From a virus, in IMG/VR virus record IMGVR_UViG_3300020192_000008, positions 43,273 to 107,272 of that record: a DNA stretch of 64,000 nt. One strand, written 5' to 3'. Positions within the stretch are counted from its first letter, which is position 1, and the number at the start of each line of letters is the position of its first letter. Made by a program: the position numbers and the translations under genes. Below are positions 1 to 64,000 of this stretch, piece after piece. The notes beneath the pieces were generated by a model. It was given only the letters and a program-made list of their open reading frames with translations. It had not been told where the DNA came from and did not search any database.

Positions 1-731
1 GTCAGCACCGAGAAGACACGCTGAGCGGCCTCGTCGGCATCCCAACCAGCCGACGCGGCCTTCTCGACCGCCAGCTCACTGGCCAGATCGTCGAGAGCCG
101 AGCCCTCTTTGACCTTGTCGTGAACCTTCTTCGCGCCGTAGGCCGCACCGCCAGCAGCTGCTGCACCAGCGGCGTGAATAGCTGCACCAACCGCCTTGGA
201 CTTGCCCTCACTCGCTTTCCAGCCGGCCTTGTGGGACGTGCGGTCGGCTGCGTTCATCGCACGGCGACCAGTGGCCTCCATGTGCGTGGAGACCCCCTCG
301 CTGACCCTCTTGCCGATGTGGCTGAGAGGCGCCTTGAGGCGATCGATGAACTTCGATCCGTCTGCTGGGGCCTTGCCGGCGATCTTGGTGAGCTCCTGGA
401 CGTAGGCATGAGCCATCACGCGACCGAGGTAGTCGGCTTCGGCAACCTTCGCCATGGCCTCCTTCTTCTCCTCGTGCTCTTCCTTCGCCTTCTCGACCTT
501 CTCCTCTTTCTCCTCTTTCTCGCCCTCGTCCTCGGCGAGCTTGTTCATGTTCTCGACCCACTGGCCGTAGATGCCACGAACCTGGGCATCGGGCATCGAG
601 TTGAGGTCGAGGCCATTGGCCTCTGCCGTCTTGACGAAGAGGTCGACGGAAGCGTCCTTCTCGAAGGCTTCCTGCTGGGCGCTGGAGTTGCCGGTTCCGT
701 AGTGGGCGGCGAGGAGTTCGTTCATGCTCAT
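1..731 (-). CDS. Head scaffold/internal head protein, runs off the window edge
   Basis: Not in the ORF track. My translation from ATG 731: MSMNELLAAHYG...EKDASVDLFVKTAE...GRVMAHAYVQELTKIAG..., open to position 1. Acidic coiled coil, many K-x-A motifs, directly downstream of the protease. Confidence 0.6.
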   Translation of the reverse strand, partial: MSMNELLAAHYGTGNSSAQQEAFEKDASVDLFVKTAEANGLDLNSMPDAQVRGIYGQWVENMNKLAEDEGEKEEKEEKVEKAKEEHEEKKEAMAKVAEADYLGRVMAHAYVQELTKIAGKAPADGSKFIDRLKAPLSHIGKRVSEGVSTHMEATGRRAMNAADRTSHKAGWKASEGKSKAVGAAIHAAGAAAAGGAAYGAKKVHDKVKEGSALDDLASELAVEKAASAGWDADEAAQRVFSVL

Positions 732-821
732 GGTGGTGTCCCTTGGTTCTTGATCAGTTGAGGATTACGCGCTGCGTGTTCCTCGAGGGGGAACCCCTCT
801 CCACGCCGGCTTTCGCCCGAG

Positions 822-2471
822 TTACAGAAGGCCCCCGTAGATGTCAGCGCCCAACTCGTCCCAGAAAGCGTCCCGCAGATAGTGGACCGTGAGGGGAGTG
901 AAGAGCTGATCAACTGGTGCCGACGCCAGCTTACTGAACTCACTACCCCTTGGGGCAGATGCGTTCAGAAGTCCTTGTGCGCCGCTCACCAGATCCATGA
1001 GAGTTGTTCGGTACCCGTTGTAGGCAGCTCCTATCTTACGCAGCACTTCTGAGGGATGGGAAGAAGAGGCCCTCTTCTCACCCCCGTCGCTCTTCTTCAT
1101 CACAAGTACACGATGCTCAATCGCAGGCGCGAGAGCAGAGCGTGATTCCATGAGAGGGAGAAGAAGTCTTGCAAGTGAAGGAAGGAAGGAAGCGTGGCCG
1201 AGAGACATACTCTCAGTATCTTTCGATCTGGGGAAGACGATGTTCCGACGATCAAAGTCGTCAGCCATGTCTCTCCGTCCGATCTGAATCAAGACGATAC
1301 GCTGAAACTCCCTGGGACGAAGAACGATGCCCAAACCACCAGAAGTAGACAGGGAGCTGGGCAGGTCATGTTTCCCGAGTGCATCAAGCACATCATCAGG
1401 CAAATCTTCTTCTTCTCTCGACAGAGTGGCCACCGCCTTGCCAGCGAACTGGCTCGGCACAATGTCCTTGATGATCTCACTCTTCTTGAGCTTCGCGTCC
1501 TTGTATTGGAACGCTTCCTTGAAGATTGACTCGTTGAGAGAAGCCGTCTTTTCCCCAACGGTCATCTCGTCGTAGCCGAGCTTCTCCGCCTCATAGGCAG
1601 AAGAGCCGAACGAATAGACGCGCCCCTCAGACGCGATCTTCATCATCGTCTTGGCTGTCTTGTCAGCCCCGATGAAGACGAAAGAGATGTCGAAGAACTT
1701 CGGGAAGTCGTTGTAGACGTACACCTTCCGGCCATCGGCCAGAATCTTGTTCATCTGATTGCGAGCGTGCTCGCAATAGTCCTTCCGAGTGATCGACACG
1801 CCCCGGATAGGGGTCTTCTTATGGATGGCGAGGATGGCCTGGCCCGGAGACGCGTGCTTCTTCGGGTCGAAGGTGGCAGCCGCCTCGTGGTACCGCTTCC
1901 AATCGAGGCAGATGGAGCACGTATCGAAGGGCACCTTGCAGCCCATCGAGACATCCGGAAACATGCCCTGGCTGAGCTTGTCCCAGACCTGCGTGCCCCC
2001 GTACTCCTGGCACTTGAGCTTATCGACCCGAGTAACGAGCTCGACGCGCTTGAGCCTCGGGTGCCAGACAGCCAGCTCCACCTCACCGAAGGCGCGGCCT
2101 GCGTCCTTGTTGCGATGGTGGGCGTAGGGGTGGGCTGAATAGAAGGTCGGGTAGCCGTACGCCCAATCCTTCGCCTTGATCTTGTCGAGCAAAGGGTTGC
2201 CCGTCCAATCATCAGGGCGATGGATCAGGGCAGCTTCTGGGAAGTGATCGCCGTTGACATTGGAGCCGAAGAACTCTCCGGCCCCCATGGCATTGACGAG
2301 GTTGTACGCTGCATCATTCCGGGGCCTGAGCGACTCGATATACTTGACGACGTCAGGAAGAAGTGTGGCTGATGCGGTCTTCTCGAAGTACGCATCAGAC
2401 GCTTTGTTGAAGAGCGGGATGACCGTTGGGCCAGTCTCGCTCTCACCCCAGTATGTGCAGAGCTTGTACAT
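822..2471 (-). CDS. Prohead (capsid maturation) protease, HK97/assemblin-like fold with Zn-binding insert
   Basis: HHRNKD (candidate catalytic His), DVSMGC (candidate catalytic Ser), CSIC...YCEH, FFDISFVFIGAD; lies among head genes. Confidence 0.7.
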   Translation of the reverse strand: MYKLCTYWGESETGPTVIPLFNKASDAYFEKTASATLLPDVVKYIESLRPRNDAAYNLVNAMGAGEFFGSNVNGDHFPEAALIHRPDDWTGNPLLDKIKAKDWAYGYPTFYSAHPYAHHRNKDAGRAFGEVELAVWHPRLKRVELVTRVDKLKCQEYGGTQVWDKLSQGMFPDVSMGCKVPFDTCSICLDWKRYHEAAATFDPKKHASPGQAILAIHKKTPIRGVSITRKDYCEHARNQMNKILADGRKVYVYNDFPKFFDISFVFIGADKTAKTMMKIASEGRVYSFGSSAYEAEKLGYDEMTVGEKTASLNESIFKEAFQYKDAKLKKSEIIKDIVPSQFAGKAVATLSREEEDLPDDVLDALGKHDLPSSLSTSGGLGIVLRPREFQRIVLIQIGRRDMADDFDRRNIVFPRSKDTESMSLGHASFLPSLARLLLPLMESRSALAPAIEHRVLVMKKSDGGEKRASSSHPSEVLRKIGAAYNGYRTTLMDLVSGAQGLLNASAPRGSEFSKLASAPVDQLFTPLTVHYLRDAFWDELGADIYGGLL

Positions 2472-3010
2472 AAGGGGCCCTGACCGCCCTTGTTGTTGCG
2501 GCGCTGGTAGGGCTTGGCGACGACCTTGGGCTTGAGCGACTCGGCGAACGAGTTACCTGCGTGCTCACCACCCCTACGCCACGAATCAGCCATGGGGGAC
2601 TTGAACTTGTCGGAGGCCGACAGGCTCTCGGTGAGGATGCCACCGGCTGACATGGGGTTGTCGGCCATGCGGCGCAGATAGGTCCCGGCGACGATCGGGT
2701 CCTTGGCGAAGTTCGGATTCATGTTCCGAAGCGACGAGTACATCTGGTTGAACATCTTCGGGTCGCGCTCGTGATGCTCATGCAGGTCCGGGTTCAGTTC
2801 CAAGATCTGCTTGAAGTCGTGCGACTTGGTGGCCGCATCGTAGATCTTGCCAGCGGCCATGCCGGCGCCGGCGAAGGCAACTCCGGCAGCAGCCATCCCA
2901 AGACCCTGCGTCATCGCATGGCCGAAGCCCTTGGCAGCTTCACCACCGAAGGCGACCTTCTCCTGGGGCTCGCCGTACTGGGCGTAGAAGTCATCGAGGG
3001 GGTTAGACAT
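2471..3010 (-). CDS. Virion/head-associated protein (179 aa if TTA is stop)
   Basis: EKVAF motif and Gly/Ala hydrophobic segment. In-frame TTA 2473-2471 overlaps the protease ATG (TTATG). The standard code would extend it to 2225, about 245 nt into the protease gene. Confidence 0.65.
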
Positions 3011-4206
3011 CAGCCGCCTCCGCTCTGGAGCATCTGCTCGAGGTAGTTGTGCTCTTGCGTCCCAGGGATGGCGGCCAGCGTTTGGTACTTCGCCTTCTGG
3101 AACGTGGGGTCGTACTTGAGGTTCCGGCGGTAGGCCTCGTGGGCCAAGACAGCGGGGGCAGCGACAGCGCCGACTTGGGCTGCAGTGCCGAAGCCCTGGC
3201 CTTTGCCCTTACCCATGAGCACTTCACCGACAGCCCTGCCCCCCTTGCCCGCGTACTCGACGCCCTTCTTGGCAGCGTTGACGCCCTTCATGAGCAGGCC
3301 TTCACTGGCTGCTCGCTTCACGAAGGAGGTGAGCACGTCGAGGTTGTCCTTGACGTAGTCGCGCTCTGTTCGGAGGGAGGCCACCTTGGTCAGCACTTCG
3401 CAGTAGTCCTGGAAGTCTTTGATCAGAGGGTGCTCGGGGTTGGGGTTACCAACCGAGGCCGTCTTCTCGATCGACTCGACCATGTCTACCTGCGAGCGGA
3501 AGACACCGTTCTCCATCAGCTCCGGGAGGACCTGACGGAAGGCGACCTTCACGTACTCACCCGTAGGCGCGAAGTTCTCCCAGATCTGAGCGACCTCGCC
3601 GAGGCTGTGACCAGAGAGGGCAGCCTGCTTGACGTTGTAGAAGTTCCTCGTTCGGAGGTCGTCGTACATCGTCTCGAGGCCGGAGATATGAGCGGTCAGG
3701 CTCTCGTAGGAGGAGGCGAGCTTGTCGCGCAGGGCAATAGCATCACCGAGGGGGTTCTCGTCTGGCAGGGCACTGGCCTCCTTGCCGAACATGTCCTCGA
3801 GCTCTCGCTCATGAAAACGCGATGCCTTCTTCTCCTTGGCAGGAGGGGGCTGGCTGTAGTCGCTCGAGCCACGGCTGAAGTGGGCAACGCCGGCGCTCTT
3901 GTTGAGCTCCTGCAGAACGTACCCAGGGCTCGCCGGCTCCTGGCCGCCGAAGTCCACGACCTTGTGGCCAGCCTCGCCGGCTTTGGAGAACTCGGTGAGG
4001 TAGGCGTCCGTGTTGGCGAACTCAACAACACGCTTGATCTGTTCGGCCGACAGACTCGCTGTCTTCACGGTCTGTACGACCGCCTCGTTGAGAGTGGAGT
4101 ATCGCCCCTCGGACCAGCGCGCAGCCGCGTGCTTGCCCAGAACCTGGAGCTGCTCGCCGTCCATTCGGCGAGCCTTCATCTGCTGCAGCAAACCGTGGTC
4201 TGACAT
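3010..4206 (-). CDS. Head-associated protein rich in K-x-A-S motifs
   Basis: 398-aa ORF with AAGGAG SD and TGATG coupling to the next gene; VKTAS, EKKAS, GKEAS, DKLAS, EKTAS, TKVAS. Confidence 0.7.
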   Translation of the reverse strand: MSDHGLLQQMKARRMDGEQLQVLGKHAAARWSEGRYSTLNEAVVQTVKTASLSAEQIKRVVEFANTDAYLTEFSKAGEAGHKVVDFGGQEPASPGYVLQELNKSAGVAHFSRGSSDYSQPPPAKEKKASRFHERELEDMFGKEASALPDENPLGDAIALRDKLASSYESLTAHISGLETMYDDLRTRNFYNVKQAALSGHSLGEVAQIWENFAPTGEYVKVAFRQVLPELMENGVFRSQVDMVESIEKTASVGNPNPEHPLIKDFQDYCEVLTKVASLRTERDYVKDNLDVLTSFVKRAASEGLLMKGVNAAKKGVEYAGKGGRAVGEVLMGKGKGQGFGTAAQVGAVAAPAVLAHEAYRRNLKYDPTFQKAKYQTLAAIPGTQEHNYLEQMLQSGGG

Positions 4207-4242
4207 TCACTGCTCCTTCAAGAATCCGTTACAAGAAGTACC

Positions 4243-4938
4243 ATGGATAAAAAACTCATGGGAAGCTGGCCCCGGCTGGTCTCCGTGCTGGAAGCAGCCG
4301 AGATGCTTTCGGTTTCTGTCGATCAAGTCCATCGCTGGAACCGGGATGGTCTACTAGAGGCTGAGTACCCAGAGGGAAGAAGAGGGGGGAAGTACTTCCA
4401 GACGGAAGACATCCAGACCCTCATAGAAGCTCGGGCCAGCAAGACGCTCTCTGACCATGATGTGAAGATTCTAGCCCTTCAGTCTCTGGTCTCCTCCAAG
4501 AGGGCAGAACGAAAACTCGATGAGCTGCTTGGGATGCTCGGTGTTTCGGACGTGAAGCTCGGTACCTCGAGGGAGGAGGTCTTGGCTTTCTTCGTCGAGG
4601 TAGAGGACGAGATCAAGGAGGGTGAGCCGCTCCTACCCGAGGAGGCGATCGGCTGGGCCAAGCGGATGCTGGGCATCACCGAGGAGTACCTGGAGCTAGT
4701 GAAGGAGCACACGTTCATGCTCGAGCCCTGGGTCCCGTACATGCAGCTCTCCAAGAAGCTGCACGACAAGTTCCCAGCAGGGCAGGCAGGGGCCTACCTC
4801 TCTCACGCCATCCGTAATCTTCGGCACACGGCGTACTTCTACGTGCGTCGGGCGGATGGGGTGAGAGAGGCGACGAAGCGCTTTCCCGAGGGTGGCGTGA
4901 CGAGCCAGCTCCTCGGGATCATGTTTCCGAAGAGCTAA
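4243..4938 (+). CDS. Helix-turn-helix DNA-binding protein (MerR/excisionase-like N-terminus)
   Basis: LVSVLEAAEMLSVSVDQVHRWNRDGLL...GGKYFQTEDI. Confidence 0.7.
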   Translation: MDKKLMGSWPRLVSVLEAAEMLSVSVDQVHRWNRDGLLEAEYPEGRRGGKYFQTEDIQTLIEARASKTLSDHDVKILALQSLVSSKRAERKLDELLGMLGVSDVKLGTSREEVLAFFVEVEDEIKEGEPLLPEEAIGWAKRMLGITEEYLELVKEHTFMLEPWVPYMQLSKKLHDKFPAGQAGAYLSHAIRNLRHTAYFYVRRADGVREATKRFPEGGVTSQLLGIMFPKS

Positions 4939-7836
4939 CCCTTGGTTCGTTGGCCCCGAGTAACCGCCGAGGTTGGGGCCACCGCTCCGAGCGTTCTCTT
5001 TCTTCGGGGTGATGATGTCCGGCCTGGGGTGGATGATCATCGAGCCAACGAAGCAGTAGATGATAGAGTGCAACGCATCATCAGGCCGATCGGGCCTGTG
5101 CTGGTACTGGATCATGTGAAGAGACTGGTTGTACTCTGTGAAGATGTTCAGGATGTCTTGCCCGAACGGCTCACGGAACTCTTCCCACCTGGGGAACATG
5201 ATCTGCTTGCGCTTGATGGCCGTGAAGACATCGCTCACGACTTCCGTCTTGTGCACCTTCCAACGCTGCAGCTTACCGTCCCACTCGACCTTCTTCTTGT
5301 TACGGGCCATGTACTGGAAGCGGTGCACGCGCTGGGTGCCGAAGCGACGGATCAAGTAGGCGTTGTTGTTGAAGCCACCGCCGTAGTCGCACCCGATGAT
5401 GCGGACGTTGTACGCATGCAGGATGCGCTTGATCTTCTCGAGCTGGATCTCAGGGTCCGTGTCTTCACCCGTGAAGCGGTGGATGAAGAAGATCTTGAAC
5501 TTCATCCCGTCGTAGTAGCCGAGACTCATGACCGTGTAGCTGTTCTCGCCCGTGTTACCTTGGTACGCGATGCTTCCGTTACGCTCTGTGACGATGTACC
5601 CCGAAGGCACGGCGCAGCAGTACACCTTGCCCGCATAGGGGACGTGCTTCACCGCCGTGGAGGGGGTGTTGAACTGGTAGTCTCGGCCCTCCGACCACAA
5701 GGCTCTCCAGCGCGTCTTCCGGTTCCCCTCCGCAGGCTTGTGCAGCTTCACGGAGCACCGAAGACCGAGCTTTATGCAGATCTCCTGGAAGTCCTCGCAC
5801 AGCCCTTTTGACGTCGAATAGAAGGCCCCTCCTGTGCAGCCCTCCCGAGGGTCCGTGTAACCGTCTCCGTCTACCAGGGCCTGAAACAAGATCCGAAGCT
5901 GCCTTTGGCCGAGGCCGAGGAACTCCCGTGGGATACGCTTCTCGTCCCCTTCGACCCCTACGTTCTGGGCGTACCACGCCCAGTACTGCTTGCCGTAAAT
6001 GGTCCAGTTGACGTCCCCAGTCTTTGGGTTCGGGAACGCCTTGAACGAGACCCCCACCCGGTCGAGAGACGCCTGCATCTTGAGGTAGGTCTCGTGGTTG
6101 ACCGTCTCCCTCTGCGACATCTTGAGGCAGGACGGGCGGCCCCCATCAAAGCAGACCCCGCCCTCTGTCACGAGATAGCCGAGTAGCTCCAACCAGTCGT
6201 CCATGGGGACGGTCTTGTCCTCAGAGCCCTTGTACCCAGGGCTCGTCGGCAGCCCCGGCAGCGTGAAGGCCTGCTTCTCCTCTCCTTGCCAGTCGACGTA
6301 GCCCACGAACTTGACGTTGCCGCCCCGTTCTACGAGTTCGCCCGCCGACTCGGTGAGCCACCGCTCTCCCTGGGAAGTCCCGACACGCATGCGGTGCGTA
6401 TGGGTGATCATCAGATCGAGCCCCCCCTTGGTCTCGAAGTGTAGAAGTGGCTGGTCCCAGTCGCGTACCGTACGAACCTTCGGAGCCACGAAGGTCATCG
6501 CACGCGTTTCTGGATCCCACTGGGCTACCTTGTCTTCGTCGGTGAGATCACAGAAGTACTTGAAGCCAGACTGCGTAAGAATGCGTGTCTTGTCATCGTG
6601 ACAGCCCCAGTCGATGCCAGCGAAGATGTTGCCGGCGGTAGCCGTCTTGCGGATCTTCTCGAGGGCCGTGGGGTGCATCGTCAGCTTGGGGTCGCATGAC
6701 TCCTTCAGCTGGCCCATGGTGATGGGCCGGAGGCCTGAGTCGTAAGACATCCCCAAGACTTCGTTGTAGAACTTGTCGCGGGGGTACCGCTCGTAGTCGA
6801 GCAGGATTTCCTCCCACGACCGCCAAGGCACCATCAGCTGGGGGATGCGGTAGCTCTCGAAGACCCCGTCACGGACCTGGTTGATCCACTTCGAGTCCTT
6901 GTGCATGGGGTCGATCTTCCCCCCGCACTTCTCGCAGATGAGGCTCTTCTTACCGATGTTCTTCTCGCAGAGGATGTTCCAGTGCCGGCCAGCACCGCCA
7001 CCAACGGAGGACCCGCAGTGGTCGCACGGCACCATCCACTCACCCTGCGTCGACATCGGGCGGCCCTTGGCCACGCCTGACCGGTAGAACTCGATGGGGT
7101 TGTCGAGCCCTTTGGGTGTGCCGGCGTAGATGAAGCGCTTGAACTTCTCCGGAGCGTGGCTTGTGCACTGCTCGATGACGGGGATGTTGTCGGCGAGAAT
7201 GTCTTGGAGCTCGTCGAGGGTGAGCAGCCAGGCTGGGATGCCTCGGGTACGGTCGGCGTTGAGGAACGCATACCTCAAGGTGATCTTCGCCCGGTTGACG
7301 AACTGCTTCTCGAAGATGTTCTGCGACAGCATGGTCGTCGTGAACGTCTTCAAGACCTGGCTCGTCTCGATGGGCTCCTTGATACGGTCGACCGAGAAGA
7401 CCTTCGTCTGCGTGGCTGACGGGCTCACGTACAGCGTCTTGTACGCCGGCACGACGCACGAGTACGAGAGCATGATGTTGCCGATCATGGTCGACTTCTC
7501 GACCTGCCGGCCACAGAACAGGAGCACGCGCCTGGCTGGGGTGTTGTAGGGGCGGCGCATGTGCCGACGCCCCTCAAACGTGAAGTTCTCGTACCCCATA
7601 CCGTCCTGCCGAGGCATCCGGAAGGCGAACTCGGTGAACTGGCTGGGCAGGACAGCGGGGATCTTGACCGCTGCCCTGCGCTTCTCCTCTATCTCCCAGA
7701 AGTCCTCGAAGGGCTCTGGCTCAGGGAGCCAGGGCTTGCCGTTGTGCATCCTTCGGAGTTCTTCGTCTGTGAACTCTTCAGGCTCGAGGTCCTCTTCAGA
7801 AGGGACCGTGACGGGGTCAGGCTGGAAGCTGCTCAC
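4936..7836 (-). CDS. terL: Terminase large subunit with LAGLIDADG intein
   Basis: GRQVEKST (Walker A-like), LTLDE (Walker B), AGTP, GIDWG nuclease motif, PDDALHS. Ends at in-frame TTA 4938-4936; the standard code runs to 4696, 243 nt into the convergent gene. Confidence 0.88.
5554..6603 (-). mobile_element. Intein (350 aa) with LAGLIDADG homing endonuclease in terminase
   Basis: GIDWG|CHDDKTRILT...THTHRM...ERNGSIAYQGN|TGE; LAGLIDADG-like LLGYLVTEGG and FQALVDGDG; penultimate residue Gly, +1 residue Thr. Confidence 0.9.
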
Positions 7837-8255
7837 AGGCTCTTGATCTTCGCTTCGATGGCTTCGTCGAGCTTCTCGAGGAACTTGTCAGCGTAAGCAT
7901 CGAGGTCGAGGATGTGCCCGAAGCCATCAGCCTGAAACCACCAAGAGTCGACTTCTTGCGTGTAGGCCGCACGCAGCCGTGGGTAGGCTGCGTTGAAGAA
8001 CTCCATGGACGCATCCGAGAGCACCTCGGGGAAGAGGTACCTCCAGTAGTACCCCACCCTCGCGCCCAGATGCTGGATGTCTTTCACCTGGTAGAAGTGG
8101 AAGATAAGGCTTCCCTCGTGGATGCAGACTTCTCCGATGAAGGTCGTGTAGTCCTCGACCTTACGGAAGGTCTTCGCCCTCACCCCCTGCTCCTCCTCCA
8201 TCGAGAGGCGACCCTTCGCTTCCGTCTCCGTCATCTGCTCCGGCTGGTAGTTCAT
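7833..8255 (-). CDS. Hypothetical protein
   Basis: 140-aa ORF coupled to terL by GTGA overlap; true start may be a downstream ATG. Confidence 0.65.
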   Translation of the reverse strand: MNYQPEQMTETEAKGRLSMEEEQGVRAKTFRKVEDYTTFIGEVCIHEGSLIFHFYQVKDIQHLGARVGYYWRYLFPEVLSDASMEFFNAAYPRLRAAYTQEVDSWWFQADGFGHILDLDAYADKFLEKLDEAIEAKIKSL

Positions 8256-9171
8256 GGTGTTCCTCGAGGAGGTTCATATCCATCGTGTGGTTGCCCTGCG
8301 TCACGTCATCGACGAAGGGCAGCTCAGCCGTGTCGTTACGAAGGGCGATGGAAGCAAGCTGCTCCCTGAGATCCTCGTCTGGCTTGACGATGGCTTCCAA
8401 CGTGTCGGTGATCTTGGCGACACCGTTGGTGTAGTTGATGTACTTTTCCGAATCCTTCGGACCGTTGTTGTACGCCGACTCGAACGCTCTGAGGGCACCG
8501 ATGTACCTGCCTGCTTCAAGAATCTTGGCCAAGTCGAGCTTGGAAGGCATCGTCCCAAGACGCATCTGGGACAGCAGGGCTGATAGAGGCGAGAAGGGCA
8601 GGTCAGCTGCAGTCCTTCTGGCATCTGTGTAGAACGCGCGCTTGAGCGAGTCGTGCTGGCTGCGAATGCCCTCTTCAGTGTGGCTGGCTACCTGGTCTAC
8701 CTCGAACTGCAGAAGAGCTCGCATCTCGGTAGAGTCGAGCAGGTCCACATCCCAGAAGAAGAACTTGTAGCGGGCTACCTCCTGCTCGGTGCAGGCGAAG
8801 CCCTTCTGCCTGGTGAGGGCGTGGGCGATAGCAGCAGGCGGGGCCGATGAGAGAATCATCGCCTCGGTGAACTCTTTGATCCTCGGCGACTTGAGGATGC
8901 CCATGGCACCCATCACCGACTGGTCTGGATGGAAGAGCGTGTAGAGCCCGTTCTTCAGTAGCCACCGCACAGACAAGGGATGGTTCTTGTCGTGCGGGAA
9001 GAACTGAGGAGGAGGCTTGAGCTCTCCACGCAGACGATCGAGGTACCAGAAGCCCAGACTGGAGATCTGAGCGAACTGGCACATCACGATGATCTGATCG
9101 TTCGTGTACTTCTTGCCATGGCAGAGCAGGTACTTGAGGTACCTCTCTGCCGGCGAGCGCCTGATGATCAC
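8161..9171 (-). CDS. Hypothetical protein, possible terminase small subunit
   Basis: 336 aa, helical with an HTH-like segment, two genes upstream of terL. Function inferred from position only. Confidence 0.5.
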   Translation of the reverse strand: MIIRRSPAERYLKYLLCHGKKYTNDQIIVMCQFAQISSLGFWYLDRLRGELKPPPQFFPHDKNHPLSVRWLLKNGLYTLFHPDQSVMGAMGILKSPRIKEFTEAMILSSAPPAAIAHALTRQKGFACTEQEVARYKFFFWDVDLLDSTEMRALLQFEVDQVASHTEEGIRSQHDSLKRAFYTDARRTAADLPFSPLSALLSQMRLGTMPSKLDLAKILEAGRYIGALRAFESAYNNGPKDSEKYINYTNGVAKITDTLEAIVKPDEDLREQLASIALRNDTAELPFVDDVTQGNHTMDMNLLEEHHELPAGADDGDGSEGSPLDGGGAGGEGEDLP

Positions 9172-9178
9172 CTAAGGC

Positions 9179-11356
9179 TAACGCCTGCTGGAACGCCAGC
9201 GTCTTGAGACCCTCGATGACATCCTCGAGGTACTTCACGCACTTCTCGAGAGGGCCCTGGGGGATTTTCGAGAGCCCGAGCCTCGACGACATCAGCAGCT
9301 CACAGAGCTTCGCCTGCGTGCTGTTGATCTCCGGCAGGTAGGAGACGAACGTGTGGATGTTCTCGGGGTTCACGAAGCCGATGGAGAGGATCGTGTCGAC
9401 CGAGGTGGGGTCGGGGATGAAGGCCGCCTCCTTGAAGAGGTTGCGCTTGAGGTCGAAGGCGGGGCTCGAAGCGAGCTTCTCCTGGGACTTCCTGCGCGAG
9501 GCCATCTTCACCGACTCGGCAGGCTGGATGTGCCGGCCCACCCGGACGTCGACCGGCATGCCATGGGCAATCGCCTGGGCAAGCTTCGTCTGGGCGTAGC
9601 CGAGGTCTGTACCCAGGCCACCCAACAGGAAGAGCGAGTCGTCGAACGACAGGAAGTGCTTCTCGTCAGACGCCAGCTTGTCGATGGGGAAGCCCTCGAA
9701 CGAGAAGCTGTTGACGCCCCCCGCCCTCACGGTCACCGAAGCAAGCTTCCGCTGGGCGTGCGCCACCTTGTTCCCGCCCTCAGGGGCGCTCACCAGGACA
9801 ACGCTTTCGGCCTTGCCCATGCCCATCCACTTGTAGTCCTTGGGCAGGAGGAACGTACCCTCATCAGCCTGGGTGGGCTTCTGGATGTTGGGCTGCAGAG
9901 AGACTGTGCACTCGCGACCATCGTAGGTCTCGACGTGCAGCTTCTGCTCCCCGTCCGTGACCTTCCCCTTGATGGTCATGGGGATGGTCGCCTCTGTCTC
10001 GTCACCACTCTGACGAACGAACACGCCGGTGCCCGTGGGGGAACCGAACATGAGCTCGCCGTTGGTGCTCTGCAGGCTACCGGCGATCTCCGGCTGCACA
10101 GCCGCCGCCGACCCGTTCGTGAACAGGGCGATGGGCAGAACTGTGCCGTCGAGGTCAGTCAGGTTGGGGAATACGAGCCCCATCATCTCGGTGCCCTCCT
10201 CGTTCTGCACCTTGTACGTGCCGAACTCGGTGATGGGCTTGAGGTCTGCCAGCGGGGCGCCTTCACCCACGGCATCGTCAGTGACGGTGACCGAGCCATG
10301 CTCATCGGCATCCTGGGCGAGCTTCACCCCGAAGTGCTTGATGATGTCGCCTCGGCTGACGGAGTGAGCCTCCTTGACCTGCCAGTACTTGTGGTTCGCC
10401 TCCTTGACCCGGTAGCCCACGTTCTCCTTCGAGACCTGGATGACCGAGGGGCGGATGGCGCTCTCCATCGAGGAAGCCACCTTCTCGCTGGTCACCTGGT
10501 TGGTGTTCCAGATCTTGTTGATGGAGGGGAGGGTGGCGTGGGCGTTCTTCACGTACGCCTGTTGAACCCCAACGTCCTTCATCTCGTGGGCGAAGGAAGT
10601 AAGGTCGGAGCTCAGTGCTGTCGGAAGGATGGCCTCGAGCAGAGAGGCTGACTTCTCCACACCAGTCAGGTCATGACCCGAGGTCTTGAGGTCAGACTCG
10701 TTCGGGTCCTTCTTGAAGCCCTTGAGCTTCTTGGCATCGACACCAAGCACCTTCGACAGGCGCTCTGCGAACTGCGCCTTGTTCTTGTCTTCGGCCGTCT
10801 TGGTCTCAACGTGCAGCTGCTCACGCAGGTAGTACTCGAGATCTGAGCTGGTCTTGCCCATCATCCCGCCGGCGCCACCCATGCCGCTGCCATCCCGGTG
10901 GGGCGGGTAGATCTGACTGGCCATCGACGTGTCACCTGGCGTCTTGCTGGTGACATCGAAGGTCTGTGGGCGGAAGAGGGCTTCCTTCAGACGCCGCTCG
11001 GTGAGGGGAAGAACCTTCGAGTCACCAGTAACGATGAGGTCGAGGGGCTGAAGCTTCTTGTCCTTGACCACCACCGGGATGCGAACCGACTTCACGCCCA
11101 CGGCGTCCTTGGCCTGGTCGCTTGCGCCTTGCTGCAGCTCGGTCTTGTTGGAGATCTCAATGTGGCCGAATGCAAAGCCACGCTCACCATCGATTCGATC
11201 CATCACCGTGTGAGGCTCGAAGTCCGAGATGAAGGGGATCTGCTTGTACGCTTCCTGCAAGATCTCCTGCGACCACTGGTTCGGGTCTTCAGGAAGAACA
11301 GTCTCAGCGGCCGTCTTCTGGATCGGCAGGATGGAGTCGAGGTAGAGGTTCGTCAT
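9179..11356 (-). CDS. Large head-associated protein rich in K-x-A-S motifs (725 aa if TTA is stop)
   Basis: QKTAA, EKSAS, EKVAS, RKLAS, DKLAS, VKMAS, EKLAS. Ends TTA GCC TTA just before the next GTG at 9171; the standard code overlaps that gene by about 500 nt. Confidence 0.7.
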
Positions 11357-11366
11357 CGTTCTTCTC

Positions 11367-12020
11367 TCAGGTTCCTGTCGCCAGGGTGGCCTTCATGGCT
11401 GCCCATGCGGTTGGGCTCTTAGTAACGAGAATAATACCGGAGCATACCTCGGTAGGGGCAATGCTGTACGGGCCGTAAGAAAGGCCTCCGGTGAAGCTAC
11501 CGCTGATCGACGAGCCAGCTGAAGACAGCATTACGTCCTCGAACGAGAGCAAGAACACCGGTCCTGCGCTCAGGCTTGCGGCCAGTTGAGCTGCAAAAGA
11601 CACGGCCGGAAGCTTCACTGCAAGAGAGCCCTGGATGAGTGCTTCAAGTCCGCCGATCTGAATGGCAAGAGCTGCAGCCAGGGAAGCCATGGCGGAGATC
11701 TGCCCAGTGGCTTCAACAGAGATGGTCGGGATAGCGCCCGATAGAGCCAGGGCAATCTGAGCTTGTAGAGCTGCGATGCCAGCGAGAGCAATCTGAAACC
11801 CGAGGAACGGGTTGGAGATGTTCAAGCCGATGTCAAAGCTTGCCTGCAGGGCTGCTGAGAGCTGCGCCTGGAAGTTGGCCTGCAGGGCCCCAAGACCCAG
11901 TGAGCCAAACAGGGCGAAGTCGATCTGAGCAAGCAACGGGTTCAGGGCCAGGAGAGATGCCTGGGCTGACACGTTGATGGAGCCCAAGGGGGCAGCGAAT
12001 ATGACGCCGTTGTAAGCCAT
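11367..12020 (-). CDS. Ala/Leu-rich virion (baseplate-associated) protein
   Basis: 217-aa hydrophobic helical ORF following the spike-like gene. Confidence 0.55.
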   Translation of the reverse strand: MAYNGVIFAAPLGSINVSAQASLLALNPLLAQIDFALFGSLGLGALQANFQAQLSAALQASFDIGLNISNPFLGFQIALAGIAALQAQIALALSGAIPTISVEATGQISAMASLAAALAIQIGGLEALIQGSLAVKLPAVSFAAQLAASLSAGPVFLLSFEDVMLSSAGSSISGSFTGGLSYGPYSIAPTEVCSGIILVTKSPTAWAAMKATLATGT

Positions 12021-12023
12021 GGT

Positions 12024-13220
12024 TCAAACGAGGCACGATGCTTCGCCCGTGAGGATCATCCCGAAGAGAACAAGGGGAGGACTTCCAGGAACGGGTACTG
12101 GCGTAAAGGGGAAAGTGAGTTGCACCAATGCCCCCTGAGCAGCCACGGGCTTGGAGCCCTTGCCCAGGCGAACAATGCTTCCCTTGACGTGGGCCAGAGC
12201 TCCGCCATCGAGAACCATACCGTTCTTGGCCTTCATCAAGATCTGATTCTCGCTCTCGAGAGTCAGGTCTTCTTTGCTCTTGATGTAGATCTTCTTCTTC
12301 GAGGTGAGAGCCACGTTGCCCTGCGCCCTGAGGAAGACGCCACCAGCCTTGTCGAAGAAGAACCTCATGACAACCTTGTCACGGGTCTTGTTGTCGATGG
12401 GGTCCCCTGTGTCTGCGTTGAATCCCTTGGGGGCTATCACGCACTCAACCACGATCTGCTCCTTACCGATGCTGAGCAAGTCGAGCAGGCCCTGCTCACC
12501 ACCATCACCCGATGGCTCGATGATGGGGTCATGAATCTTGCCCACCTTCACCCGAACATCTGCCTCTTCATCATTGGCCAGGATGCGAAAGGTGTGGGTG
12601 TACTCGCTGGGTAGGTCCTGGTAAGCCGGGCCTTCTTGGATGCCCCAAAGAACAGACCCACCGTGGTTGTGGTGGGCATAGTTCTTCGTCATCTGCATCA
12701 ACGTATCGGTGAGCGGGATGTAGATGCTCTGGCAGATCTCCGAGCAGCCGATCTGCAATACACCGCCCCGATGAAGGATAACGAAGTTGCCATCCCTCGT
12801 ACGGAACCAGATGTCACCCGGCTTGGCCTTGGGCCTACCCCCTGAGAAAGTCGCGCTAGTCGAGCTCTTGTTCGGCTGGTTGTTCGACTGCGTTCCCTTG
12901 GGCGCGTCCGGAGCTGCCTGGTCGTTGTACTCAACCGGCATGATGAACGAGCTCACGTAAGGGGGTGAGCTGTCGGAGGGGACGGTGACCATGCACTTGG
13001 CACCAACCTCGGGGAAGACGTAAGCGCCCTCCCCGTTGTTGTAGTGCAAGTACATGCTGCCTACTTGGATGCCAGCAAACCTATGCCGGTCGAACTGGCT
13101 GATGACATCCACCGTCCAGTTCGCCAGGTTGACGCCGACGATCTTCCCTTGAAGAACGTACGACTCAACGTTCCCCTCCATGAAGGTGAACGAGGTGCGG
13201 AAGCGTTGGATGCCTTGCAT
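12024..13220 (-). CDS. Baseplate central spike (gpV/gp5-like)
   Basis: N-terminal OB-like region (GKIVGVN...FPEVGAKCMV) and C-terminal short beta-strand repeats. Confidence 0.55.
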   Translation of the reverse strand: MQGIQRFRTSFTFMEGNVESYVLQGKIVGVNLANWTVDVISQFDRHRFAGIQVGSMYLHYNNGEGAYVFPEVGAKCMVTVPSDSSPPYVSSFIMPVEYNDQAAPDAPKGTQSNNQPNKSSTSATFSGGRPKAKPGDIWFRTRDGNFVILHRGGVLQIGCSEICQSIYIPLTDTLMQMTKNYAHHNHGGSVLWGIQEGPAYQDLPSEYTHTFRILANDEEADVRVKVGKIHDPIIEPSGDGGEQGLLDLLSIGKEQIVVECVIAPKGFNADTGDPIDNKTRDKVVMRFFFDKAGGVFLRAQGNVALTSKKKIYIKSKEDLTLESENQILMKAKNGMVLDGGALAHVKGSIVRLGKGSKPVAAQGALVQLTFPFTPVPVPGSPPLVLFGMILTGEASCLV

Positions 13221-16200
13221 CAGTAGCTGTGCTCCGACACGTTCTCGAGGTGCTTGTAGCCAGGCAGCTTCGACTGGTTCTTGTTCAGACCAAACTCAGC
13301 GCCGTAGGCAATCGCGGGGATCGGGTGGCTGCCGTGCAAGTTGCTCTTCGACCGCATGGCTGCGCCCTCGGCGATGGTGTCGCGGAGGTTGCGGTGCTGC
13401 AGCTTCGCCATCCAGTCTTCCTGCAGTTCGAGGGGCATCATGTTGACGCCCTTCAGAACAGGGGTGTGCTCGATGGGCTTCTTGCCCGCTTTGGCCAGGT
13501 CGTTGTTCATCTTCTGCACCATGCTCAGGGGCTGGAACTCGCCGCGCAGAATGCCCTCTGAGTCCCCAGGATGCACGACCTTCGTGAGGTTTGACATGGC
13601 TTTGACGACTACTTCGACATGGCGGCGCTTGATGCCCTCGTCCTTGTAGAGGGAGTACATCTCGCTTACGAGGTGGTTCTGCACCTTGTCGATGGAGCCA
13701 GTGGCCTTGTAGAGGTCGTGCGGGTTGAGCACGGTTCGGTGGGGGTCGGACAGAGACTGCCCAGCCTCGATGTGGTCACCGATCTTGGGGGGCGCCCAGC
13801 TGAGCAGGTTCTCCTGGCCTGGCAGCAGGTGGTGCAGAGGCATGCCTGTCTGGTCCTTGCCGACATGGTGAGGGCGCTTGCCGACCCACACGTTCACGCC
13901 CGTCGCTGTGTTCTCCACCTTCTCCACCTTGCCCGAGACCATGGCCAGGGAGGCCGCGTTGGGGATCTTCTGGGGGAGCATGGCGAGCTGCTCGAAGCGG
14001 CCGAAGCCCGACACAGCGGCTGAGGCACCACCGGCGACACCGCCAGTGTGGAACTCCTTCATGGTGAGCTGCACGGCTCGCTCACCGAGCGTGTGGCTTG
14101 AGAGCACCCCGATGTTGTCGCCGATGTTGTGCATGTGGCCAGTTGAAGACAGGCCTACGCACTTCTGGCAGATGCCCTTCTCATGCTCACACCGCAGCGG
14201 GCTACGCACCACGATCTTGGCATTCTTATCGGCGGCCTTGATCTGCGCGACCTTGTCGGGGGTGAGCAGCTCCCCGGCCTTGATGTGTACGTGCCCAGCC
14301 TTGAAGTCGGAAGCCAGCAGGCGATCGTGTACATCCTTCTCGTTGATGTGCAGAGAGATGCCCCTGGTCGTCCCGCAGTCGGGCTGGGTCACGAGGATGT
14401 CCATCGTGTTGTTCTGCAGCAGCTTGGACATGTAGCCAGGTTCCTGGGTCTCCTGAACCTTCATGACCGAGCCCCTGCGAGCTCCGTGCATCTGCGTCCA
14501 GTACCCGGCCATATCGAGGCCTTCGGAGTAGCTCTTCGTAACAGGCAGCGGGATGACCCTGTTGTTCGCGTCCGTGAGCAGCATGGGCGCAATCTTCATC
14601 TGCTTGTACTGAGCCCACGACGGCTTAGCCCCAGCCTTGTACATGATGTACAAGTTGTCCATCTTCTTGTCGGCTTCGATCTTGTGGGCGTCGCCGATCT
14701 CCTTGTCGGCCTTCATGTAGATGTCAACGATACGACGCTCCTTGTCGTTCTTGTTGACCCTACTAGCCCGAACAGCATCCGCCTCCTTGTGAGCGCCGAC
14801 GAGCACCTTGTCTCGACCGATCTTGTCCGTCTGGAAGTCGGCAAGAGAGAGCGTGTGCATGCCCGTGGGTACGAAGATGTTCTTCTTCGGATCGTTGATG
14901 TTGTGAACACCAACGTTAGGCATGGGCACGGTCACCGTGCCGAAAGCCGAGTGGTTGCCCACGTCCTTCAACATGTTGACTGACTTGTCGAACTGATCCT
15001 TGTGGTCTTTGCCGAGCTTGGTGAGCAGTGACTCAAGGCCCTTCTTATCGATACGCATCTCCAGGTTGTGGAGAAGGTCTGCTTGCATGCCGAGCGGCAT
15101 GGTAGTAGCGAGAAGAACCCGGCCAGCGGTCGTCTTCTTACCGTTGAGAGAGACCACGTCGTTGTAGTGGAACTTGCCCCCTCGCACGGCGTCAAGGATG
15201 TCGCCAGGAGTCTTGAACGTATGGCTCGTTTCTTTACCAACCATCGAAAGCTTGTAGAGCCCGATGGCCGAGTCGAGGGTGGGGATGAACGCCACCCGCC
15301 CCGTGTTCTCCATGAAGATATTGTTCGACGGCTTCATGCGGTGCGCTTCGGCAACCGCGTCCCTGTGGATGGGGACGAAGACGCTCATGGTGTCTCCGTC
15401 GAAGTCGGCGTTGAACCCACCGCAGACAAGCGGATGGATCTTGATGGCGTTGCCCTCTACACGCTTAGCCTGAAATCCCTGCACGTTGTACTTGTGAAGG
15501 GCGGGGTCACGCTTGAGCAGGATAGGTCGCTCTTCCATCACGGAGTCGAGGGCCTTGATGACGCTGGGATGATCTTTCTTCGTAAGGAGCTTCTGCGCGT
15601 CGAGAGGGTTCGATGCCGCACCCATCTCCTGAAGCTTCTTGACGATGAAGGGGCGAAACAGATCAAGCGCGTGGTCCTTCGGGAGACCGACCTCATCAAG
15701 CCCCAGCGAGGGCTCTGGGACGATGGTCGAGCGCATGGTCAGGTCCTGCCGCTTCTGGACGACGGACTTCTGGAAGTACCCGTTCTTCGGGGAGGCACCG
15801 GAAATCTGATGAAGGAGCCCCTTGTGCTTTGCCTGAGCGTAGGGGACGTGTATCCCGATGACAGCCTTGACGCCGTCGTAGTAGTTCTGACGAAGCTCCT
15901 TCTTCATCTCGTCGGTCAAGTGCCGCGCCAGCGTCGGGTCCTTGAGCTTATCGTTGACAAGGGCGAACTCCGAGTACAGCTGGTTGATGTCGGCGTACTT
16001 GATGTTGCCATCAGCCATCGGGGACGCCGGCCGAAGGACTGGTGGGATGATGGGCATCTTCGTCATTACGTAGGCTTCTGATGCGCCTACGCCCAACTGA
16101 TCGAGAGCCCTGAGGTACTTCACCTTCTTCAAGACCGGGTCAACCTTGGCCATGGGAACGGAGTTGAGCTCCTTCATCCCGGCGGCCAGGTCCTTCTTCA

Positions 16201-19200
16201 CGTCGACCTTCGAGAGCAGGTGCTGGATGGCCCGACCACCGGTGTGGGCTGCGTCCTTGAGCTCGACGATCTTCCCCTGGTGGTTGATGCCCGACTCGCC
16301 GTGAACGATGGCGTCGAAGTCCTTCTGGGTCAGGCCCGTGAGACTGCGGATGGGGGCCTCGAACACTGGGTTCGGCACCGGCTCTGCGAGATCGATGTGG
16401 CTCCACTTGATGCCGCCGTGCCCACCGGTGAGCTTCTCATCAAAGAGACCACCAGGCCTGGGCTTGAGCTCACCGGACTTGTCGACCTTGGCTTCGAGGC
16501 GTTCAGCTGGCTTGGGCAGGGCCCTGCCAGCCGAGAGCTCCATCACATGCTTGTCCGTCAGGGGCGAGAGGATGAGCTCGTGGCCCTTCTTCTCGATGTT
16601 CACCCCTGAGCCCTTGAGCATGTCCTCGAACTTCTTGAAGGCGAAGGTGCTCTTGGGCGTGGGCAGAGGAGCGCCTGTCTGGATGGCGTTCCACACCTGC
16701 AGGTGCTGGCTTGGCCACTTCTTGCTCTCGTTGGTCTGGGGGTCTTCACCCTCCCCCTTCCACGTCTGCATCTCCCGGATGTTCGCCTTCGCCCCGTGGG
16801 CAAGCAGGGCGTACATACCGAGTGAACCGATGCGCTGACCTGAGCCGGGCTGCAGGTTCTGGTCATAGCGGTCACGGTTGGGTTGACCTGGAAGGCCCAT
16901 GCCCGAAGCCACGGTGACCTTCTTGTCGACCTGGTGAACCAGCTTGAGGATGTGCTGGTGACCCGTCATGGCATGCCCCAGTGATTGCCCCGTGACCGGG
17001 TCGATGAGCTCCTCGGTGTCGTGCAGGCCGTGGCTCTTCAGCTCCGCCTGCACCTTCGCCACCATGTCGACGTCCTTCTGAAAGGCCTGAACGACGTAGG
17101 GCTTACCCGTCTTGATGGCGATCTTCGACGCTGCCGTCTCGAGCAGTTGGCTCACATTCATACGACCAGGCACGCCCGTGGGGTTGAGCGCTACCTCGAT
17201 GGGCTTGCCATCCTTGCTGTGGGGCATCTCATGGTCGGGCAGAACCATGGTGACAATGCCCTTGTTGCCGTACCGACCGGCGAGCTTGTCGCCTGACTGC
17301 ATGGGCTCGTGCGTCTTGACGTGTACCTGCAGGCCACCCTTGCCATTGGTGACAGAGACAACTTCCCCCTCAACCTCTCCCTCCCAGCGCAGGGACTTGT
17401 CGGCATGGCTGCCGGCCAGAGACTTGCGGATGGCCGAGACACCCGTCCTGTCCTTGAGCTCGAAGGGCTTCATGGCCAGGGCCAGGGGATCTCCAGGGGT
17501 GACCTTGGAGCCAACCTTGATGACGCCGTCGTCACCGAAGTTGACCAGCTGCTCCTTCTTGTAGACCCCGGGGTGTTGGATCTGAAACTTGCGGGTGCTC
17601 AGGATGGTGTCGGTGTCGACGGGCACCGTGTGCTTGTGCAAGTGCATCGAGGCGAGCTTCTTGGAAGCCGTCTCGCTGATGACAACGCCGTCCTCGAAGT
17701 TGTACCCCTTGAAGGGGATGAAGGCGACGCGCAGGTTTGAGCCAAGCGCGAGAACGCCATCCTTCGAGTAGTTGGTGTCAGCGACTGTCTCGCCCTTCTT
17801 CACCTTGTCACCCACCTTCACAAGAGCGCTCGAGTGGAGCACGCTCTTCGTGTCATTGGTCGGGTAGTGGTTGTAGAGAGGGACGTCGTGCTTGTCGCCG
17901 TTCTTGTCCTTGATGACGATGTTGTCAGCGTGGATTGAATGCACGACACCATCAGCCGTTGCTTGGTGCGAAGCCTGGCTGCCAAGCACGGCCTCGAAGC
18001 TCTGAAGGCCTGGCGTGTAGACGCCGGTGCCCACCTGAACGAGAGGCGCTTCTCGGTTGACGAGGGAGATAGACTGCTCGATGTGGCGGGTGGCCATCGA
18101 CACGCGGTTGCCCGAGCAGTTGTTCATGAACGGCACGAGGTTCGATGTCATGTTGAACACCTGGCTCGAGTGCTTCATGACGTAGTGGGCATCCTTGAAG
18201 GGGATGGGGCCCATGTCGTTGTCGTCTTGGGCGGCCTGCACCGTCTTGCTCAGTGGGACCGGCTTGCCGTTCTCCCACTTCACCTGGTCTGCCAGCACCA
18301 CGCTTGACTTCATGAACAGAGCAGGGGGGACCAAGTCCATCTTGCCCGTCTTGAGGTTGTACAGGGGGACAACAGGATCGTTACCCAGCTTCCGTACACC
18401 GAGAGGCAAGCGCAACGTCACGCCAGTCTTCGAGCCTTCGGGCGTGTTCACGGGATCGAGAAAGCCGAAGTGGCTCTTGTTGAGCATCTTCGCTTCGTTG
18501 GTGACAGCCTGCTCACTCTGGATGCCGCCCGAACCCATGATGGTAGTCTGCATTGCAGAGCTCATCATCTCGACCGGGTTGATCTGAGAAGCCACACGAG
18601 CTGCAGAGTTCTTGTGGAACGACTGCTTGATCGGCTCGTTGAACATCTCGAGCTTTACGATCTCCCTGATGTCGCTCTTCGAGTTGATGTTCCTCGATGC
18701 CTTCATGGCGATGGTTCGACCAGCCGCCTTGATCTTGTCGTGGGCGAAGTCTCCAGCTGAACGCAGGTCCTTGAAGATGAGGCTGTCCCGGTCATCCTCT
18801 GGGTGACCCGCCTGCACCTTGAGCATCTTCTGCGTCGCCAGGTGCAAGGCCTCACCACTCACGTGATCGATGGGCTTGCCCAGCGTGACGGACGTAGCGT
18901 CAGTACGCATCTTCGAGTTCTGCATCGCCTCGAAGAAGTGCGTCTCAGCAACCTCCTTCGAGATAGGTGCCTCTTTGCGGTCTGACTTGTAGAAGCGCTC
19001 GAGCGTACCGGCGGCACCACGGGCATTCTTGTTGGCCGCGAAGATCTCTTTGCCCCAGCTCTTCTCGAGATCGTCGTCAGAGATGCCCATCGTCTTGATG
19101 AGCGGATAGAGCGGCAGTTTGCTCTTGTTGTACTCCATGTAGAACTGCTTCGACTTCTCATCGAAGAGCACATCGAATGGAGCCTTGCCCTGAACGTTGA

Positions 19201-19600
19201 AGCGTGTCTCGAGCTCACCGTTCTGACGACGACGCGTGTAGGCACCGGGCTTGAGTTGCCACTGATTGTCGACCTGGTACTCCTGCCCATCCATGATGTA
19301 GGAGTAGCGCTGAGTCTGACGGGGGATCTCCGCGATGCGTACGCGGCGTTGATCCACCACTTTGCCAGTGGCGTTATCAACGAGACGCATGTGCCCGTAG
19401 ACTGGAGCAGAGAAGCTGCCGCCGTTGATCTTCGCCTTGTGTTGGACCCTCAAGTCATCGGGGTGTAGCTCATCCTTTACTTCAAGCTTGTCAAGGTGAA
19501 GGGTCTGCACCTTCCCCTTCATAGGGAAGTTCGTCTGGATGCCTTCCAGCGTTCTATCGCGGAAGTGCTCGAACGCTTCTTGAGGGTCTAGATGAGCCAT
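13220..19600 (-). CDS. rpoBC: DNA-directed RNA polymerase, fused beta + beta-prime single chain
   Basis: Beta motifs: GYNFEDG, GDKLAGRYGNKG, LNPTGVPGRMN, GQRIGSLGMYALLAHGA. Beta-prime motifs: LLKRDPALHK, catalytic NADFDGD, bridge helix (GARRG...PGYMSKLL), trigger loop (GERAVQLTMKEFHTGG), RHVEVVVKAM. Confidence 0.95.
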   Translation of the reverse strand: MAHLDPQEAFEHFRDRTLEGIQTNFPMKGKVQTLHLDKLEVKDELHPDDLRVQHKAKINGGSFSAPVYGHMRLVDNATGKVVDQRRVRIAEIPRQTQRYSYIMDGQEYQVDNQWQLKPGAYTRRRQNGELETRFNVQGKAPFDVLFDEKSKQFYMEYNKSKLPLYPLIKTMGISDDDLEKSWGKEIFAANKNARGAAGTLERFYKSDRKEAPISKEVAETHFFEAMQNSKMRTDATSVTLGKPIDHVSGEALHLATQKMLKVQAGHPEDDRDSLIFKDLRSAGDFAHDKIKAAGRTIAMKASRNINSKSDIREIVKLEMFNEPIKQSFHKNSAARVASQINPVEMMSSAMQTTIMGSGGIQSEQAVTNEAKMLNKSHFGFLDPVNTPEGSKTGVTLRLPLGVRKLGNDPVVPLYNLKTGKMDLVPPALFMKSSVVLADQVKWENGKPVPLSKTVQAAQDDNDMGPIPFKDAHYVMKHSSQVFNMTSNLVPFMNNCSGNRVSMATRHIEQSISLVNREAPLVQVGTGVYTPGLQSFEAVLGSQASHQATADGVVHSIHADNIVIKDKNGDKHDVPLYNHYPTNDTKSVLHSSALVKVGDKVKKGETVADTNYSKDGVLALGSNLRVAFIPFKGYNFEDGVVISETASKKLASMHLHKHTVPVDTDTILSTRKFQIQHPGVYKKEQLVNFGDDGVIKVGSKVTPGDPLALAMKPFELKDRTGVSAIRKSLAGSHADKSLRWEGEVEGEVVSVTNGKGGLQVHVKTHEPMQSGDKLAGRYGNKGIVTMVLPDHEMPHSKDGKPIEVALNPTGVPGRMNVSQLLETAASKIAIKTGKPYVVQAFQKDVDMVAKVQAELKSHGLHDTEELIDPVTGQSLGHAMTGHQHILKLVHQVDKKVTVASGMGLPGQPNRDRYDQNLQPGSGQRIGSLGMYALLAHGAKANIREMQTWKGEGEDPQTNESKKWPSQHLQVWNAIQTGAPLPTPKSTFAFKKFEDMLKGSGVNIEKKGHELILSPLTDKHVMELSAGRALPKPAERLEAKVDKSGELKPRPGGLFDEKLTGGHGGIKWSHIDLAEPVPNPVFEAPIRSLTGLTQKDFDAIVHGESGINHQGKIVELKDAAHTGGRAIQHLLSKVDVKKDLAAGMKELNSVPMAKVDPVLKKVKYLRALDQLGVGASEAYVMTKMPIIPPVLRPASPMADGNIKYADINQLYSEFALVNDKLKDPTLARHLTDEMKKELRQNYYDGVKAVIGIHVPYAQAKHKGLLHQISGASPKNGYFQKSVVQKRQDLTMRSTIVPEPSLGLDEVGLPKDHALDLFRPFIVKKLQEMGAASNPLDAQKLLTKKDHPSVIKALDSVMEERPILLKRDPALHKYNVQGFQAKRVEGNAIKIHPLVCGGFNADFDGDTMSVFVPIHRDAVAEAHRMKPSNNIFMENTGRVAFIPTLDSAIGLYKLSMVGKETSHTFKTPGDILDAVRGGKFHYNDVVSLNGKKTTAGRVLLATTMPLGMQADLLHNLEMRIDKKGLESLLTKLGKDHKDQFDKSVNMLKDVGNHSAFGTVTVPMPNVGVHNINDPKKNIFVPTGMHTLSLADFQTDKIGRDKVLVGAHKEADAVRASRVNKNDKERRIVDIYMKADKEIGDAHKIEADKKMDNLYIMYKAGAKPSWAQYKQMKIAPMLLTDANNRVIPLPVTKSYSEGLDMAGYWTQMHGARRGSVMKVQETQEPGYMSKLLQNNTMDILVTQPDCGTTRGISLHINEKDVHDRLLASDFKAGHVHIKAGELLTPDKVAQIKAADKNAKIVVRSPLRCEHEKGICQKCVGLSSTGHMHNIGDNIGVLSSHTLGERAVQLTMKEFHTGGVAGGASAAVSGFGRFEQLAMLPQKIPNAASLAMVSGKVEKVENTATGVNVWVGKRPHHVGKDQTGMPLHHLLPGQENLLSWAPPKIGDHIEAGQSLSDPHRTVLNPHDLYKATGSIDKVQNHLVSEMYSLYKDEGIKRRHVEVVVKAMSNLTKVVHPGDSEGILRGEFQPLSMVQKMNNDLAKAGKKPIEHTPVLKGVNMMPLELQEDWMAKLQHRNLRDTIAEGAAMRSKSNLHGSHPIPAIAYGAEFGLNKNQSKLPGYKHLENVSEHSY

Positions 19601-19661
19601 CTTTGTGTCTCTGGTGAGGGTACTCCACGCGCAAGAGTCGGTGCAAGGTACGCTTTTTCAG

Positions 19662-19670
19662 CGGCATAAG
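19662..19670 (+). promoter_or_regulatory. Candidate phage promoter motif CGGCATAAG
   Basis: At the head of a plus-strand unit; the same or similar GGNATAAR motif is at 29282, 45749 and 54715-54722 (-). Confidence 0.4.
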
Positions 19671-19715
19671 GACTTTGATTGGGCACTAGCGCTCAGTCTC
19701 AAGGAGATGCGAAGC

Positions 19716-19808
19716 ATGAGCGACAAGAAAGAGCCAACCAAGGGAAAGTCCTTCGAGAAGAAGGTCGAAGAACTCTACGGAAGCGCAGGAGCAAAGAAGA
19801 AGACCTGA
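19716..19808 (+). CDS. Small Lys-rich protein
   Basis: AAGGAG SD at 19701; TGATG coupling to the next ORF. Confidence 0.45.
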   Translation: MSDKKEPTKGKSFEKKVEELYGSAGAKKKT

Positions 19809-19987
19809 TGTTCGCGGTCTTCCTAACCGGGGCCATCGCCGGCTTCTTCAACGGCGTGTACCTGTGGGCGACCACGAAACTTCGTTATGCTGATTCACCC
19901 ATTCCTGCAGAAAGAGAAGCTGAGGGTACACCAGGGAACGAGGCTCCTCCAGGAGACTCTGGGCCTGGTCGGCAGGGCCCTGTTTGA
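19808..19987 (+). CDS. Small membrane protein
   Basis: MFAVFLTGAIAGFFNGVYLWAT transmembrane segment; coupled start; overlaps the next ORF by about 100 nt. Confidence 0.35.
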   Translation: MFAVFLTGAIAGFFNGVYLWATTKLRYADSPIPAEREAEGTPGNEAPPGDSGPGRQGPV

Positions 19988-20480
19988 TCCGCTAGAGAAG
20001 TCGAGACTCTGGCAGATAGAAGCCCTGTTCGCCCCTATCGCCGGCCGTACTTTGGGGGGAGTACGTGCCAAACTAGTTGATGAAAAGAACTTCGTCACCT
20101 TCATCAACCAAATGGATCTAGAGGTACTCCTTGGGCTAGTGAAGCCTGGGATGAAGTGCCACTGGTCTGGCAGATCGTACTCAGGCCCAGGTGACCGGGA
20201 CTGGTACGGCTTGTGTGTCGACGATGACGACCTGATCGACGATCTCTACGGCCGTGAACTCATGCTCAGATCTGAATACAACTATCAGAGGCTGCCTGAG
20301 GGTCTAGAGATATACCGCCGAGTACACCACGAAGAGAAGGTCGACAAAGAAGAACTCCATCTTCTCATCGGCGATTACGACAGAGAGACAGGCGTCTGCC
20401 CCGATCCTCGGATGGAGACCATCGAGAACCGGTGGGTTCGGGCAGACAGCACGAGGGTCATATGGGAGGCCATTTTCTAA
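19887..20480 (+). CDS. Hypothetical protein
   Basis: 197-aa ORF with protein-like composition. Confidence 0.65.
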   Translation: MLIHPFLQKEKLRVHQGTRLLQETLGLVGRALFDPLEKSRLWQIEALFAPIAGRTLGGVRAKLVDEKNFVTFINQMDLEVLLGLVKPGMKCHWSGRSYSGPGDRDWYGLCVDDDDLIDDLYGRELMLRSEYNYQRLPEGLEIYRRVHHEEKVDKEELHLLIGDYDRETGVCPDPRMETIENRWVRADSTRVIWEAIF

Positions 20481-21055
20481 GGCTTCTCCCGGGTGCACAG
20501 GACGACGAGGAAGAGACCGTCAGTGACGCTGAGCCTGAGTTCGACTCAGGCCAGCGTTGCTCTATCTGCGGCGAAGCCCTCCTCCTCACCGAGGAGGTCT
20601 TCTGTCTTGAGCTCAGGCAAGCCTGGGTTGAAGGCGGCGAGCTGCAGACCTTCCCCCTTCTTGACGCCGACGGAGAACCGGAGTTCACCTCGTACATCTT
20701 TCACTTCGAGTGCTGGGAGAGCGCTACGCATGAGCTCGGAGAACAAGTCGAGGACATCCCAGCCCTCACTTCCCTCGAGAAGCTTCTCGAATGCACGGAG
20801 TGTGGCAACAGCATCACTGCCTGGGACCCGTACTGCGCCGTCACCTTTGGAGAACTACATGCCTCCAAAAGGCGACCGTCTGGAGCGCCGGCGGTTCACT
20901 TCACGGGCCTATCGAGGCCACTTCCGCTCTGCTTGGTCTGCGTGGCCAGGCTGATCGATGAATGTTTCGACGACTGGGAAGACGGCGTCATGGAGCGTCT
21001 TCCGATGATTGAACACCTGTACCAACAGTACATCGCCGGAGAACAAGAAGAATGA
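20432..21055 (+). CDS. Cys-rich Zn-binding protein with internal duplication (start uncertain)
   Basis: CSICGE...FHFEC and CTECGN...LCLVC; ATGA overlap with the MoxR gene. Confidence 0.6.
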   Translation: MGSGRQHEGHMGGHFLRLLPGAQDDEEETVSDAEPEFDSGQRCSICGEALLLTEEVFCLELRQAWVEGGELQTFPLLDADGEPEFTSYIFHFECWESATHELGEQVEDIPALTSLEKLLECTECGNSITAWDPYCAVTFGELHASKRRPSGAPAVHFTGLSRPLPLCLVCVARLIDECFDDWEDGVMERLPMIEHLYQQYIAGEQEE

Positions 21056-22308
21056 GCGTATCTCTCGAGACCATCCTCTCCACGTCCTTCCTCGTCCCCC
21101 TCGGGGACCCGCTCAAGCCCAACTGCTACTGGGGCCTGAACGTCATGCTCTGGGGCAGCCCCGGCATCGGCAAGAGCGCACGCGTCAGGTCTGCTGCCGC
21201 CAAGGCGGGTCTGCCCACCGAGGTTGTCATCGCCGCAACGCGCCAGCCCGAGGACGTGTCGGGCGCTGCCTTCCCCGACGGCCAGGGCGGCGTGAACATC
21301 AAGACCCTGCTGCCAGGCGTCCAGCGCCTCATCAAGGACGAGCAGGGCGTGCTCTTCCTCGACGAGCTCTCCTGCGCCAGGCCCGCTGTGCAGGCAGCCT
21401 TCCTCGGCGTCGTACTCGATCGCAGGGTCGGTGACGACATGCTGCCCCCAGGCATCCGCGTTCTCGCTGCTGCCAACCCCCCCGAAGAAGCCGCCGGCGG
21501 CTGGGACCTCGAGCCCCCCATGGCCAACCGGTTCTGCCACGTCAACGTCCCCGCCCCCGTCGTTGCCGAGTGGACGGCCTGGTTCCTCAGCCAGTCGAGC
21601 GGCAGGGTCGAAGACGTCGAGATGGGTGAGAAGAAGGTCCAGGAAGGCTGGGGTGAGAACTGGCCGGCTGTGCAGGGCCTCGTCTCAGGCTTCCTGCAGG
21701 ACCGCTCGTCGGCTCTCTACAGCATGCCCAAGGAGGGCTCGAAGGACCGCTCGAGGGCCTGGCCTTCCCCACGCACCTGGGAGATGGCCGCTCGCAGCAT
21801 GGCCACCGTGCGCTGCCTCTTCCCCCTGCCCACCGGCAAGCCCCTCTCCGATGAGCAGAAGAAGGAGCACGCTCGCAAGACCGCTACCCACGACATCCTC
21901 ATGTCCACCCTGCTCGAGGGCTGCATCGGTCGCGGCGTTGCCGCTGAGTTCATCAACTGGGTCAAGGCAGCTGACCTCCCCAGCCCCTCCGATGTCCTCA
22001 AGTTCGGCTACGTCGTCGACAAGCGCCGGCTCGACATCGCCATGGCTGCCTACAGCTCCATGATCTCCTACGTCCTCACCAAGCCCACGCGCGATGAGAA
22101 GGTCGCCCTCGCCTCCCTCGCCTGGACCCGACTCCATGAGCTCAGCAAGCAGGGCCTGGCCGACATGGCCATCCCCAACATCCAGGCCATGATCTCCAAC
22201 GACCTCGGCACCCGCGCTGGCAAGAAGGAAGTGAACGATGCCATGCGGCCTCTGCTCATGGACTTCATCAAGCGCGGCCTCGAGAAGTACATGATCGAGG
22301 ATAAGTGA
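21052..22308 (+). CDS. MoxR-family AAA+ ATPase
   Basis: GSPGIGKS (Walker A), LFLDE (Walker B), AAANP, MANRF, PSPRTWE. Confidence 0.9.
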   Translation: MSVSLETILSTSFLVPLGDPLKPNCYWGLNVMLWGSPGIGKSARVRSAAAKAGLPTEVVIAATRQPEDVSGAAFPDGQGGVNIKTLLPGVQRLIKDEQGVLFLDELSCARPAVQAAFLGVVLDRRVGDDMLPPGIRVLAAANPPEEAAGGWDLEPPMANRFCHVNVPAPVVAEWTAWFLSQSSGRVEDVEMGEKKVQEGWGENWPAVQGLVSGFLQDRSSALYSMPKEGSKDRSRAWPSPRTWEMAARSMATVRCLFPLPTGKPLSDEQKKEHARKTATHDILMSTLLEGCIGRGVAAEFINWVKAADLPSPSDVLKFGYVVDKRRLDIAMAAYSSMISYVLTKPTRDEKVALASLAWTRLHELSKQGLADMAIPNIQAMISNDLGTRAGKKEVNDAMRPLLMDFIKRGLEKYMIEDK

Positions 22309-23613
22309 ATGGCTCTCTCTTCCTCCCTCTCCTCAACTGAGCGCGCTGAAACGCTCATGGCTGAGGCTCGGGCCCTCATCCACAAACAAACCCCCTACCT
22401 GATGAGCCTCGTCTACTCATTCATCCCCAGGGAAGCTCCCGAGCTCCAGACCATGGGCATCACCAAGGGGCTCGTCCTGTACTACGGCCCCGAGTGGCTG
22501 CTCAAGTGCACGCCAGAACAGGTTGCTGCTGCTCTCGTTCATGAGTGCCTGCACATCCTGCGAGACCACCTGCCTCGCATCGCTGCATGCGCTGACAAGG
22601 AGAAGGGCAACGTCGCCGCCGACCTGGCCATCAACCCGGCCGTCGAGGAGATGAAGTACAAGCTGCCTCACGGCGTCTTCCCCAAGGACTTCAAGCTCCC
22701 CAACGAGCTCACCCTGGGGGAGTACTACGACAAGATCCCCGCCTCCGCGATGGACAAGATGCGGCAGGGTCAAGGCCAAGGTCAGGGCCAAGGCACCCCC
22801 GGCAAAGGCCCCCCAGGCCAGGGCCAAGGGATGGGTATCGGCAGCGGCTCTTGCGGGGGTATCGCCGGCAACGCCGATGACCAAGAGTTCGAGGACGCCC
22901 TCGATCAAGAGCTGGGCGGCAAGACCGAGACGGAAGTCAAAGCCGCTCGGAACAAGACGATCGACAGCATCAAGAAGTGGGCTGAGGCAAAGGGCCGGGG
23001 CAATATGCCTGGCTCCTTCCAACAGTTCATCGACATGGACCTGAATGAAGCGGCTCATGTGCCGTGGCAGCAGGTCCTCAAGTCCGTCCTCAAGCGCTGC
23101 TGCGGTCGTCTCGAATCGGGTGGTCAAGACTTCTCTCGGACCCATCCGTCCAAGCGAAGCTACGCCCGGGGGATGATCATCCCAGGCATGGTCGACTACC
23201 AGCCGGAGGTCGCGTTCATCCTCGATACCTCGGGGTCCATGAGTGACAAGGACATCCAGGAGTGCTTGCGGGAAGCCATCGGCGTCTTGAAGTCACTCAA
23301 CATCGAGACAGCCTGGCTTCTGCAGGCTGACATGTCCGTTGCCACGGCCCCGAAGAAGGTTCGTGTCAAAGACATCAAGGCTGGTCTCACCATCCACGGC
23401 CGTGGTGGGACTGACTTCGATGACGCCTTTCGCAAGGTCGACAGGCTCAAGCCGAGGCCAGACCTGGTGATCTATCTCACCGACGGTGACGGTGGCGTCA
23501 CCTACCAGCCGAAGATGGAAGTCATCTGGTGTCTTGTGAGCAACCACAGAACAACAGCACCTGCTTCCTGGGGGTACCCCGTCTTCGTAAGGCAAGATGA
23601 ACATGGTAGGTAA
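22309..23613 (+). CDS. HExxH metallopeptidase-like + vWA protein (DUF2201-like), MoxR partner
   Basis: LVHECLHIL, NVAADLAIN, DTSGSMS (MIDAS), GRGGTDF, YLTDG. Confidence 0.85.
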   Translation: MALSSSLSSTERAETLMAEARALIHKQTPYLMSLVYSFIPREAPELQTMGITKGLVLYYGPEWLLKCTPEQVAAALVHECLHILRDHLPRIAACADKEKGNVAADLAINPAVEEMKYKLPHGVFPKDFKLPNELTLGEYYDKIPASAMDKMRQGQGQGQGQGTPGKGPPGQGQGMGIGSGSCGGIAGNADDQEFEDALDQELGGKTETEVKAARNKTIDSIKKWAEAKGRGNMPGSFQQFIDMDLNEAAHVPWQQVLKSVLKRCCGRLESGGQDFSRTHPSKRSYARGMIIPGMVDYQPEVAFILDTSGSMSDKDIQECLREAIGVLKSLNIETAWLLQADMSVATAPKKVRVKDIKAGLTIHGRGGTDFDDAFRKVDRLKPRPDLVIYLTDGDGGVTYQPKMEVIWCLVSNHRTTAPASWGYPVFVRQDEHGR

Positions 23614-23617
23614 AACC

Positions 23618-23794
23618 ATGGACATCGATGACTTGATCGACGCGGCGAGAGTTCACGGGGAGCAGTCGGAAGCTGAACATGAGCTAGGAGACCTGCAGAC
23701 GATTCTGCGGGCCTGCTGGGAGATCATGGACAGCGGACAGAAGCGTGAGCTGGTAGAGGAGTTCGAGGAACTCGTCGACGAGTGGCAGGAGTGA
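23618..23794 (+). CDS. Small acidic protein
   Basis: MDIDDLIDAA..., between the vWA gene and a terminator. Confidence 0.6.
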   Translation: MDIDDLIDAARVHGEQSEAEHELGDLQTILRACWEIMDSGQKRELVEEFEELVDEWQE

Positions 23795-23798
23795 GATG

Positions 23799-23834
23799 AA
23801 GAAGGGGCCCGATAAGGCCCCTTCTTTTAGCTCC
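23799..23834. terminator. Intrinsic terminator between convergent units
   Basis: AAGAAGGGGCC-CGATAA-GGCCCCTTCTT then TTAGCT. Confidence 0.8.
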
Positions 23835-23838
23835 TACT

Positions 23839-25860
23839 TCAGACTGCTGCCTGAGCTCTCCTGGGGGGAAGCTTCTCGGGCAATGGCGTCATGTTGACGG
23901 CGGGTTGAGCTGCCTGTCCCGGGCCTGTGGCGATGCCCATCTTGGCGAGCATCTGCCGGACCATGTCTGCGAGTTCGGGGCTTTGCGCTTCGAGGTTCGA
24001 GAGAGCTGCCTGCTGTTGGTCAGCGGGCATGCTGGAGATCATCTGGGCTTGCTGGTAGGCGATGGTGGGCAGGTCCATCTGTCCGCCTGGGGGCATCTGC
24101 TGGCCGGCGTTGAGGGGGGATTGGGTCTGGCTCATGGGGTCAGGCTGGCCACCCTGGGGGTTGGCTTGTGATTGCTGGCCTGGCGACTGACCCGGGGCTG
24201 CCTCGGCCGGCATGCCCTGCTCTTGCCCGCCTGGGGTGCCTTGACCCATGGCGTCTTGTCCGCCTGGCTCTCCAGGGGCAGGGCCCTGGGCCATGTCCTG
24301 CTGTTGAGCCTGTTGCGCCTTGGCCTGGTACTTCCCCATGATGAGCTGCTGCTGACCTTGAAGGTCTGCCGTAGCAAGCTGCTGAGCCCGGGTAGCCTCG
24401 ATACGGCTGGCCGTCTCTTTCTTCATGATGGCGTTCTCCTCTTCCTGAGAGAGGTCAGCGTCAGCAAGAAGGGTGGTGTCGGAGATCTTCTGGCCCTGGT
24501 TGAGCTGGAAGAGGTAGGCCTTGCGCTGCAGGTCGTCGGCCATCTTGAAGGGCTTGAACCTGATGTTCACCTTCGGCCATTGCATGAAGGCGGCGACCTC
24601 GTTCATCACCCACTTGACCATGGCCTTGTGGCGCAGGATGTAGCCGATGAACGCGTTCTCGAGCATCCGCATCGACACGTTCGTGCCGGCGTAACTCATG
24701 CCGCCGAGGAGGAACTCCCTCGGCACACCCATGCCCGTGATGATCTGCTCCGACCACTGCTGGATTTCTCCAGTGAGGAGGAGAGCCCGTCCATCGCCGC
24801 CCACGGTCTGGTTGCCGAGGGGCAGAGGCATGATGGGGATGTAGTTCTGGTCCCACCTCCACTTCGCAATCTCACCGGCGACGTGCTCACGCCACTCGAC
24901 CAGGTTGATGGTGGTGTAGGGGTCTGAAGTACCCGAGCCTGCCTGAGGGAACAGGATGCGCAGAGGGACAATGTGCTCGAGGAGGATGGCCTCCTGCGCT
25001 TTCTTCATCACCTGCAGGTAGAAGACGTCCTTGAGGACGGGCATGAGCAGGGGGATGCCCCAGCCACGGTCTTGTGTTGCCAGGGTAGGCCGGCGCAGGT
25101 GGAAGAAGTTGTCCTTGGAGAAGACAATGCCCTTCGCTTCTTTCAGCGCCGCAATGAAGACCTGCGGCACTCCTTCAACGACTTCCTTCTTGCCGATGAG
25201 GATGTCGTTCTTCACCTGCGGAGGGATCGTATAGAAGTAGGTGTACTCCCCGGTGACGTCGTTGTACTGGACCTCGACGTCTTCAGGGTTCCACCTGATG
25301 AGCTTGATGCCTGCGGCGTTGCGGATGTAGAAGTCCTGCGCAACGGCGTCAGCTGTGGTGCCGCACTTGGGGCACGTCATCCGGAAGGCGTAGTTGGTGA
25401 TGACCCAGCTGTTGCGGGTCTTCTTGGCAGGGGCCGAGAACTGGCAACTCGAGCACTTGAGGTACTTGGTGAACGGGTAGCTGATCGACACCATCCCGTT
25501 GCCGTAGCAGTTGTAGTCGAGGCCAACCTCGATCTGAAACGCACGGTAGCGCAGGTGGTCCTGGAAGTAGTCGGTCCACTTCCGCACGACTTCCGGGTCT
25601 TCGTGATCGATGATGAGGTCAGTGACAGGGTACTCACTGAGCTTGAACACCGTCGCGTTGATGAGCGGGTTCGTCAGGAAGTAGTACCGGCACCACTGGA
25701 ACATCTTCTTCATCGTCTGCGGCAGCCATGTCTGCGCGACGTCAAAGAAGGGGCTGGGGTAGCTGACGCTATTCGCCATAGCCCCCTGCATCCTGCCCCG
25801 GGACATTGTCCTCATCCCAGGACCCGCCCCACCACCACCCGGATTACCGATCATACTCAT
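23839..25860 (-). CDS. Portal protein with Q/P/G-rich C-terminal tail
   Basis: YYFLTNPLINATV, DYNCYGNG, FFHLRRPTLATQDRGWGIPLLMPVLK, IITGMGVPREFL; size and context fit a portal. Confidence 0.75.
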   Translation of the reverse strand: MSMIGNPGGGGAGPGMRTMSRGRMQGAMANSVSYPSPFFDVAQTWLPQTMKKMFQWCRYYFLTNPLINATVFKLSEYPVTDLIIDHEDPEVVRKWTDYFQDHLRYRAFQIEVGLDYNCYGNGMVSISYPFTKYLKCSSCQFSAPAKKTRNSWVITNYAFRMTCPKCGTTADAVAQDFYIRNAAGIKLIRWNPEDVEVQYNDVTGEYTYFYTIPPQVKNDILIGKKEVVEGVPQVFIAALKEAKGIVFSKDNFFHLRRPTLATQDRGWGIPLLMPVLKDVFYLQVMKKAQEAILLEHIVPLRILFPQAGSGTSDPYTTINLVEWREHVAGEIAKWRWDQNYIPIMPLPLGNQTVGGDGRALLLTGEIQQWSEQIITGMGVPREFLLGGMSYAGTNVSMRMLENAFIGYILRHKAMVKWVMNEVAAFMQWPKVNIRFKPFKMADDLQRKAYLFQLNQGQKISDTTLLADADLSQEEENAIMKKETASRIEATRAQQLATADLQGQQQLIMGKYQAKAQQAQQQDMAQGPAPGEPGGQDAMGQGTPGGQEQGMPAEAAPGQSPGQQSQANPQGGQPDPMSQTQSPLNAGQQMPPGGQMDLPTIAYQQAQMISSMPADQQQAALSNLEAQSPELADMVRQMLAKMGIATGPGQAAQPAVNMTPLPEKLPPRRAQAAV

Positions 25861-25861
25861 G

Positions 25862-26944
25862 TCACGTGCCCTCCGGCGCAGGGTAACCCGGAGGAGGCAG
25901 AACGCCTCGAATCTTCTTCTGCACCTTGTCTACCGCTCCACCAAGGGCTCCGCCGGCAGCGTTGAGCCCTGTGCCGAGGAGCATCTGGCTACCCATGGGC
26001 AAGGGAGAAAGCAGGGTGCCGCCCACGGCCCCAGCAAGGCTTGAACCAATGTGACGCGCCCTCGAGCCTGTACCGTCGTCTTCTGAAGACGCATTGATGG
26101 CCAGGTCAGCGATCGGCATGCCGATGGTGAGCGCCTTCATGGCTGGTGATGTGCCATGCCACTGGTCACCGAGGGTCTTCTTGAGGGTGTCGAGACGCTG
26201 GCCTGGTGTAGACAGACCTCGGATGACACCGGGCAGACTGGTCAGTCCTGCTTCTTCTGCAGCATGCCCAGCCATGTATGACTTGCCCTGGTCTGCGGCC
26301 TGAGCTCGCAGCTTGTCTACATGAAGCTGGTCGATCAAGTCTTTAGGGCTCTTCTTATTGAAGCCCATGAAGCCACTAGGCGGTTCAATCTTGGCCTCTT
26401 CAAAAGACTTACCGATCGATTTGTCCGCTGATGCGGCTGCTCTCTCGGCATCGTTCCACCCCTTGAGTCGGGGGGCTGCGCCCATGCCGATGGAGCCAAG
26501 GCCTTCCTTGGGCGTGGCACCCGTGAGGCCATGGATCTGCCGCTGACCGAAGTTGGCGAAGGTGTTGACCCCCTTCGTGTTGGTCAGAGCCACACGCGCC
26601 TTCTCCGCCATCTCTGGGGCAATGGCCCCAGCCCCGGCTCCAAGCAGCTTGCCGCCCAGAGCTCCAACGCCGGCGCCCACAACAGCGCCCTTGGCGCCGC
26701 TGGTCAGGCCAGCCGAGAGGGCAGAGCGGGTGTCGGCTCCTTGCTCTTTGGCGTCCTTGTAGCCTCGGTAGCCTTTGACCCCTGCACCAACGAGAGCGCC
26801 AGCTCCCACCCCAACACCTCCCATAGCGCCGCCCAAACCAAGAGCGGAAGCCACGCGAGGGTTCTTGATGACGTCGAAGTAGCCCGCATGTTTCTTGAGC
26901 TCGTCACGGAAGCCCTCAAGTACGTCCGAAGTGATGTAGTCCAT
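25862..26944 (-). CDS. Gly/Ala-rich virion (internal/ejection) protein
   Basis: N-terminal GFRDELKKHAG motif and glycine-zipper segments. Confidence 0.6.
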   Translation of the reverse strand: MDYITSDVLEGFRDELKKHAGYFDVIKNPRVASALGLGGAMGGVGVGAGALVGAGVKGYRGYKDAKEQGADTRSALSAGLTSGAKGAVVGAGVGALGGKLLGAGAGAIAPEMAEKARVALTNTKGVNTFANFGQRQIHGLTGATPKEGLGSIGMGAAPRLKGWNDAERAAASADKSIGKSFEEAKIEPPSGFMGFNKKSPKDLIDQLHVDKLRAQAADQGKSYMAGHAAEEAGLTSLPGVIRGLSTPGQRLDTLKKTLGDQWHGTSPAMKALTIGMPIADLAINASSEDDGTGSRARHIGSSLAGAVGGTLLSPLPMGSQMLLGTGLNAAGGALGGAVDKVQKKIRGVLPPPGYPAPEGT

Positions 26945-27710
26945 GGCCCACCAGAGGGAGTTGAGAGCGAAGAAGAAGCCGACTGTGGTCGAGAGCCTTC
27001 TCGACGCGCAGCATACGCCGGAGCTGCTCGCCTTCGACTGAGTCTTCGCTTGGTTCTTGACCTGATGCTTTCACACCGGGCCAGCGCTTCTTTATATCTT
27101 CCACATCCAGGGGGAAACCCTCGACGTCGGGCTGAGCAAAGCTGATGGGAGAAGAGACGACGAGCAGACCGTCGAACTTCACAGACTGCCGAGCGAACTC
27201 TTCAACCTCTGAAGACCAAGGGACGTCATCTCGTATGCGGTTGGAGATGTCGACGGCAATGGAGATGTCCATGGCCGTGGGGGCCTGCATGATGTCGAAG
27301 TCCGGGAACATTCCGTTGAGGGCAACGGTGCACCAGGAGAAGACTTCCCACCGCTCCCAGAAGGTATCGACGAGGTGCAGCGTCTTGCACGCCATCACCT
27401 TCTGGAGGTTGATGTCACTACTTCCACCAAAGTCCCGGTTGATGTGGGCCTCTAGCGTCTCAGGTTCCCAAGTAAGCCATTCGACCCCGTACTTCTGGAG
27501 GAGGGAGAGATCGAGGGCGATGGGATGGGCATCGGGGTGACGGAAGAGGTTCTGCCGGGTCACCTGACCCGGCTGCCCTTCTACCCTTGCCTTGGGCTCT
27601 TCATCCTTGTCGCCGAAGACTTCGAGCTCCTCTGTCGGATCTTCTGGCAGGTCTTTCGACGCCAGCTTGACCCGACCACGGATGATGTCGAGCAGCTCGT
27701 CAGCGTCCAT
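26916..27710 (-). CDS. Hypothetical head-associated protein
   Basis: 264 aa, VKLAS near the N-terminus, TGATG coupling. Confidence 0.65.
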   Translation of the reverse strand: MDADELLDIIRGRVKLASKDLPEDPTEELEVFGDKDEEPKARVEGQPGQVTRQNLFRHPDAHPIALDLSLLQKYGVEWLTWEPETLEAHINRDFGGSSDINLQKVMACKTLHLVDTFWERWEVFSWCTVALNGMFPDFDIMQAPTAMDISIAVDISNRIRDDVPWSSEVEEFARQSVKFDGLLVVSSPISFAQPDVEGFPLDVEDIKKRWPGVKASGQEPSEDSVEGEQLRRMLRVEKALDHSRLLLRSQLPLVGHGLHHFGRT

Positions 27711-29227
27711 CAGATGTTCTGCTCCGACCCTGGTGCGTTCTCGGTGGCCATGCGGATGATCATCTTCTTCTGATCTACCGGCAAAGACTTGTAGATGGCA
27801 ATGGGGTCCTTGATGAACTCATTGGCCATGTCACCACCGAAGATGCCCTTGACCTGCTTGTACTCGGTGGCAGCGAAGGCAGCGAGCTGTTTGCCCGTGA
27901 CGTACAGGTTGCCGATGATGTCACTGAACTCCTCGACCGAGTCTTCATCCGACGCCGTCTTCACCTGACCGTAGGTCGAGTAGAAGGGGTCGTAGACAGC
28001 CTCGTCGTAGAGGTGGTCGATGCCGGCGATCTTGTCGAACTCACCGAGAAGACCACGCAGCAGCTCGGGGTCGATCTTGCCGTAGTAGCCCGCCACCTTC
28101 TGGAGCAGGACGGCCTTCTCATCGGAGTCGAGGACGTTGCGGCGCATGTCGATGGCGGCCTGGAACTCGCTTGGTGAGGCGAGCTTCTCCGAGCCGTACT
28201 TCATGATGTTGACGGGCAGCATGACCCGCATGTCTCGCGCCCGCTTGACCAGGTTCGAGCAGTACTCGTGCCGGTCGCCTGGCTCGAGACGCTCACCGTA
28301 CTCCTCGAAGTAGGCGCTCGCCTGCTTGACCTGCTCATAGCTATCGAGCGGGTAGCGGCTGCCGAGGGCGTAGTGCGTGGCCCTCAGCTCTTCAGACCGA
28401 ACAGATGCCTCCTTGTGGGTCACATCCACGTGGGGCTCCATGTTCTTCATCTGCGGCTGCGAGGGAGGCTGCGCGCTGTACTGGCCGTTGGGGTTGCCTG
28501 GATCGGGGGCGTCATCGTTCGAGTGACCGGGGACCTTGCGGCCCATGGTCGTTGCCGCCGTCTTCTGCACAGCAGCAAGCGAAGACTTGGCGCCCTCTCC
28601 CTTACCCATCGAGGCGCTCAGGGGCATGGTGCTCGAGCCGGTGAGCTCGCCCTGCTTACCCATGAACGAGTGCAGGTCTGGCATGCCAGCCACCGCGTCA
28701 TGGCTTGCCTCCTCCAGGTGCGAGAGGTTCTTGCCGACGTTGGATGCCGTCCCCTTGATGAGGCTCGGCATGGCCGCGTACTGAATGAGCTTGAGCGGGT
28801 CTTTGGCGAGGCTCGTGGCCTTGCTCTCGATGTACCTGCCGCCCATACGAGCCGCGCCGCCCGCCAGGCCTGCCACCTTCTCGAGCTCCTCGGGTACATC
28901 GAGCTCGTACCACTCGCAGGCGATCTTCAGGTTCTCGGCCGTCTTGACTTGCGCCTCGACGGGGAGCTTCTCTGCGTTCTTCAGGAAGTACAGCACCGAG
29001 AGGGCGGTGTTGCCCTCATCGACGCAGGCAAACTTCCGGAGCTTCTCTTCACCGTTGATCATGACGAGCGCGAAGGCATCGTCAGGCAGGTGGTCGAGAC
29101 TCTCTGGTGACAGGCCAGAGGCCTGCTTCACGAAATCTGGGACGATGTTGGAGGTAGGGAACATGCCCTTGAAAAGAGTCCCACCGACATCGTCATAGAA
29201 GTCGAGGACAAGGCCGCTAGTACGCAT
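27710..29227 (-). CDS. Head-associated protein rich in K-x-A-S motifs
   Basis: 505 aa with AAGGAG SD; VKQAS twice, EKVAG, HKEAS, EKLAS, VKTAS. Confidence 0.7.
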   Translation of the reverse strand: MRTSGLVLDFYDDVGGTLFKGMFPTSNIVPDFVKQASGLSPESLDHLPDDAFALVMINGEEKLRKFACVDEGNTALSVLYFLKNAEKLPVEAQVKTAENLKIACEWYELDVPEELEKVAGLAGGAARMGGRYIESKATSLAKDPLKLIQYAAMPSLIKGTASNVGKNLSHLEEASHDAVAGMPDLHSFMGKQGELTGSSTMPLSASMGKGEGAKSSLAAVQKTAATTMGRKVPGHSNDDAPDPGNPNGQYSAQPPSQPQMKNMEPHVDVTHKEASVRSEELRATHYALGSRYPLDSYEQVKQASAYFEEYGERLEPGDRHEYCSNLVKRARDMRVMLPVNIMKYGSEKLASPSEFQAAIDMRRNVLDSDEKAVLLQKVAGYYGKIDPELLRGLLGEFDKIAGIDHLYDEAVYDPFYSTYGQVKTASDEDSVEEFSDIIGNLYVTGKQLAAFAATEYKQVKGIFGGDMANEFIKDPIAIYKSLPVDQKKMIIRMATENAPGSEQNI

Positions 29228-29279
29228 CTGATGGGCTCCTTCTTCTTGTTCTTCTAGAACGGCAAGACTAGGCCGACCT

Positions 29280-29290
29280 CGGGGATAAAG
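29280..29290 (+). promoter_or_regulatory. Candidate phage promoter motif CGGGGATAAAG
   Basis: In the divergent intergenic region at the head of the replication operon. Confidence 0.35.
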
Positions 29291-29332
29291 GAAACGAGGG
29301 GCGGAACCTATCTCTGCTCCGAGGAGAATACC

Positions 29333-29944
29333 ATGGCGGATGAGACACCACCTTGCTTTGGCAAGGAGTGGGATGGCAACAACTCAGAGTGCCGGGGCGG
29401 CTACGAGCACGGCTACATCAACCCTATCAACGGGTCGAACTCGAGAGATCAGTGCATCTTCTTCCGGTCTTGCGGGGCCCATACGCAGGCGGCCCGCGTG
29501 GGTCAGGCCCGCCTGGTTCCCACCCAGAACCTCGTGAGGCTGCCGCCGGCGGCGCCCTCGGCGCCGGTGCAGGCACCGATGCAGACGATGGCCACGCAGT
29601 TTGGCCAGGTGCAGCAACAGCAGCGTCCGCTGCCACCACAGGCGCCAGTGCCTCAGCCCGTTTACCAGCAGCAACAGCAGCCGATGGTGCAGCAGGTGCC
29701 TTACGGCTACCAGCAGATGCAGCCGGTGAACTACCAGATGCCCGGGTACCTGACGACGCCGCAGATGCAGCAACCGAACGAGTCCTTCGCTTCGATGCTG
29801 GCGAAGAACCTGATGCGTTCGATGGCCAAGGCTGCCGGGCACAGCTTCAGCCACGTCTTCGACGTCACGCCTTTGGGCGACATCTGGGGCGGCGGCAACA
29901 ACGGCAACAACCAGGGGGGACAGGGAAACCCCGGGGGGAAGTAG
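29333..29944 (+). CDS. Cys-containing N-terminal domain plus Q/P-rich low-complexity protein
   Basis: GAGGAG SD; CFG...C...C...C followed by a QP-rich region. Confidence 0.7.
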   Translation: MADETPPCFGKEWDGNNSECRGGYEHGYINPINGSNSRDQCIFFRSCGAHTQAARVGQARLVPTQNLVRLPPAAPSAPVQAPMQTMATQFGQVQQQQRPLPPQAPVPQPVYQQQQQPMVQQVPYGYQQMQPVNYQMPGYLTTPQMQQPNESFASMLAKNLMRSMAKAAGHSFSHVFDVTPLGDIWGGGNNGNNQGGQGNPGGK

Positions 29945-29976
29945 ACCTTCGCCACCCTCAAGGGTAGAGATCGACC

Positions 29977-31677
29977 ATGCGTCTTGTGAAGCGCGAGCCT
30001 GACAGGGGGTACCTGGATTCACACCTCTGGGTACCCAAGTCCCTCATCAACGTTGAGGGTACGAAGAACACCCTCTCGTTCAAGTTCGAGAACGAGAAGG
30101 GTGAGCGTTACGTCTTCCTCTATGAGGAGACAGAGCATCACCTCATTGTGCCGCGTGCCTTCTGGAAGCCCGGAGATCTTGAGTTCCCCGTCGTTGACTG
30201 CAGGCCGCTGAGCTACCCGCACATCGATGTAACAAGCAAGATCGTCCTGGACCTGAAGAACCCGGGCAAGACGCTGCAACGAGACGCGGTCAACGCCCTC
30301 CTCAAGGCTGAGGGGGGCGTGTTGCAGTTGGCCTGCGGTAAGGGAAAGACCGTATGTGCCCTTGAACTACTTGCCCTCATCAAGCAGCCGACGGTCATCG
30401 CCGTAGACAACAACCAACTACTCAGCCAATGGCTCGAAGAGATCCACAAGTGGCTCGTCGTACCAGGGGGCGTGGAAGTAGTAAGGGGGTCGAAGGGGGA
30501 CTGGAACAAGAGCATCATCCTCACGACGTACAAGACGCTGGGGGATATATCTGATTCTCTACCTCCCGAGATTCGGGCCCGCTTCGGTCTCTTCATCGGT
30601 GACGAGGGCCATCACATAGCAGCCCCCACGTACTCGAGAGCAGCGGGCTTGTTCTTCGGCAAGAGGATCGCCCTGACGGCCACGCCTGAGCGGGTAGACG
30701 GGATGCACGTCATCACCGACTTCCACATCGGCACCGTGCTCTACAAGGACCTCATCCAGGAGCTGCGACCGAGGATCTGCTTCGTCTGGACTGGCTTTCA
30801 AGTAGATCCGCTTGACCGCTCTGTGGCCAGCGAAGTCTGCGACATCAACGGAGAGTTGCACCTCTCCAAACTCGCTACCTTCTTCGGCAGGTGGAGAGAA
30901 CGGCTTGAGTTCCTCATCGGTGAGTTCAGGAAAGCTGAAGCCGTGGGCCGGCGCATCCTTGTGCTCTCGAACTCTATCGAGGAGCTTGTGGGTCTGCTTG
31001 CTCTATGGAACAAGGAGCCAGAGCTGTACTTCGAGAAGCCCAAGGTCACGCCGCAAGACGTGGGTGAGACGCTACCTCCTGTGGAAGTAGACGAGCGAAG
31101 GATTCGCCATCTCACGGGGAAGTACCACGAGCTGAAGAAGCTTCTGCAGAGCAATCTCAACCCTGCCAAGAAGCACCAGACACAGCTCATGTTCGATGGG
31201 GTCTCCAAGGAGCTCAAGCAGCACGAGGTCTGGAAGAAGGTCTCGGCTGAAGAGACGCGAAGGTTCAGGGTGTACATCGAAGGGGTGCTTAGCAAGCCCA
31301 GCAACGCCGGCGTGATGATGGGGTCGATGAAGCCCGACCAGCGGCAGCACGTTCTGAAGACGAAGCAGATCGTGTTCGCCATCACGAAGTACGGGCGAGA
31401 GGGGCTAGATAACCCAGATCTCGATACGGTCTTTACGTGCGAGCCGATGAGCCAACGGAACGGCTTGCAGCAGTTCATGGGTCGTGTTCTAAGGAACAAG
31501 GCGGGCAAGAAGTCTCCGCTGGTTGTGATCTTCGAGGACGACATCGGCCCCATGAAGGGCATGTGCGAGAACCTCCGTCGACACCTACGTACATGGCCGG
31601 TAGAAGAGGGGGGGCCGTATGAGTTTGAGTTCGTCGGTCACCCAAAGAAAGGGATCAAGAAACCATGGCTGATCTGA
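29977..31677 (+). CDS. Superfamily 2 DNA helicase (UvsW/XPB-like)
   Basis: LACGKGKT, DEGHH, LTATPER, REGLD, QFMGRVLR. Confidence 0.88.
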   Translation: MRLVKREPDRGYLDSHLWVPKSLINVEGTKNTLSFKFENEKGERYVFLYEETEHHLIVPRAFWKPGDLEFPVVDCRPLSYPHIDVTSKIVLDLKNPGKTLQRDAVNALLKAEGGVLQLACGKGKTVCALELLALIKQPTVIAVDNNQLLSQWLEEIHKWLVVPGGVEVVRGSKGDWNKSIILTTYKTLGDISDSLPPEIRARFGLFIGDEGHHIAAPTYSRAAGLFFGKRIALTATPERVDGMHVITDFHIGTVLYKDLIQELRPRICFVWTGFQVDPLDRSVASEVCDINGELHLSKLATFFGRWRERLEFLIGEFRKAEAVGRRILVLSNSIEELVGLLALWNKEPELYFEKPKVTPQDVGETLPPVEVDERRIRHLTGKYHELKKLLQSNLNPAKKHQTQLMFDGVSKELKQHEVWKKVSAEETRRFRVYIEGVLSKPSNAGVMMGSMKPDQRQHVLKTKQIVFAITKYGREGLDNPDLDTVFTCEPMSQRNGLQQFMGRVLRNKAGKKSPLVVIFEDDIGPMKGMCENLRRHLRTWPVEEGGPYEFEFVGHPKKGIKKPWLI

Positions 31678-32075
31678 TTCAGTTGCCCAAGGCAGCACAA
31701 GGCAAAGAGTCCGTGAACATCGACCAGTGGTGCATCGCCACCAACGGGCCCACGAAGTTCTTGGCCTGGTTCGACTGCTCCAAGGAGATGCTGCTGGAGC
31801 TCATCAAGGAAGGGGAGGTCGTGGTCTTCAACCTCGCTTTCGACTTCATGTCGCCGCTGCGGATGGCTGGTCCTGGCCGGTACGCTCGCGACCCCGTGGT
31901 GATGCCGTACGACTTCACCTCTGCTCCTACGAACATCTACATGCTCGTGCAGACGATCGCGTTCTGCGTGGACATGCAAAAGGAGGACAAGAAGACGTAT
32001 AAGGAGATCGTCGAGCAGACCCTAGAACTGACTCGCCGCATGAAGCTGCAGCAGGAGTCGGGCATCCAGCTCTGA
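31665..32075 (+). CDS. Hypothetical protein
   Basis: 136-aa ORF within the operon. Confidence 0.65.
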   Translation: MADLIQLPKAAQGKESVNIDQWCIATNGPTKFLAWFDCSKEMLLELIKEGEVVVFNLAFDFMSPLRMAGPGRYARDPVVMPYDFTSAPTNIYMLVQTIAFCVDMQKEDKKTYKEIVEQTLELTRRMKLQQESGIQL

Positions 32076-32083
32076 GGTCAAAC

Positions 32084-32944
32084 ATGGTGGACTTCCGCAA
32101 GACGCTCCCCGTCCTTCAAGAGGAATGGGAAGACTGCACGAAGTGCTTCCTTGGAGAGAGACGAGCCGCCATGCGTGGCTCGTTTGTCTTTGGGGAGGGC
32201 TACAACAGGGGCATCCTTTTCCTTGGAGAAGGCCCTGGACGAGAAGAAGAACGAGAAGGCAGGCCCTTCGTGGGACCTGGCGGGGTACTGCTCCGGGCAG
32301 TCTTGGAGAAGTACAACTTCGACAACTGCTTCTTCACCGACATCGTTGCCTGCCGGTCCTGCGAACCGATGCTCGATGCTGACGGCAAGCAGGTGATGGG
32401 CAAGAGCTGGAAGGGCAAGCCTCCTGAGCCCGAGTTCAGGGACAAGCTGCCGATACCGACGGAGATCGAGGCCTGTAATCCCAGGCTATTCGAGACGATC
32501 TATCTCGCAGACCCCATCGTCATCGTTCCTCTCGGTCCTGTTGCAGCTCAGGCGTTGCTTGGCAGGCCGGTGCAGATGGGTGAGCGGGGCAAGCCCGCTG
32601 TTCTTCGCCTCCCCGGGGCGACGTACCGAGCTGAGCTCACAGAGAAGAAGAACCAGTGGCTACGGCGCACAGGCGAAGGTATGCGGCAGCCGGTCAGTCA
32701 GAACTTGGTCGAGTACCTTGTTCTGCCGACCTACCCCACCTACTTCGTTCTGCGCAAGGAAGGAGACTCAGGCAAGGGCAGTCCGATGCACCTGTTCGTC
32801 TCCGACATCAAGCTCGCCATCGCTCTCTTCAACCGGTACCAGAACGATGCTCTGGGTGTACCGATGACCGCACAAGAAGTACAGACGTCATCCGACGAGG
32901 CAGAAGAGTTTGCCAAGGGGTACATCTATGAAAACCAAGACTGA
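32084..32944 (+). CDS. Uracil-DNA glycosylase family 4-like protein
   Basis: CTKCFL, GEGPGREEEREGRPFVGPGG, VACR, EIEAC, LGPVA. Confidence 0.85.
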   Translation: MVDFRKTLPVLQEEWEDCTKCFLGERRAAMRGSFVFGEGYNRGILFLGEGPGREEEREGRPFVGPGGVLLRAVLEKYNFDNCFFTDIVACRSCEPMLDADGKQVMGKSWKGKPPEPEFRDKLPIPTEIEACNPRLFETIYLADPIVIVPLGPVAAQALLGRPVQMGERGKPAVLRLPGATYRAELTEKKNQWLRRTGEGMRQPVSQNLVEYLVLPTYPTYFVLRKEGDSGKGSPMHLFVSDIKLAIALFNRYQNDALGVPMTAQEVQTSSDEAEEFAKGYIYENQD

Positions 32945-33350
32945 AGAAGTCCCGCACGAAGTGAAAGAGTTCCTTGAGGCTCAGGACCGCATCATCCGCT
33001 ACCGGGAGGCTCACCCCGATGTCTTCGAGACGTACGAGGAGCTTGCCTCCACGTACAACGACAAGCTCGAGGCAGCTGACAAGGTCGTCCGGGGCGGGGC
33101 GCTGAGCGTGGGGCCCTTCGAGAAGTACCAGGTCCAGAACAGCTACGACGCCGACAAGCTGTTCGAGGAAGTGGGTATGGAGAAGTTCCTGGCCATGGGT
33201 GGCACCATCAAGACGAAGGCTGTCTACGAGGTGGACCCCAACCGCCTCAAGGCCGCCATTGCTCAGGGCACTGTGCCAGCTGACGTGGTGAAGAAGGTGC
33301 ACAAGGAGACACCGAAGTACCACAAGCCACAGAAGCTGGTGGTCAGGTGA
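32928..33350 (+). CDS. Hypothetical protein
   Basis: MKTKTEEVP..., 140 aa, GTGA-coupled to the next gene. Confidence 0.65.
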   Translation: MKTKTEEVPHEVKEFLEAQDRIIRYREAHPDVFETYEELASTYNDKLEAADKVVRGGALSVGPFEKYQVQNSYDADKLFEEVGMEKFLAMGGTIKTKAVYEVDPNRLKAAIAQGTVPADVVKKVHKETPKYHKPQKLVVR

Positions 33351-33670
33351 GGACGGCGAAGTTCAACGCGCTCTCCGTCAAGGAGCTTTCTGCCAACTTC
33401 ATCAGCTCTGACCCAGCGCTTGAGGGCAAAGCAGCCTTCGTCAGCACGCTGACGCAGAAGACGCATGGTCAGACCATTGGCAAGGTCTGGAGCAAGGACA
33501 CCCTCGACTTGCTCACCCAGCTCAAGGCCTCGATGGAAGCAGACCTCGAGACGGTTCACTTCGCTGACGGGCCGACCAGTTCTTCCATCAACCAGCAACC
33601 TCGTCAGATCGACGAGGCTTTTGAGGGTGGGGGCATAGGCGAACACATCGGTGGTGAACGTCAAGTGTTA
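33347..33670 (+). CDS. Hypothetical protein
   Basis: In-frame TTA at 33668-33670, shortly before the standard TGA at 33680-33682. Confidence 0.6.
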
Positions 33671-33724
33671 CCCCGATGTTGACAGCTTGAGGTGGCTCTT
33701 GCAGCGTTGCATCCACCTACCCAG

Positions 33725-33753
33725 GAAGCCAGGCCCTACCCGCCTGGCTTTTC
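33725..33753 (+). terminator. Intrinsic terminator-like hairpin
   Basis: AAGCCAGGC-CCTACCC-GCCTGGCTT TTC. Confidence 0.6.
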
Positions 33754-33775
33754 GTTACCCGCGCTCGGAGGATGA

Positions 33776-35158
33776 ATGGCTAGCAGCGAGCACCAGCTCA
33801 TTTCCCTGATCATGAAGACAGGGGATTTGAAGACAGTACTCGAGTGGGGGATCACCGAAGACGATCTCCTGATGAACGACACGAACTCGGCGTTCAAGAT
33901 CTTGATGTCGGTGTACACGAGCCCCGATTCAAGGGGCGCTGTACTTGGGCCGTCATCAGCACTTGAGAGGTACCTGCCCGCGTGGCAGTTCGAGGTTGAT
34001 GCGGGCATGACGCTCAACTTCCTTTGCAGCGAGGTGCGCAAGCGCAGGCTGTCGAAGGAGCTGAAACTCAAGGCACAGGCCTGCATCGAGTACGCAGACC
34101 TCAACCCTGAGGAGGCATTCAACCAGTTGAACGAGGCAGTGACCCTCTACCGCAACATCGATGCCGGCAAGTCAACAGACGTTGACCTGGCAACGGGCAT
34201 GAAGAAGGTCATCGCGAAGTACAACAAGGCCAAGAACGGGCAGAGCATCGGCCGGTTCATGTGGCCTTGGAAGCCTCTGCAAGAGGCTACTGGTGGTGTG
34301 GCTGACGATGAGTTCGCCGTCTTCTACGGCAGGCCCAAGAGCATGAAGTCTTGGATCTTGATGTACCTCATCACCTTCGCCTTCGAGATGAACCAGAAGG
34401 TTCTCTTCTACACCAAGGAGATGACCGACGAGCAGTGCTACCAGCGGATGGCCGCCATCATGGTCGGCGCTCTCTACCAGGACCTGCGCCTGGGCAAGCT
34501 GCCTGCCTTCCAGGAAGAGCAGCTGCACGTCATCCAGCAGGTGGCCGAGGAGATGGCCTCGAAGAACAGGATGATCTGCCTCACGGCCAAGGACGTCGCT
34601 GGCAGGGACACCCCCAGCTGGCTGCGAGGCAAGATCGAGAAGTACCACCCCGACGTTGTCTTCGTCGACGGTCTGTACCTGATGAGCCCCGAGGCTCGCC
34701 GTAAGACGATGCAAGACCACGAGCGTGTTCGGGAGATCTCCCGTGACGTTCGACGCATCGTTCTCGAAGAGAAGGTCCCGCTGATGGCCACCATGCAGGC
34801 CAACCGGCAGGCAGCGAAGCACTCTGAAGGCAACCTTGATGAGATCGCCTTCTCTGACTCGCTCTCGCAAGACTGCACCATGGCTTGCCGGGTGATGTCC
34901 GACAAGCACCAGCCCACCATCAGCCTCGTGATGGCCGGCTCTCGTGAGTGGACGCTCGACGGGTTCCGGGTGCACGGCATCCCAGCGAGCAACTTCAGCT
35001 TCCACTCGGTTCTGACCAGCAAGGAGATCGAACAGGTCAGGAAGAACGACGAAGAGGAGGACGAGCCGAAGGACAAGAAGCCCGTACGTCAGCCCCGCAC
35101 GTTGGGGGCAGAGAAGCCTGCTCCCAACTACAAGAAGACGCTCGAGAACATGCCGTTA
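33776..35158 (+). CDS. dnaB: DnaB-like replicative helicase (460 aa if TTA is stop)
   Basis: GRPKSMKS (Walker A), VFVDGLYLM, QANR, SDSLSQD. TTA 35156-35158 overlaps the primase ATG; standard stop is at 35266. Confidence 0.85.
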
Positions 35159-36126
35159 TGGACAGGCACTCGGAGGTACTTGCTATCGCACAGAAGTACC
35201 TTCACAAGGTCAAGAAGAGCGGGCCAGACAACGTCATGGCGTTCTGCCCCTTCCACGACAACGTGAACACCCCGGCGTTCACGATGTCGTTGACCAAGGG
35301 CATCTGGTTCTGTTTCTCATGCCACGCCAAGGGAACACTCAAGATGTTCCTCAAGGCGATGGGCATAGGCGAGGGTCTTGTTCAGACGCACTACGGCTCG
35401 CTCATCGACGCCCTACGCAAGAACGTAGACCCGGCCTTTGATCCCAACAAGCCTGGGGTCATCTGCCAAGAGCCTCTCGACGAAGCCATCCTCGGGTTCT
35501 TTCACGAGTGCCCGATGGATCTAATCAACGAGGGCTTCACCGAGGAAACCCTGCTCCACTTTGGGGTGGGGTTCGACAAGAAGCACAACCGCATCACGTA
35601 CCCCATCCGAGACTTCACGGGGAACCTGGTCGGCATCAGCGGGCGCACTGTTACAGGTGCCTACCCGAAGTACAAGGTCTACGACCTGGAGTACAAGGAC
35701 TTCGGTCTGGGCGTCTACCACACCGACAAGTCTCGGTACCTCTGGAACTCGAGCGAGGTCTACCCTCAAGTCTACTTCTCAAGGGGCGAGAAGGTCGTGC
35801 TCGTTGAGGGCTTCAAGGCCTGCATGTGGGCCTGGCAAGCGGGTATAAAGAATGTGCTAGCCCTTCTAGGCTCATCAATGTCAGCCCAACAGAAGTGGGT
35901 GCTTGAGCGTCTAGGCGCACCGGTGTACCTCTGGCTAGACAACGACGACGCCGGCCGTAATGGCACGAAGAAGATTGGCGATGATCTGTCCAAGTCCTTG
36001 GACGTGTTTGTCATCGGCTACGAAGAAGCGCAACCGAGTGATCTCGCCCTTGAAGATGTCCAGAGTAAAGTCGCCTCCGCGACGGACTATCACCTGTGGG
36101 CAGTAAGAAAGTACCTGAAAGGTTTA
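35158..36126 (+). CDS. dnaG: DNA primase (CHC2 zinc finger + Toprim)
   Basis: CPFHD...CFSC, GISGR, VEGF, LDNDDAG. Ends GGT TTA TGA, with TTATG overlap to the next gene. Confidence 0.9.
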
Positions 36127-37283
36127 TGAACATGGGCTCCTACGGCAAGACTGATATGAAGAACGCCCCGACCACCTTCCGCCAGTCGGTGGCCAGCCAG
36201 CAGAAACAGAAGCCCGAGAAGACTGGTGCTGGCGGGGGGAACGTCCCCTACTTCGTCAACCAGTTCAAACCCTCGACGGAAGAGCCAGACGTGGTGCGCC
36301 TCCTCAAGGGGGAGTACCCGGTCCAGCTGGCTGGGCAGAACGGTGAGCTGGTCGAGCAGACGCTCGCCTACTACATCTACCGCGAGCACTTCGATGGCCG
36401 TACCAACAAGAGCGCCATCTGCTCAGCGGGACCGTTCGCGATGGACCGCAAGAAGCGCCAGCCCTGCGATGGCTGCGACATCTACTGGGAGGAGCGGTCT
36501 GCGGGCAAGAAGCAGAACAACCGCATGTCCAACCGGGAGATGTACGTCTTCTCGATGCTTCATCACGCCAACTACGTGAAGACCGAGCAGCTCGACCGCA
36601 ACACCGGCGCCGTGAAGGTGAACGATGACGGCCAGCCGTACATGAACTGGGTACGGATGATGGCCCACGAGCGTGGGAAGTTCGCTGGCAAGGAGATGAA
36701 GGACGCCAACGCCCTTCACTGGGCCATGGGCTTCAACCACTTCAACGTCATCCGCGAGTACGACAAGCAGATCGGCAAGTCGTGCAGGGCGTGTGGTGTG
36801 AAGGCTGGGCGCAAGGGCGCTCACGAGGTCGGGGTCAAGAGCGAGGCGTGGTGTTGCCAGGGCTGCGGGGAGGCGCTCATCGAGGTCGACTCAACGGAGC
36901 TGGCGCCCAAGCAGATCGACGAGATCACGTCTGACGTGGTCGAGTGCGCTGTGTGCAAGCGTGTCGGCTACCTGCAGGAGATGGTGTCCTGCACCGAGTG
37001 CTCGGATGGAACGCGCTCGGAGATCTTCGACGTGGACCTGGAGGTTCAGCGGGTGAAGCCTGCTGATGGTGGCAACCAGACGGTGCTGGCCATTGTGGGC
37101 TGGGCGAACCCGCACCCCATCGACCCTCGGCATGTGGAGATTGCCAGGCCGCTGGAGCTGCCGAAGATCTACGCGCCTACCCCGCTCGAGCGTCAGCACG
37201 AGCTCTTCGGTAGCTCGGGGAGGCAGCCGGTCACCGCTGGCAGCAAGCCCTACGGCGGGCCTCCGACTCTCGGCGGCAAGTTA
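36126..37283 (+). CDS. Putative single-stranded DNA-binding protein with Zn ribbons
   Basis: Between primase and polymerase; EHF...C...CDGC plus several CxxC motifs. TTA 37281-37283 lies just before a terminator. Confidence 0.55.
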
Positions 37284-37285
37284 GC

Positions 37286-37326
37286 AAAAAGGGGGAGCGG
37301 GTGATGAGCCCGCTCCCCCTTTCTCT
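37286..37326 (+). terminator. Intrinsic terminator
   Basis: AAAGGGGGAGCGGG-TGATGAG-CCCGCTCCCCCTTT CTCT. Confidence 0.8.
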
Positions 37327-37358
37327 ATCTACCCTACCGCCTACCCGGAGCGCCCTAC

Positions 37359-39752
37359 ATGGCCTGGAAAGTCGATATCCCAGACGCAGAGTTTTACACC
37401 CTCCAAGACCCCCGTCTAGAGGCAATCGTTCGAGAGGTCTGCGATCAGAAGATCGTTGCCATCGACACCGAGACCACGGGTCTCATCATCTGGCGAGACA
37501 TGCCCCTGTTCTGGTCCCTCTCTTGGGGACGCCGGCGCATCTGCATGCCCGCTGACACGCTGCACAGGTTCATGTCGGCCTTCGAGGATTACGACAAGAC
37601 CTGGGTCTTCGCCAACGCGAAGTACGACATGCACATCCTGGCTAACGTCGGCATCACCCTCAAGGGGAAGATCGTCGACACCCAGGTGATGCACTGCTTG
37701 CTCTACGAGGAGCAGCCACACCGACTCGACTACATGGGCAAGCAGCTCCTGGGTTGGGAGTGGAAGGACATGTTCGATGGCTGGGACAAGCGCAAGCAGC
37801 CCAACATCGGCGACTTCATCATGGACCTGTACCGCAACGATCCACGCAAGCTCATCGAGTACGCGTCGAACGATGCCTACGGCACCATGCAGATATACGA
37901 CAAGCTCAAGGTGGAGCTCGAAGAGTCGTGGGTCTACAGCCTCTACCCCGAGCACTACAAGACGCTCTGGGACATCTTCATCAAGACCGAGGCGCCGTTT
38001 ACCAAGGTCCTGTGGAAGTGCGAGAGGGCAGGCATCTACGTAGACAAGGAGTTCCTCCTCACTCTCGAAGGGCCCGTGGCTAGGGAGATCAACGACCTGA
38101 AGAAGGAGCTGAACGCGCTCTACCAGGCGTATCAGCCGGGCGTCCTGTTCAACCCGAACAGCACCCTGCAGAAGCGCGACTGGTTCTTCAACTTCGAGGG
38201 TCTCAAGGCCGTGAAGCTGGGCAAGGCTGGGGCGAAGACGGGGGTACGCAACCCTTCATGCGACGCCGAGTTCCTTGACCACTACAAGGGCGAATCGAAG
38301 ATGGCCAAGCTCCTCCTGAGGTTTGCCGAGCTCGACAAGCTGCACGGTACCTACCTGGTGGGCCTTCGAGAGTCAGACTCGATCGATAGCCAGGGCTTCA
38401 TCCACACCCGGTACAACCAGGACGTGGCTCGTACAGGACGCCTGTCCTGCGTAGCCGGCTGGACGCCCGTTCGGACCACCCGTGGTGCCGTTGCCATGGA
38501 GAATATTCGACCGGGCGATTCTGTCTGGACCCACAAGGGGCGTTGGCAGCAGGTGACGGCGTTCCTTCCGCAGGGAGAAAGGCACGTTTACGACGTTAGG
38601 CTTAGCAACGGGTATGTTTTGACGTGCACAACCGACCACAGGCTGCTGCTCTCCGATGGGTGCACGTGGGCCACGATTGAGGAGGTGACTGATGGCGTTC
38701 TCGAAGACCTGGACCAGCAACCCGAAGAACAACGCGCTCGACAACCTCGCGGTTGTGACGCGGCAGGGCCACAAGACCGTTCACTTCTTGCAGGTGAAGG
38801 ACACGGGCTCGTTGTCGTTGAAGCGATCGACTATCGCGGCGTGCTTGAGGTCTACGACATCAGCGTAGACGGGGACGAGAGCTACGAAGCCTGCGGAGTA
38901 TTCGCGCACAACTGCTCTGACCCGAACCTGCAGAACATGCCGAACCCTGAGCGGGACAAGTTCAAGACCCGCAAAGCGTTCCGCCCCAAGCCCAGCACGA
39001 AGCGCAAGCTGATTGCCGCCGACTATGACCAGCTCGAGATGCGTCTTCTGGCTTGCGCTGCGATGGAGCCACCCATGATCGACATCTTCCTCCAGGGGAA
39101 AGACATCCACATAGGCAACGCTTCACTCGTCTTCGGACTGCCCTATGACGATATCAAGGCAGCGAAGGATAAGGAGAAGAACGAACTCAACGACTACGAT
39201 CACACGTGCCTTCTTGCACGGCAGAACGTCAAGGCCATTGGTTACGGGCTCAACTACGGAATGAAGGAGTTCAAACTCGCTTCGGATCTGGGAATCCGTG
39301 TTGAGGAAGCCAAGGCCCTCATGGACAAGTATATGTCGGCTTATCCGGCTGTCGAGAGGTTCTTCGCAGAAGCTGTCGATAATGCTCGGATCACCGGGTA
39401 CTCGTTCACCGTCATGGGGCGGAGGAGGTTCTTGCCGGAGATCATCTCCAGGAGAAACCAAGAGAGGAGCAAGGCAGAACGACAAGCGGGCAACTTTGAG
39501 ATCCAAGGGTCAGCCGCTGACGTTGTACGCATGGCGATGATCCTTCTGGATGACGCCCAGCTAGACAAGAGGTTCGACTGCATCATGCGCCTTCAGGTGC
39601 ACGACGAGTTGGTCTTCGACTGCCCTGAAGAGACGCTCACTCCTGCGATGGGGGAGATCGTCGAGTGGATGGAGCATGCGCTTCACACCGACCTGCCGGT
39701 GCCCTTGAAGGTCTCGGCCAAGGCTGCCGACAACTGGGCGGACGCACACTGA
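37359..39752 (+). CDS. polA: Family A DNA polymerase with 3'-5' exonuclease and mini-intein
   Basis: DTETTG, NAKYD, YASND, TGRLS..DPNLQN, ADYDQLEMR, KAIGYGLNYG, IQGSAAD, VHDEL. Confidence 0.95.
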   Translation: MAWKVDIPDAEFYTLQDPRLEAIVREVCDQKIVAIDTETTGLIIWRDMPLFWSLSWGRRRICMPADTLHRFMSAFEDYDKTWVFANAKYDMHILANVGITLKGKIVDTQVMHCLLYEEQPHRLDYMGKQLLGWEWKDMFDGWDKRKQPNIGDFIMDLYRNDPRKLIEYASNDAYGTMQIYDKLKVELEESWVYSLYPEHYKTLWDIFIKTEAPFTKVLWKCERAGIYVDKEFLLTLEGPVAREINDLKKELNALYQAYQPGVLFNPNSTLQKRDWFFNFEGLKAVKLGKAGAKTGVRNPSCDAEFLDHYKGESKMAKLLLRFAELDKLHGTYLVGLRESDSIDSQGFIHTRYNQDVARTGRLSCVAGWTPVRTTRGAVAMENIRPGDSVWTHKGRWQQVTAFLPQGERHVYDVRLSNGYVLTCTTDHRLLLSDGCTWATIEEVTDGVLEDLDQQPEEQRARQPRGCDAAGPQDRSLLAGEGHGLVVVEAIDYRGVLEVYDISVDGDESYEACGVFAHNCSDPNLQNMPNPERDKFKTRKAFRPKPSTKRKLIAADYDQLEMRLLACAAMEPPMIDIFLQGKDIHIGNASLVFGLPYDDIKAAKDKEKNELNDYDHTCLLARQNVKAIGYGLNYGMKEFKLASDLGIRVEEAKALMDKYMSAYPAVERFFAEAVDNARITGYSFTVMGRRRFLPEIISRRNQERSKAERQAGNFEIQGSAADVVRMAMILLDDAQLDKRFDCIMRLQVHDELVFDCPEETLTPAMGEIVEWMEHALHTDLPVPLKVSAKAADNWADAH
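38448..38912 (+). mobile_element. Mini-intein (155 aa) in PolA
   Basis: TGRLS|CVAGWTPVRT...CTTDHRLL...VYDISV...FAHN|CSDPNLQN. Confidence 0.92.
38692..38868 (+). pseudogene. Out-of-frame, internally deleted HNH endonuclease remnant nested in the intein
   Basis: +1 frame; GAGGAGGT SD at 38679-38686; MAFSKTWTSNPKNNALDNLAVVTRQGHKTVH... Confidence 0.6.
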
Positions 39753-39862
39753 TGGCCAAGAAGAAGAGGAAGCATATGTATGGCCTTCCTGCGGGTTCAA
39801 CAGTAACGAAGGAGCAGTGGGAGAGCGCTCTCCAGAAACACCGAACCTCAAAGGACGAGTAG
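39752..39862 (+). CDS. Small basic protein
   Basis: TGATG-coupled to polA and abuts the HU gene. Confidence 0.5.
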   Translation: MAKKKRKHMYGLPAGSTVTKEQWESALQKHRTSKDE

Positions 39863-40204
39863 ATGAACAAGATCGCGCGCAAGTATGACCTGGACCAGCT
39901 CGTTGCGTCGCGACTAGGGCTAAAGCCGAAGGAGGTGAGGGGCATCACCAAGGTCTTCATAGAGGCCTTGATGGAGTCCCTTGCAGAGCTGAGCGAGGTC
40001 CACCTCGATGGCTTTGGCCAGTTTCACGTCACCAAGGAGGCGGCTCCGAGGGTGACCACCCTTACCCAGGGCACGCTCAAGCTTGGGGAGGGGAAGAAGA
40101 TCGAGGTGCTCATCCCGCACAAGATGCGCGTACACTTCCGAAAGGCCCTGCCATTCCGTCGCCTACTTCAGGCGAAGCACGGCAAGGGTCAGAAGAAGGA
40201 TTGA
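39863..40204 (+). CDS. HU/IHF-like DNA-binding protein
   Basis: KYDLDQLVASRLGL...VHLDGFGQF...VHFRKALPFR. Confidence 0.85.
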   Translation: MNKIARKYDLDQLVASRLGLKPKEVRGITKVFIEALMESLAELSEVHLDGFGQFHVTKEAAPRVTTLTQGTLKLGEGKKIEVLIPHKMRVHFRKALPFRRLLQAKHGKGQKKD

Positions 40205-40209
40205 GCACC

Positions 40210-40401
40210 ATGGACAAGTACGCTGTAGACGAAGGCAAAGACCAGGAGCAGCTCGAGAAGGCGGCATCGCAAGGCTGCCCAAGCTGTGGAGCGCCCGCTG
40301 GGCAGCTTCAGCAGCATGGGTCAGTCTTGATATGCCCCCACTGTGGGTCTGCTCCGTTCGAGTCGAACGGGAGCTCACGTGGCAGGACAACCAGTCGATA
40401 A
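40210..40401 (+). CDS. Small zinc-ribbon protein
   Basis: CPSCG...CPHCG. Confidence 0.55.
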   Translation: MDKYAVDEGKDQEQLEKAASQGCPSCGAPAGQLQQHGSVLICPHCGSAPFESNGSSRGRTTSR

Positions 40402-41593
40402 CCGTAAGAGCGACATCAACACGATCGTTGCGAAGATCAACAAGGCCGCCAAGCGCACCATCATTGGTACGGCCGACAAGCTTCGTAACAGCTACTTCCT
40501 CCGCCGGCCGTCGGGCATCATGCAGCTCGACATAGACACCGGTGGGGGGCTGCCCGCTGGAGGTCTGGCCTGTGTGTCAGGCCTCGACGGCGCCGGCAAG
40601 ACCCACCTCATGTACAAGTACATGGCCATGCATCAGCGGATGTACGGCGATGAGGCAACGATAGCGCTTGCCTGCACTGAGGCGCCCATCGACCACTTCT
40701 ACCTGCGGAAGCTGGGCATCATCGTCTCGGTGCCTGATGAGGCCATCGAGGAGCGGACGAAGTACCGCAAGGACCTTGGGTTTGCTCCCTTCACCAAGGA
40801 GGAGATCAAGGAGATGAAGCGGAGCGTGGGGTGCTTCTACCCCATCGTGGCCGACTACATGGAGCAGATGCTGGACGTGGTTCTCGAGCTTGTCTCGTGC
40901 GACCTCGTGAACATCATCGGCATCGACTCCATCACGGCAGCGCAGCCCAAGGCGTTCGCTGAGCTCGAGAAGATCGAGGAGGAGGCTCGTCAGGGCGCGC
41001 ATGCCACGGCGCTCAAGAAGTTCCTCATCGACTACTTCCCGATGACGGTCTCGTTCAACGAGGTCCCGAACAAGACGACCATCATCATGACGCAACAGAT
41101 GGTCTCAAACCGGAAGAAGAGCGAAGCTCCCTCCTACATCCAGAAGTACCTGCCCGACAGCGTTCCTTCGATGGGCTCGCACAGCCTCAAGCACGGCAAG
41201 CTCATCGACATCCTGCTCACCAATGGTGCCGGTGAGAAGGAGAAGAACGAGACGGGTAAGAAGGAGACCAAGAGCAAGATGCTCGAGTGGGAGATCAAGA
41301 AGGGCAAGGCCGGCGTGCACGAAGGCGTGCGTGGCGAGTCCGAGTTCATCTTCGACGAAGGAGGCATCGACAACGCCCGCACCATCCTGGCCTCTGGCAT
41401 CAAGTGCGGCTTCATCCAGGAAGCCTCGGGGCTCATCACGATCCTCGACCCCAAGACCAAGGAGCCCTCGCCCAAGGTCAACCGCATGCCGGCCAAGGAG
41501 TTCATCGCCATGCTCAACGATGACCCGAGGTTCGACGCCCAGGTAAGGGCGCACATCCTCGCTGAAGAAGGCATTCAGTGCCGCTTCGTGTGA
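40379..41593 (+). CDS. recA: RecA/UvsX-like recombinase
   Basis: SGIMQLDIDTGGGLPAG, GLDGAGKT, IGIDSI, TQQ, GSHSLKH. Confidence 0.88.
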   Translation: MAGQPVDNRKSDINTIVAKINKAAKRTIIGTADKLRNSYFLRRPSGIMQLDIDTGGGLPAGGLACVSGLDGAGKTHLMYKYMAMHQRMYGDEATIALACTEAPIDHFYLRKLGIIVSVPDEAIEERTKYRKDLGFAPFTKEEIKEMKRSVGCFYPIVADYMEQMLDVVLELVSCDLVNIIGIDSITAAQPKAFAELEKIEEEARQGAHATALKKFLIDYFPMTVSFNEVPNKTTIIMTQQMVSNRKKSEAPSYIQKYLPDSVPSMGSHSLKHGKLIDILLTNGAGEKEKNETGKKETKSKMLEWEIKKGKAGVHEGVRGESEFIFDEGGIDNARTILASGIKCGFIQEASGLITILDPKTKEPSPKVNRMPAKEFIAMLNDDPRFDAQVRAHILAEEGIQCRFV

Positions 41594-41594
41594 C

Positions 41595-42092
41595 ATGAAA
41601 ACCATCAGGCTCGTCCCCCAGGTCAACGAGGCCGGGGACGTCCACCTGAAGGTCTCGGCTGTCGGCTTCCAAGATGACGAGGTAGGGCCCCTGGTCGATG
41701 GCCAGGAGCTCGTTGCCATCTTGGAAGACGAGCCCGAACCGGGCAACAGGCACACGGCCAAGACTCTTCGTAAGCGAAGCACGAAGGCCGAGCGAGTCCT
41801 TGCCAAGCAGGTGGGCGGCAAACTCCAACCCGGCTCAGGTTGCCTACCCAAGTACAAGAGCGATGTTCTTGTGAAAGGCAAGACACGCCTCGAACACAAG
41901 TTCACCCAGGCCAAGAGCTACACCCTGAAGTTCTATGACCTACTGAAGCTTCTCGGTGAATGCGAAGACGGGGAAGATCCAGTATTCGTCGTTGAGTTTC
42001 AAGAGCGAGGCACGCTCAAGACTCTGGCGAAGTATGCCATCGTCCCCTTCGAGGACTGGGAGAAAGCACATGACATCGATTCTGACGATTGA
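41595..42092 (+). CDS. PD-(D/E)XK Holliday junction resolvase-like nuclease
   Basis: ERVLAKQVGGKLQPGSG...SDV...LEHK. Confidence 0.65.
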   Translation: MKTIRLVPQVNEAGDVHLKVSAVGFQDDEVGPLVDGQELVAILEDEPEPGNRHTAKTLRKRSTKAERVLAKQVGGKLQPGSGCLPKYKSDVLVKGKTRLEHKFTQAKSYTLKFYDLLKLLGECEDGEDPVFVVEFQERGTLKTLAKYAIVPFEDWEKAHDIDSDD

Positions 42093-42897
42093 AGACTTCC
42101 TCAAGGCACCGGAAGAACAGAAGAAGCAGATCCAAGACGAGGCTGCTCAGATCTCCGTGAGCTTTGAAGAACACCTCGCCAAGGACAAGGGCGACTCGCA
42201 CATCCGTGCCCCCGGCATCCACGCTTCTGAAGTGCATGGCTGCGAGAGAAAGATGGTCTACAGCCTTCTTGGTACCGAGCGCAAAGAGAAGCTCGACAAC
42301 ACCTGGAAGAAGCGCTTCATGGTTGGCCACGCTCTCCACGCCATGCTCCAGACTCAGTTCGAGCAGATGGCAGGAGGGCCCTTCGTCTCCACCTTTCAGT
42401 CTGAGGTGAAGATCTCCCCTGAGCTCCAGCCTGTGGCAGCTGCATGGAACATCCAGTCCCATTGCGACGGCCTCTTTCAGCTGCGTCGCCCAGGCGAACC
42501 TGACCCCTTTGCTCGCGTCGTCCTGGAGATCAAGACGGCGAGCCCAGGGGAGTACGACAAGCTCAAGGCTCCCAAGCCTGAGCACGTAGAGCAAGCGCAC
42601 GTGTACATGGGGTGTCTCGATACGCCGTTCACATGGTTCCTTTACTGGAACAAGGGCAACCAGAACTACACGGGCAGCAACAACCCGAGCTTCTTCACTG
42701 TGTTCAACCCAGACACCTGGATGGGCCTGTTGAAGAAGTTCGAGCGTGGCCACATAGCGGCCGACACCAACCAGCTCCCTGACCGCCTCGAAGGCGTGGG
42801 GTGCGACTTCTGTGCGTTCTCCTGGACGTGTAAGCCCCAGTACCTGCAGCGCAGGAGTGGGACGCACGTTCCTCACGGCAGATGGGTAAGCAAATGA
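42070..42897 (+). CDS. Cas4/RecB-like PD-(D/E)XK exonuclease
   Basis: HASEVHGCERK, GHALH, CDG, EIKT, QAHVYM, CDFCAFSWTC. Confidence 0.8.
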   Translation: MTSILTIEDFLKAPEEQKKQIQDEAAQISVSFEEHLAKDKGDSHIRAPGIHASEVHGCERKMVYSLLGTERKEKLDNTWKKRFMVGHALHAMLQTQFEQMAGGPFVSTFQSEVKISPELQPVAAAWNIQSHCDGLFQLRRPGEPDPFARVVLEIKTASPGEYDKLKAPKPEHVEQAHVYMGCLDTPFTWFLYWNKGNQNYTGSNNPSFFTVFNPDTWMGLLKKFERGHIAADTNQLPDRLEGVGCDFCAFSWTCKPQYLQRRSGTHVPHGRWVSK

Positions 42898-43568
42898 CTG
42901 AAGGCAAGTCGATACGCATCCCGAGAACACTTGGCCCGGGTGGCCAGGTTATCGATCACCCTCCGGAAGAAGGACGCGGTCTCAAGGTCGACAAGGCAGC
43001 CCCTATCGGCGTCACAGCCGAGCAGAAGAAGTCTCTTCAAGAGCACTGGAACACCGCCAGTGAAAGCGAGAAGCTCTACGAGAAGGAAGGCTTCGGGGAG
43101 ATCAAGAAGCCGACCTTCAACTGCCCTGAAGTTGATGAGCAGGTCGTCACCAACCCCGACAGCACCGAGTTCACCACCGTCTACGTTCACCTGCTCGGCT
43201 GGTACTCCTACTGCGCCGAGCTTCTCGCCAAGGTAGACGTCTACATCCTTCAGTACGAGAACCTCCTCGATGTACTGGGGGCTGAGACCCGTGACGTCGC
43301 TCGTAAGCAGCACGCTGAAGGCAAGAAGCCCACGGTCGACGAACTCAAAGACCGCCTTCTTCTCAACCCCCGCTACCTCGAGACCCTGCACGAGCTGCAG
43401 AAGTACCAGCAGCACAAGAAGCTGCTTGCGTCCCGCCTCGAATCCATCGATAGGAGCCTCAAGGTGATCTCCAGGCAGGTCACCATCAGGACCCTCGACA
43501 TGGAAGCGCAGCGCACAGGCTCCAACCTCCCAGGACGCGGCTCACCCAACCGCTCTAGGTTCGGATGA
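42882..43568 (+). CDS. Coiled-coil protein, possibly UvsY-like recombination mediator
   Basis: Helical; KPTVDELKDRLLLNPRY...ISRQVT; recombination-gene context. Confidence 0.45.
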   Translation: MGKQMTEGKSIRIPRTLGPGGQVIDHPPEEGRGLKVDKAAPIGVTAEQKKSLQEHWNTASESEKLYEKEGFGEIKKPTFNCPEVDEQVVTNPDSTEFTTVYVHLLGWYSYCAELLAKVDVYILQYENLLDVLGAETRDVARKQHAEGKKPTVDELKDRLLLNPRYLETLHELQKYQQHKKLLASRLESIDRSLKVISRQVTIRTLDMEAQRTGSNLPGRGSPNRSRFG

Positions 43569-44008
43569 TTCGCCTCTCTGTCCCGTCGCTGCCCCCCTCT
43601 TCCAACAACGCCTACTTCAACAGGCCAGGAGGGGGCAGGTCCCTTACCAAGATCGGTGAGGGCTACAAGAACATCACCAAGGCGCATCTGCAGCAGAACT
43701 ACCGAAGGGAGCTCATGGAGTTTCGGCCCAACAGGCCATACCTCATCGCAGTCACCTTCTACTTCCTCGACCTGCAGAACAAGACTTGGCCAAAAACAGC
43801 CGAGTCTCGGTATAAGCGACTTGACACAAGCAATAGGATCAAACTCCTAGAAGACGTGCTGAAGGACGTGAGCGGAGTCGATGACTCAAACACGCTCACG
43901 CTCATTCTCACAAAGACCATCGGTTCTCCTGAACGGACTGAGCTGGCCGTTTGGGACCTTGAGAAAGAAGAGAGCCCTTTCGATGTCCTCCTCAATACGC
44001 TCTTTTGA
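43565..44008 (+). CDS. rusA: RusA-like Holliday junction resolvase
   Basis: PPSSNNAY, DTSNRIKLLEDVL, VDDS. Confidence 0.75.
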   Translation: MIRLSVPSLPPSSNNAYFNRPGGGRSLTKIGEGYKNITKAHLQQNYRRELMEFRPNRPYLIAVTFYFLDLQNKTWPKTAESRYKRLDTSNRIKLLEDVLKDVSGVDDSNTLTLILTKTIGSPERTELAVWDLEKEESPFDVLLNTLF

Positions 44009-44348
44009 GGAACTGCTCGGGGCCTGCAACCACACCGAGCTGCACCAGATCTGCAGGCGTATGGACATCCATGTCAGACCGACCGCAAGCCGGGAAGACA
44101 TGATCGACTACATCTGCGGGAATGATGAACCCCCTCCGCCATGGCACGGCATCAATGCCTGGCGACATGCCCTCATGGGCTTCGTTCTCGACAACTGGGA
44201 ACTCATACGTTCTCAGATCTCCTGCCCGGCTAAGTCTGGTGACCCGCGTGCCTGCTTCGGTTGTACCGATACGCAGGTGATGTTCTGTGTTGTCGACAAT
44301 CACGACAACGAGTCTCTCATCCAGCTGCACAAGAAGGATCAACCATGA
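43983..44348 (+). CDS. Hypothetical protein with HeH-like N-terminus and Cys cluster
   Basis: NHTELHQICRRMDI...SREDMIDYI; CP...CFGC...C. Confidence 0.6.
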   Translation: MSSSIRSFEELLGACNHTELHQICRRMDIHVRPTASREDMIDYICGNDEPPPPWHGINAWRHALMGFVLDNWELIRSQISCPAKSGDPRACFGCTDTQVMFCVVDNHDNESLIQLHKKDQP

Positions 44349-45052
44349 ACGCTCCCGCAACCACGATGCCCAGCCCCGAGACCGCTCCCCGCACGCCCGA
44401 GGAGCTGACGAAGATGACCGTCTTCCTCCAGCGCAGGCTGGCCGAGCAGCTCAACTCGTCGGGCTTCCCGGTCTGGACGAGCGAGCCGGAGAAGACGGCC
44501 TTCATCACCGAGACCAGCGAGAAGCGCGGGATGATCTTGGCCGAGAAGCTGGCCGCCTTCGACAAGGCCCGTGGCGGTGCTCCCGCCGCTGCAGCTCCGG
44601 TGGCTACGGTGACCCCCATCACCCCGCCGACGGAGGCAACGCCGGCGCCCGCCACGGCCAGCAAGCGTCAGCCCAAGACGCAGGCGGCTGCACCTCCTCC
44701 GGCAGCTGCCCCCGCTGTCAGCGGTGAGCAGGGGGTGCTCTCGTCCGAGGTCGTCAACCTGCTCAAGACGGTCTCGACCGACCTGAAGAACCTGCACGGG
44801 ATGACCGATGCGAGGATCGAAGGGGTGGAGAACCGTCTCGATGGCGGCAAACTCGTCACCAAGGGCGACCTCGTGGAGCTCAAGGACATGCTCACGGCGT
44901 CGATGCGCGTGCAGCAGGCCACGCTCGGGGTGCTCTGCCTGTTCGGGCAGGAGGTGCTCAAGGCCTCCACCCGTGACGTGATGGGTCCGGCGATCGAGGA
45001 GGCGAACAACGCCCTCGACGCTCTGGAGGAACTGGGCAAGGGAAAAGCATTA
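44345..45052 (+). CDS. Hypothetical protein with Ala/Pro linker; -1 frameshift isoform would extend to 45237
   Basis: AAGGA SD; ends AAG GGA AAA GCA TTA; standard-code stop would be at 45208. Confidence 0.65.
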
Positions 45053-45081
45053 GCCAGACGCGGCCCTGGCCGGGCTGCGTC
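45025..45081 (+). promoter_or_regulatory. Programmed -1 ribosomal frameshift signal
   Basis: GGAGG at 45025-45029, slippery G GGA AAA at 45040-45046, 10-bp stem GACGCGGCCC/GGGCTGCGTC at 45057-45081. Confidence 0.7.
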
Positions 45082-45241
45082 CCGCTGTCTTCTTCTGATG
45101 TCTTCCATCTCCCTGACGACCTTACCCAGGTCCCGACCGATGAGCTTGTACGAGCACTTGCCGCTTGCGGCGTGCGTCTCAAGGGCACGGTCACGAGGGA
45201 GCAGCTAGTTCAGACGGTCAAGCGTCTGAGCATCTAAAGAC

Positions 45242-45274
45242 GGGGCCCTTCGGGGCCCCCTTCTTTTTAGCTAC
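45242..45274. terminator. Intrinsic terminator with UUCG tetraloop between convergent genes
   Basis: GGGGCCC-TTCG-GGGCCCC CTTCTTTTTAGCT. Confidence 0.85.
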
Positions 45275-45753
45275 TACTTGGCTGCATGAAGAGCGAACGC
45301 GCCGAGGCTGACAGCCAGGGTGGTGGTGAGCACACCGAGGGCAGCCCCGAACCACACCGAGCTGTACCAAGGGGGGTTCTTGATCTCAGCCTCAAGCTCT
45401 TGAATCTTCGTCTGCTGCAGTGCGGAGCGGGTCTGGTAGTCCTGCGTGACGGCCGCGTATTTGTCCTTCTCAATCTGGAGGAGCTGCTTCACAAAGCCGA
45501 CTTCCACCTCAGAGAGTTTCTTCTGCTGCTCGACGTCGATCTTGAGACGAAGCTTGTACTGCTGCAGCCAGTTAGCCCATCGAAGGGCCGTCTGCTGATC
45601 GAAAAGCTGCCCTGTGAAGGGCGACTTGTCTCCCTCTCGAACGGAGACGATCTTGTCCTCACCGGGGGGAATCGTCTGAACGTCCTGAGCTAGAGCTCGG
45701 GTCGTCATCGTGAGCAGGAGAAGGGGGAGCAAGAAGCGGGCTGATCTCGGCAT
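45274..45753 (-). CDS. Exported coiled-coil protein with C-terminal TM anchor (spanin-like?)
   Basis: Signal peptide MPRSARFLLPLLLLTMTTRALA, coiled coil, PWY followed by a TM helix. Confidence 0.55.
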   Translation of the reverse strand: MPRSARFLLPLLLLTMTTRALAQDVQTIPPGEDKIVSVREGDKSPFTGQLFDQQTALRWANWLQQYKLRLKIDVEQQKKLSEVEVGFVKQLLQIEKDKYAAVTQDYQTRSALQQTKIQELEAEIKNPPWYSSVWFGAALGVLTTTLAVSLGAFALHAAK

Positions 45754-45858
45754 AAGAGTGACGGTAGATCTATACCCCCCGATTGGCGAAGCCACGTCGG
45801 GCGATGACAGTAAATGCCCGTTGTAGGGCACAGAATCTGATCTACGTCAGGAGCAACC

Positions 45859-46815
45859 ATGATCGACACTCTCGTTTACCAAGGCACCGACATCTCTTTC
45901 GAGGCCGAGCAGCTCAACCTGACCGATATGTGGCGGGCCGCTGGGGGCGACCTGTCCAAGCAGCCGGCCAAGTGGCGGGCGCTTCCCAGCGCTCAAGAGT
46001 TCATCACGCACGTGGCAGAGGTCATCCTCCGAAAATCAGAGGATGAGCTTTTTACCGTGATTCGTGGTGGTTTGACCCGCTTTTCGGCTACCTGGGCTCA
46101 CTGGCAGATTGCCATGGCCTACGCGAAGTACCTCAGCGCCCCCTTTCACGCCTGGTGCAACGACGTGGTGAGGGCCCGCTTCGTCGAGTCCAAGGGGGCG
46201 TCTGTTCAGCTCCCGGAGACCATCGACTCGCCCATTCACCGCCTCGACAAGCTCGAGATCCAGGTGGACAAGCTCGTGAAGGCGGGTCGTATCACCGAGC
46301 TGCAAGCTCTCGACGCCATGACGCTCGCCATCAAGAAGGAGCTTGGCTACGACCTGACTGCCATCCCAACCCTCGAATACAAGCAGATCATCGCGAGCAC
46401 CAGCAGCGTTCAGCTCTCTGGCCCTGCAGTGATCATCCCTCAGAAGGAGAAGAGGGGCACCTTCTCAGCCAGGCACCTGACCCGTGAGAACGGCCTGCCC
46501 TCTGGCTTCGTTACCGAGCTCGCAGCCAAGCTCGGTCTCATCGGCGATGAGAACTACACCGAGGCTGACGATCTCGGCTCCGCTCACCACGGGGCTATTG
46601 GCGTGAACTACCGCTACAACAAGGCGGCAGTCGAGGTCATGGTGCCCTACTTCAAGAAGTACAACGAGGCGAAGGACCTGCTCAAGGAGGCGAAGACCAA
46701 GAAGTTCGCTGAGGCAGCTCAGGCCCAGGTCCTCTCCACCATCACCGAGAAGGTGGGCACGGGGACGCTGACGTCGGCGACGACTATCTTCCACCCGACG
46801 AACGCCCCCAAATGA
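45859..46815 (+). CDS. KilA-N domain DNA-binding protein
   Basis: LNLTDMWRAAG...PAKW...TWAHWQIAMAYAKYLSAPFHAWCN. Confidence 0.85.
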   Translation: MIDTLVYQGTDISFEAEQLNLTDMWRAAGGDLSKQPAKWRALPSAQEFITHVAEVILRKSEDELFTVIRGGLTRFSATWAHWQIAMAYAKYLSAPFHAWCNDVVRARFVESKGASVQLPETIDSPIHRLDKLEIQVDKLVKAGRITELQALDAMTLAIKKELGYDLTAIPTLEYKQIIASTSSVQLSGPAVIIPQKEKRGTFSARHLTRENGLPSGFVTELAAKLGLIGDENYTEADDLGSAHHGAIGVNYRYNKAAVEVMVPYFKKYNEAKDLLKEAKTKKFAEAAQAQVLSTITEKVGTGTLTSATTIFHPTNAPK

Positions 46816-46820
46816 ACTGA

Positions 46821-46878
46821 GGAGCTAGAAAAGAAGAAGGGCGGGTCTCTTACGAGGCCCGCCCTTTTCTTTAGCTCC
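46821..46878. terminator. Bidirectional terminator
   Basis: GGAGCTAGAAAAGAAGAAGGGCGGGTCT...AGGCCCGCCCTTTTCTTTAGCTCC. Confidence 0.85.
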
Positions 46879-46884
46879 TGCTTA

Positions 46885-47187
46885 TCAGGGCAGGTGAATC
46901 TCTTCGACGATCTCCCCCGCTGCGTTGACCTTGTGCCAGACGGGGCAGAACCTCGGCCTTGCATGCCCGTCTGGCCAGGTCACGAACTCGTAGAACTCTG
47001 AGAGCTCTCTCACATACTCGGGGCTCACGAGCTCGTCGTTGATCGCAAGATACCTGACCATGGTCGTGTACCCTGCCCCGTTGGTAGCGTTCTTCACAGC
47101 ACCGAGGACGAGGTAGTACTCGCCCTTCTTGTGCTTGTGCAGGCCCTTGATGGGCATCTCTACTTCAAGGGTCTTGTCGTGTTCCAT
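46885..47187 (-). CDS. DUF1653-like small protein
   Basis: GLHKHKKGEYYLVLG...MVRY...YVRELSEF...RPRF. Confidence 0.65.
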   Translation of the reverse strand: MEHDKTLEVEMPIKGLHKHKKGEYYLVLGAVKNATNGAGYTTMVRYLAINDELVSPEYVRELSEFYEFVTWPDGHARPRFCPVWHKVNAAGEIVEEIHLP

Positions 47188-47194
47188 TGTACTT

Positions 47195-49123
47195 CTATCT
47201 GACCGGGCAGGCACCCCCGGCGCAATCGTCGATGTCCAGTGTACCATCACGGGTCAACGTGGCTGTAGTGTCGATACCCCGGCTGAGTTCTTCAAACCGA
47301 GAACGGCTGATGCTCTCGTACGGCGGCTGGGTGTAGCCGTGCTCTGTCGGAAGAACTGACGTGCTCTTCAGACGAGGCGCGTACTCACGCAGACAATCCG
47401 CAAGCTCCTTGGGATTGTCTTTGTTGAACGAGATGGTGCTCGAGACAGCGTTGTCAGCCCAGTTGTCCTGGACCATGAGCTGCCTCTGGAACTGGTCCTT
47501 CACTGTCTCTGTCTGCACCGTGATGCGCGTGTGCTTGGCTTTCATGGGGAACATGAAGGCAAGCGTGCGACCGCTCTTGTCGTAGTTGCAGTACTCGAAC
47601 GGCACGCCTGCCTCGACCAGAGCCACGGCCATCGCATCGTTCTGAGCGATGCGCGTACGACGGATGTAGTACTCATCGAAGGGGGCGTGCAGCCCGGGGG
47701 AGCTGCCGTTGAGCAGGCTGATGGTGCCCGAGGGCTTGACCGTGGTGACCGTCAGAGGCCGAGCTACCCCGAGGCTGTCGGCGTAGCTGTTGGCCTCTTC
47801 ACGGACCACGCGGAAGTAACGCTGCAGAACCTCAGCTGAGCAGGGGAAGTCGCAGATGCCCCCGATGCCCACGCCGATCCTCATGTTCTTGGTGCGGGTA
47901 GCTTCCGCCCTGGGCTCGTGCAGCACGTCGAGGCGCTGACGAATGCAGTAGCGAGCCACCAACTTGAATACATCTTCCACTGGCACAGAGCCGTCGCACA
48001 TAGCCGGGAAGACCTCGGCCAGGTTGCACGCCTCGAAGTCGTGGAGCAGCTGCTCGCCGCAGGGGTTGACCCCCATGGCCTCAGGGTCTGTCAGACGGCC
48101 CAGCACCAGGTTGAGGATGCCAGGCTCGCCGAAGCTGATGTTGTCGTTGACCAGGTTGTCCCAGTTGAAGTTGTCGAACTCGCTCCACTTGCGAAACACG
48201 AGCGAGTTGTTCGACGTATGACGGTGGCTCTCCACCGCCTTCCAGTCCTTCTTCGCGTCCCTGAACTCCTGGTCGTGTGGGTCACCCAGAGCGATGAGCG
48301 CGGACCTACGAACGTTGCCGCTCTTGATGCACTTGCCGATGTGGTTGGTGACATCGAGGCAGTCGACTGAGCTCATCTTCCTGCCGGCTGCTGACCTCAC
48401 GATAGCCCACACAGCCCGCAGCAGCTCGACCAGGGGCCCAGGGCCCGAGGCGATGCCGCCGAAGGTCTTGATGAGCGAGCCACGGCACCGAACGTAGGAG
48501 ACGTCGATGAACAGCGGCTTGCCCTCGAAGGCGTGCTTGAGGGTGAGAAGAAGGGCGTGCACCCAGCCCTGCCTCGAGTCGTCGACGAAGTAGTGGTTGT
48601 CCGGGTGCTTGGCAAGCTGCAGCTCGCCTTCCGTCTCGTTGGTATCCGGGTTCACTTCAACGAAGTCACCATGAGACTTCGAGCAGTGAACAGAGAGCTC
48701 AACAGCGTTGTTAGAGACGTATGGCAGAAGACCAATGTCCCCCAGGCCCACACCTACGCCGCCACCGAGCATGAGCATCTCAGCGACCCAGCCCCAGTCG
48801 TTGTAGTCGCGGATGGTCGCGTACCAGCAGTTGTAGCGAGCAGCCGCAGGGATGCCCGGCACGCCACCCGTCCACAGACCACGACCCGGAGGCAGGCCTT
48901 GCATCGTCCAGAAGACATGGAACAGAAGCTCCATCTCCTTCTGCGTTACCGAGGGATCGAGAGCGCAGTTGCCGATGACACAACGAAGTATCGTATCGGA
49001 CCACACCTCCTTGTTCCTCGAGTACTTGTTCATGTACGTACTGCGGCTCATGAGATTCGGGAAGCAATCGCCGCGCTTGTAGTACGGCGCCAGAAACTCT
49101 TGAGTCAGACCCTTGGTGGCCAT
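47195..49123 (-). CDS. nrdJ: Class II (adenosylcobalamin-dependent) ribonucleotide reductase
   Basis: PPGRGLW, YNC, GNVRRSA, NPCGEQ, CNLAE, TTVKPSGT, C-terminal CAGGACPVR. Confidence 0.92.
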   Translation of the reverse strand: MATKGLTQEFLAPYYKRGDCFPNLMSRSTYMNKYSRNKEVWSDTILRCVIGNCALDPSVTQKEMELLFHVFWTMQGLPPGRGLWTGGVPGIPAAARYNCWYATIRDYNDWGWVAEMLMLGGGVGVGLGDIGLLPYVSNNAVELSVHCSKSHGDFVEVNPDTNETEGELQLAKHPDNHYFVDDSRQGWVHALLLTLKHAFEGKPLFIDVSYVRCRGSLIKTFGGIASGPGPLVELLRAVWAIVRSAAGRKMSSVDCLDVTNHIGKCIKSGNVRRSALIALGDPHDQEFRDAKKDWKAVESHRHTSNNSLVFRKWSEFDNFNWDNLVNDNISFGEPGILNLVLGRLTDPEAMGVNPCGEQLLHDFEACNLAEVFPAMCDGSVPVEDVFKLVARYCIRQRLDVLHEPRAEATRTKNMRIGVGIGGICDFPCSAEVLQRYFRVVREEANSYADSLGVARPLTVTTVKPSGTISLLNGSSPGLHAPFDEYYIRRTRIAQNDAMAVALVEAGVPFEYCNYDKSGRTLAFMFPMKAKHTRITVQTETVKDQFQRQLMVQDNWADNAVSSTISFNKDNPKELADCLREYAPRLKSTSVLPTEHGYTQPPYESISRSRFEELSRGIDTTATLTRDGTLDIDDCAGGACPVR

Positions 49124-49296
49124 CAGAACCTCGCTGCGCAGAGACAGAAAAGCCGGGCATGGGCGTGGGAACCCAGCACGGCTCAGTGAATGATGCGGAC
49201 TACTGCCTACCCCTCCCCCGTCCGTTTGCCGCGAGACGAGGGGAGAGACAGGAAGAAGCCCATCACGGTATCAGGCTAGCATGGGGTGTCTACCCC

Positions 49297-49911
49297 TCAC
49301 GAAACCTTGCCCGTACGCACAGGTTCTTCTGCAGCCTTCTCATCGGGCTTTATGCGGGCGTGCGTGATGCCACGCTGCCCCTGATATTTGCCCTTGCGGT
49401 CTGCGTACGAAGTCCGTGGCTGTTCTCCCTCGAAGAAGAGCACCTGCATGATGCCTTCGCCCGGGTAGACCCGCACAGGGAGCCTCGTCCCGTTGGAGAT
49501 TTCGATGGTGATGTGGCCCTCCCAGCCAGCCTCGAGCGGCGTCACGTTCACGTGGATGCCACAACGTGCGTAGGTGCTCTTACCGACGCACACCCCCGTC
49601 ACGTTGCGAGGCATCTTGATGTACTCAAGGCTCGACGTCAGCGCGTAGCTGTTCGGAGGGATCTTGATGTAGTTCCCCTTCGAGGCCGTAACGGTACGGC
49701 ACTGAAAGCAACCCGGATCGATGTTCTTCGGGTCGATCTCCCCGCAGTAGATGTCGGTGAAGATCTGCCAGTCTTGGCTTGCACGGATGTCGTAGCCGAA
49801 GCTGGTCTGCCCGTAGGAGATGACGCCTGCTTCGCAGAGGCCATCGTGGTAGGGCTCGATCATCTTCTGTTCGAGCGCCATCTTCTTGATCCAGTCGTCG
49901 TTCTTGATCAT
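49297..49911 (-). CDS. dcd: dCTP deaminase
   Basis: ISYGQTSFGYDIR, GKSTYARCGI, TPLEAGWEG, YADRKGKYQGQRG. Confidence 0.95.
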   Translation of the reverse strand: MIKNDDWIKKMALEQKMIEPYHDGLCEAGVISYGQTSFGYDIRASQDWQIFTDIYCGEIDPKNIDPGCFQCRTVTASKGNYIKIPPNSYALTSSLEYIKMPRNVTGVCVGKSTYARCGIHVNVTPLEAGWEGHITIEISNGTRLPVRVYPGEGIMQVLFFEGEQPRTSYADRKGKYQGQRGITHARIKPDEKAAEEPVRTGKVS

Positions 49912-49921
49912 GGCGTGTTCT

Positions 49922-50275
49922 TCACGGTGGGAGGAAATATCTGACGCATGAAACCCGGCGTATTGAGGCGTTACACCTTCTGATGAGGTCAGCAGAGGCT
50001 GTAGCAAGAGCATCTCTTTCTAGTCGAGACTCCTCTTTCAAACGAGGGATCTCGTACTCGATGTACATGCTCCAAGCGTAGGCCAGTCGCTCTTGGAACT
50101 TGTCGATCGTCTTCTGGGGGACGCCGTAGCCACCGTTGAGGATGGCGGTGATCGTACTCCAGTTCAGGCGCAGGATTCGGTTGAGGCGATAGTCGCCGGC
50201 GACACCGTGGACGAACGTGAGCGTTCTGTACGTCTTGAACAGGTTCTTACAGGTGACCTTGTCGAGCTTTCTCAA
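49922..50275 (-). CDS. Hypothetical protein
   Basis: 117-aa ORF; start uncertain. Confidence 0.4.
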   Translation of the reverse strand: MRKLDKVTCKNLFKTYRTLTFVHGVAGDYRLNRILRLNWSTITAILNGGYGVPQKTIDKFQERLAYAWSMYIEYEIPRLKEESRLERDALATASADLIRRCNASIRRVSCVRYFLPP

Positions 50276-50324
50276 TCGAGCACCAGGGGAATGTGAGATG
50301 GCTTGGGGAAGTGGGAGATCCCCT

Positions 50325-50486
50325 TCACAATCTCTTCAACGTATTGAAGAGACATCTTGGACATGCGCTTGCGGATGCGCTCTGCCGTTCTTGAGCTGAT
50401 ACCACCAAGTGGTCTCTCATCCTCTTGAGGAGAGCCTGCTCATAGTCGTAGAGCCGTCCTTGCCAGGGCTTGAGCTTCTTGGTCAT
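50325..50486 (-). CDS. Small hypothetical protein (53 aa)
   Basis: ATG 1 nt after the upstream gene's TTA; MTKKLKPWQGRLYDYEQALLKRM... Confidence 0.3.
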   Translation of the reverse strand: MTKKLKPWQGRLYDYEQALLKRMRDHLVVSAQERQSASASACPRCLFNTLKRL

Positions 50487-50487
50487 G

Positions 50488-50841
50488 TAAGAAGGAGTTC
50501 ACATCAGGGAAGCTGGGGTTGATCTTCGTGCCCGCGAATGAGTACTTCAAACCTTCTTCGATGACCCAGATGCTCAGGTCACCCAGCGCCTTGCGGATCT
50601 TGTAGAGACTCGACTTGCTCACCCCGTTGTTAGGTCCGTGATACCCCCGGGCCATCTCGAGGGTGATGGGCTGAATCTTGTACCGGTAGGTGAACTCGTA
50701 ATAGGGACTGCCGCCAAGCTTCTTGATGGCCTCCCAGAGCTTCTCGTACGTCTCCTTGTCTTCGGCGCTGAGCCGGTACTTCTGCGAAGGCTTCACCTTC
50801 TTGGTGCCTTCGTAGAACCTGCGCAGTCTTCGGAGGCTCAT
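50488..50841 (-). CDS. Hypothetical protein
   Basis: In-frame TTA at 50490-50488; standard stop at 50440. Confidence 0.5.
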
Positions 50842-51047
50842 GGCATGGCTTTCCGAGCGTGAGGTTTGATGCGAGCTACTAGCTCAGCCCCCACTGTTGT
50901 ACCGCTTTCTATCGAAGACCTGCGGGCCTCTGCAACGAGCTGTTCTACCTGCTGCAGACACCACTGGTAGGCGGGCTTTTCATACGCCCCGTCCTCGGCG
51001 ATGGTCCGCTGTACGTGCCGTGCGTAAGCACGAAACTCGTGGGCCAT
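50838..51047 (-). CDS. Small hypothetical protein
   Basis: MAHEFRAYARH...; ATGA coupling to the next gene. Confidence 0.5.
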   Translation of the reverse strand: MAHEFRAYARHVQRTIAEDGAYEKPAYQWCLQQVEQLVAEARRSSIESGTTVGAELVARIKPHARKAMP

Positions 51048-51594
51048 TGTGCTTCGCGTAGTAGATGACGTCCTTCCAGTCGCCGGTACGGAAGTAGTCC
51101 GTCTCGGCGTTGTACGGCTGCGCCCAGACGATGCCGAGGCCATCAGGATGGTGGTCCATCCACTCGATGATGTGGCTCTCCTTGTCGTCAACGAGGATGT
51201 CCCCCTTGCAGACGTACTTGGCGTGGGTCTGGATGACCTTGTTCTGGCGGAAGCCGAAGTGCTTGTAGAGCCACTCGCCCCGCTCGTACGCCCAGTGCCG
51301 GCTGCTGTGAGGGGCCGTGACCACGTAGACGTCAGCCACCTCAAGCAGCTTGGGGATGCCCTCGAGTGCGGCCTGGTAGGGCTCGATGCCAAGGACCACA
51401 CCAGGCGTCTCGTGGATGTAGCCCCAGAAGTCCTTCTCGATGAGGTCCCCGTGCTTGCTGAACAGGTCCCACATGTCGAGCTCCTCTTCCTTGAGCTCCT
51501 TGCCCGTCTTCTCGGAGATCCATCCAAGGGCAAGCTTGACGAAGTTCGCCAGCACACCATCACAGTCAACCAGCACGCGCTTACGTGGTCCCAT
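51025..51594 (-). CDS. 5'(3')-deoxyribonucleotidase (HAD family)
   Basis: VDCDGVLANF, VVTAP, ILVDDK, QPYN. In-frame TTA at 51027-51025; standard stop at 50980. Confidence 0.88.
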
Positions 51595-51682
51595 CTTCAA
51601 CTCCTTCTCCCAGCTTCTCTAGCTCGGCTTTCGCATCATCCATCTCTCGCTGAAACCACGGCTTGCTGTTTTCATCCGCCAT
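51581..51682 (-). CDS. Small protein (33 aa)
   Basis: AAGGAG SD; TTATG overlap with thyX; MADENSKPWFQREMDDAKAELEKL... Confidence 0.45.
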   Translation of the reverse strand: MADENSKPWFQREMDDAKAELEKLGEGVEDGTT

Positions 51683-53595
51683 AACGACTCCTTGATGAGT
51701 GCGAAGTTGTGTTCACCGGGGATGGTCTTGCGATGCTGGACCCACCCCTGGACATTGCCCAGGAAGTGCGTGCAACGATCGACGTCTATCCACGCCTTGT
51801 TGAGCTCATCCCACTCGTAGACGGGCTGGTAGAACATCTCGAGCTCCTTCTCCGTCATGGGCCTGCACGGGTGCTCGAGGGGGCTCATGTGCCCAGGCTT
51901 CACGAGCCTGTCGTAGAGCTCGAGGTCCTTGGAGATGTCGCGCTTGCCATCGTGGGCGAGGGCAGAGACGCGGGCGCAGCGGGCTGCGGAGACCTTCACC
52001 AGCTCAAGCCGTACCTCAGTCGTCGTGTCGCTCCAGGAGTAGTAGCTTGCGTCGCCACCGTCGACGTACGGCAGGTGCCACTCACCGTGCTTGAGCTGCT
52101 TGGGCTCGCTCTTGTCGTAGACATCCTTCATCATCCCCGCGACCATCTGCATCTCGGGTTGAGCGTTGGGGTCGCAACGCAGGGCGAAGAAGTTGTCCCA
52201 CTCGGTCGCGGTACAGATCACAGTCTGCCAGCCCCACGGCTCGAGCAGGCGGTTGGCATGCTGCTTGTGTACAGCGAGGTTGAACAGGCCCTGAGCTGCA
52301 CGGACGCACGCATCAAGCGCATCCGTCCAGTGCTTGGACGCTTCGTGGTTGGAGAGCTCGCTCATGACCTCGGTTGCCTGCATCCCCTTCTGGTTCTTGG
52401 TGAAGGCGATGGGTACGAAGGGGTTGGCCTTGACGCGCTCGATGTTCTTCTCGACGGGGATGGCCCTCGAGGAAGCTGAGTTACGGCTGTTGTGCACGAC
52501 GACCCCATTCGCGAGGAAGTTGGGGTACTTCCCCACGATCTCGAGGTCGTAGGTTGGCTCTTGGCCCCGCGAGACGATCTCGTCGATCCGTGCGAGAGAC
52601 CCGTACAGATACGTGCCGCCCTGCCAGCCCTGCTTCTCGTGCATCGCGCAGTGGCAGTCGTCGCACAAGAGCGTGACGTTAGTCTCTTCCAGAGCCAGAG
52701 AAGGATCCTGATGCACCGGAACGACGTGGTGGATCTGGTTGCCTTTCTCGGCGCAACAGCGACGACACATGGCGTCCATCGACCGCATCCTGTCGCGCAT
52801 CTGGCGCTGCCACACCGAACGCCACTTGCCATCGATCTTCTTCAGACGCAGCGGGTCAGTTCTGTCGTCGTCCTTCTTGCCGAACTTCCTGACGACGAGA
52901 AGGTCGCCCTTCTGTAGGTCTTCGATGCGGCGCCACCCCTCTGCCGTGAGTACGCGGTGGTCCCTACTACCGGCGATGCGGAAGTCGCCCGCCCTCACCT
53001 CGAACACCTCCTTGGTGCCTGACGGGTGGGCAGTCACGACGTGCGACGTTTGGATGTCCCCGGTGTCCTCGTTGAGTTGACGGATGGCCATGCCCGCGAG
53101 CTTCGCGCGCATGTCGAAGCGTGTGTGCTCCGGTTTGCTACTACGCCACACGATCAGGTCTCGACCGAAGATGATCCAAGTCCTCCCGTTGGTGCTGAAT
53201 CGTTCGGCCTTGATGTACCCGTCACGGCACAGCTTGTTGATGTTGCTTGGGTTGGCCATCCCAAAGCGAGAGGCAGCTTCCTGCGCGGTGTAGCGCTCAT
53301 CGGGGTTGATCCACGAAGTATCGTAGTTCGTCTTGGGGTTGGCTCCGACGCGGTCGGCGCCGTTCGACCACTTGTCGACGAACTCGGCGATCGTCATGCG
53401 GTACACTCGGCGGTGCTCCCCCTTCCTGCTCCCTGCGGGCGAGTCGAACTCCAGCATCGAATCCCCTGCGAGGCAGAAGACCCGGTGTGTGTTGTACTCA
53501 GCCAGGATGAACCTGGGGAACGTGCACTCGATGGTGGTGATGCGGTGCCCTGAGGGGCTGATGCTGTCGGCGATGATCTTGGCTGCGTAGTTCAT
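51682..53595 (-). CDS. thyX: Flavin-dependent thymidylate synthase with intein
   Basis: After splicing the signature reads THRVF|SRNSASSRAIP; HKQHANRLLEP, NAQPEM, SAARCARVS, HMSPLEH. TTA at 51684-51682. Confidence 0.9.
52489..53475 (-). mobile_element. Intein (329 aa) with HNH endonuclease and an HTH insert
   Basis: F|CLAGDS...GSRDHRVLT...TYDLEI...NFLANGVVVHN|S; CRRC...HHVVP...NVTLLCDDCH. Confidence 0.9.
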
Positions 53596-53597
53596 GA

Positions 53598-54320
53598 CTA
53601 TCCCTTTACGCCCATCGGTTTCTTGCAGGTGCTGCAGGGCTTGCCGACCAAGAAGCCGTCGACAAACCCAGGGTCGTACTTCGAGCACTCCGGGCATGGC
53701 ACGGTGGCTTTTATCGTGCGCTTGACTGCCTTCTTCTTGGGCGTGCCACTCGTGGTGATGTGCTCTGACTTTGGTGGTTCGGGCTCTGCCACGTAAACCG
53801 TCGGGCTGCGACGCTCTTCTTCGATGAGGGCGCGCACCTTGTCGAGATCCTTGGGCGTGTGCACGGTGCCGCCGGTGTTGAGGTCGAGGTACCACTGGTA
53901 AACCTGCAGCGGCGTCTCGAGCTCGTTGACGTGCCAGTTGAAGTAGGCGCACGATGGCAGCAGGTCAGTGAAGTCCCTGGCGTAGAGATCGCCGAAGACG
54001 GACACCTTGTTCTGCAGAAAGTCGAGAGCTGCCGTGAGGCGCTGCTTGCCATCGACGACAGTGAAGTTGCCCACGCGGCCACGGCTCCAGCCGGGGCAGT
54101 TGGTGTAGATGTCACGGCTCGAGTGGCCGCCCTTCAGCACGTACTCGACGTACCGAGTCTGCTGCTCAGGCGTCCAGACGTAGCCGCGCTGAAAGACCGG
54201 GTCGATGTCGAGCTTCCACTCCTCGTAGTGCTTCAGGGTGTGCTCGATATGACGCCAATCTACCGTGACGCAGTACCCACTGCTGCGCGTGAAGCGCTCG
54301 ATGTCTTCGTACTTAGCCAC
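53598..54320 (-). CDS. DUF262 (ParB/GmrS-like) domain protein
   Basis: PVFQRGYVW, VVDGKQRLTA, LNTGG. Confidence 0.8.
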   Translation of the reverse strand: MAKYEDIERFTRSSGYCVTVDWRHIEHTLKHYEEWKLDIDPVFQRGYVWTPEQQTRYVEYVLKGGHSSRDIYTNCPGWSRGRVGNFTVVDGKQRLTAALDFLQNKVSVFGDLYARDFTDLLPSCAYFNWHVNELETPLQVYQWYLDLNTGGTVHTPKDLDKVRALIEEERRSPTVYVAEPEPPKSEHITTSGTPKKKAVKRTIKATVPCPECSKYDPGFVDGFLVGKPCSTCKKPMGVKG

Positions 54321-54691
54321 TAGTGAAGGACCTTCTGTTCCTGCTTCTTCTTGTCACAGAGAAGCATGTCGAGAGACTCTTCCATCGTGTACTCGGGTAG
54401 GTCTGAGCCTTCAAGCACAAGGGCCTGCTCAATCTTCTTGTAGGTGCCCTCATCCTTCGTGCGGGGAAGCATCACAGGGGAGAAGGCTCGTTCGCCGTCC
54501 TCCATGATCATCACAAGAAGAAGGATGACGCCGTCGGTGCAGAAGATCGCATCCTTGGGGCAGTCGGGATCGAACACCCCTTTCATCCCAAGCTGAGCGC
54601 TCACCCTGGCAGCGATGGTCTCCAGGAAGCTGTCATCAAACGCGATGCCACCGTGCTTGCTGTTGATGATGCAGAACGAAACGTCGGCCAT
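54320..54691 (-). CDS. Hypothetical protein
   Basis: 123-aa ORF, first gene of the nucleotide-metabolism unit. Confidence 0.6.
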   Translation of the reverse strand: MADVSFCIINSKHGGIAFDDSFLETIAARVSAQLGMKGVFDPDCPKDAIFCTDGVILLLVMIMEDGERAFSPVMLPRTKDEGTYKKIEQALVLEGSDLPEYTMEESLDMLLCDKKKQEQKVLH

Positions 54692-54714
54692 AGATAGAAG
54701 TACCTTTCGAGGTA

Positions 54715-54725
54715 CTTATACCCGG
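54715..54725 (-). promoter_or_regulatory. Candidate phage promoter motif CCGGGTATAAG
   Basis: About 25 nt upstream of ATG 54691; matches GGNATAAR. Confidence 0.4.
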
Positions 54726-54762
54726 CGTCAACCCCTTTCTACACAGCCCTACGGAAGCCTAC

Positions 54763-54799
54763 TGAAGAGGGGGAAGCGTGTGGCTTCGACCCCTCTTCA
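54763..54799 (-). terminator. Hairpin at the end of the tail/lysis unit
   Basis: GAAGAGGGG GAAGC...GCTTC GA CCCCTCTTC; weak U-tract. Confidence 0.45.
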
Positions 54800-55111
54800 C
54801 TGGCTGCGGATGCTCTTGCCTACATCCTTCAGATATTGGTTGAGCTTGTCCGTGTCCTCTACGATGACAACGTTGTGCTCGAGTTCCTTGACTTGTCCAT
54901 CGACCGTCTTGGCGTGCTCGTCAACGATCTCACGTGTCTTTTCAACACGTTCGCTCTCTGCATGCGCGGCCTGCTCTTGAGCCTTCTTCTCCTCGTCCTT
55001 CTGCACGGGGCTTGGTACAGGATCAAGTACGGTCCTCTTCCCTCGCCAAGCGATGAGGAGGAAGAGGACCCACAAGACTGAGCCGAGAATGAGGCCGACC
55101 TTCTCGTTCAC
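54797..55111 (-). CDS. N-terminal TM + coiled-coil protein (i-spanin-like)
   Basis: VGLILGSVLWVLFLLIAW followed by a charged coiled coil; follows a holin-like gene. Confidence 0.5.
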   Translation of the reverse strand: MNEKVGLILGSVLWVLFLLIAWRGKRTVLDPVPSPVQKDEEKKAQEQAAHAESERVEKTREIVDEHAKTVDGQVKELEHNVVIVEDTDKLNQYLKDVGKSIRSQ

Positions 55112-55446
55112 TTATCCTCCGAGATGTCGACCCCGAACTTCGCCTCGGCGATCTTCTTGACGATGCGGTAGATCGTGCCTGAGGCGAAGCCCACGGGGAT
55201 GCCGTAGAACATCACCTGGCTACGCAGCTCGGTGAACCCTACAGGGTAGGGGAAGCCCCGTCCGAGGCACACAAGCACGCCGCCGATGAGGGGTGGTAGT
55301 ACCAGGAGGGCGACGTCTCTCCAGAACCACCTACTGGTGACCCCCGGAAAGGCGCCCTCCACTGCATGCCGGATGATGAACACGATCGCGAAGACCGCGA
55401 CCCCAAACAGAAGAGCAGGCCATGTAGCGGAGATGACTTCGTCCAT
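55108..55446 (-). CDS. Holin-like membrane protein
   Basis: Three hydrophobic segments and a charged C-terminus; at the end of the tail operon. Confidence 0.55.
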   Translation of the reverse strand: MDEVISATWPALLFGVAVFAIVFIIRHAVEGAFPGVTSRWFWRDVALLVLPPLIGGVLVCLGRGFPYPVGFTELRSQVMFYGIPVGFASGTIYRIVKKIAEAKFGVDISEDK

Positions 55447-55466
55447 GGCCCGATCGTACACCTAAA

Positions 55467-57488
55467 TCAAAAGGTGGTCCTACGCCACATGATGAAGGTC
55501 GTGAACACCTGACCGATGAACAAGTAGGTCTCTGGCGTTACTCCTTCCAGGACGTTACAAGAACCACTGAAGCTGTTCGAGAGAACGTTTCCCTGGTAGT
55601 CGGTGGTCGTAAAGCTCACCGTATCCGTAATCGGACCCGCGCTCTTGTGCAGGTAGAGCGTGATGGTTTCACCTGGGTGAATCATGGTCAACGTCAGGGT
55701 GACGTTACCCGACCCAGCGATGACCTTGATGATGCTCCCCGATTCGATGTCCCTGCTACCCGTGTTGGCGTTCAGGTCCGTCTGCGGGTAGTTGTGCGTG
55801 TACTTGTGCCTGAGACCCGTGGCCTGCAGAGACCCATCTGAGCGCAGGAAACCAAGTGCTTGGTACGTATGCCAAGAGCTAGGCTCATGACCACCCCAAG
55901 CAAGAACGGGGACCTCGAAGTCCTGCGTCCTACCGAAGAACTTGGCATACACGGCGTCAGGCCAGTAGGCACTTGAATCCCTACGCTGGGGCGGTGGGTC
56001 GGCGAACATCATGCCGTTCAAGTAGACGCCGTTGCCGAAGCCCGTCTGCTTGTCATGCATGTTCGCGGCGTCTTCAGACACCATGAAGATGGTGTTACCC
56101 CAATCAACTACGGTGCCGCTTGCGGCAACGAAGTTCGGCAGGCCCCCATCGGGGTAGCGAACCGACGCCTCCGTGTCCGTGTTGATGAAGGTGACGATCA
56201 GGGTATGAATAACGCCGCTAACGTCGACGCGAAGGAAGTCGTATCCAAGCGAGATGGCGGTGTAGCTGGTGCCGCTGATTGTCTGCTTGAACCAACCAGA
56301 CGTCAGCGTCGCGGTGCTGCCAGACAGGTTCACTGTAGTGGCGACTGGGATGCTCGTAGCTGAGCTGGGAGCAAGAGAGTCCGCGTCTCTCACAGCCACA
56401 TGCAAGAAGGAGAAGAGGTTCCCTCCTTCTGCAAGAGTCGTCGAGCTCTGCTTACGGCCTTGCACAACAAAACCAGAGCTCACGCCTTTGCGGTTGGCAG
56501 ATGTAGCAGGCGTGAACTCGTCACCCAGGTAGGCGTTCCACTGACCACCAAAGAAGAGTTCTTTCACTCCTTGGTGGGTCGATGTGCCGCCGTTGGTGGT
56601 GTAGTTGTAGCCAGTAAAGCCGATACTATCGCGTGTATACCAAGCGCCTGAACCCGCGGTATCGAGAGCAACAGCGATAGGGTGAAGGCTGAGAGGGGCG
56701 CCACGTGCCGTACTCCTGCGATACCGGTTGTCCAGCGAGCCATACGCCAGATCCCAGAGGGTCGTTGTAGGAGTAGCATTCCACGCAAGAGCAGCCCCCG
56801 TGGGGCCTTGCATCTTTCGGAAGACGTTCTCTACGTCTGCGGTGACCTCTTCTGCCCCCCGCACCTTGATGAAGGTAAACGCGTCTACCTCAAGGTTCGC
56901 CAGGTTCGATCTCGACCCGTAGTAAACACGGTACGTCGTGCCCGTGGGTACAGGGTTGAAGAGCGTCAGAGTAACTGCGCCAGTGGAGAACCCATCTCCT
57001 ACCGATGCACCAGAGATACTCGTGACGGATGTCTTCGCCCCGAAGTTCGTGATGATGTCGTTGTCGTTGTTGTCAATGACAGAGAAGAGCGTGCTCAACG
57101 GGTACGAGGGGTCGTTACCCACAAACGTCCCTGCTGGCAGGACGATAGAATAAACTGGTGAGGCCGCCACTACATCATCGGTGCGTACTGGTACGGCCAG
57201 GTCTCGGTGAAACAAGTCATCGAGATGGTCGGTGTTGCTAGCCAGCGCTCGAAGACCGCGGTTGGCGTTGGCGCTTGAAGCATCCTCACCAAACGCTACG
57301 AAGAGCGTACCGACGTTGGGTCCCGTCGCCTTGTAGTCGTCGGCATAGGCGCTACCCAGCCCACCCGTGCCGCCACTTGTGACGTTGATACGACCGTAGG
57401 TAGTACCGTCGAAGGCAACGGCGGTTGGCCCCACAGGGAGGGACGGAGCATCGGTGTAAGTCGGGTCAGTGAAGCGTCGGAACGTCAT
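55467..57488 (-). CDS. Tail/baseplate structural protein
   Basis: 673 aa, Thr/Ser/Gly-rich, ANANRGLRALASNTD motif. Confidence 0.6.
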   Translation of the reverse strand: MTFRRFTDPTYTDAPSLPVGPTAVAFDGTTYGRINVTSGGTGGLGSAYADDYKATGPNVGTLFVAFGEDASSANANRGLRALASNTDHLDDLFHRDLAVPVRTDDVVAASPVYSIVLPAGTFVGNDPSYPLSTLFSVIDNNDNDIITNFGAKTSVTSISGASVGDGFSTGAVTLTLFNPVPTGTTYRVYYGSRSNLANLEVDAFTFIKVRGAEEVTADVENVFRKMQGPTGAALAWNATPTTTLWDLAYGSLDNRYRRSTARGAPLSLHPIAVALDTAGSGAWYTRDSIGFTGYNYTTNGGTSTHQGVKELFFGGQWNAYLGDEFTPATSANRKGVSSGFVVQGRKQSSTTLAEGGNLFSFLHVAVRDADSLAPSSATSIPVATTVNLSGSTATLTSGWFKQTISGTSYTAISLGYDFLRVDVSGVIHTLIVTFINTDTEASVRYPDGGLPNFVAASGTVVDWGNTIFMVSEDAANMHDKQTGFGNGVYLNGMMFADPPPQRRDSSAYWPDAVYAKFFGRTQDFEVPVLAWGGHEPSSWHTYQALGFLRSDGSLQATGLRHKYTHNYPQTDLNANTGSRDIESGSIIKVIAGSGNVTLTLTMIHPGETITLYLHKSAGPITDTVSFTTTDYQGNVLSNSFSGSCNVLEGVTPETYLFIGQVFTTFIMWRRTTF

Positions 57489-57497
57489 GGCTAGCCT

Positions 57498-58127
57498 TTA
57501 GAAGCGGATCGTCCAGGAGACCTCGAGATCGAACGCGGCGGTCTTCGAGATGGTGGGGAAGGTATCGTAGGCGACTCCGGTGTTGCTGGCGCTGTTCACG
57601 TTCGCCGCACTTGTGTAGAGCATCACCTCTGACAGTGGCACGGTGAGGAACGGATTGTAGCTGATCTCCGCCTGGCTGAAGACCCGACGAAAGTTGATCT
57701 GCGTCACCGCTGGGAACGTGGCAGGCGCCTGCACTCGGCCAAGCCACTCGTCCGACACAACAAGGTAGGGAGGTGCCGAAGAGCCCCCAGAGACCCTCAC
57801 CGGACGCTCGAGAACAGTCAGCGTAGGGTCCGTGTCGACGTAGAGGTTCGTGCCTGGGTACGCCGTCAGCAGGGGATCAATGTTCGCTACGCCAGGAGCA
57901 ATCTGCTTCGTGCCGCCGATGCCCACGCCCATGTACTTGATCCGGTCATCCCTGAAGGTAAGGTCAGGGCTGAAGGAGCTGTAGCCGATGAGCTGAACCA
58001 GGTACTCACGACCCAGGTTCAGCCAGATGTTATGGCCCTTCACCCGCTGCTTGATCTTCCCCCGCTCACGCGTGGTGATCTCAAGGTTGCTGCGGACGTT
58101 GATGAGCTCGACCGTACTCTTCTTCAT
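57498..58127 (-). CDS. Baseplate/tail-fibre attachment protein
   Basis: GHNIWLNLGREYL...YMGVGIGG...ISKTAAFDLEVSWTIRF. Confidence 0.6.
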   Translation of the reverse strand: MKKSTVELINVRSNLEITTRERGKIKQRVKGHNIWLNLGREYLVQLIGYSSFSPDLTFRDDRIKYMGVGIGGTKQIAPGVANIDPLLTAYPGTNLYVDTDPTLTVLERPVRVSGGSSAPPYLVVSDEWLGRVQAPATFPAVTQINFRRVFSQAEISYNPFLTVPLSEVMLYTSAANVNSASNTGVAYDTFPTISKTAAFDLEVSWTIRF

Positions 58128-58558
58128 TGCTGAATCTCCTCGAGCTCGCCAAAGAAGCCCACCCACGTGGCCATCTTTTCCATCGGGTCGATGCCCAACA
58201 TCGCCTTCATCATCGGCACCTTCATCGTCACCATGGTGCCAAAGTACTTCATCGGGATGTGCTGACCATAGGCTTTCTTTGCAGAAGCCTTGGTTGGGAA
58301 CCCAAGGAAGATCTTGTACTCGTCGAACGAGCCGTCGTCTTTGCTCTGCGAGACCCAGAATGCTTCATCAGCGTCCTTGTCTGGCCCCAAGAAGACGTCC
58401 ATCTCCTCGCTGTCACCACCATCGGTCTTCGGGATGAAGCCGTAGTCGTACAGGTACGTCCTCTCCCAAGGCTTACCGCTAGAGTCTTTGCCCCTCTGAA
58501 CAAAGCCCTTGGGCCGGTCGAGGCGGATCTTGATGCCCTGAAACTCTACAGTCTTCAT
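58124..58558 (-). CDS. Inorganic pyrophosphatase-like (InPase) domain protein
   Basis: DRPKGFVQRGKD...W...YDYGFIPKTDGGDSEEMDVFLG...FDEYKIFLGF. Confidence 0.7.
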   Translation of the reverse strand: MKTVEFQGIKIRLDRPKGFVQRGKDSSGKPWERTYLYDYGFIPKTDGGDSEEMDVFLGPDKDADEAFWVSQSKDDGSFDEYKIFLGFPTKASAKKAYGQHIPMKYFGTMVTMKVPMMKAMLGIDPMEKMATWVGFFGELEEIQQ

Positions 58559-61500
58559 CACATGCTCTTGACGACGGCGTAGGTGCCGGCAGGCAGGACC
58601 TGATCGTACGTCCAAGCGTACGCTTCACCAAGATGGACCAGGATTGTAGCCCAGGAGATGTTCGTACCGCCCCCCGTTGAGCCGATCGCCACGGTAACCG
58701 AGACACCAGAGCCGATGAGCACACTCGAAAGGGGCAGAGCCACCCTGTAGAAGTCACAGGCAGGGGTAACGAAGTCGACGCTCTGATTCAACACCCCGTT
58801 GAGGTAGATGTACAGACGAAGGCTCTGGGCATCGAGATTGCCGATGGTGTTGATGTCGACGATGGCTGTATCGACCAGTATTGGGCTGGCCGTGACACTG
58901 GCTAGACCAAGCGTCTTCGGGGTCTCGAGTACGTTCGGCAAGTAGAGGAGAACGTCTTGGAAGACCTCTCTCCGCTCGGTAAGAACAACTGAGTCCCAGT
59001 TGAGCACCATGTCGAACTGCGGCAGAGTGATCCCGTTGGCAACAAACAGTATGGTGCCGTAGATCAAGTCTGTCGGAACCAGGTACGTCTTGTCGTAGCC
59101 CCAGTAGATGGGCTGCGTTGCACCAGGGTACGTAGGAGCAACGTCGGCAGGCTCGTTGCTATCGAACTTGTTCTGCCACCCACCCGTTGCAGCCCGTGCA
59201 TCATCAAAGGTGCCACCGAGTGCTGAGTACGCTGACCCAACCTGAACGAAAGAAACCCCATCAACGAAGTACAGCGTGCCGCCGTACTCTACGAGATCGC
59301 TCGTGCTTACGGTCGTGTCCTCTCCCATGCCTGCAAGCACAAGGAAGAGGGGGTAGGTGTACTTGGGCTTGATGCGAAGGATGAAGCTCTTGACGAAGAG
59401 CAGCGTCGAGAGGCTGAAAGCCTTGCTATCAACGCGTACCAAGAACTTGTTGAACTTCTCTACCTCGAACATCAACCCCTGGTTGAGGTACCCCTCGAAC
59501 CACTTCGGGTCCTTGATGCGGTCGACAATCTCCACGCCCTCGACCATAGGGGCGAACTGCGAGAGCGTATCGCCGACCTTGTAACTCTCCAGGGTCAACG
59601 GGTTGATCTCGAGCTCAAGACCACGAGGGTACTCGTACGACCTGACGATCTGCTGGTTGCTCGCATCCTCAACGAGAATGCGCCCCTGGTTGGGGGAGAA
59701 CCGAGGGTCAATCTCCAAGATCTTCCCCGCCTCTTCAGCGAAGGGCAGACCGAGCAAGATCTGAGTACCTGCCCGAAGGTTCTTCATCGTCGGGCCGTTG
59801 AAGTGGGCGTACCAGAGACCTCGAACGGCTGAGAGGTAGTCGATGTTCTCGTCTAGGGCTTCTTTGTCTTCGAGATCGAAGTCGACTGCGAGACCGAAGT
59901 TCTGCTCGATGACTGGCATGTTATCGACGTACGTCGTCTCTGCCCAAAGACGCTCAGGGGGAACCTGCCCCTCCCAGACATCAGGGCCCTCGTCGCCCAT
60001 CGGGTTCGTCGTCACGAATCGAAGGCACGTCCTGCCTCGGTACTCCTCGAGGAAGTAATCGATGTTCTGGCGGAGCACCTCCTGGTCGTCCGTGGTCTTG
60101 ATCTTCTCCTGCAGGTAAGGCACGCCGACAACGAGCTTGTCGACAGGCATGTACCTGCGTCGATGCACAGCATAGAAGAAGACATCGAACGTCTCAGGCT
60201 GGGACAGGAAGGAAGAGATGCCGAGCATCTCCGTCAGAAGACCGCCTGACGTGCCTTCAGCTGCGCTGACAACTGCGGCAGGAACGAGAGCAGCCTGACC
60301 CGTGGCCTTCTCGACGACTTCGTAGAAGGCGATGTCCCCCTCGCTGACCAGGGCGTTGTAGAAGTCCAAGAAGACGCTGCTGGTTACCCCGCAGATCTTC
60401 CAAGAGCTCGAGAGAGTCACCGGCAGCTCAACATCGAGAACGACGCGCTGCTTGGCCCAGGTGTCGCTGGGGTCGGTGGCCAGGGAGACGATGCGGAAGG
60501 CCATCCCATCAACGACCAGGAAGTCACCAGCCTTCACCTCGGTGCTGCCCAGGCCTCGCTCTACCTTATAGACCTTCATCCCTATGGCGGCGCCGGCGGT
60601 GCCGGAGGGCAGGTCGTTGTAAGCCGGGAAGCTGAACAGGTTGGTGGCTGTCGAGGCTTCGGTCAGGGCGAACGAGAAGGGGGCAGAGATGAAGAGCTTG
60701 CGCAGAGAGCCGCTCGAGATCACCTCGACCTTGAAGCGCTTGTCGCTCTTGCGAAGCCGCTGCTGCAGCTGGGTGACCATCGAGTCAATGGTCACGGCTG
60801 CAGAGCCAGAGAAGGTGATGGAGATGTCGTCGAAGAGAGGGCTCGAGACGACGATCTTCCCTCCGCCTGGCACAACAGAGGCTGCCAGCACGTTGCTCTC
60901 CACCCCACTCCAGACCATGCGGATCTTGGTGGAGGAGATGACGGGCTCAGGGATGTAGAGGTCGTAGTGCAGCCACCTGCGCTGGAAGGCGCGGGGCACA
61001 TCCCTGAGGCTCTTGGAGTACTCGTGCTGCCAGAGGGTCAGCATCTCGCTGGCGGTCACCTGAGCAAGAGCAGACCAGAAGACGCTGATCATCTCCTTGT
61101 TCTCGACCAGGTTCCACGAGTCGAGCAGGTAGTTCCACATGAACGACAGGTCAGGAGTGCAGCCCCTCGGAATGGGCGACTCTGTGACGTTGACGATCAT
61201 GCCCGCAGGCTCTGAGTAGTAGACGCCGTCGTAGACCGTCAGGTCGAACTTGAAGATACCGGAGACGTCCGGGTAGAACGTGGGCCGCTCTGCCGTGACA
61301 CCGTTGATGGTGCCCTGGCGGATGACCTTGGCCATCTTGTTCGTGATGGGCGCGGGCAGAGCGAACTCACTTGCCTGGACGTAAAAGCCCGAGCCATCGC
61401 TGCCGACAGACACGATGTCGTAGGCAATGCCCTCGAACAGAAGGACATCTCCCACCGAGATGCCCACGTCAGCGTGGTAGTCGCCGAGCTTCTCCGAGTA

Positions 61501-62484
61501 CAGCTTGCTGGCGAAGGGCGTGGGGGTGATGGTCCGGCCGTCGTCGACCTGGTAGCCGAACGAGCTCGGCAGGGGTGTACCGGTGAGCCGCCACTTGTAG
61601 GCAAGCGGGGCGCCCTCGGGATCGAAGCTGCCGCCGGCGTCGAGGCGGATGACCGTGCAGGTCTGTGCTGCCTGGTCTTTGCCAGCGTCTGCAACGGGGG
61701 GCAGGTTGGGGATGACCATACCCGTGCCGACGCAGATGCTATCGAGCTGGATGTCAGAGGGCTGGCCGACAACGCCCTTGACGCTGATGACCGTGCCATC
61801 CGTCGGGGTGACGGGCGAAGAAGACGTCGGGATGGCCGGCAAGATGGCCAGCAGCTGATGACCTACCGACGGGATGTCCGAGGTCTTGGTCAGGTAGATG
61901 AACACCGTTGCCGTGACAGAATCGAGTGCGATTCGGACGGTGTAGTACTGACCTGCAACAACGCTGTCGAACGAGCCTGGGATGACCTGCAGAATGCTGT
62001 TGAGCTCGAGCAGGTTCGCACCGTTGTGCAGAACGTTGCCCGTGTAAGCAAGACCCACCTTCGAGAAGAACAGACCCGCTGAGTAGCCCTGTTGATCTAC
62101 CGTGCCGAGGAAGATGTGCCTGTTCTGCAGCGACGAGAAGTCGGTCGGCAGGCTGTTGAACATCAACGTGAACTCCATAGTCCACGTGAACGGGATGTTC
62201 ATGTCTACGTAGATCCAAGCCGTACCCTCTTGCGCAGGGCTCGTGCCGCTGAAGAGCCGGTAGTCCTCGACGGCTGGGACAATCTCCGACTGCCCAAGAG
62301 GGATGTTGGCGTCGACCTCCAGGTAGCTGTCGAACACGCTCATGGGCCCGCAAGGGCCGACGCAGTAGACGTCGAAGGGAGCCTGCACGGGCAGGTTCCC
62401 ACCAGGAGTAGCGCTCAAAGAGCCTGTCCAAGCAGACTGCCCGTAAGGACCACTACCCCAACCAGGAGCGATGCATTCCGTCAT
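58558..62484 (-). CDS. Large baseplate wedge-like protein with PKD/Ig-like domain (1308 aa)
   Basis: NLPPVADAGKDQ...LDAGGSFDPEGAPLAYKW; YLSAVRGLWYAHFNGPT; RIKPKYT. True start at ATG 62484 (ATGA overlap). Confidence 0.65.
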   Translation of the reverse strand: MTECIAPGWGSGPYGQSAWTGSLSATPGGNLPVQAPFDVYCVGPCGPMSVFDSYLEVDANIPLGQSEIVPAVEDYRLFSGTSPAQEGTAWIYVDMNIPFTWTMEFTLMFNSLPTDFSSLQNRHIFLGTVDQQGYSAGLFFSKVGLAYTGNVLHNGANLLELNSILQVIPGSFDSVVAGQYYTVRIALDSVTATVFIYLTKTSDIPSVGHQLLAILPAIPTSSSPVTPTDGTVISVKGVVGQPSDIQLDSICVGTGMVIPNLPPVADAGKDQAAQTCTVIRLDAGGSFDPEGAPLAYKWRLTGTPLPSSFGYQVDDGRTITPTPFASKLYSEKLGDYHADVGISVGDVLLFEGIAYDIVSVGSDGSGFYVQASEFALPAPITNKMAKVIRQGTINGVTAERPTFYPDVSGIFKFDLTVYDGVYYSEPAGMIVNVTESPIPRGCTPDLSFMWNYLLDSWNLVENKEMISVFWSALAQVTASEMLTLWQHEYSKSLRDVPRAFQRRWLHYDLYIPEPVISSTKIRMVWSGVESNVLAASVVPGGGKIVVSSPLFDDISITFSGSAAVTIDSMVTQLQQRLRKSDKRFKVEVISSGSLRKLFISAPFSFALTEASTATNLFSFPAYNDLPSGTAGAAIGMKVYKVERGLGSTEVKAGDFLVVDGMAFRIVSLATDPSDTWAKQRVVLDVELPVTLSSSWKICGVTSSVFLDFYNALVSEGDIAFYEVVEKATGQAALVPAAVVSAAEGTSGGLLTEMLGISSFLSQPETFDVFFYAVHRRRYMPVDKLVVGVPYLQEKIKTTDDQEVLRQNIDYFLEEYRGRTCLRFVTTNPMGDEGPDVWEGQVPPERLWAETTYVDNMPVIEQNFGLAVDFDLEDKEALDENIDYLSAVRGLWYAHFNGPTMKNLRAGTQILLGLPFAEEAGKILEIDPRFSPNQGRILVEDASNQQIVRSYEYPRGLELEINPLTLESYKVGDTLSQFAPMVEGVEIVDRIKDPKWFEGYLNQGLMFEVEKFNKFLVRVDSKAFSLSTLLFVKSFILRIKPKYTYPLFLVLAGMGEDTTVSTSDLVEYGGTLYFVDGVSFVQVGSAYSALGGTFDDARAATGGWQNKFDSNEPADVAPTYPGATQPIYWGYDKTYLVPTDLIYGTILFVANGITLPQFDMVLNWDSVVLTERREVFQDVLLYLPNVLETPKTLGLASVTASPILVDTAIVDINTIGNLDAQSLRLYIYLNGVLNQSVDFVTPACDFYRVALPLSSVLIGSGVSVTVAIGSTGGGTNISWATILVHLGEAYAWTYDQVLPAGTYAVVKSM

Positions 62485-64000
62485 ACATACCCCTTGAGCA
62501 CGCCGACGTCGAGGTCGTCGCAAGAGCCCACGGTCACGTCGCTGCCGGCGATGACCTCCTTCAGCCAGAGCGCCAGGCCGGCAGAAGACAGGTACGAGCC
62601 GTTGGTGGACATGAGCGTGCCGAGGTCTGCTGACGCTTCGCCGAAGAGCAGGTTGCCTGCCACCACAGTCGCCGTCAGGACGAGCAAGTCGACAGCCCCC
62701 GAGGTCGTCCCAGCTGCGAGGTTTACGCCGCCCGAGCCGCCCGTGAGGGCCGACGGCACGAAGATGTTGATGCTGCGGATGAGCAAGTTCGCCGGCAGCG
62801 CGGCGATCTGCGTGTTGATGGTCCCCGCGCTGCCGATGAGCGGGAAGGTCTCTCGGTAGACGTACGAGTACGGGTCGGTGCAGAGAAGCTTGGTGCCGTT
62901 GGTCCAGAAGTCTTTGGCCTGCCTGCGCGCCAAGGGGAACGTGTTCGTGCCGCCGTTCACGTAGAGCACGAAGTTGCCCGTCGTGTTGTTGATGACCGTC
63001 CACTTGAAGCCGTCGGTCACCGGCAGCGTGATCGTCCGGTCTCCGGTCAAGATGCCGGTCAGGTCGATGACCCGAGCTTCAATCTGACCAGTGGCGAGCG
63101 TTGTCGAGCCCGTTCCTGCGACGCTCACGGCTACCCGATCGAGCGTGTCGTAGAGAGGCAGCCTGAAGATGTTGGTACCGTTGCCCGCCGCCAGCGTGGC
63201 CTTACCTCGGGGTGCGATGACGCCCGTGCCAGCCGCCGTCTTGGCCGTGATCGGGTACGCGCCCGTCGTGACGTTGTAGATGATCCAAATCCCGAAGTTG
63301 GGCAGGATCAAGTCCAAGGCGGATGTAAGAGCACCTGACAGATAGAGGGTTGTCTTGTTGTACTCAGACGAGAGCAGCGTGTACGTAGAGAGGCCGGCTA
63401 TCGCAGGGGATGCAGTTCCGAAGAAGTCGTGCGCGTTGCCTGCCGTGATCTGGTGGCTGCCGCCCAGCACCTGCTGGTTGCCGAAGTCCGAGACGATCTT
63501 CGAGCCGGCGATGGCCGCGGCGGCGTCGATCTCGGAGTTCACGATCCCAGAGATCTGGAACGCCATCTCCGAGATGTTCGTGCCATCTCCGTAGACGAGC
63601 GCGGTCTTGCCGTAGAGCAGGTTGATGCCAGTACCAGCAGCCGTCTTGAGAAGGGCGTACGAGCCGCCGCTCATCTGGTGGCAGACCAGCCACATGCCGG
63701 TGGTGGGGAAGATCACTTCCGTCGGCCCACCCGGCGCGCCTGTCAGGTCGATACGCGGCTTGTTGTACTGGACGTTCGTGAGCGTGTACGAGGGCAGGCC
63801 CGCCATGCTGACGTTCACGGTGCCGCCGAAGTCCGGCTTGCTACCCGCAGTCAACGCGAAGTTGTAGCCCGTGTAGCTGCTGGTCGTAGATACAGCCTGA
63901 CTACCGAAGTCCGGGTTGATCTTCGACCCATCTATGGCGGCTCCAGAGGCGATCTTGGCGTTGACGATGGGTGTATCACTCTGGATGTCCAGAATACCTA
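62481..64000 (-). CDS. Tail fibre-like protein with internal repeats (5' end outside window)
   Basis: Frame open to the window edge. Repeats IVNAKIASGAAIDGSKINPDFGSQ and IVNSEIDAAAAIAGSKIVSDFGNQ, each followed by YTL...YNK..I/L.L.GA...KTAAGTG modules. Confidence 0.65.
   Translation of the reverse strand, partial: GILDIQSDTPIVNAKIASGAAIDGSKINPDFGSQAVSTTSSYTGYNFALTAGSKPDFGGTVNVSMAGLPSYTLTNVQYNKPRIDLTGAPGGPTEVIFPTTGMWLVCHQMSGGSYALLKTAAGTGINLLYGKTALVYGDGTNISEMAFQISGIVNSEIDAAAAIAGSKIVSDFGNQQVLGGSHQITAGNAHDFFGTASPAIAGLSTYTLLSSEYNKTTLYLSGALTSALDLILPNFGIWIIYNVTTGAYPITAKTAAGTGVIAPRGKATLAAGNGTNIFRLPLYDTLDRVAVSVAGTGSTTLATGQIEARVIDLTGILTGDRTITLPVTDGFKWTVINNTTGNFVLYVNGGTNTFPLARRQAKDFWTNGTKLLCTDPYSYVYRETFPLIGSAGTINTQIAALPANLLIRSINIFVPSALTGGSGGVNLAAGTTSGAVDLLVLTATVVAGNLLFGEASADLGTLMSTNGSYLSSAGLALWLKEVIAGSDVTVGSCDDLDVGVLKGYV

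What the first reader, a model, noticed from the sequence alone, without database searches (positions are those of the whole stretch)
2471..51684. TTA (UUA) appears to be a stop codon: candidate non-standard genetic code
Seen: I checked TTA/TAA trinucleotides by eye in the called genes and found no in-frame TTA inside any gene body, including the 2126-aa RNAP, the 1308-aa baseplate protein, PolA, NrdJ and the portal. Out-of-frame TTA and the other Leu codons (TTG, CTA) do occur. In-frame TTA sits at the apparent natural end of 11 genes: 2471(-), 4936(-, terL), 9179 plus 9173(-), 33668(+), 35156(+, dnaB), 36124(+, dnaG), 37281(+), 45050(+), 50488(-), 51025(-), 51682(-, thyX). Four are TTATG stop/start overlaps, the same geometry as the TGATG junctions at 3010, 13220, 27710, 39752 and 58558. 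Reading TTA as stop removes overlaps of about 245, 243, 500 and 110 nt whose translations look like junk tails. TAA, TAG and TGA remain stops. Established: UUA as stop is known from Thraustochytrium mitochondria (NCBI table 23). Known phage recodings go stop-to-sense (TAG to Gln, TGA to Trp/Gly); I know of no sense-to-stop case in bacteria or phages. Inference: UUA is a fourth terminator codon here.
Basis: partly seen in the sequence, partly recalled or inferred. Interest (0 to 1): 0.97.

Follow-up and report, generated by a model that had tools for sequence, protein, structure and literature searches.

The report
Leucine codon TTA ends phage genes
In this uncultured large phage the leucine codon TTA is never used inside genes and instead sits exactly where related phages have ordinary stop codons, so it most likely acts as a fourth stop signal, a change of the genetic code that I found published only for some mitochondria and plastids.

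Summary
The window is 60% of a 107-kb IMG/VR phage contig (60% GC). On the whole contig, 18 of 113 genes end in TTA.

Where relatives can be aligned to the codon, TTA lies on their stop codon. This holds for TerL (TAG), the 725-aa virion-module protein (TAG, TGA, TAA) and DnaB (TGATG in a relative, TTATG here). Coding signal collapses after each TTA.

Two other members of this ~185-kb phage family show the same pattern. One is a complete 177-kb genome at 46% GC: 59 of 206 genes end in TTA, and none of 6,179 conserved codons is TTA. The three are not sister lineages. Ordinary relatives use TTA for Leu.

This argues against assembly error and against chance.

There is no direct translation evidence, and raw reads could not be checked.

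Earlier notes of this scan report the same thing in other windows of this genome and in unrelated phages. I found no paper describing it in phages or bacteria.

The parts
2471..2473 (-). TTA ending a 179-aa gene (2471..3010).
   Evidence: Coding score drops from 0.65 to -0.60 after the TTA. In L001 and L007 the homologue ends with TAG or TGA 6 nt before the homologue of the downstream gene starts. G001 has TTATG at the same junction.
4936..4938 (-). TTA ending the intein-containing large terminase (966 aa, 4936..7836). The same triplet is the TAA stop of the convergent HTH/excisionase-like gene 4243..4938 (+).
   Evidence: L001 and L007 have GGC TAG where the window has GGG TTA. G001 also has TTA at the aligned codon. 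In L001 the two convergent genes share CTAG.
9173..9181 (-). TTA GCC TTA: double TTA ending a 725-aa protein of the virion/packaging gene block (9179..11356). The next gene starts at GTG 9171.
   Evidence: L001 ends with TAG and L002 with TGA at the aligned codon (offset 0 in 4 of 5 relatives). The 166-codon standard-code tail overlaps the conserved next gene out of frame.
33668..33670 (+). TTA ending a 107-aa gene (33347..33670).
   Evidence: Stops of 26 relatives scatter within -8 to +5 codons of the TTA. A standard stop lies 4 codons later, so this site is weakly diagnostic.
35156..35158 (+). TTA ending DnaB-like helicase (460 aa); TTATG overlap with the DnaG primase start.
   Evidence: L006 has CTT TGA TGG ACA where the window has CCG TTA TGG ACA. 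The primase zinc ribbon starts 3 residues after this ATG. G001 and G002 also end DnaB with TTA.
36124..36126 (+). TTA ending DnaG primase. It is followed directly by TGA and overlaps the ATG of the next gene (TTATGA).
   Evidence: This site is not diagnostic on its own, because a standard stop follows immediately.
37281..37283 (+). TTA ending a 385-395-aa gene downstream of the primase (function unknown).
   Evidence: A standard stop lies 7 codons later, and the C-termini of relatives vary in length.
45050..45052 (+). TTA ending a 263-aa gene (44261..45052), before a convergent gene on the minus strand.
   Evidence: Coding score drops from 0.69 to -0.56. The standard-code tail would be 52 codons. 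No informative relative was found.
50488..50490 (-). TTA ending a 117-aa gene (50488..50841).
   Evidence: Coding score drops from 0.69 to -0.72, and another frame becomes coding just after. No relative was found.
51025..51027 (-). TTA ending the NT5C-type 5' nucleotidase (191 aa).
   Evidence: The Pfam NT5C match ends at residue 178 and the TTA is residue 192. Coding score drops from 0.69 to -0.70.
51682..51684 (-). TTA ending the intein-containing ThyX (671 aa); TTATG overlap with a 33-aa ORF that precedes the nucleotidase gene.
   Evidence: The one relative found has TGA 2 codons from the aligned position.

Best explanation
UUA is a translation termination signal for this phage, a fourth stop beside UAA, UAG and UGA. 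About one gene in six ends with it, across replication, nucleotide-metabolism and virion/packaging genes.

Shown here:
- TTA is absent from gene bodies.
- TTA occupies the stop position of homologues.
- It is used in stop-start overlaps (TTATG) and as a shared stop triplet of convergent genes (TTA/TAA).
- The same signature occurs in two other genomes of the family.

Inferred, not shown: the chain is released at UUA by a class-I release factor with relaxed reading of the second codon base. That factor most likely belongs to the host, as with the RF2 variants linked to UUA = stop in organelles. The host would also lack a tRNA-Leu with anticodon UAA. The phages would then have adapted to a host code by purging sense TTA and letting stops drift to TTA.
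For: 1. Position. 16 of 18 coding-context TTAs in the contig are terminal, against 18% for control codons (p = 3e-10). The other two are explained.

2. Homology.
- TerL: GGG TTA here against GGC TAG in L001 and L007.
- 725-aa protein: GCG TTA here against AGC TAG in L001 and TCA TGA in L002.
- DnaB-DnaG junction: TTATG here against TGATG in L006.

3. Tails. The tails after TTA score as non-coding or run out of frame through conserved genes.

4. Convergent pair. TerL and the HTH gene share CTAG in L001 and TTA/TAA here. That works only if TTA stops TerL.

5. Independent genomes.
- G001 is complete (177 kb, 46% GC). It has 0 TTA in 6,179 conserved codons, against CTA at 74 conserved Leu positions. 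59 of 206 genes end in TTA. TTA is common out of frame (1,436 occurrences).
- G002 (53% GC) has 0 TTA in 3,861 conserved codons, and 6 of 21 genes end in TTA.
- The control G004 (61% GC) has 1 TTA-ended gene in 189.

6. Standard relatives. In ordinary relatives TTA aligns with Leu of this phage (291 of about 590 cases), so the family's ancestral code is standard.

7. tRNAs. G001 carries tRNAs for many A-ending codons, plus Leu-CAA and Leu-UAG, but no Leu-UAA.

8. Backup stops. TTA-ended genes have no excess of nearby backup stops compared with genes that end in TAA or TGA.
Against: - There is no direct evidence of termination: no peptides, no ribosome profiling, no reads.
- No release factor domain was found in G000, G001 or G002 (RF-1 and PCRF families).
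- The host is unknown. A pattern search for Ala or Gly at the Ser of the RF2 SPF motif found nothing in 401 genomes of the phylum of a Myxococcales MAG.
- The contig is only 58% complete.
- At 60% GC, the absence of internal TTA is weak evidence by itself.
- For 33668, 37281, 45050, 50488 and 51025 the exact protein end cannot be fixed by homology.
- The three TTA-stop genomes are not one clade in a three-protein FastTree. This requires repeated gain, repeated loss or host-driven convergence.
Confidence: 0.8

Rival explanations
1. UUA is merely unassigned: no cognate tRNA and no release factor reads it. Ribosomes stall at it and are resolved by rescue systems (tmRNA, ArfA, ArfB) or by slipping into another frame that soon meets a standard stop. 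A parallel is the hungry AGA/AGG codons of human mitochondria, cited from my own knowledge.
For: - No release factor was found in the phages.
- G001 has no tRNA-Leu-UAA.
- 5 of 13 window sites read TTAG, so a +1 slip would give TAG.
- Double TTAs occur at 9173/9179 and in G001.
Against: - 8 of 13 window sites have T or C after TTA, so a +1 slip gives no stop. A -1 slip at TTATG would fuse the protein to the next gene.
- In recoded E. coli, unassigned codons at gene ends lead to tmRNA tagging and degradation, and this blocks phage growth (PMC6207430). That fits poorly with 16-29% of genes, including TerL, DnaB and capsid-module genes, ending this way.
- G001 carries its own tRNAs for other rare codons, yet none for UUA. 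This suggests UUA is actively read as stop, not just unread.
Confidence: 0.1
2. A phage-encoded factor of an unrecognised kind enforces termination at UUA in a host with the standard code. It could be a protein or an RNA, and it might lie on the missing 42% of this genome. It might act together with destruction of host tRNA-Leu-UAA, which would also shut off host translation.
For: - Known phage recodings rely on phage-encoded tRNAs and release factors (my own knowledge).
- The trait is scattered on the family tree.
- Most genes have no known family.
Against: - The complete genome G001 has no RF-1 or PCRF domain and no UAA-anticodon RNA found by ARAGORN.
- TTA stops occur in genes of the replication block as well as in virion and packaging genes (gene identities). 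Expression timing was not measured; if the replication genes are early genes, the factor would have to act from the first moments of infection.
Confidence: 0.06
3. TTA is ordinary Leu, or the TTAs are sequence errors. On this view the genes really carry long C-terminal tails, or they really end in TAA or TGA.
For: - Raw reads could not be inspected.
- TAA to TTA and TGA to TTA are single-base changes.
Against: - Three contigs from different samples show the pattern.
- Errors would not avoid gene bodies, nor hit only in-frame stop positions while 2,218 TGA and 211 TAA/TTA trinucleotides stay as they are.
- At 4936 the same base pairs serve as a correct TAA for the opposite gene.
- Tails of 80-166 codons run out of frame or antisense through conserved genes.
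Confidence: 0.03

Closest known systems
UUA = stop in labyrinthulean (Thraustochytrium) mitochondria (NCBI table 23) and in peDinoflagellate plastids (PMC12574857)
   Same: The same codon is changed from Leu to stop. [quoted passage not shown] It is used beside the standard stops, and a large share of genes end with it.
   Different: Those are organelles with a few dozen genes. PMC12574857 called the plastid case the first sense-to-stop change outside mitochondria.
UUA and UUG = stop in Marsupiomonadales and Pseudoscourfieldia mitochondria (PMC12574857)
   Same: A Leu-to-stop reassignment inferred from codon position and homologue ends.
   Different: Both UUR codons are affected there, and an altered mtRF1a is implicated. 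Here TTG stays a normal Leu codon (112 in 17,849 codons).
Stop-to-sense recoding in phages (TAG to Gln, TGA to Trp or Gly; my own knowledge)
   Same: A phage genome whose genes cannot be called correctly with table 11.
   Different: The direction is opposite. Here TAA, TAG and TGA all remain stops, no suppressor tRNA lies in this contig, and TTA stops occur in the replication, nucleotide-metabolism and virion/packaging gene blocks alike. That such recodings are commonly enriched in late genes is my own knowledge, not tested here.
Rare UUA in Streptomyces (bldA) and UUA-triggered bypassing in the phage Hau3 terminase gene (PMC10732093)
   Same: UUA has a special role in phage genes, including a terminase gene, and depends on the lack of a charged cognate tRNA.
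   Different: There UUA sits inside a split gene and is followed by a 7-10-nt gap that ribosomes skip to finish the protein. Here homologues end at the TTA and nothing downstream continues the protein.
Unassigned codons: recoded E. coli lacking RF1 (PMC6207430); Micrococcus luteus UUA and AGA (my own knowledge)
   Same: A codon with no cognate tRNA that disappears from genes. This is a possible intermediate stage. The sister contig L002/L018 has no in-frame TTA at all.
   Different: Unassigned codons stall ribosomes, and proteins that end in them are tagged and degraded. Here the codon ends up to 29% of genes.

Membership tests
Genetic code with UUA = stop (table 23-like) | UUA absent from conserved sense positions | tested here: met
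   No genuine internal TTA was found in G000. The few TTAs inside HSPs are terminal sites or antisense artefacts. G001 has 0 in 6,179 conserved codons and G002 has 0 in 3,861.
Genetic code with UUA = stop (table 23-like) | UUA lies where homologues have a stop codon | tested here: met
   Exact at TerL, the 725-aa protein and DnaB, and consistent at the junction upstream of gene 822..2471. Five sites could not be fixed to the codon.
Genetic code with UUA = stop (table 23-like) | No tRNA with anticodon UAA in the translating system | tested here: inconclusive
   G000 has no tRNA genes in its 107 kb. The complete G001 has 10 tRNAs, none with anticodon UAA. The host tRNA set is unknown.
Genetic code with UUA = stop (table 23-like) | Release factor with an altered codon-reading region (RF2 Ser204 / SPF) | not testable with these tools
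   The phages encode no RF-1 or PCRF domain. The host is unidentified. A pattern search in 401 genomes of one phylum found no Ala or Gly variant, but it covered a sample only and used strict flanks.
Genetic code with UUA = stop (table 23-like) | Proteins end before the UUA (peptide or ribosome-profiling evidence) | not testable with these tools
No proteomic data are available.
Phage stop-to-sense recoding (TAG or TGA read as an amino acid) | In-frame standard stops inside conserved genes, with a suppressor tRNA | tested here: not met
   Long genes, including the 2126-aa RNA polymerase, are open under table 11. No tRNA lies in the contig.
UUA-triggered translational bypassing (Hau3 type) | UUA inside a split gene, followed by a short gap and a continuing frame that completes the protein | tested here: not met
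   Homologues of TerL, DnaB and the 725-aa protein end at the TTA. The downstream sequence belongs to other genes.

The most novel reading that the evidence does not exclude
UUA = stop is the code of a free-living bacterial lineage, the unknown host. That host would have a release factor able to read UUA and no tRNA-Leu-UAA. Several unrelated phage groups would have adapted to it, including this ~185-kb family and, according to unchecked notes of this scan, T4-like jumbo phages and a 435-kb megaphage. This would be the first sense-to-stop genetic code in a cellular, non-organellar genome.
Probability: 0.5. Interest if true: 0.97.

Novelty: new variant of a known kind. Interest (0 to 1): 0.9.

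Why it matters
- Every natural code change described so far in bacteria and phages turns a stop into a sense codon or swaps one amino acid for another. I found a sense codon turned into a stop published only for organelles (PMC12574857).
- If UUA ends translation here, standard gene callers mis-annotate about 16-29% of the genes of these phages. The errors are false tails, false overlaps and fused genes.
- Tools such as Codetta cannot see the change by design (PMC9825746).
- It implies a release factor in a bacterial system that reads a pyrimidine at the second codon position.
- It offers a natural test of the codon-capture route: the sister contig has no in-frame TTA at all.
- It suggests a code barrier between these phages or hosts and others.

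Tried and rejected
The other contigs that carry the identical primase (3 contigs) could not be fetched.
- GenBank phages hold nothing similar at DNA level and only distant DnaB relatives.
- The metagenome scan gave no close relative.
- Host search. MAG-binned family members carry the labels Deltaproteobacteria, Myxococcales and Anaerolineales. Their phage contigs are not of the TTA-stop type, and these MAGs have normal SPF RF2.
- A pattern search for Ala or Gly at the SPF serine found nothing in 401 genomes. Cys and looser flanks were not tried.
- A +1 slip from TTA-R to TAR is rejected as a general mechanism: only 5 of 13 window sites fit.
- Selection for backup stops was not seen.
- A test for TAG read as sense in G001 was spoiled by antisense ORF alignments and abandoned.
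- PHROGs gave no function for most TTA-ended genes.
Full report
WHAT THE WINDOW IS

The window is bases 43,273-107,272 of a single 107,272-bp IMG/VR virus contig (G000). The contig is linear, and CheckV puts it at 58% complete. It has 60% GC.

Its genes include:
- an intein-containing large terminase;
- a 2126-aa RNA polymerase;
- DnaB, DnaG and PolA;
- an intein-containing ThyX;
- an NT5C nucleotidase.

Relatives in IMG/VR are phages of about 177-198 kb, some with terminal repeats.

CHECK OF THE OBSERVATION

In 30 long ORFs (17,849 codons) TTA is never used. Codons of similar make-up are used: CTA 28, ATA 21, AGA 34, TTG 112.

I scored coding potential on both sides of every in-frame TTA in the whole contig. 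Of 18 TTAs with coding sequence upstream, 16 are followed by loss of coding signal or by the ORF end. For six control codons the figure is 119 of 659 (Fisher p = 3e-10).

The two exceptions lie outside the window and are not sense codons.
- At genome position 26317, TTA separates a scaffold-like gene from a decoration-like gene in the same frame. A start codon lies 12 codons downstream.
- At 8212, TTA lies upstream of the start of an acetyltransferase gene.

TTA is not avoided out of frame: there are 62 and 63 occurrences in the two other frames. With a four-stop table, 18 of 113 genes of the contig end in TTA, 11 of them in the window.

HOMOLOGUES

Relatives can be aligned up to the end of the protein in three cases, and in each the TTA falls on their stop codon.
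- TerL: the window has CAA GGG TTA; L001 and L007 have CAG GGC TAG.
- The 725-aa protein: the window has CAG GCG TTA GCC TTA; L001 has AAG AGC TAG and L002 has CGT TCA TGA. The next gene, conserved in all three, starts a few bases on.
- DnaB-DnaG junction: the window has CCG TTA TGG ACA; L006 has CTT TGA TGG ACA. That is TTATG in place of TGATG.

In the window it ends at the TTATG.

Under the standard code the 725-aa protein would gain 166 residues read out of frame through the conserved next gene. TerL would gain 80 residues read antisense through a real HTH gene. In L001 TerL and that convergent gene share CTAG, so each ends in TAG. In the window they share one triplet, TTA on one strand and TAA on the other.

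For five sites (33668, 37281, 45050, 50488, 51025) the C-termini vary too much, or relatives are too few, to fix the end to the codon.

OTHER GENOMES

From a primase alignment I fetched 80 loci of the family.

Most relatives use TTA as an ordinary, GC-dependent Leu codon. In their conserved genes TTA aligns with Leu of this phage in 291 of about 590 cases, then with Ile, Val and Phe.

Two relatives differ.
- G001 is a complete 177,132-bp genome with terminal repeats and 46% GC. It has no TTA in 6,179 conserved codons, although CTA, TTG and other A-ending codons are common. TTA is frequent out of frame (1,436 occurrences). 59 of its 206 genes end in TTA, including TerL, DnaB and the gene upstream of the homologue of window gene 822..2471, all at the same junctions as here.
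- G002 (27 kb, 53% GC) has no TTA in 3,861 conserved codons, and 6 of its 21 genes end in TTA.

A complete control of 61% GC (G004) has 1 TTA-ended gene in 189.

On a DnaB+DnaG+PolA FastTree the three TTA-stop genomes are not one clade. The nearest relative of G000 (the contig behind L002 and L018) has no in-frame TTA at all, neither sense nor terminal.

These results argue against assembly error and against chance.

MECHANISM

No RF-1 or PCRF domain is found in six-frame searches of G000, G001, G002 or G004. G000 has no tRNA genes.

G001 has ten tRNAs. They read AAA, GUA, AUG, ACA, AUA, AGA, UUG, CUA and UAC, and one has a CUA anticodon. None has anticodon UAA. A phage that imports tRNAs for rare A-ending codons, yet supplies Leu-CAA and never uses UUA as sense, suggests that UUA is actively read as stop and not merely left unread. 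This is an inference.

TTA stops occur in replication, nucleotide-metabolism and virion/packaging genes alike, so no gene class is spared. They have no excess of backup stops. In G001 they are followed by T in 30 of 59 cases.

The published organellar cases link UUA = stop to a substitution of Ser204 in an RF2-type factor (PMC12574857). By analogy, I think a host release factor with relaxed second-base reading, in a host without tRNA-Leu-UAA, is the most likely reader.

Stalling with rescue is less likely. Unassigned codons at gene ends cause tmRNA tagging and block phage growth in recoded E. coli (PMC6207430).

My attempt to find such a host failed. MAG-binned relatives carry Deltaproteobacteria, Myxococcales and Anaerolineales labels, but their phage contigs are ordinary and these MAGs have normal SPF RF2. 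A pattern search for Ala or Gly at the SPF serine found nothing in 401 genomes.

COMPARISON WITH WHAT IS KNOWN

Full-text searches found UUA or UUR as stop only in labyrinthulean and green-algal mitochondria and in peDinoflagellate plastids. They found no phage or bacterial case.

Codetta cannot detect sense-to-stop changes. The UUA-triggered bypass in the Streptomyces phage terminase gene is a different thing: there UUA sits inside a split gene.

Earlier, mostly unchecked notes of this scan report the same reading for other windows of this genome, for a 177-kb phage that is probably G001, and for unrelated T4-like jumbo phages and a megaphage. One note proposes a myxobacterial host group. I re-derived the G000 and G001 results independently. 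I could not confirm the host proposal.

VERDICT

That TTA marks the end of translation of these genes is well supported by position, homology and recurrence (confidence about 0.8). How release occurs is inferred only. Reads, peptides and the host remain to be examined.

Noticed in passing
G001 (record of L035), complement 135413-135485: The complete TTA-stop relative carries a 73-nt tRNA with anticodon CUA, an amber suppressor by ARAGORN. It lies apart from its nine-tRNA cluster at 123.4-126.3 kb. Whether TAG is read as sense in some of its genes is open.
   Followed up: partly
window 4936-7836 (-) and 51682-53697 (-): Both the large terminase (LAGLIDADG match, residues 648-719) and ThyX (intein splicing domain plus HNH, residues 289-488) carry intein-like inserts. 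Neither insert holds a TTA.
   Followed up: no
window 4936-4938; genome positions 7990-7992 and 21914-21916: Three convergent gene pairs end on one shared triplet, TAA on one strand and TTA on the other. In relative L001 the TerL/HTH pair shares the palindrome CTAG instead.
   Followed up: partly
window 51582-51682 (-): A 33-aa ORF starts at the TTATG that ends ThyX. It stops at a TAA just downstream of the nucleotidase start codon, so it overlaps the start of that gene.
   Followed up: no
window 45050-45061 (+) and genome position 2513 (-): The 12-mer TTAGCCAGACGC occurs at two TTA sites. At 45050 it is followed by GC-rich inverted-repeat-like sequence, possibly a repeated terminator.
   Followed up: no
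L002 9902-17938 against window 13220-19600 (-): The RNA polymerase ORF of the sister contig is 2,679 codons against 2,126 here, so it holds a large insertion of unknown kind.
   Followed up: no
genome positions 25573-27507 (-), outside the window: A scaffold-like protein with a long Pro/Gln/Ala-rich repeat region and a decoration-like protein lie in one frame, separated only by TTA and 11 codons. Standard gene calling fuses them into a 648-aa protein.
   Followed up: partly

Follow-up and report, generated by a model that had tools for sequence, protein, structure and literature searches.

One triplet at the ends of two convergent genes

Can the same three base pairs of DNA end two genes that face each other? 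The question is raised by a triplet that reads TAA on the plus strand, at the end of a gene for a DNA-binding protein, and TTA on the minus strand, within the open reading frame (ORF) of a terminase large subunit (TerL). The DNA comes from an uncultured phage, and the stretch analysed (the window) is the final 64 kb of a single 107,272-bp IMG/VR virus contig (60% GC; CheckV completeness 58%). Coordinates are window positions unless marked as genome positions. The features at the locus are:

4936..4938, both strands: shared triplet; TAA on the plus strand ends the MerR-like gene, TTA on the minus strand is the putative end of TerL
4243..4938, plus strand: gene for a MerR/HTH_17-type DNA-binding protein of 231 aa, ending AGC TAA, with Pfam profile matches
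7836-4936, minus strand: terminase large subunit TerL, 966 aa plus the putative terminating TTA; the GTG start at 7836 is provisional
4696..4935, minus strand: stretch after the TTA, 80 codons to a TAG at 4696-4698; antisense to the HTH gene and non-coding on the minus strand
5554..6603, minus strand: predicted intein with a LAGLIDADG-type homing endonuclease, TerL residues 412-761; a gap in the alignment with L001 and L002

The letters are as the first-pass annotation had described them: the HTH gene stops with TAA at 4936-4938 (...ccg aag agc TAA), and the same bases are the first in-frame TTA of the terminase on the minus strand (...cca acg aac caa ggg TTA gct..., in the frame of ORF 7836-4696), where the peptide ahead of the TTA is ...GGYSGPTNQG. 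Since TTA appears to mark true gene ends in this genome, the triplet 4936-4938 would stop two facing genes at once. We consider it likely that in this phage UUA ends translation and is no longer read as Leu, which would bring the number of stop codons, with UGA, UAA and UAG, to four.

The identities of the two genes are supported by profile searches. The plus-strand product, with a predicted N-terminal winged helix-turn-helix, matches MerR_1 at 23.4 bits (cut-off 21.6) and HTH_17 at 26.9 bits (cut-off 27), and tblastn finds homologues of similar aligned length in the related phages G001 (27% over 225 aa) and G004 (28% over 229 aa). Under table 11 the TerL ORF runs from 7836 to 4696 (1046 aa), and its sole in-frame TTA is codon 967. 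It matches GpA_ATPase at 45.4 bits (cut-off 25.6; 1e-11) and phrog_675 at 2e-52, is 43-73% identical to TerL of 57 related phage contigs, and gives a weak Terminase_6C match of 17.5 bits, which is under the cut-off. The putative intein is a 350-aa insert (CHDDK...YQGN/T) after ...GIDWG, with Cys at +1 and an N/T junction, and L001 and L002 have no such insert; splicing is predicted, and the LAGLIDADG_3 match (E 9e-4) is below the Pfam cut-off. In L003 (9878-12982) an insertion lies instead in the ATPase region close to the P-loop, and in several other relatives the TerL match spans 2.8-4.1 kb, an indication that the sites of the inteins vary.

When the 107-kb genome was scanned for further convergent TAA/TTA pairs, as had been proposed, one triplet was found exactly in common at three of the 12 convergent junctions (genome positions 7990, 21914 and 48208). 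At eight other junctions the genes are separated by 37-221 nt, and at one an 81-aa ORF gives an overlap of 97 nt that is doubtful. The sharing of TAA/TTA triplets by two genes exceeds chance. These sites also bear on the possibility of a sequencing or assembly artefact, in which a TAA, TAG or TGA was miscalled as TTA. In favour of an artefact, the contig is a metagenome assembly. However, the earlier argument against a base error is valid, as any standard stop made on the minus strand ruins the plus-strand TAA, and this holds at all three sites. Moreover, the TTA effect is specific to the reading frame, with out-of-frame TTA evenly spread; the same pattern recurs under other IMG/VR records (G004, G003, L041/L042/L095 and L058); and an 893-aa read-through ORF recurs on another contig (22,378 bp), which includes 884 of its residues, all of them identical. 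We thus regard an artefact as scarcely credible.

The C-terminus of TerL and its junction in related phages

We compared the TerL C-terminus with three relatives first, and then with 57 IMG/VR contigs of a phage family of ~100-190 kb. In 43 relatives the alignment reaches the last TerL residue, and all of them end in ...QG. The codon that follows is TAG in 26, TGA in 10, TAA in five and TTA in one (L039, from the contig called G004), so that 41 of the 43 carry a TAG, TGA or TAA exactly at the position of the TTA in the window genome. TTA directly after ...QG is found solely in the window genome and G004, and both times it is also the TAA of the facing gene. The 80-aa extension LALRKHDP..., whose conservation among TerL homologues would have spoken for translation past the TTA, is present in none of them. 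Its composition points the same way. GC at codon positions 1/2/3 is 0.84/0.42/0.61 in the stretch after the TTA vs 0.55/0.42/0.84 in the TerL body; the tail is the antisense mirror of the plus-strand coding frame and has no coding pattern of its own. Read under table 11, it would make TerL and the HTH gene overlap convergently by 243 nt.

Many relatives have a convergent gene that abuts TerL or lies near it. In 12 of them, including L025, L026, L028, L029, L030, L036, L049, L050, L062 and G001, the stops of the two genes overlap as a CTAG palindrome (TAG on both strands), and in two further relatives the junction reads CTAA. The CTAG junction is conserved, and its zero spacer leaves a terminator no space. 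The window genome and G004 lie on different branches of the TerL tree; both have TTA and TAA in exact register at this junction. By this comparison, the junction of TerL with a convergent gene is an old feature of the phage family.

Position of TTA and the coding signature across the genome

Among 106 long table-11 ORFs (33,975 codons) of the whole genome, TTA occurs in frame 24 times. Seventeen of these (71%) fall within the last 20% of their ORF (binomial P ~1e-7), and three lie in the first tenth, upstream of plausible later starts. The share in the last fifth is at most 31% for all 60 other sense codons and 25-26% for out-of-frame TTA. TTG, with 266 in-frame occurrences of which 24% fall in the last fifth, is an ordinary sense codon, and TCA is likewise normal. 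The trinucleotide TTA/TAA is five-fold depleted in all frames. Composition changes at the same points: GC1/2/3 is 0.60/0.44/0.80 ahead of TTA and 0.62/0.58/0.61 after it, the control, the last 40 codons of TTA-free ORFs, giving 0.59/0.44/0.74. We also applied a test that needs no gene calls, in which we took codons that follow at least 40 codons of open frame bearing a coding signature and measured the signature downstream of them. It was 0.03 for TTA, 0.03 for TGA and 0.08 for TAA vs 0.24-0.25 for CTA, TTG and ATA. The coding signal ends at TTA, which groups with TGA and TAA and apart from every sense codon.

The nucleotide that follows TTA bears on a different explanation, namely, a +1 ribosomal shift at the rare TTA that puts a TAG in frame (GGG TTA G -> TAG), so that a standard stop is met after the slip. 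A G does follow TTA in eight of the 24 cases, TerL included. However, the other 16 TTAs precede T or C, where a +1 slip meets no stop; general re-pairing in the P site is barred by the codons in front (GGG, CTG, GCG, AAG and others); and the TerL site of G004 is TTA CGA. Such a shift therefore seems extremely improbable as the general cause. In-frame TTA is followed by A in none of the 24 cases in the window genome and none of the 15 in G004.

We considered a recoding of TAG as well and rejected it, since coding sequence does not continue past TAG in any of the five genomes, G003 included. G003 (L020), in which TTA is end-biased, has a 74-nt tRNA with anticodon CUA at genome position 37886-37959, of the amber-suppressor type and labelled 'Pyl' by ARAGORN.

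Putative TTA-ended genes and their junctions

With four stops, 18 of the 118 genes of the genome would end in TTA, 69 in TGA, 17 in TAA and 14 in TAG, and the TTA-ended genes belong to the virion and replication modules alike. The putative TTA ends in the window, besides that of TerL, are:

2471..2473, minus strand: TTA of a 179-aa gene (3010-2471); TTATG overlap with the start of a 549-aa gene (2471-822); relatives carry a stop here or directly beside
9173..9181, minus strand: TTA GCC TTA closing a 725-aa gene (11356-9179); the next gene starts with GTG at 9171; the G001 and G005 orthologues end here; 37 'end' matches in the homology classing described below
33668..33670, plus strand: TTA of a 107-aa gene (33347-33670)
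35156..35158, plus strand: TTA of a 460-aa gene (33776-35158); TTATG overlap with the next gene; the stop in G001 is one codon later
36124..36126, plus strand: TTA of gene 34948-36126; TGA immediately after, and the ATG of the next gene overlaps
37281..37283, plus strand: TTA of gene 36096-37283; a standard stop stands 7 codons further on
45050..45052, plus strand: TTA of gene 44261-45052; evidence from composition, no homologue
50488..50490, minus strand: TTA of gene 50841-50488
51025..51027, minus strand: TTA of gene 51600-51025
51682..51684, minus strand: TTA of gene 53697-51682; the G001 orthologue ends at most 2 residues away

At five of the 18 TTA ends, the TTA overlaps the ATG of the next gene as TTATG; the corresponding TGATG is found at nine of the 69 TGA ends. 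Taking TTA as a stop reduces table-11 overlaps of 247, 243 and 497 nt to 1, 3 and 0 nt, respectively, the last of these being the same-strand overlap of the 725-aa gene. Two ORFs on the minus strand (58558-63003 and 62481-63854), both with a coding signature, overlap by 523 nt whether or not TTA is a stop, which may be a start over-call, a frameshift or a real overlap.

Use of TTA in related phages

Orthologues were compared by blastp and tblastn against G001 (100% complete) and G003 (59%). They stop at the TTA or a few residues away, and for TerL the agreement is exact. For the 725-aa gene, residue 724 aligns with residue 888/889 of the orthologue, which is followed by TAA, and homology to relatives indicates that a 648-aa 'ORF' is two genes joined by a TTA. 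Measured against G001 and G005, extension beyond the orthologue is confined to ORFs in which a TTA stands late (median +19 aa, maximum +169), and the median for the 111 other comparisons is 0. A 126-aa gene upstream of the window, like TerL and the 725-aa gene, has its TTA where homologues carry standard stops; in L041, L042 and L095 the codon exactly at the orthologous stop is TTA too.

We then classed each in-frame TTA of 50-odd genomes or loci by whether stop-free homology crosses it ('inside') or not ('end'). The end/inside counts are 10/0 in the window genome, 6/1 in G004 and 5/1 in G003. In G005, a sister phage that is 88% complete and has 58.8% GC, they are 4/44, with the inside TTAs mostly aligned to Leu (Fisher P 2e-8), and the 'inside' class dominates in most of the remaining relatives. 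TTA is read as Leu in G005, and G001, where it occurs inside the RNA polymerase, reads it as sense too. Two window-genome TTAs at first gave 'inside' matches in tblastn, which we rejected, as all of these matches have stop codons at or beside the TTA column and stem from the overlapping next gene. Eight of the 24 in-frame TTAs of the window genome have no homologue, so that for these the evidence is that of composition. These comparisons show where coding ends, and that TTA is barred from gene bodies. The first-pass claim that a fully shared bidirectional stop requires TTA to terminate is accordingly upheld by the standard stops of TerL relatives together with the genome-wide tests.

The comparisons also bear on a reading in which TTA remains Leu and the tails are real C-terminal extensions, arisen by stop loss or programmed extension, TerL carrying an 80-aa antisense tail. 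It is true that the table-11 ORF continues uninterrupted to 4696 and that read-through ORFs have been retained in public gene calls. However, the tails lack a coding signature and are missing from all homologues, they would impose the 497-nt same-strand and 243-nt convergent overlaps, extension goes with TTA and with none of the other codons that stop loss could yield, which show no enrichment at ORF ends, and TTA occurs at no conserved internal position. We judge real extensions to be very unlikely.

Many relatives avoid TTA wholly or almost so: there is none in ~7,000 codons in L030, L031, L034 and L044, and G001 has 12 in 57,621 codons. On the TerL tree the TTA-stop trait is polyphyletic, amid relatives with few or no TTAs.

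Search for tRNAs, release factors and a host

We searched the phage DNA and candidate hosts for a cause. ARAGORN found no tRNA in the 107-kb window genome or in G004, and no tmRNA in the window genome; no Rfam family was matched in the window. G001 has a tRNA cluster at genome position 97285-97520, with Tyr(GTA), an unusual tRNA whose anticodon was called as four bases (actc) and Arg(TCT), and a Gln(CTG) elsewhere. No RF-1 domain was found in six phage genomes searched, and no PCRF domain in five. Ten genes without homologues in relatives where TTA is Leu, of which four are common to TTA-stop relatives and six have no match in a relative, gave nothing translation-related in Pfam; the matches were GmrSD_N, KilA-N, NrdJ and dCTP deaminase. 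The GmrSD_N (DUF262-type) protein, of 240 aa (53601-54320, minus strand), is common to G003 and not to G001 or G005; it may be a nuclease against modified DNA or a counter-defence gene. Searching a protein atlas with NrdJ returned viral clusters only and no host clue, and a metagenome scan for closer relatives returned known or distant contigs only.

Three MAGs contain contigs with a related TerL; two of them belong to Myxococcota and one to Chloroflexota. In 232 kb of MAG G008 TTA is an evenly spread sense codon, and 90 kb of MAG G007 has only 2 TTAs. RF2 of the three MAGs with related contigs carries the canonical SPF motif, and the RF1 motifs are canonical too. All 120 RF2 sequences nearest to that of G007 (Labilithrix-like) have SPF as well. 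A pattern scan of 401 Myxococcota genomes for RF2 with the Ser of SPF replaced, which covered only replacement codons starting with C or G, found none; its seven matches, in six genomes, include no release factor.

An alternative is that UUA is an unassigned 'hungry' codon, for which the host has no tRNA, so that ribosomes stall and the peptide is slowly released by rescue factors or drop-off, which the phage tolerates or exploits at its gene ends. It would agree with the finding of no release factor in the phage genomes searched and with the near-total avoidance of TTA by many relatives (L030, L031, L034, L044 and G001), which suggests hosts that decode UUA poorly. However, ~15% of the genes, including TerL, end with TTA, and the five TTATG overlaps mimic termination-reinitiation coupling. 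In addition, tmRNA and ArfA act poorly on ribosomes that stall while mRNA still fills the A site, and tagging by tmRNA would destroy the product. A hungry codon hence seems unlikely, though it is the least improbable of the alternatives considered.

UUA as a putative fourth stop codon, and known systems

In the explanation that we prefer, UUA is a true fourth stop. TerL would end in ...TNQG with its TTA at 4938-4936, on the same three base pairs as the TAA of the MerR-like gene, so that the two genes would have nothing but their stop codons in common and the 80-codon tail would stay untranslated. No tRNA-Leu(UAA) would be available during infection, and UUA would be read by a class-I release factor with relaxed recognition of the second codon base, most likely the host RF2 or else a factor whose gene lies in the ~40% of the phage genome that the contig lacks. 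Against this explanation stand the negative searches for a cause in the phage genomes, the canonical SPF of RF2 in the MAGs with related contigs and the ordinary sense use of TTA in one of them (G008). Because we found no mechanism in the phage DNA, the RF1 and RF2 of the MAGs are canonical and the search for RF2 variants in Myxococcota was negative, we infer the tRNA loss and the relaxed release factor from organelles in which UUA is a stop (PMC12574857). Evolutionarily, the change may have proceeded by codon capture, in which TTA was lost under GC pressure together with its tRNA and then came back as a stop. The scatter of the trait on the TerL tree beside TTA-avoiding relatives fits codon capture, and its polyphyly among TTA-poor relatives agrees with adaptation to hosts in which UUA is not decoded. 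The phage family, in which members with TTA as Leu, without TTA and with TTA as a putative stop stand side by side, would thus form a natural series for the codon-capture model.

With moderate confidence, we favour a wider version of this explanation: outside organelles, UUA would be a fourth stop read by a release factor, either because the hosts belong to an unrecognised lineage of bacteria, possibly Myxococcota, in which it has been reassigned from Leu, and several unrelated branches of the ~180-kb phage family have adapted, or because the phages impose the code themselves; the TAA/TTA triplet would then be a 3-bp bidirectional stop that joins convergent genes without a spacer. Low-level read-through past the TTA may occur. 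If this explanation is true, the shared triplet is a form of genome compaction that is impossible under the standard code, and a bacterial host or a phage factor with changed release-factor specificity awaits discovery.

The first step of codon capture has a bacterial parallel. In Micrococcus luteus, a high-GC bacterium, AGA and AUA are unassigned codons. The phage would resemble it in the loss of an AT-rich codon and its tRNA under GC pressure; unlike in M. luteus, where the codons are simply absent, TTA would have returned at 18 gene ends. The closest parallels for the outcome are in organelles. The mitochondrial code of labyrinthuleans (Thraustochytrium) is presumably that of NCBI table 23. 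UUA is a stop in labyrinthulean mitochondria and in peDinoflagellate plastids, and these organelles have their own mutated RF2 with a substitution of Ser204 (PMC12574857). As in the phage, the same codon has gone from Leu to stop, and it is confined to the 3' ends of genes, at places where homologues carry a standard stop (PMC12574857). In contrast to these organelles, the phage is one in which we found no release factor or tRNA, the trait is scattered among sister phages that read TTA as Leu, and standard stops close ~85% of its genes. In the mitochondria of some green algae, Marsupiomonadales and Pseudoscourfieldia, both UUA and UUG are stops through an altered mtRF1a (PMC12574857), which is likewise a sense-to-stop change that includes UUA; in the phage, however, TTG stays a sense codon. 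In the literature that we searched, sense-to-stop reassignment is described only for mitochondria and, since 2025, for plastids (PMC12574857), and we found no case in bacteria or phages.

Recoding in phages has so far consisted of TAG or TGA being read as an amino acid (bioRxiv 10.1101/2021.08.26.457843). Like those phages, the phage studied here would differ from table 11 while relatives keep the standard code; unlike them, it would have turned a sense codon into a stop, with no suppressor tRNA and with TAG and TGA still acting as stops. UUA also triggers translational bypassing in the terminase genes of the Streptomyces phage phiHau3 and of prophages (PMC10732093). This case is similar in that a rare UUA in the terminase gene of a high-GC phage is a non-Leu signal tied to scarcity of the cognate tRNA (PMC10732093). 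However, the UUA of phiHau3 is internal and precedes a gap of 7-10 nt that is hopped to continue the protein (PMC10732093), whereas in the window phage the TTA is at the natural C-terminus, nothing continues after it and the effect is genome-wide.

Consequences for annotation

If UUA is a stop, pipelines that apply table 11 mis-annotate about one gene in six in such phages, giving fused or extended proteins. The 893-aa read-through ORF already sits in public protein sets. A 2126-aa single-chain protein of the window (13220-19600, minus strand) is 49-58% identical across the family, and its gene in G004 ends TTA TGA.

What the first reader, a model, noticed from the sequence alone, without database searches (positions are those of the whole stretch)
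35156..37326. Three consecutive replication genes end in TTA, suggesting the code belongs to the host
Helicase ends CCG TTA/TG into primase, primase ends GGT TTA/TG into the SSB-like gene, and that gene ends AAG TTA immediately before a terminator hairpin; its standard TGA would fall in the hairpin loop. TTA ends occur in both replication/metabolism genes and late genes (terminase, head proteins), unlike the late-gene bias reported for TAG-recoding phages. Inference: termination at UUA works throughout infection, so the host may lack tRNA-Leu(UAA) and have a release factor or rescue pathway acting at UUA. I saw no release factor or tRNA gene in this window. A weaker alternative is stalling at a hungry codon (as with Streptomyces bldA) followed by drop-off or slippage.
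Basis: inference. Interest (0 to 1): 0.8.

Follow-up and report, generated by a model that had tools for sequence, protein, structure and literature searches.

The report
Leucine codon TTA ends phage genes
In this uncultured 60% GC phage the leucine codon TTA never occurs inside genes and instead sits where about one gene in six should stop, including the replication genes flagged here. It therefore acts as a fourth stop codon, most likely read by an unidentified host, a code change published so far only for mitochondria and plastids.

Summary
Its coding signal leaves the frame at TTA 35156, a relative has TGATG where this phage has TTATG, and 119 homologues have its TTA-terminated length. The primase is simply TTA followed in frame by TGA. 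The third gene, which has no SSB support, is ambiguous because TTA lies 7 codons before TGA.

Genome-wide the pattern is strong. There are 0 internal TTA in 31,822 codons (at least 13.5 expected, 117 out of frame), and 18 of 112 genes end in TTA across all modules. Portal-like and TerL homologues stop exactly at this phage's TTA.

The host inference is partly supported:
- There is no tRNA, tmRNA or release-factor domain in the 107 kb, though the contig is only 58% complete.
- Three 98-100% complete relatives also lack release factors.
- A second lineage of the family (L039/L073) gained TTA stops independently, while interleaved relatives read TTA as Leu.

I could not find the host. 401 sampled Myxococcota and 120 Labilithrix-like RF2 proteins showed no altered SPF motif.

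This scan had already noted TTA stops in this genome and in unrelated phages. Those notes are unchecked, and I found no published case outside organelles.

The parts
33347..33670 (+). 107-aa gene of unknown function. In-frame TTA at 33668-33670, TGA four codons later (33680-33682).
   Evidence: Relatives end ..VPQG and this one reads ..V-TTA-PRC-TGA, so whether TTA or TGA ends it is ambiguous.
33776..35158 (+). DnaB-like replicative helicase, 460 aa, ending at TTA 35156-35158. That TTA shares its A with the primase ATG (TTATG).
   Evidence: - Pfam DnaB_C.
- Coding potential leaves the frame at the TTA.
- Relative L001/L002 has ..ANM TGA TG at the same junction.
- 119 homologues have median length 468 aa, against 460 to the TTA and 496 with read-through.
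35158..36129 (+). DnaG-type primase (CHC2 zinc finger plus Toprim). It ends GGT TTA TGA, so TTA 36124-36126 is followed directly by TGA.
   Evidence: An ordinary stop is present, so this gene is uninformative about TTA.
36132..37283 (+). It has no Pfam or PHROG match. TTA at 37281-37283, next TGA at 37302-37304.
   Evidence: The homologue in L002 ends 3 residues after the position of the TTA, so it is ambiguous.
37288..37322 (+). Strong hairpin (15-bp stem, A-run before and T-run after), a likely bidirectional transcription terminator. The standard TGA lies at the top of the stem and in the loop.
   Evidence: -33.6 kcal/mol, z -5.8. The simple terminator scan did not list it.
9179..11356 (-). 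Portal-like 725-aa protein ending at TTA 9181-9179, with a second TTA at 9175-9173. The next gene starts at GTG 9171. The standard stop is 167 codons further on.
   Evidence: - All 119 database homologues end 2-9 residues after the GLKxLAF motif, and this one reads QQA then TTA.
- L006 has TAG and L007 has TGA at that codon.
4936..7749 (-). Large terminase (with intein) ending at TTA 4938-4936. The same three base pairs form the TAA stop of the convergent gene 4534-4938.
   Evidence: About 50 relatives have TAG, TGA or TAA exactly at this position.
2471..3010 (-). 179-aa virion-module gene ending at TTA, which overlaps the ATG of the next gene (TTATG).
   Evidence: The L006 homologue ends about 16 residues earlier, not 82 later.
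51682..53595 (-). ThyX-like thymidylate synthase with an intein/HNH insert, ending at TTA 51684-51682 (TTATG, preceded by AAGGAG).
51025..51594 (-). 189-aa deoxyribonucleotidase-like protein ending at TTA 51027-51025.
   Evidence: The L002 homologue ends within a few residues of the TTA.
44345..45052 (+). 235-aa gene that ends at TTA 45050-45052 in my gene model. The standard stop is 51 codons later.
   Evidence: This rests on the gene model only. No homologue covers its end.
50488..50796 (-). 102-aa gene that ends at TTA 50490-50488 in my gene model.
   Evidence: This rests on the gene model only.

Best explanation
UUA (TTA) is read as a stop codon in this phage. Its code is the bacterial code plus TTA as a stop, the same table as NCBI 23. 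About 16% of genes (18 of 112) end in TTA.

The flagged replication cluster is part of this pattern. The helicase certainly ends at TTA 35156, coupled to the primase start through TTATG. The primase has TTA-TGA in tandem. The next gene probably ends at TTA 37281, just before a terminator hairpin.

Shown:
- TTA marks the ends of coding regions.
- TTA is never needed inside a gene.

Inferred:
- That host has lost the tRNA-Leu(UAA) that reads UUA but keeps tRNA-Leu(CAA), since TTG is used 180 times as a sense codon.
It demands A in the third position and accepts U in the second, while TCA stays a sense codon (163 uses). Organellar RF2 proteins with a Ser204 substitution are proposed to work this way.
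For: - Internal use. There are 0 in-frame internal TTA in 31,822 codons, where at least 13.5 are expected from CTA/CTG x TTG. 57 and 60 TTA lie in the two other frames. The next rarest sense codon occurs 46 times.
- Coding signal. At 10 or more sites the coding potential of the gene's frame turns negative at the TTA, and another frame or strand takes over.
- Homologues stop there:
  - Portal-like protein: 119 of 119 homologues.
  - TerL: about 50 relatives.
  - Helicase junction: TGATG in the relative against TTATG here.
  - GroES-like gene: 103 aa to the TTA.
- No backup stops. The distance from TTA to the next standard stop matches that after true stops (median 29.5 against 22.5 codons, p 0.8).
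- Junction geometry. TTATG occurs at 6 of 18 TTA ends, like TGATG at 11 of 65 TGA ends.
- All modules are affected.
- No decoding parts on the contig. It holds no tRNA, tmRNA or RF domain, and complete relatives hold no RF gene.
- A second origin. L039 and L073, from two different metagenomes, share a TTA at a conserved stop. They sit in a different well-supported clade from this phage, beside relatives with TTA inside conserved blocks.
- Precedent. A mechanism is published for organelles in PMC12574857.
Against: - No protein or RNA data exist.
- The contig is 58% complete, so a phage-borne release factor or tRNA-inactivating enzyme could lie in the missing part.
- The host is unknown.
- RF2 in 401 sampled Myxococcota and in the 120 proteins nearest to the RF2 of the one host-hint MAG all keep SPF. 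This holds as far as I could read them.
- That MAG has a normal RF1 and RF2.
- In the 107-aa gene (33347-33682) the three codons after the TTA loosely resemble the relatives' tail.
- Two of the three flagged genes are equally well explained by their nearby TGA.
Confidence: 0.72

Rival explanations
1. TTA is a stop, but the phage brings the machinery itself. A release-factor variant, or an enzyme that removes Leu-tRNA(UAA), would be encoded in the missing ~42% of the genome or carried in the virion, and the host would use the standard code.
For: - The contig is 58% complete.
- Known recoded phages carry their own tRNAs and release factors (my own knowledge).
- Earlier scan notes report short RF1-type genes in other large phages (unchecked).
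- A small GNAT acetyltransferase is present at genome 8233-8637. Some GNAT toxins acetylate aminoacyl-tRNA (my own knowledge).
Against: - No RF-1 or PCRF domain is found in the 107 kb.
- None is found in three 98-100% complete relatives of the family.
- TTA stops occur in small, probably early genes and in replication genes, which must be translated before a phage factor could build up.
- The trait arose at least twice in the family.
Confidence: 0.17
2. UUA is an unassigned or hungry codon rather than a true stop. The host lacks or starves tRNA-Leu(UAA), ribosomes stall, and the peptide is freed by a rescue pathway (ArfB type or tmRNA) or by drop-off.
For: - The sequence signature would be the same: no internal TTA and TTA at gene ends.
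- TTA is nearly unused in many relatives, which is the state expected before codon capture.
Against: - tmRNA rescue would tag 16% of the proteins for degradation, including TerL, the portal-like protein and the helicase.
- TTATG coupling at 6 of 18 ends implies orderly termination and re-initiation.
- There is no enrichment of backup stops.
Confidence: 0.07
3. The code is standard. TTA is a rare Leu codon and the genes really run on to the next TGA, TAG or TAA, giving long overlaps.
For: For the primase, the 107-aa gene and the third gene, the standard stop is only 1-7 codons away.
Against: - This would give junk-like tails of 36-167 residues on the helicase, TerL and the portal-like protein. 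None of more than 100 homologues has such tails.
- Coding potential is negative in the tails.
- It does not explain why TTA is absent from 31,822 internal codons.
Confidence: 0.02
4. The pattern is an artefact: an assembly or base-calling error, or edited sequence, turned real stop codons into TTA.
For: - I could not inspect reads.
- The closest relatives found do not show the trait.
Against: - The identical read-through helicase protein is on record from 2 contigs.
- Three convergent gene pairs use one triplet as TAA on one strand and TTA on the other. A single miscall cannot produce that.
- TAG to TTA needs two base changes.
- L039 and L073, from different metagenomes, keep a TTA at the same stop despite 23% protein divergence and an indel beside it.
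Confidence: 0.02

Closest known systems
NCBI translation table 23 (Thraustochytrium / labyrinthulean mitochondria): bacterial code plus UUA = stop, linked to a Ser204 substitution in mtRF2a (PMC12574857)
   Same: The codon table is the same: TTA occurs only at gene ends, while TTG and TCA remain sense codons. The proposed logic also fits, namely an RF2-type factor that accepts U in the second position.
   Different: That is a small AT-rich organelle genome with its own dedicated release factor. This is a 60% GC phage that must use a bacterial cell's machinery. No altered release factor has been found here.
peDinoflagellate plastids (UUA and UCA = stop through a modified pRF2) and Marsupiomonadales / Pseudoscourfieldia mitochondria (UUA and UUG = stop through a modified mtRF1a), PMC12574857
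   Same: Both are sense-to-stop reassignments of a Leu codon, recognised from gene ends and from the absence of internal use.
   Different: Here only UUA is affected. TCA (163 uses) and TTG (180 uses) are ordinary sense codons.
Stop-codon recoding in phages (TAG to Gln or TGA to Trp in crAss-like and other gut phages; e.g. PMC10879173 and PMC10607447 listed; details from my own knowledge)
   Same: In both, a phage's gene calls fail under table 11. The question of whether the phage or the host sets the code is also the same.
   Different: The direction is opposite (sense to stop, not stop to sense). No suppressor tRNA is involved, and there is no late-gene bias.
Rare or unassigned TTA in high-GC bacteria: Streptomyces bldA regulation and unassigned codons of Micrococcus luteus (my own knowledge)
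   Same: TTA is almost lost from GC-rich genomes and depends on one dispensable tRNA. That is the likely starting point for codon capture.
   Different: In those bacteria TTA is still Leu and lies inside genes. Here it is never internal and it marks gene ends.

Membership tests
Genetic code with UUA = stop (table 23 type) | No in-frame TTA inside gene bodies although the triplet is available | tested here: met
   0 of 31,822 codons, against 57 and 60 in the other two frames. At least 13.5 are expected.
Genetic code with UUA = stop (table 23 type) | TTA stands where homologues have TAA, TAG or TGA | tested here: met
   - Portal-like protein: 119 of 119 homologues.
- TerL: about 50 relatives.
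- Helicase junction: TGATG against TTATG.
Genetic code with UUA = stop (table 23 type) | Coding signal ends at the TTA and the sequence beyond behaves as non-coding or as another gene | tested here: met
Genetic code with UUA = stop (table 23 type) | No tRNA able to read UUA in the translating system | not testable with these tools
   The contig holds no tRNA at all. The relevant tRNA set is the unknown host's.
Genetic code with UUA = stop (table 23 type) | Release factor with an altered codon-recognition region (RF2 Ser204 type) | tested here: inconclusive
   - The phage contig and three complete relatives hold no RF gene.
- A sample of 401 Myxococcota was searched. Every RF2 match carrying a G- or C-initial codon at the Ser position proved false (Fic proteins or junk frames). 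Codons starting with A or T were read in only the 150 of 330 matches that were listed, and all of those were Ser.
- All 120 RF2 proteins closest to the one host-hint MAG keep SPF.
- The host is unknown.
Genetic code with UUA = stop (table 23 type) | Proteins actually end at UUA (peptide or ribosome evidence) | not testable with these tools
No proteome is available.
Phage stop-codon recoding (code 15 / code 4 type) | A standard stop codon is read as an amino acid, with a phage suppressor tRNA and a late-gene bias | tested here: not met
   TAG, TGA and TAA are never internal. There is no tRNA. TTA ends occur in all modules.
bldA-type TTA regulation | TTA inside the coding sequences of a subset of genes, read by a regulated tRNA-Leu(UAA) | tested here: not met
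   No internal TTA occurs in any gene.

The most novel reading that the evidence does not exclude
A free-living bacterial lineage, the host of this phage and perhaps a high-GC myxobacterium, itself reads UUA as stop. Unrelated phages, including two separate branches of this 165-200 kb phage family, would then have adapted to that code independently. This would be the first sense-to-stop change of the genetic code in a cellular, non-organellar system.
Probability: 0.5. Interest if true: 0.95.

Novelty: new variant of a known kind. Interest (0 to 1): 0.85.

Why it matters
- Four full-text searches found sense-to-stop reassignment only in mitochondria and plastids. A phage using TTA as a stop implies a bacterial translation system that terminates at a leucine codon.
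- Standard gene callers mis-annotate such genomes. Here the public protein records for the helicase and the portal-like protein carry junk tails of 36 and about 160 residues.
- Methods that infer codes from amino-acid alignments cannot see a sense-to-stop change, so more cases may be hidden.
- The independent gains within one phage family offer a way to find the host and the responsible release factor.

Tried and rejected
- **Reads and contigs.** Raw reads and other assemblies could not be inspected.
- **GenBank phages.** There was no DNA or protein match.
- **ESM Atlas.** There was no usable hit for the portal-like protein.
- **Frameshift into a hidden stop.** Only TTAG sites would give TAG after a +1 shift. 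TTATG and TTAC sites give none, so I rejected this (contexts).
- **Base-modification miscall.** I rejected this because TAA stops coexist and convergent pairs use both strands of one triplet.
- **Host hunt:**
  - One relative (L008) lies in a Labilithrix-like Myxococcota MAG. That MAG has a normal RF1 (PVT) and RF2 (SPF).
  - Pattern searches of the RF2 SPF region in 401 sampled Myxococcota gave only Ser among the 150 listed matches. The five non-Ser hits were Fic proteins or junk frames.
  - The 120 nearest RF2 proteins all read HRLVRISPFD.
  - Codons for Thr, Asn, Cys and similar residues at the Ser position were not fully screened.
  - An earlier scan note of a small myxobacterial group with an altered release factor could not be reproduced, because it gave no names.
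- **Pfam scan of the 56 genes left of the window.** It found only GNAT, GroES-like, papain-like protease, dNMP kinase and coiled-coil hits. There was no translation factor or anticodon nuclease.
- **SSB label.** No Pfam or PHROG match supports it.
Full report
**Setting.**
The window is bases 43273-107272 of a single 107,272-bp IMG/VR virus contig. It has 59.9% GC, is linear, and CheckV rates it 58% complete.

It belongs to a large uncultured family of phages with genomes of about 165-200 kb. More than 400 portal-like homologues exist and 74 relatives are in IMG/VR. There is no match among GenBank phages.

The flagged stretch is a replication cluster:
- a 107-aa gene
- a DnaB-like helicase
- a DnaG-type primase
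- a 383-aa cysteine-rich protein
- an intein-containing PolA

**The three genes.**

Helicase:
- TTA 35156-35158 is in frame, and its A begins the primase ATG.
- The standard stop lies 36 codons further on, and the tail looks like out-of-frame junk.
- Codon-usage log-odds in the helicase frame fall from +0.49 to -0.89 at the TTA, while the primase frame rises to +0.42.
- The relative L001/L002 (51% identity) ends ..ANM TGA TG at the same junction, against ..ENMP TTA TG here.
- 119 homologues are 450-498 aa long, median 468. This one is 460 aa to the TTA and 496 aa with read-through. Family tails end like this one.

Primase:
- It reads GGT TTA TGA, so a normal stop follows immediately.

Third gene:
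- TTA lies 7 codons before a TGA that sits at the top of a -33.6 kcal/mol hairpin.
- The relative's protein ends between the two candidate stops.
- I found no support for the SSB label.

A fourth gene just upstream (33347-33670) also has a TTA, 4 codons before TGA. Its tail is the only place where read-through gives something faintly like the relatives..VPQG against ..V-L-PRC.

**Genome-wide test.**
- A gene model that treats TTA as a stop gives 112 genes, ending in TGA 65, TTA 18, TAG 15 and TAA 14. Its total score and coverage are higher than under table 11.
- There is no in-frame TTA in 31,822 internal codons, while 57 and 60 lie in the other two frames. The most conservative expectation is 13.5. 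The rarest real sense codon, ATA, occurs 46 times.
- That zero is partly built into the model. But the plain table-11 ORF lists show the same thing: every in-frame TTA is at a gene's 3' boundary or upstream of a likely start.
- At 10 or more sites the coding signal leaves the frame at the TTA.
- The distance from TTA to the next standard stop equals that after true stops (p 0.8). So the sequence behind a TTA is not protected by backup stops.
- TTATG junctions (6 of 18) mirror TGATG junctions (11 of 65).

**Homology.**
- Portal-like protein: all 119 listed homologues end 2-9 residues after GLKxLAF. This phage has QQA then TTA, and would otherwise carry about 170 extra residues.
- TerL: about 50 relatives have a standard stop exactly at this phage's TTA.
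- The GroES-like gene (103 aa), a deoxyribonucleotidase-like gene and a 179-aa virion gene agree.

**Is it real?**
- The read-through helicase protein is on record from two contigs.
- Three convergent gene pairs use one triplet as TAA and TTA.
- A second pair of genomes from different metagenomes, L039 and L073, carry TTA at the conserved stop of the gene after the RNA polymerase. In L073 the two genes are in one frame, separated only by TTA CAG. TerL of L039 also ends in TTA where relatives stop.

**Whose code?**

For a host origin:
- TTA ends occur in every module.
- The contig has no tRNA, tmRNA, Rfam RNA or release-factor domain.
- Three 98-100% complete relatives have no release-factor gene either. 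They carry only tRNAs for Tyr, Arg, Phe and Cys plus two tRNAs that ARAGORN could not assign.
- On a portal tree this phage sits in a clade (SH-aLRT 99) with L061, L062 and L008, all of which use standard stops. The virus that L062 comes from has a TTA inside a conserved block.
- L039 and L073 sit in another clade (SH-aLRT 99), next to L081, which has a TTA inside the RNA polymerase.
- At least two gains are therefore needed, as expected if phages adapt to a host code.
- Of the 74 relatives, 48 have TTA inside aligned blocks.

Against it, or still untested:
- The contig is incomplete.
- The only host hint is weak. L008 is binned in a Labilithrix-like MAG that has a normal RF1 and RF2.
- I found no RF2 with a changed SPF serine in 401 sampled Myxococcota or among the 120 nearest RF2 proteins.

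**Mechanism (inferred).**
TTG (180 uses) and TCA (163 uses) remain sense codons. That is RF2 logic, as proposed for organellar RF2 proteins with a Ser204 change (PMC12574857). It also requires loss of tRNA-Leu(UAA).

**Earlier notes of this scan.**
Other readers listed the same TTA ends in this genome, and follow-ups on other, unrelated phages reached the same reading. One note names myxobacteria with an altered release factor as likely hosts. I treated these as leads. I re-derived the first two points here and could not reproduce the third.

**Verdict.**
- The host inference is reasonable, and is strengthened by the independent origins and by the RF-free complete relatives. It remains unproven.

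Noticed in passing
L039:9356-9358 and L073:9306-9308: A second lineage of the same phage family uses TTA at a conserved stop. The contigs are IMGVR_UViG_3300031772_000014 and IMGVR_UViG_3300033075_000937. In L073 the two genes are in the same frame, separated only by TTA CAG, so table 11 would fuse them.
   Followed up: partly
window 37359-39752, 4936-7749, 51682-53595: Three essential genes carry inteins: PolA, the large terminase, and a ThyX-like gene that also has an HNH endonuclease.
   Followed up: no
window 13220-19522 (-): A 2100-aa single-chain protein sits in the virion gene block. It is conserved at 58-67% identity in the relatives checked.
   Followed up: no
window 9173-9181 (-): Two TTA codons lie one codon apart (TTA GCC TTA) at the end of the portal-like gene, like tandem stops. 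The second overlaps a TAG in the +1 frame, right before the GTG start of the next gene.
   Followed up: no
L009:8233-8637 (+) (genome coordinates, left of the window): A small GNAT acetyltransferase (135 aa). It is the only protein in the 107 kb that could conceivably act on aminoacyl-tRNA. An in-frame TTA lies just upstream of its start.
   Followed up: no
L094:1411-1496 and L096:1607-1683: In complete relatives ARAGORN calls two tRNA-like genes with four-base anticodons (actc, gaga) next to ordinary tRNAs. They could be frameshift-type tRNAs or miscalls.
   Followed up: no
window 21052-23613 (+): A MoxR-like AAA ATPase is followed by a DUF2201 metallopeptidase/VWA protein. This gene pair is unusual in a phage replication region.
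   Followed up: no
window 4534-4938 (+) with 4936-7749 (-); genome 7990-7992 and 21914-21916: Three convergent gene pairs end on the very same triplet, TAA on one strand and TTA on the other. That leaves no spacer between the genes.
   Followed up: partly
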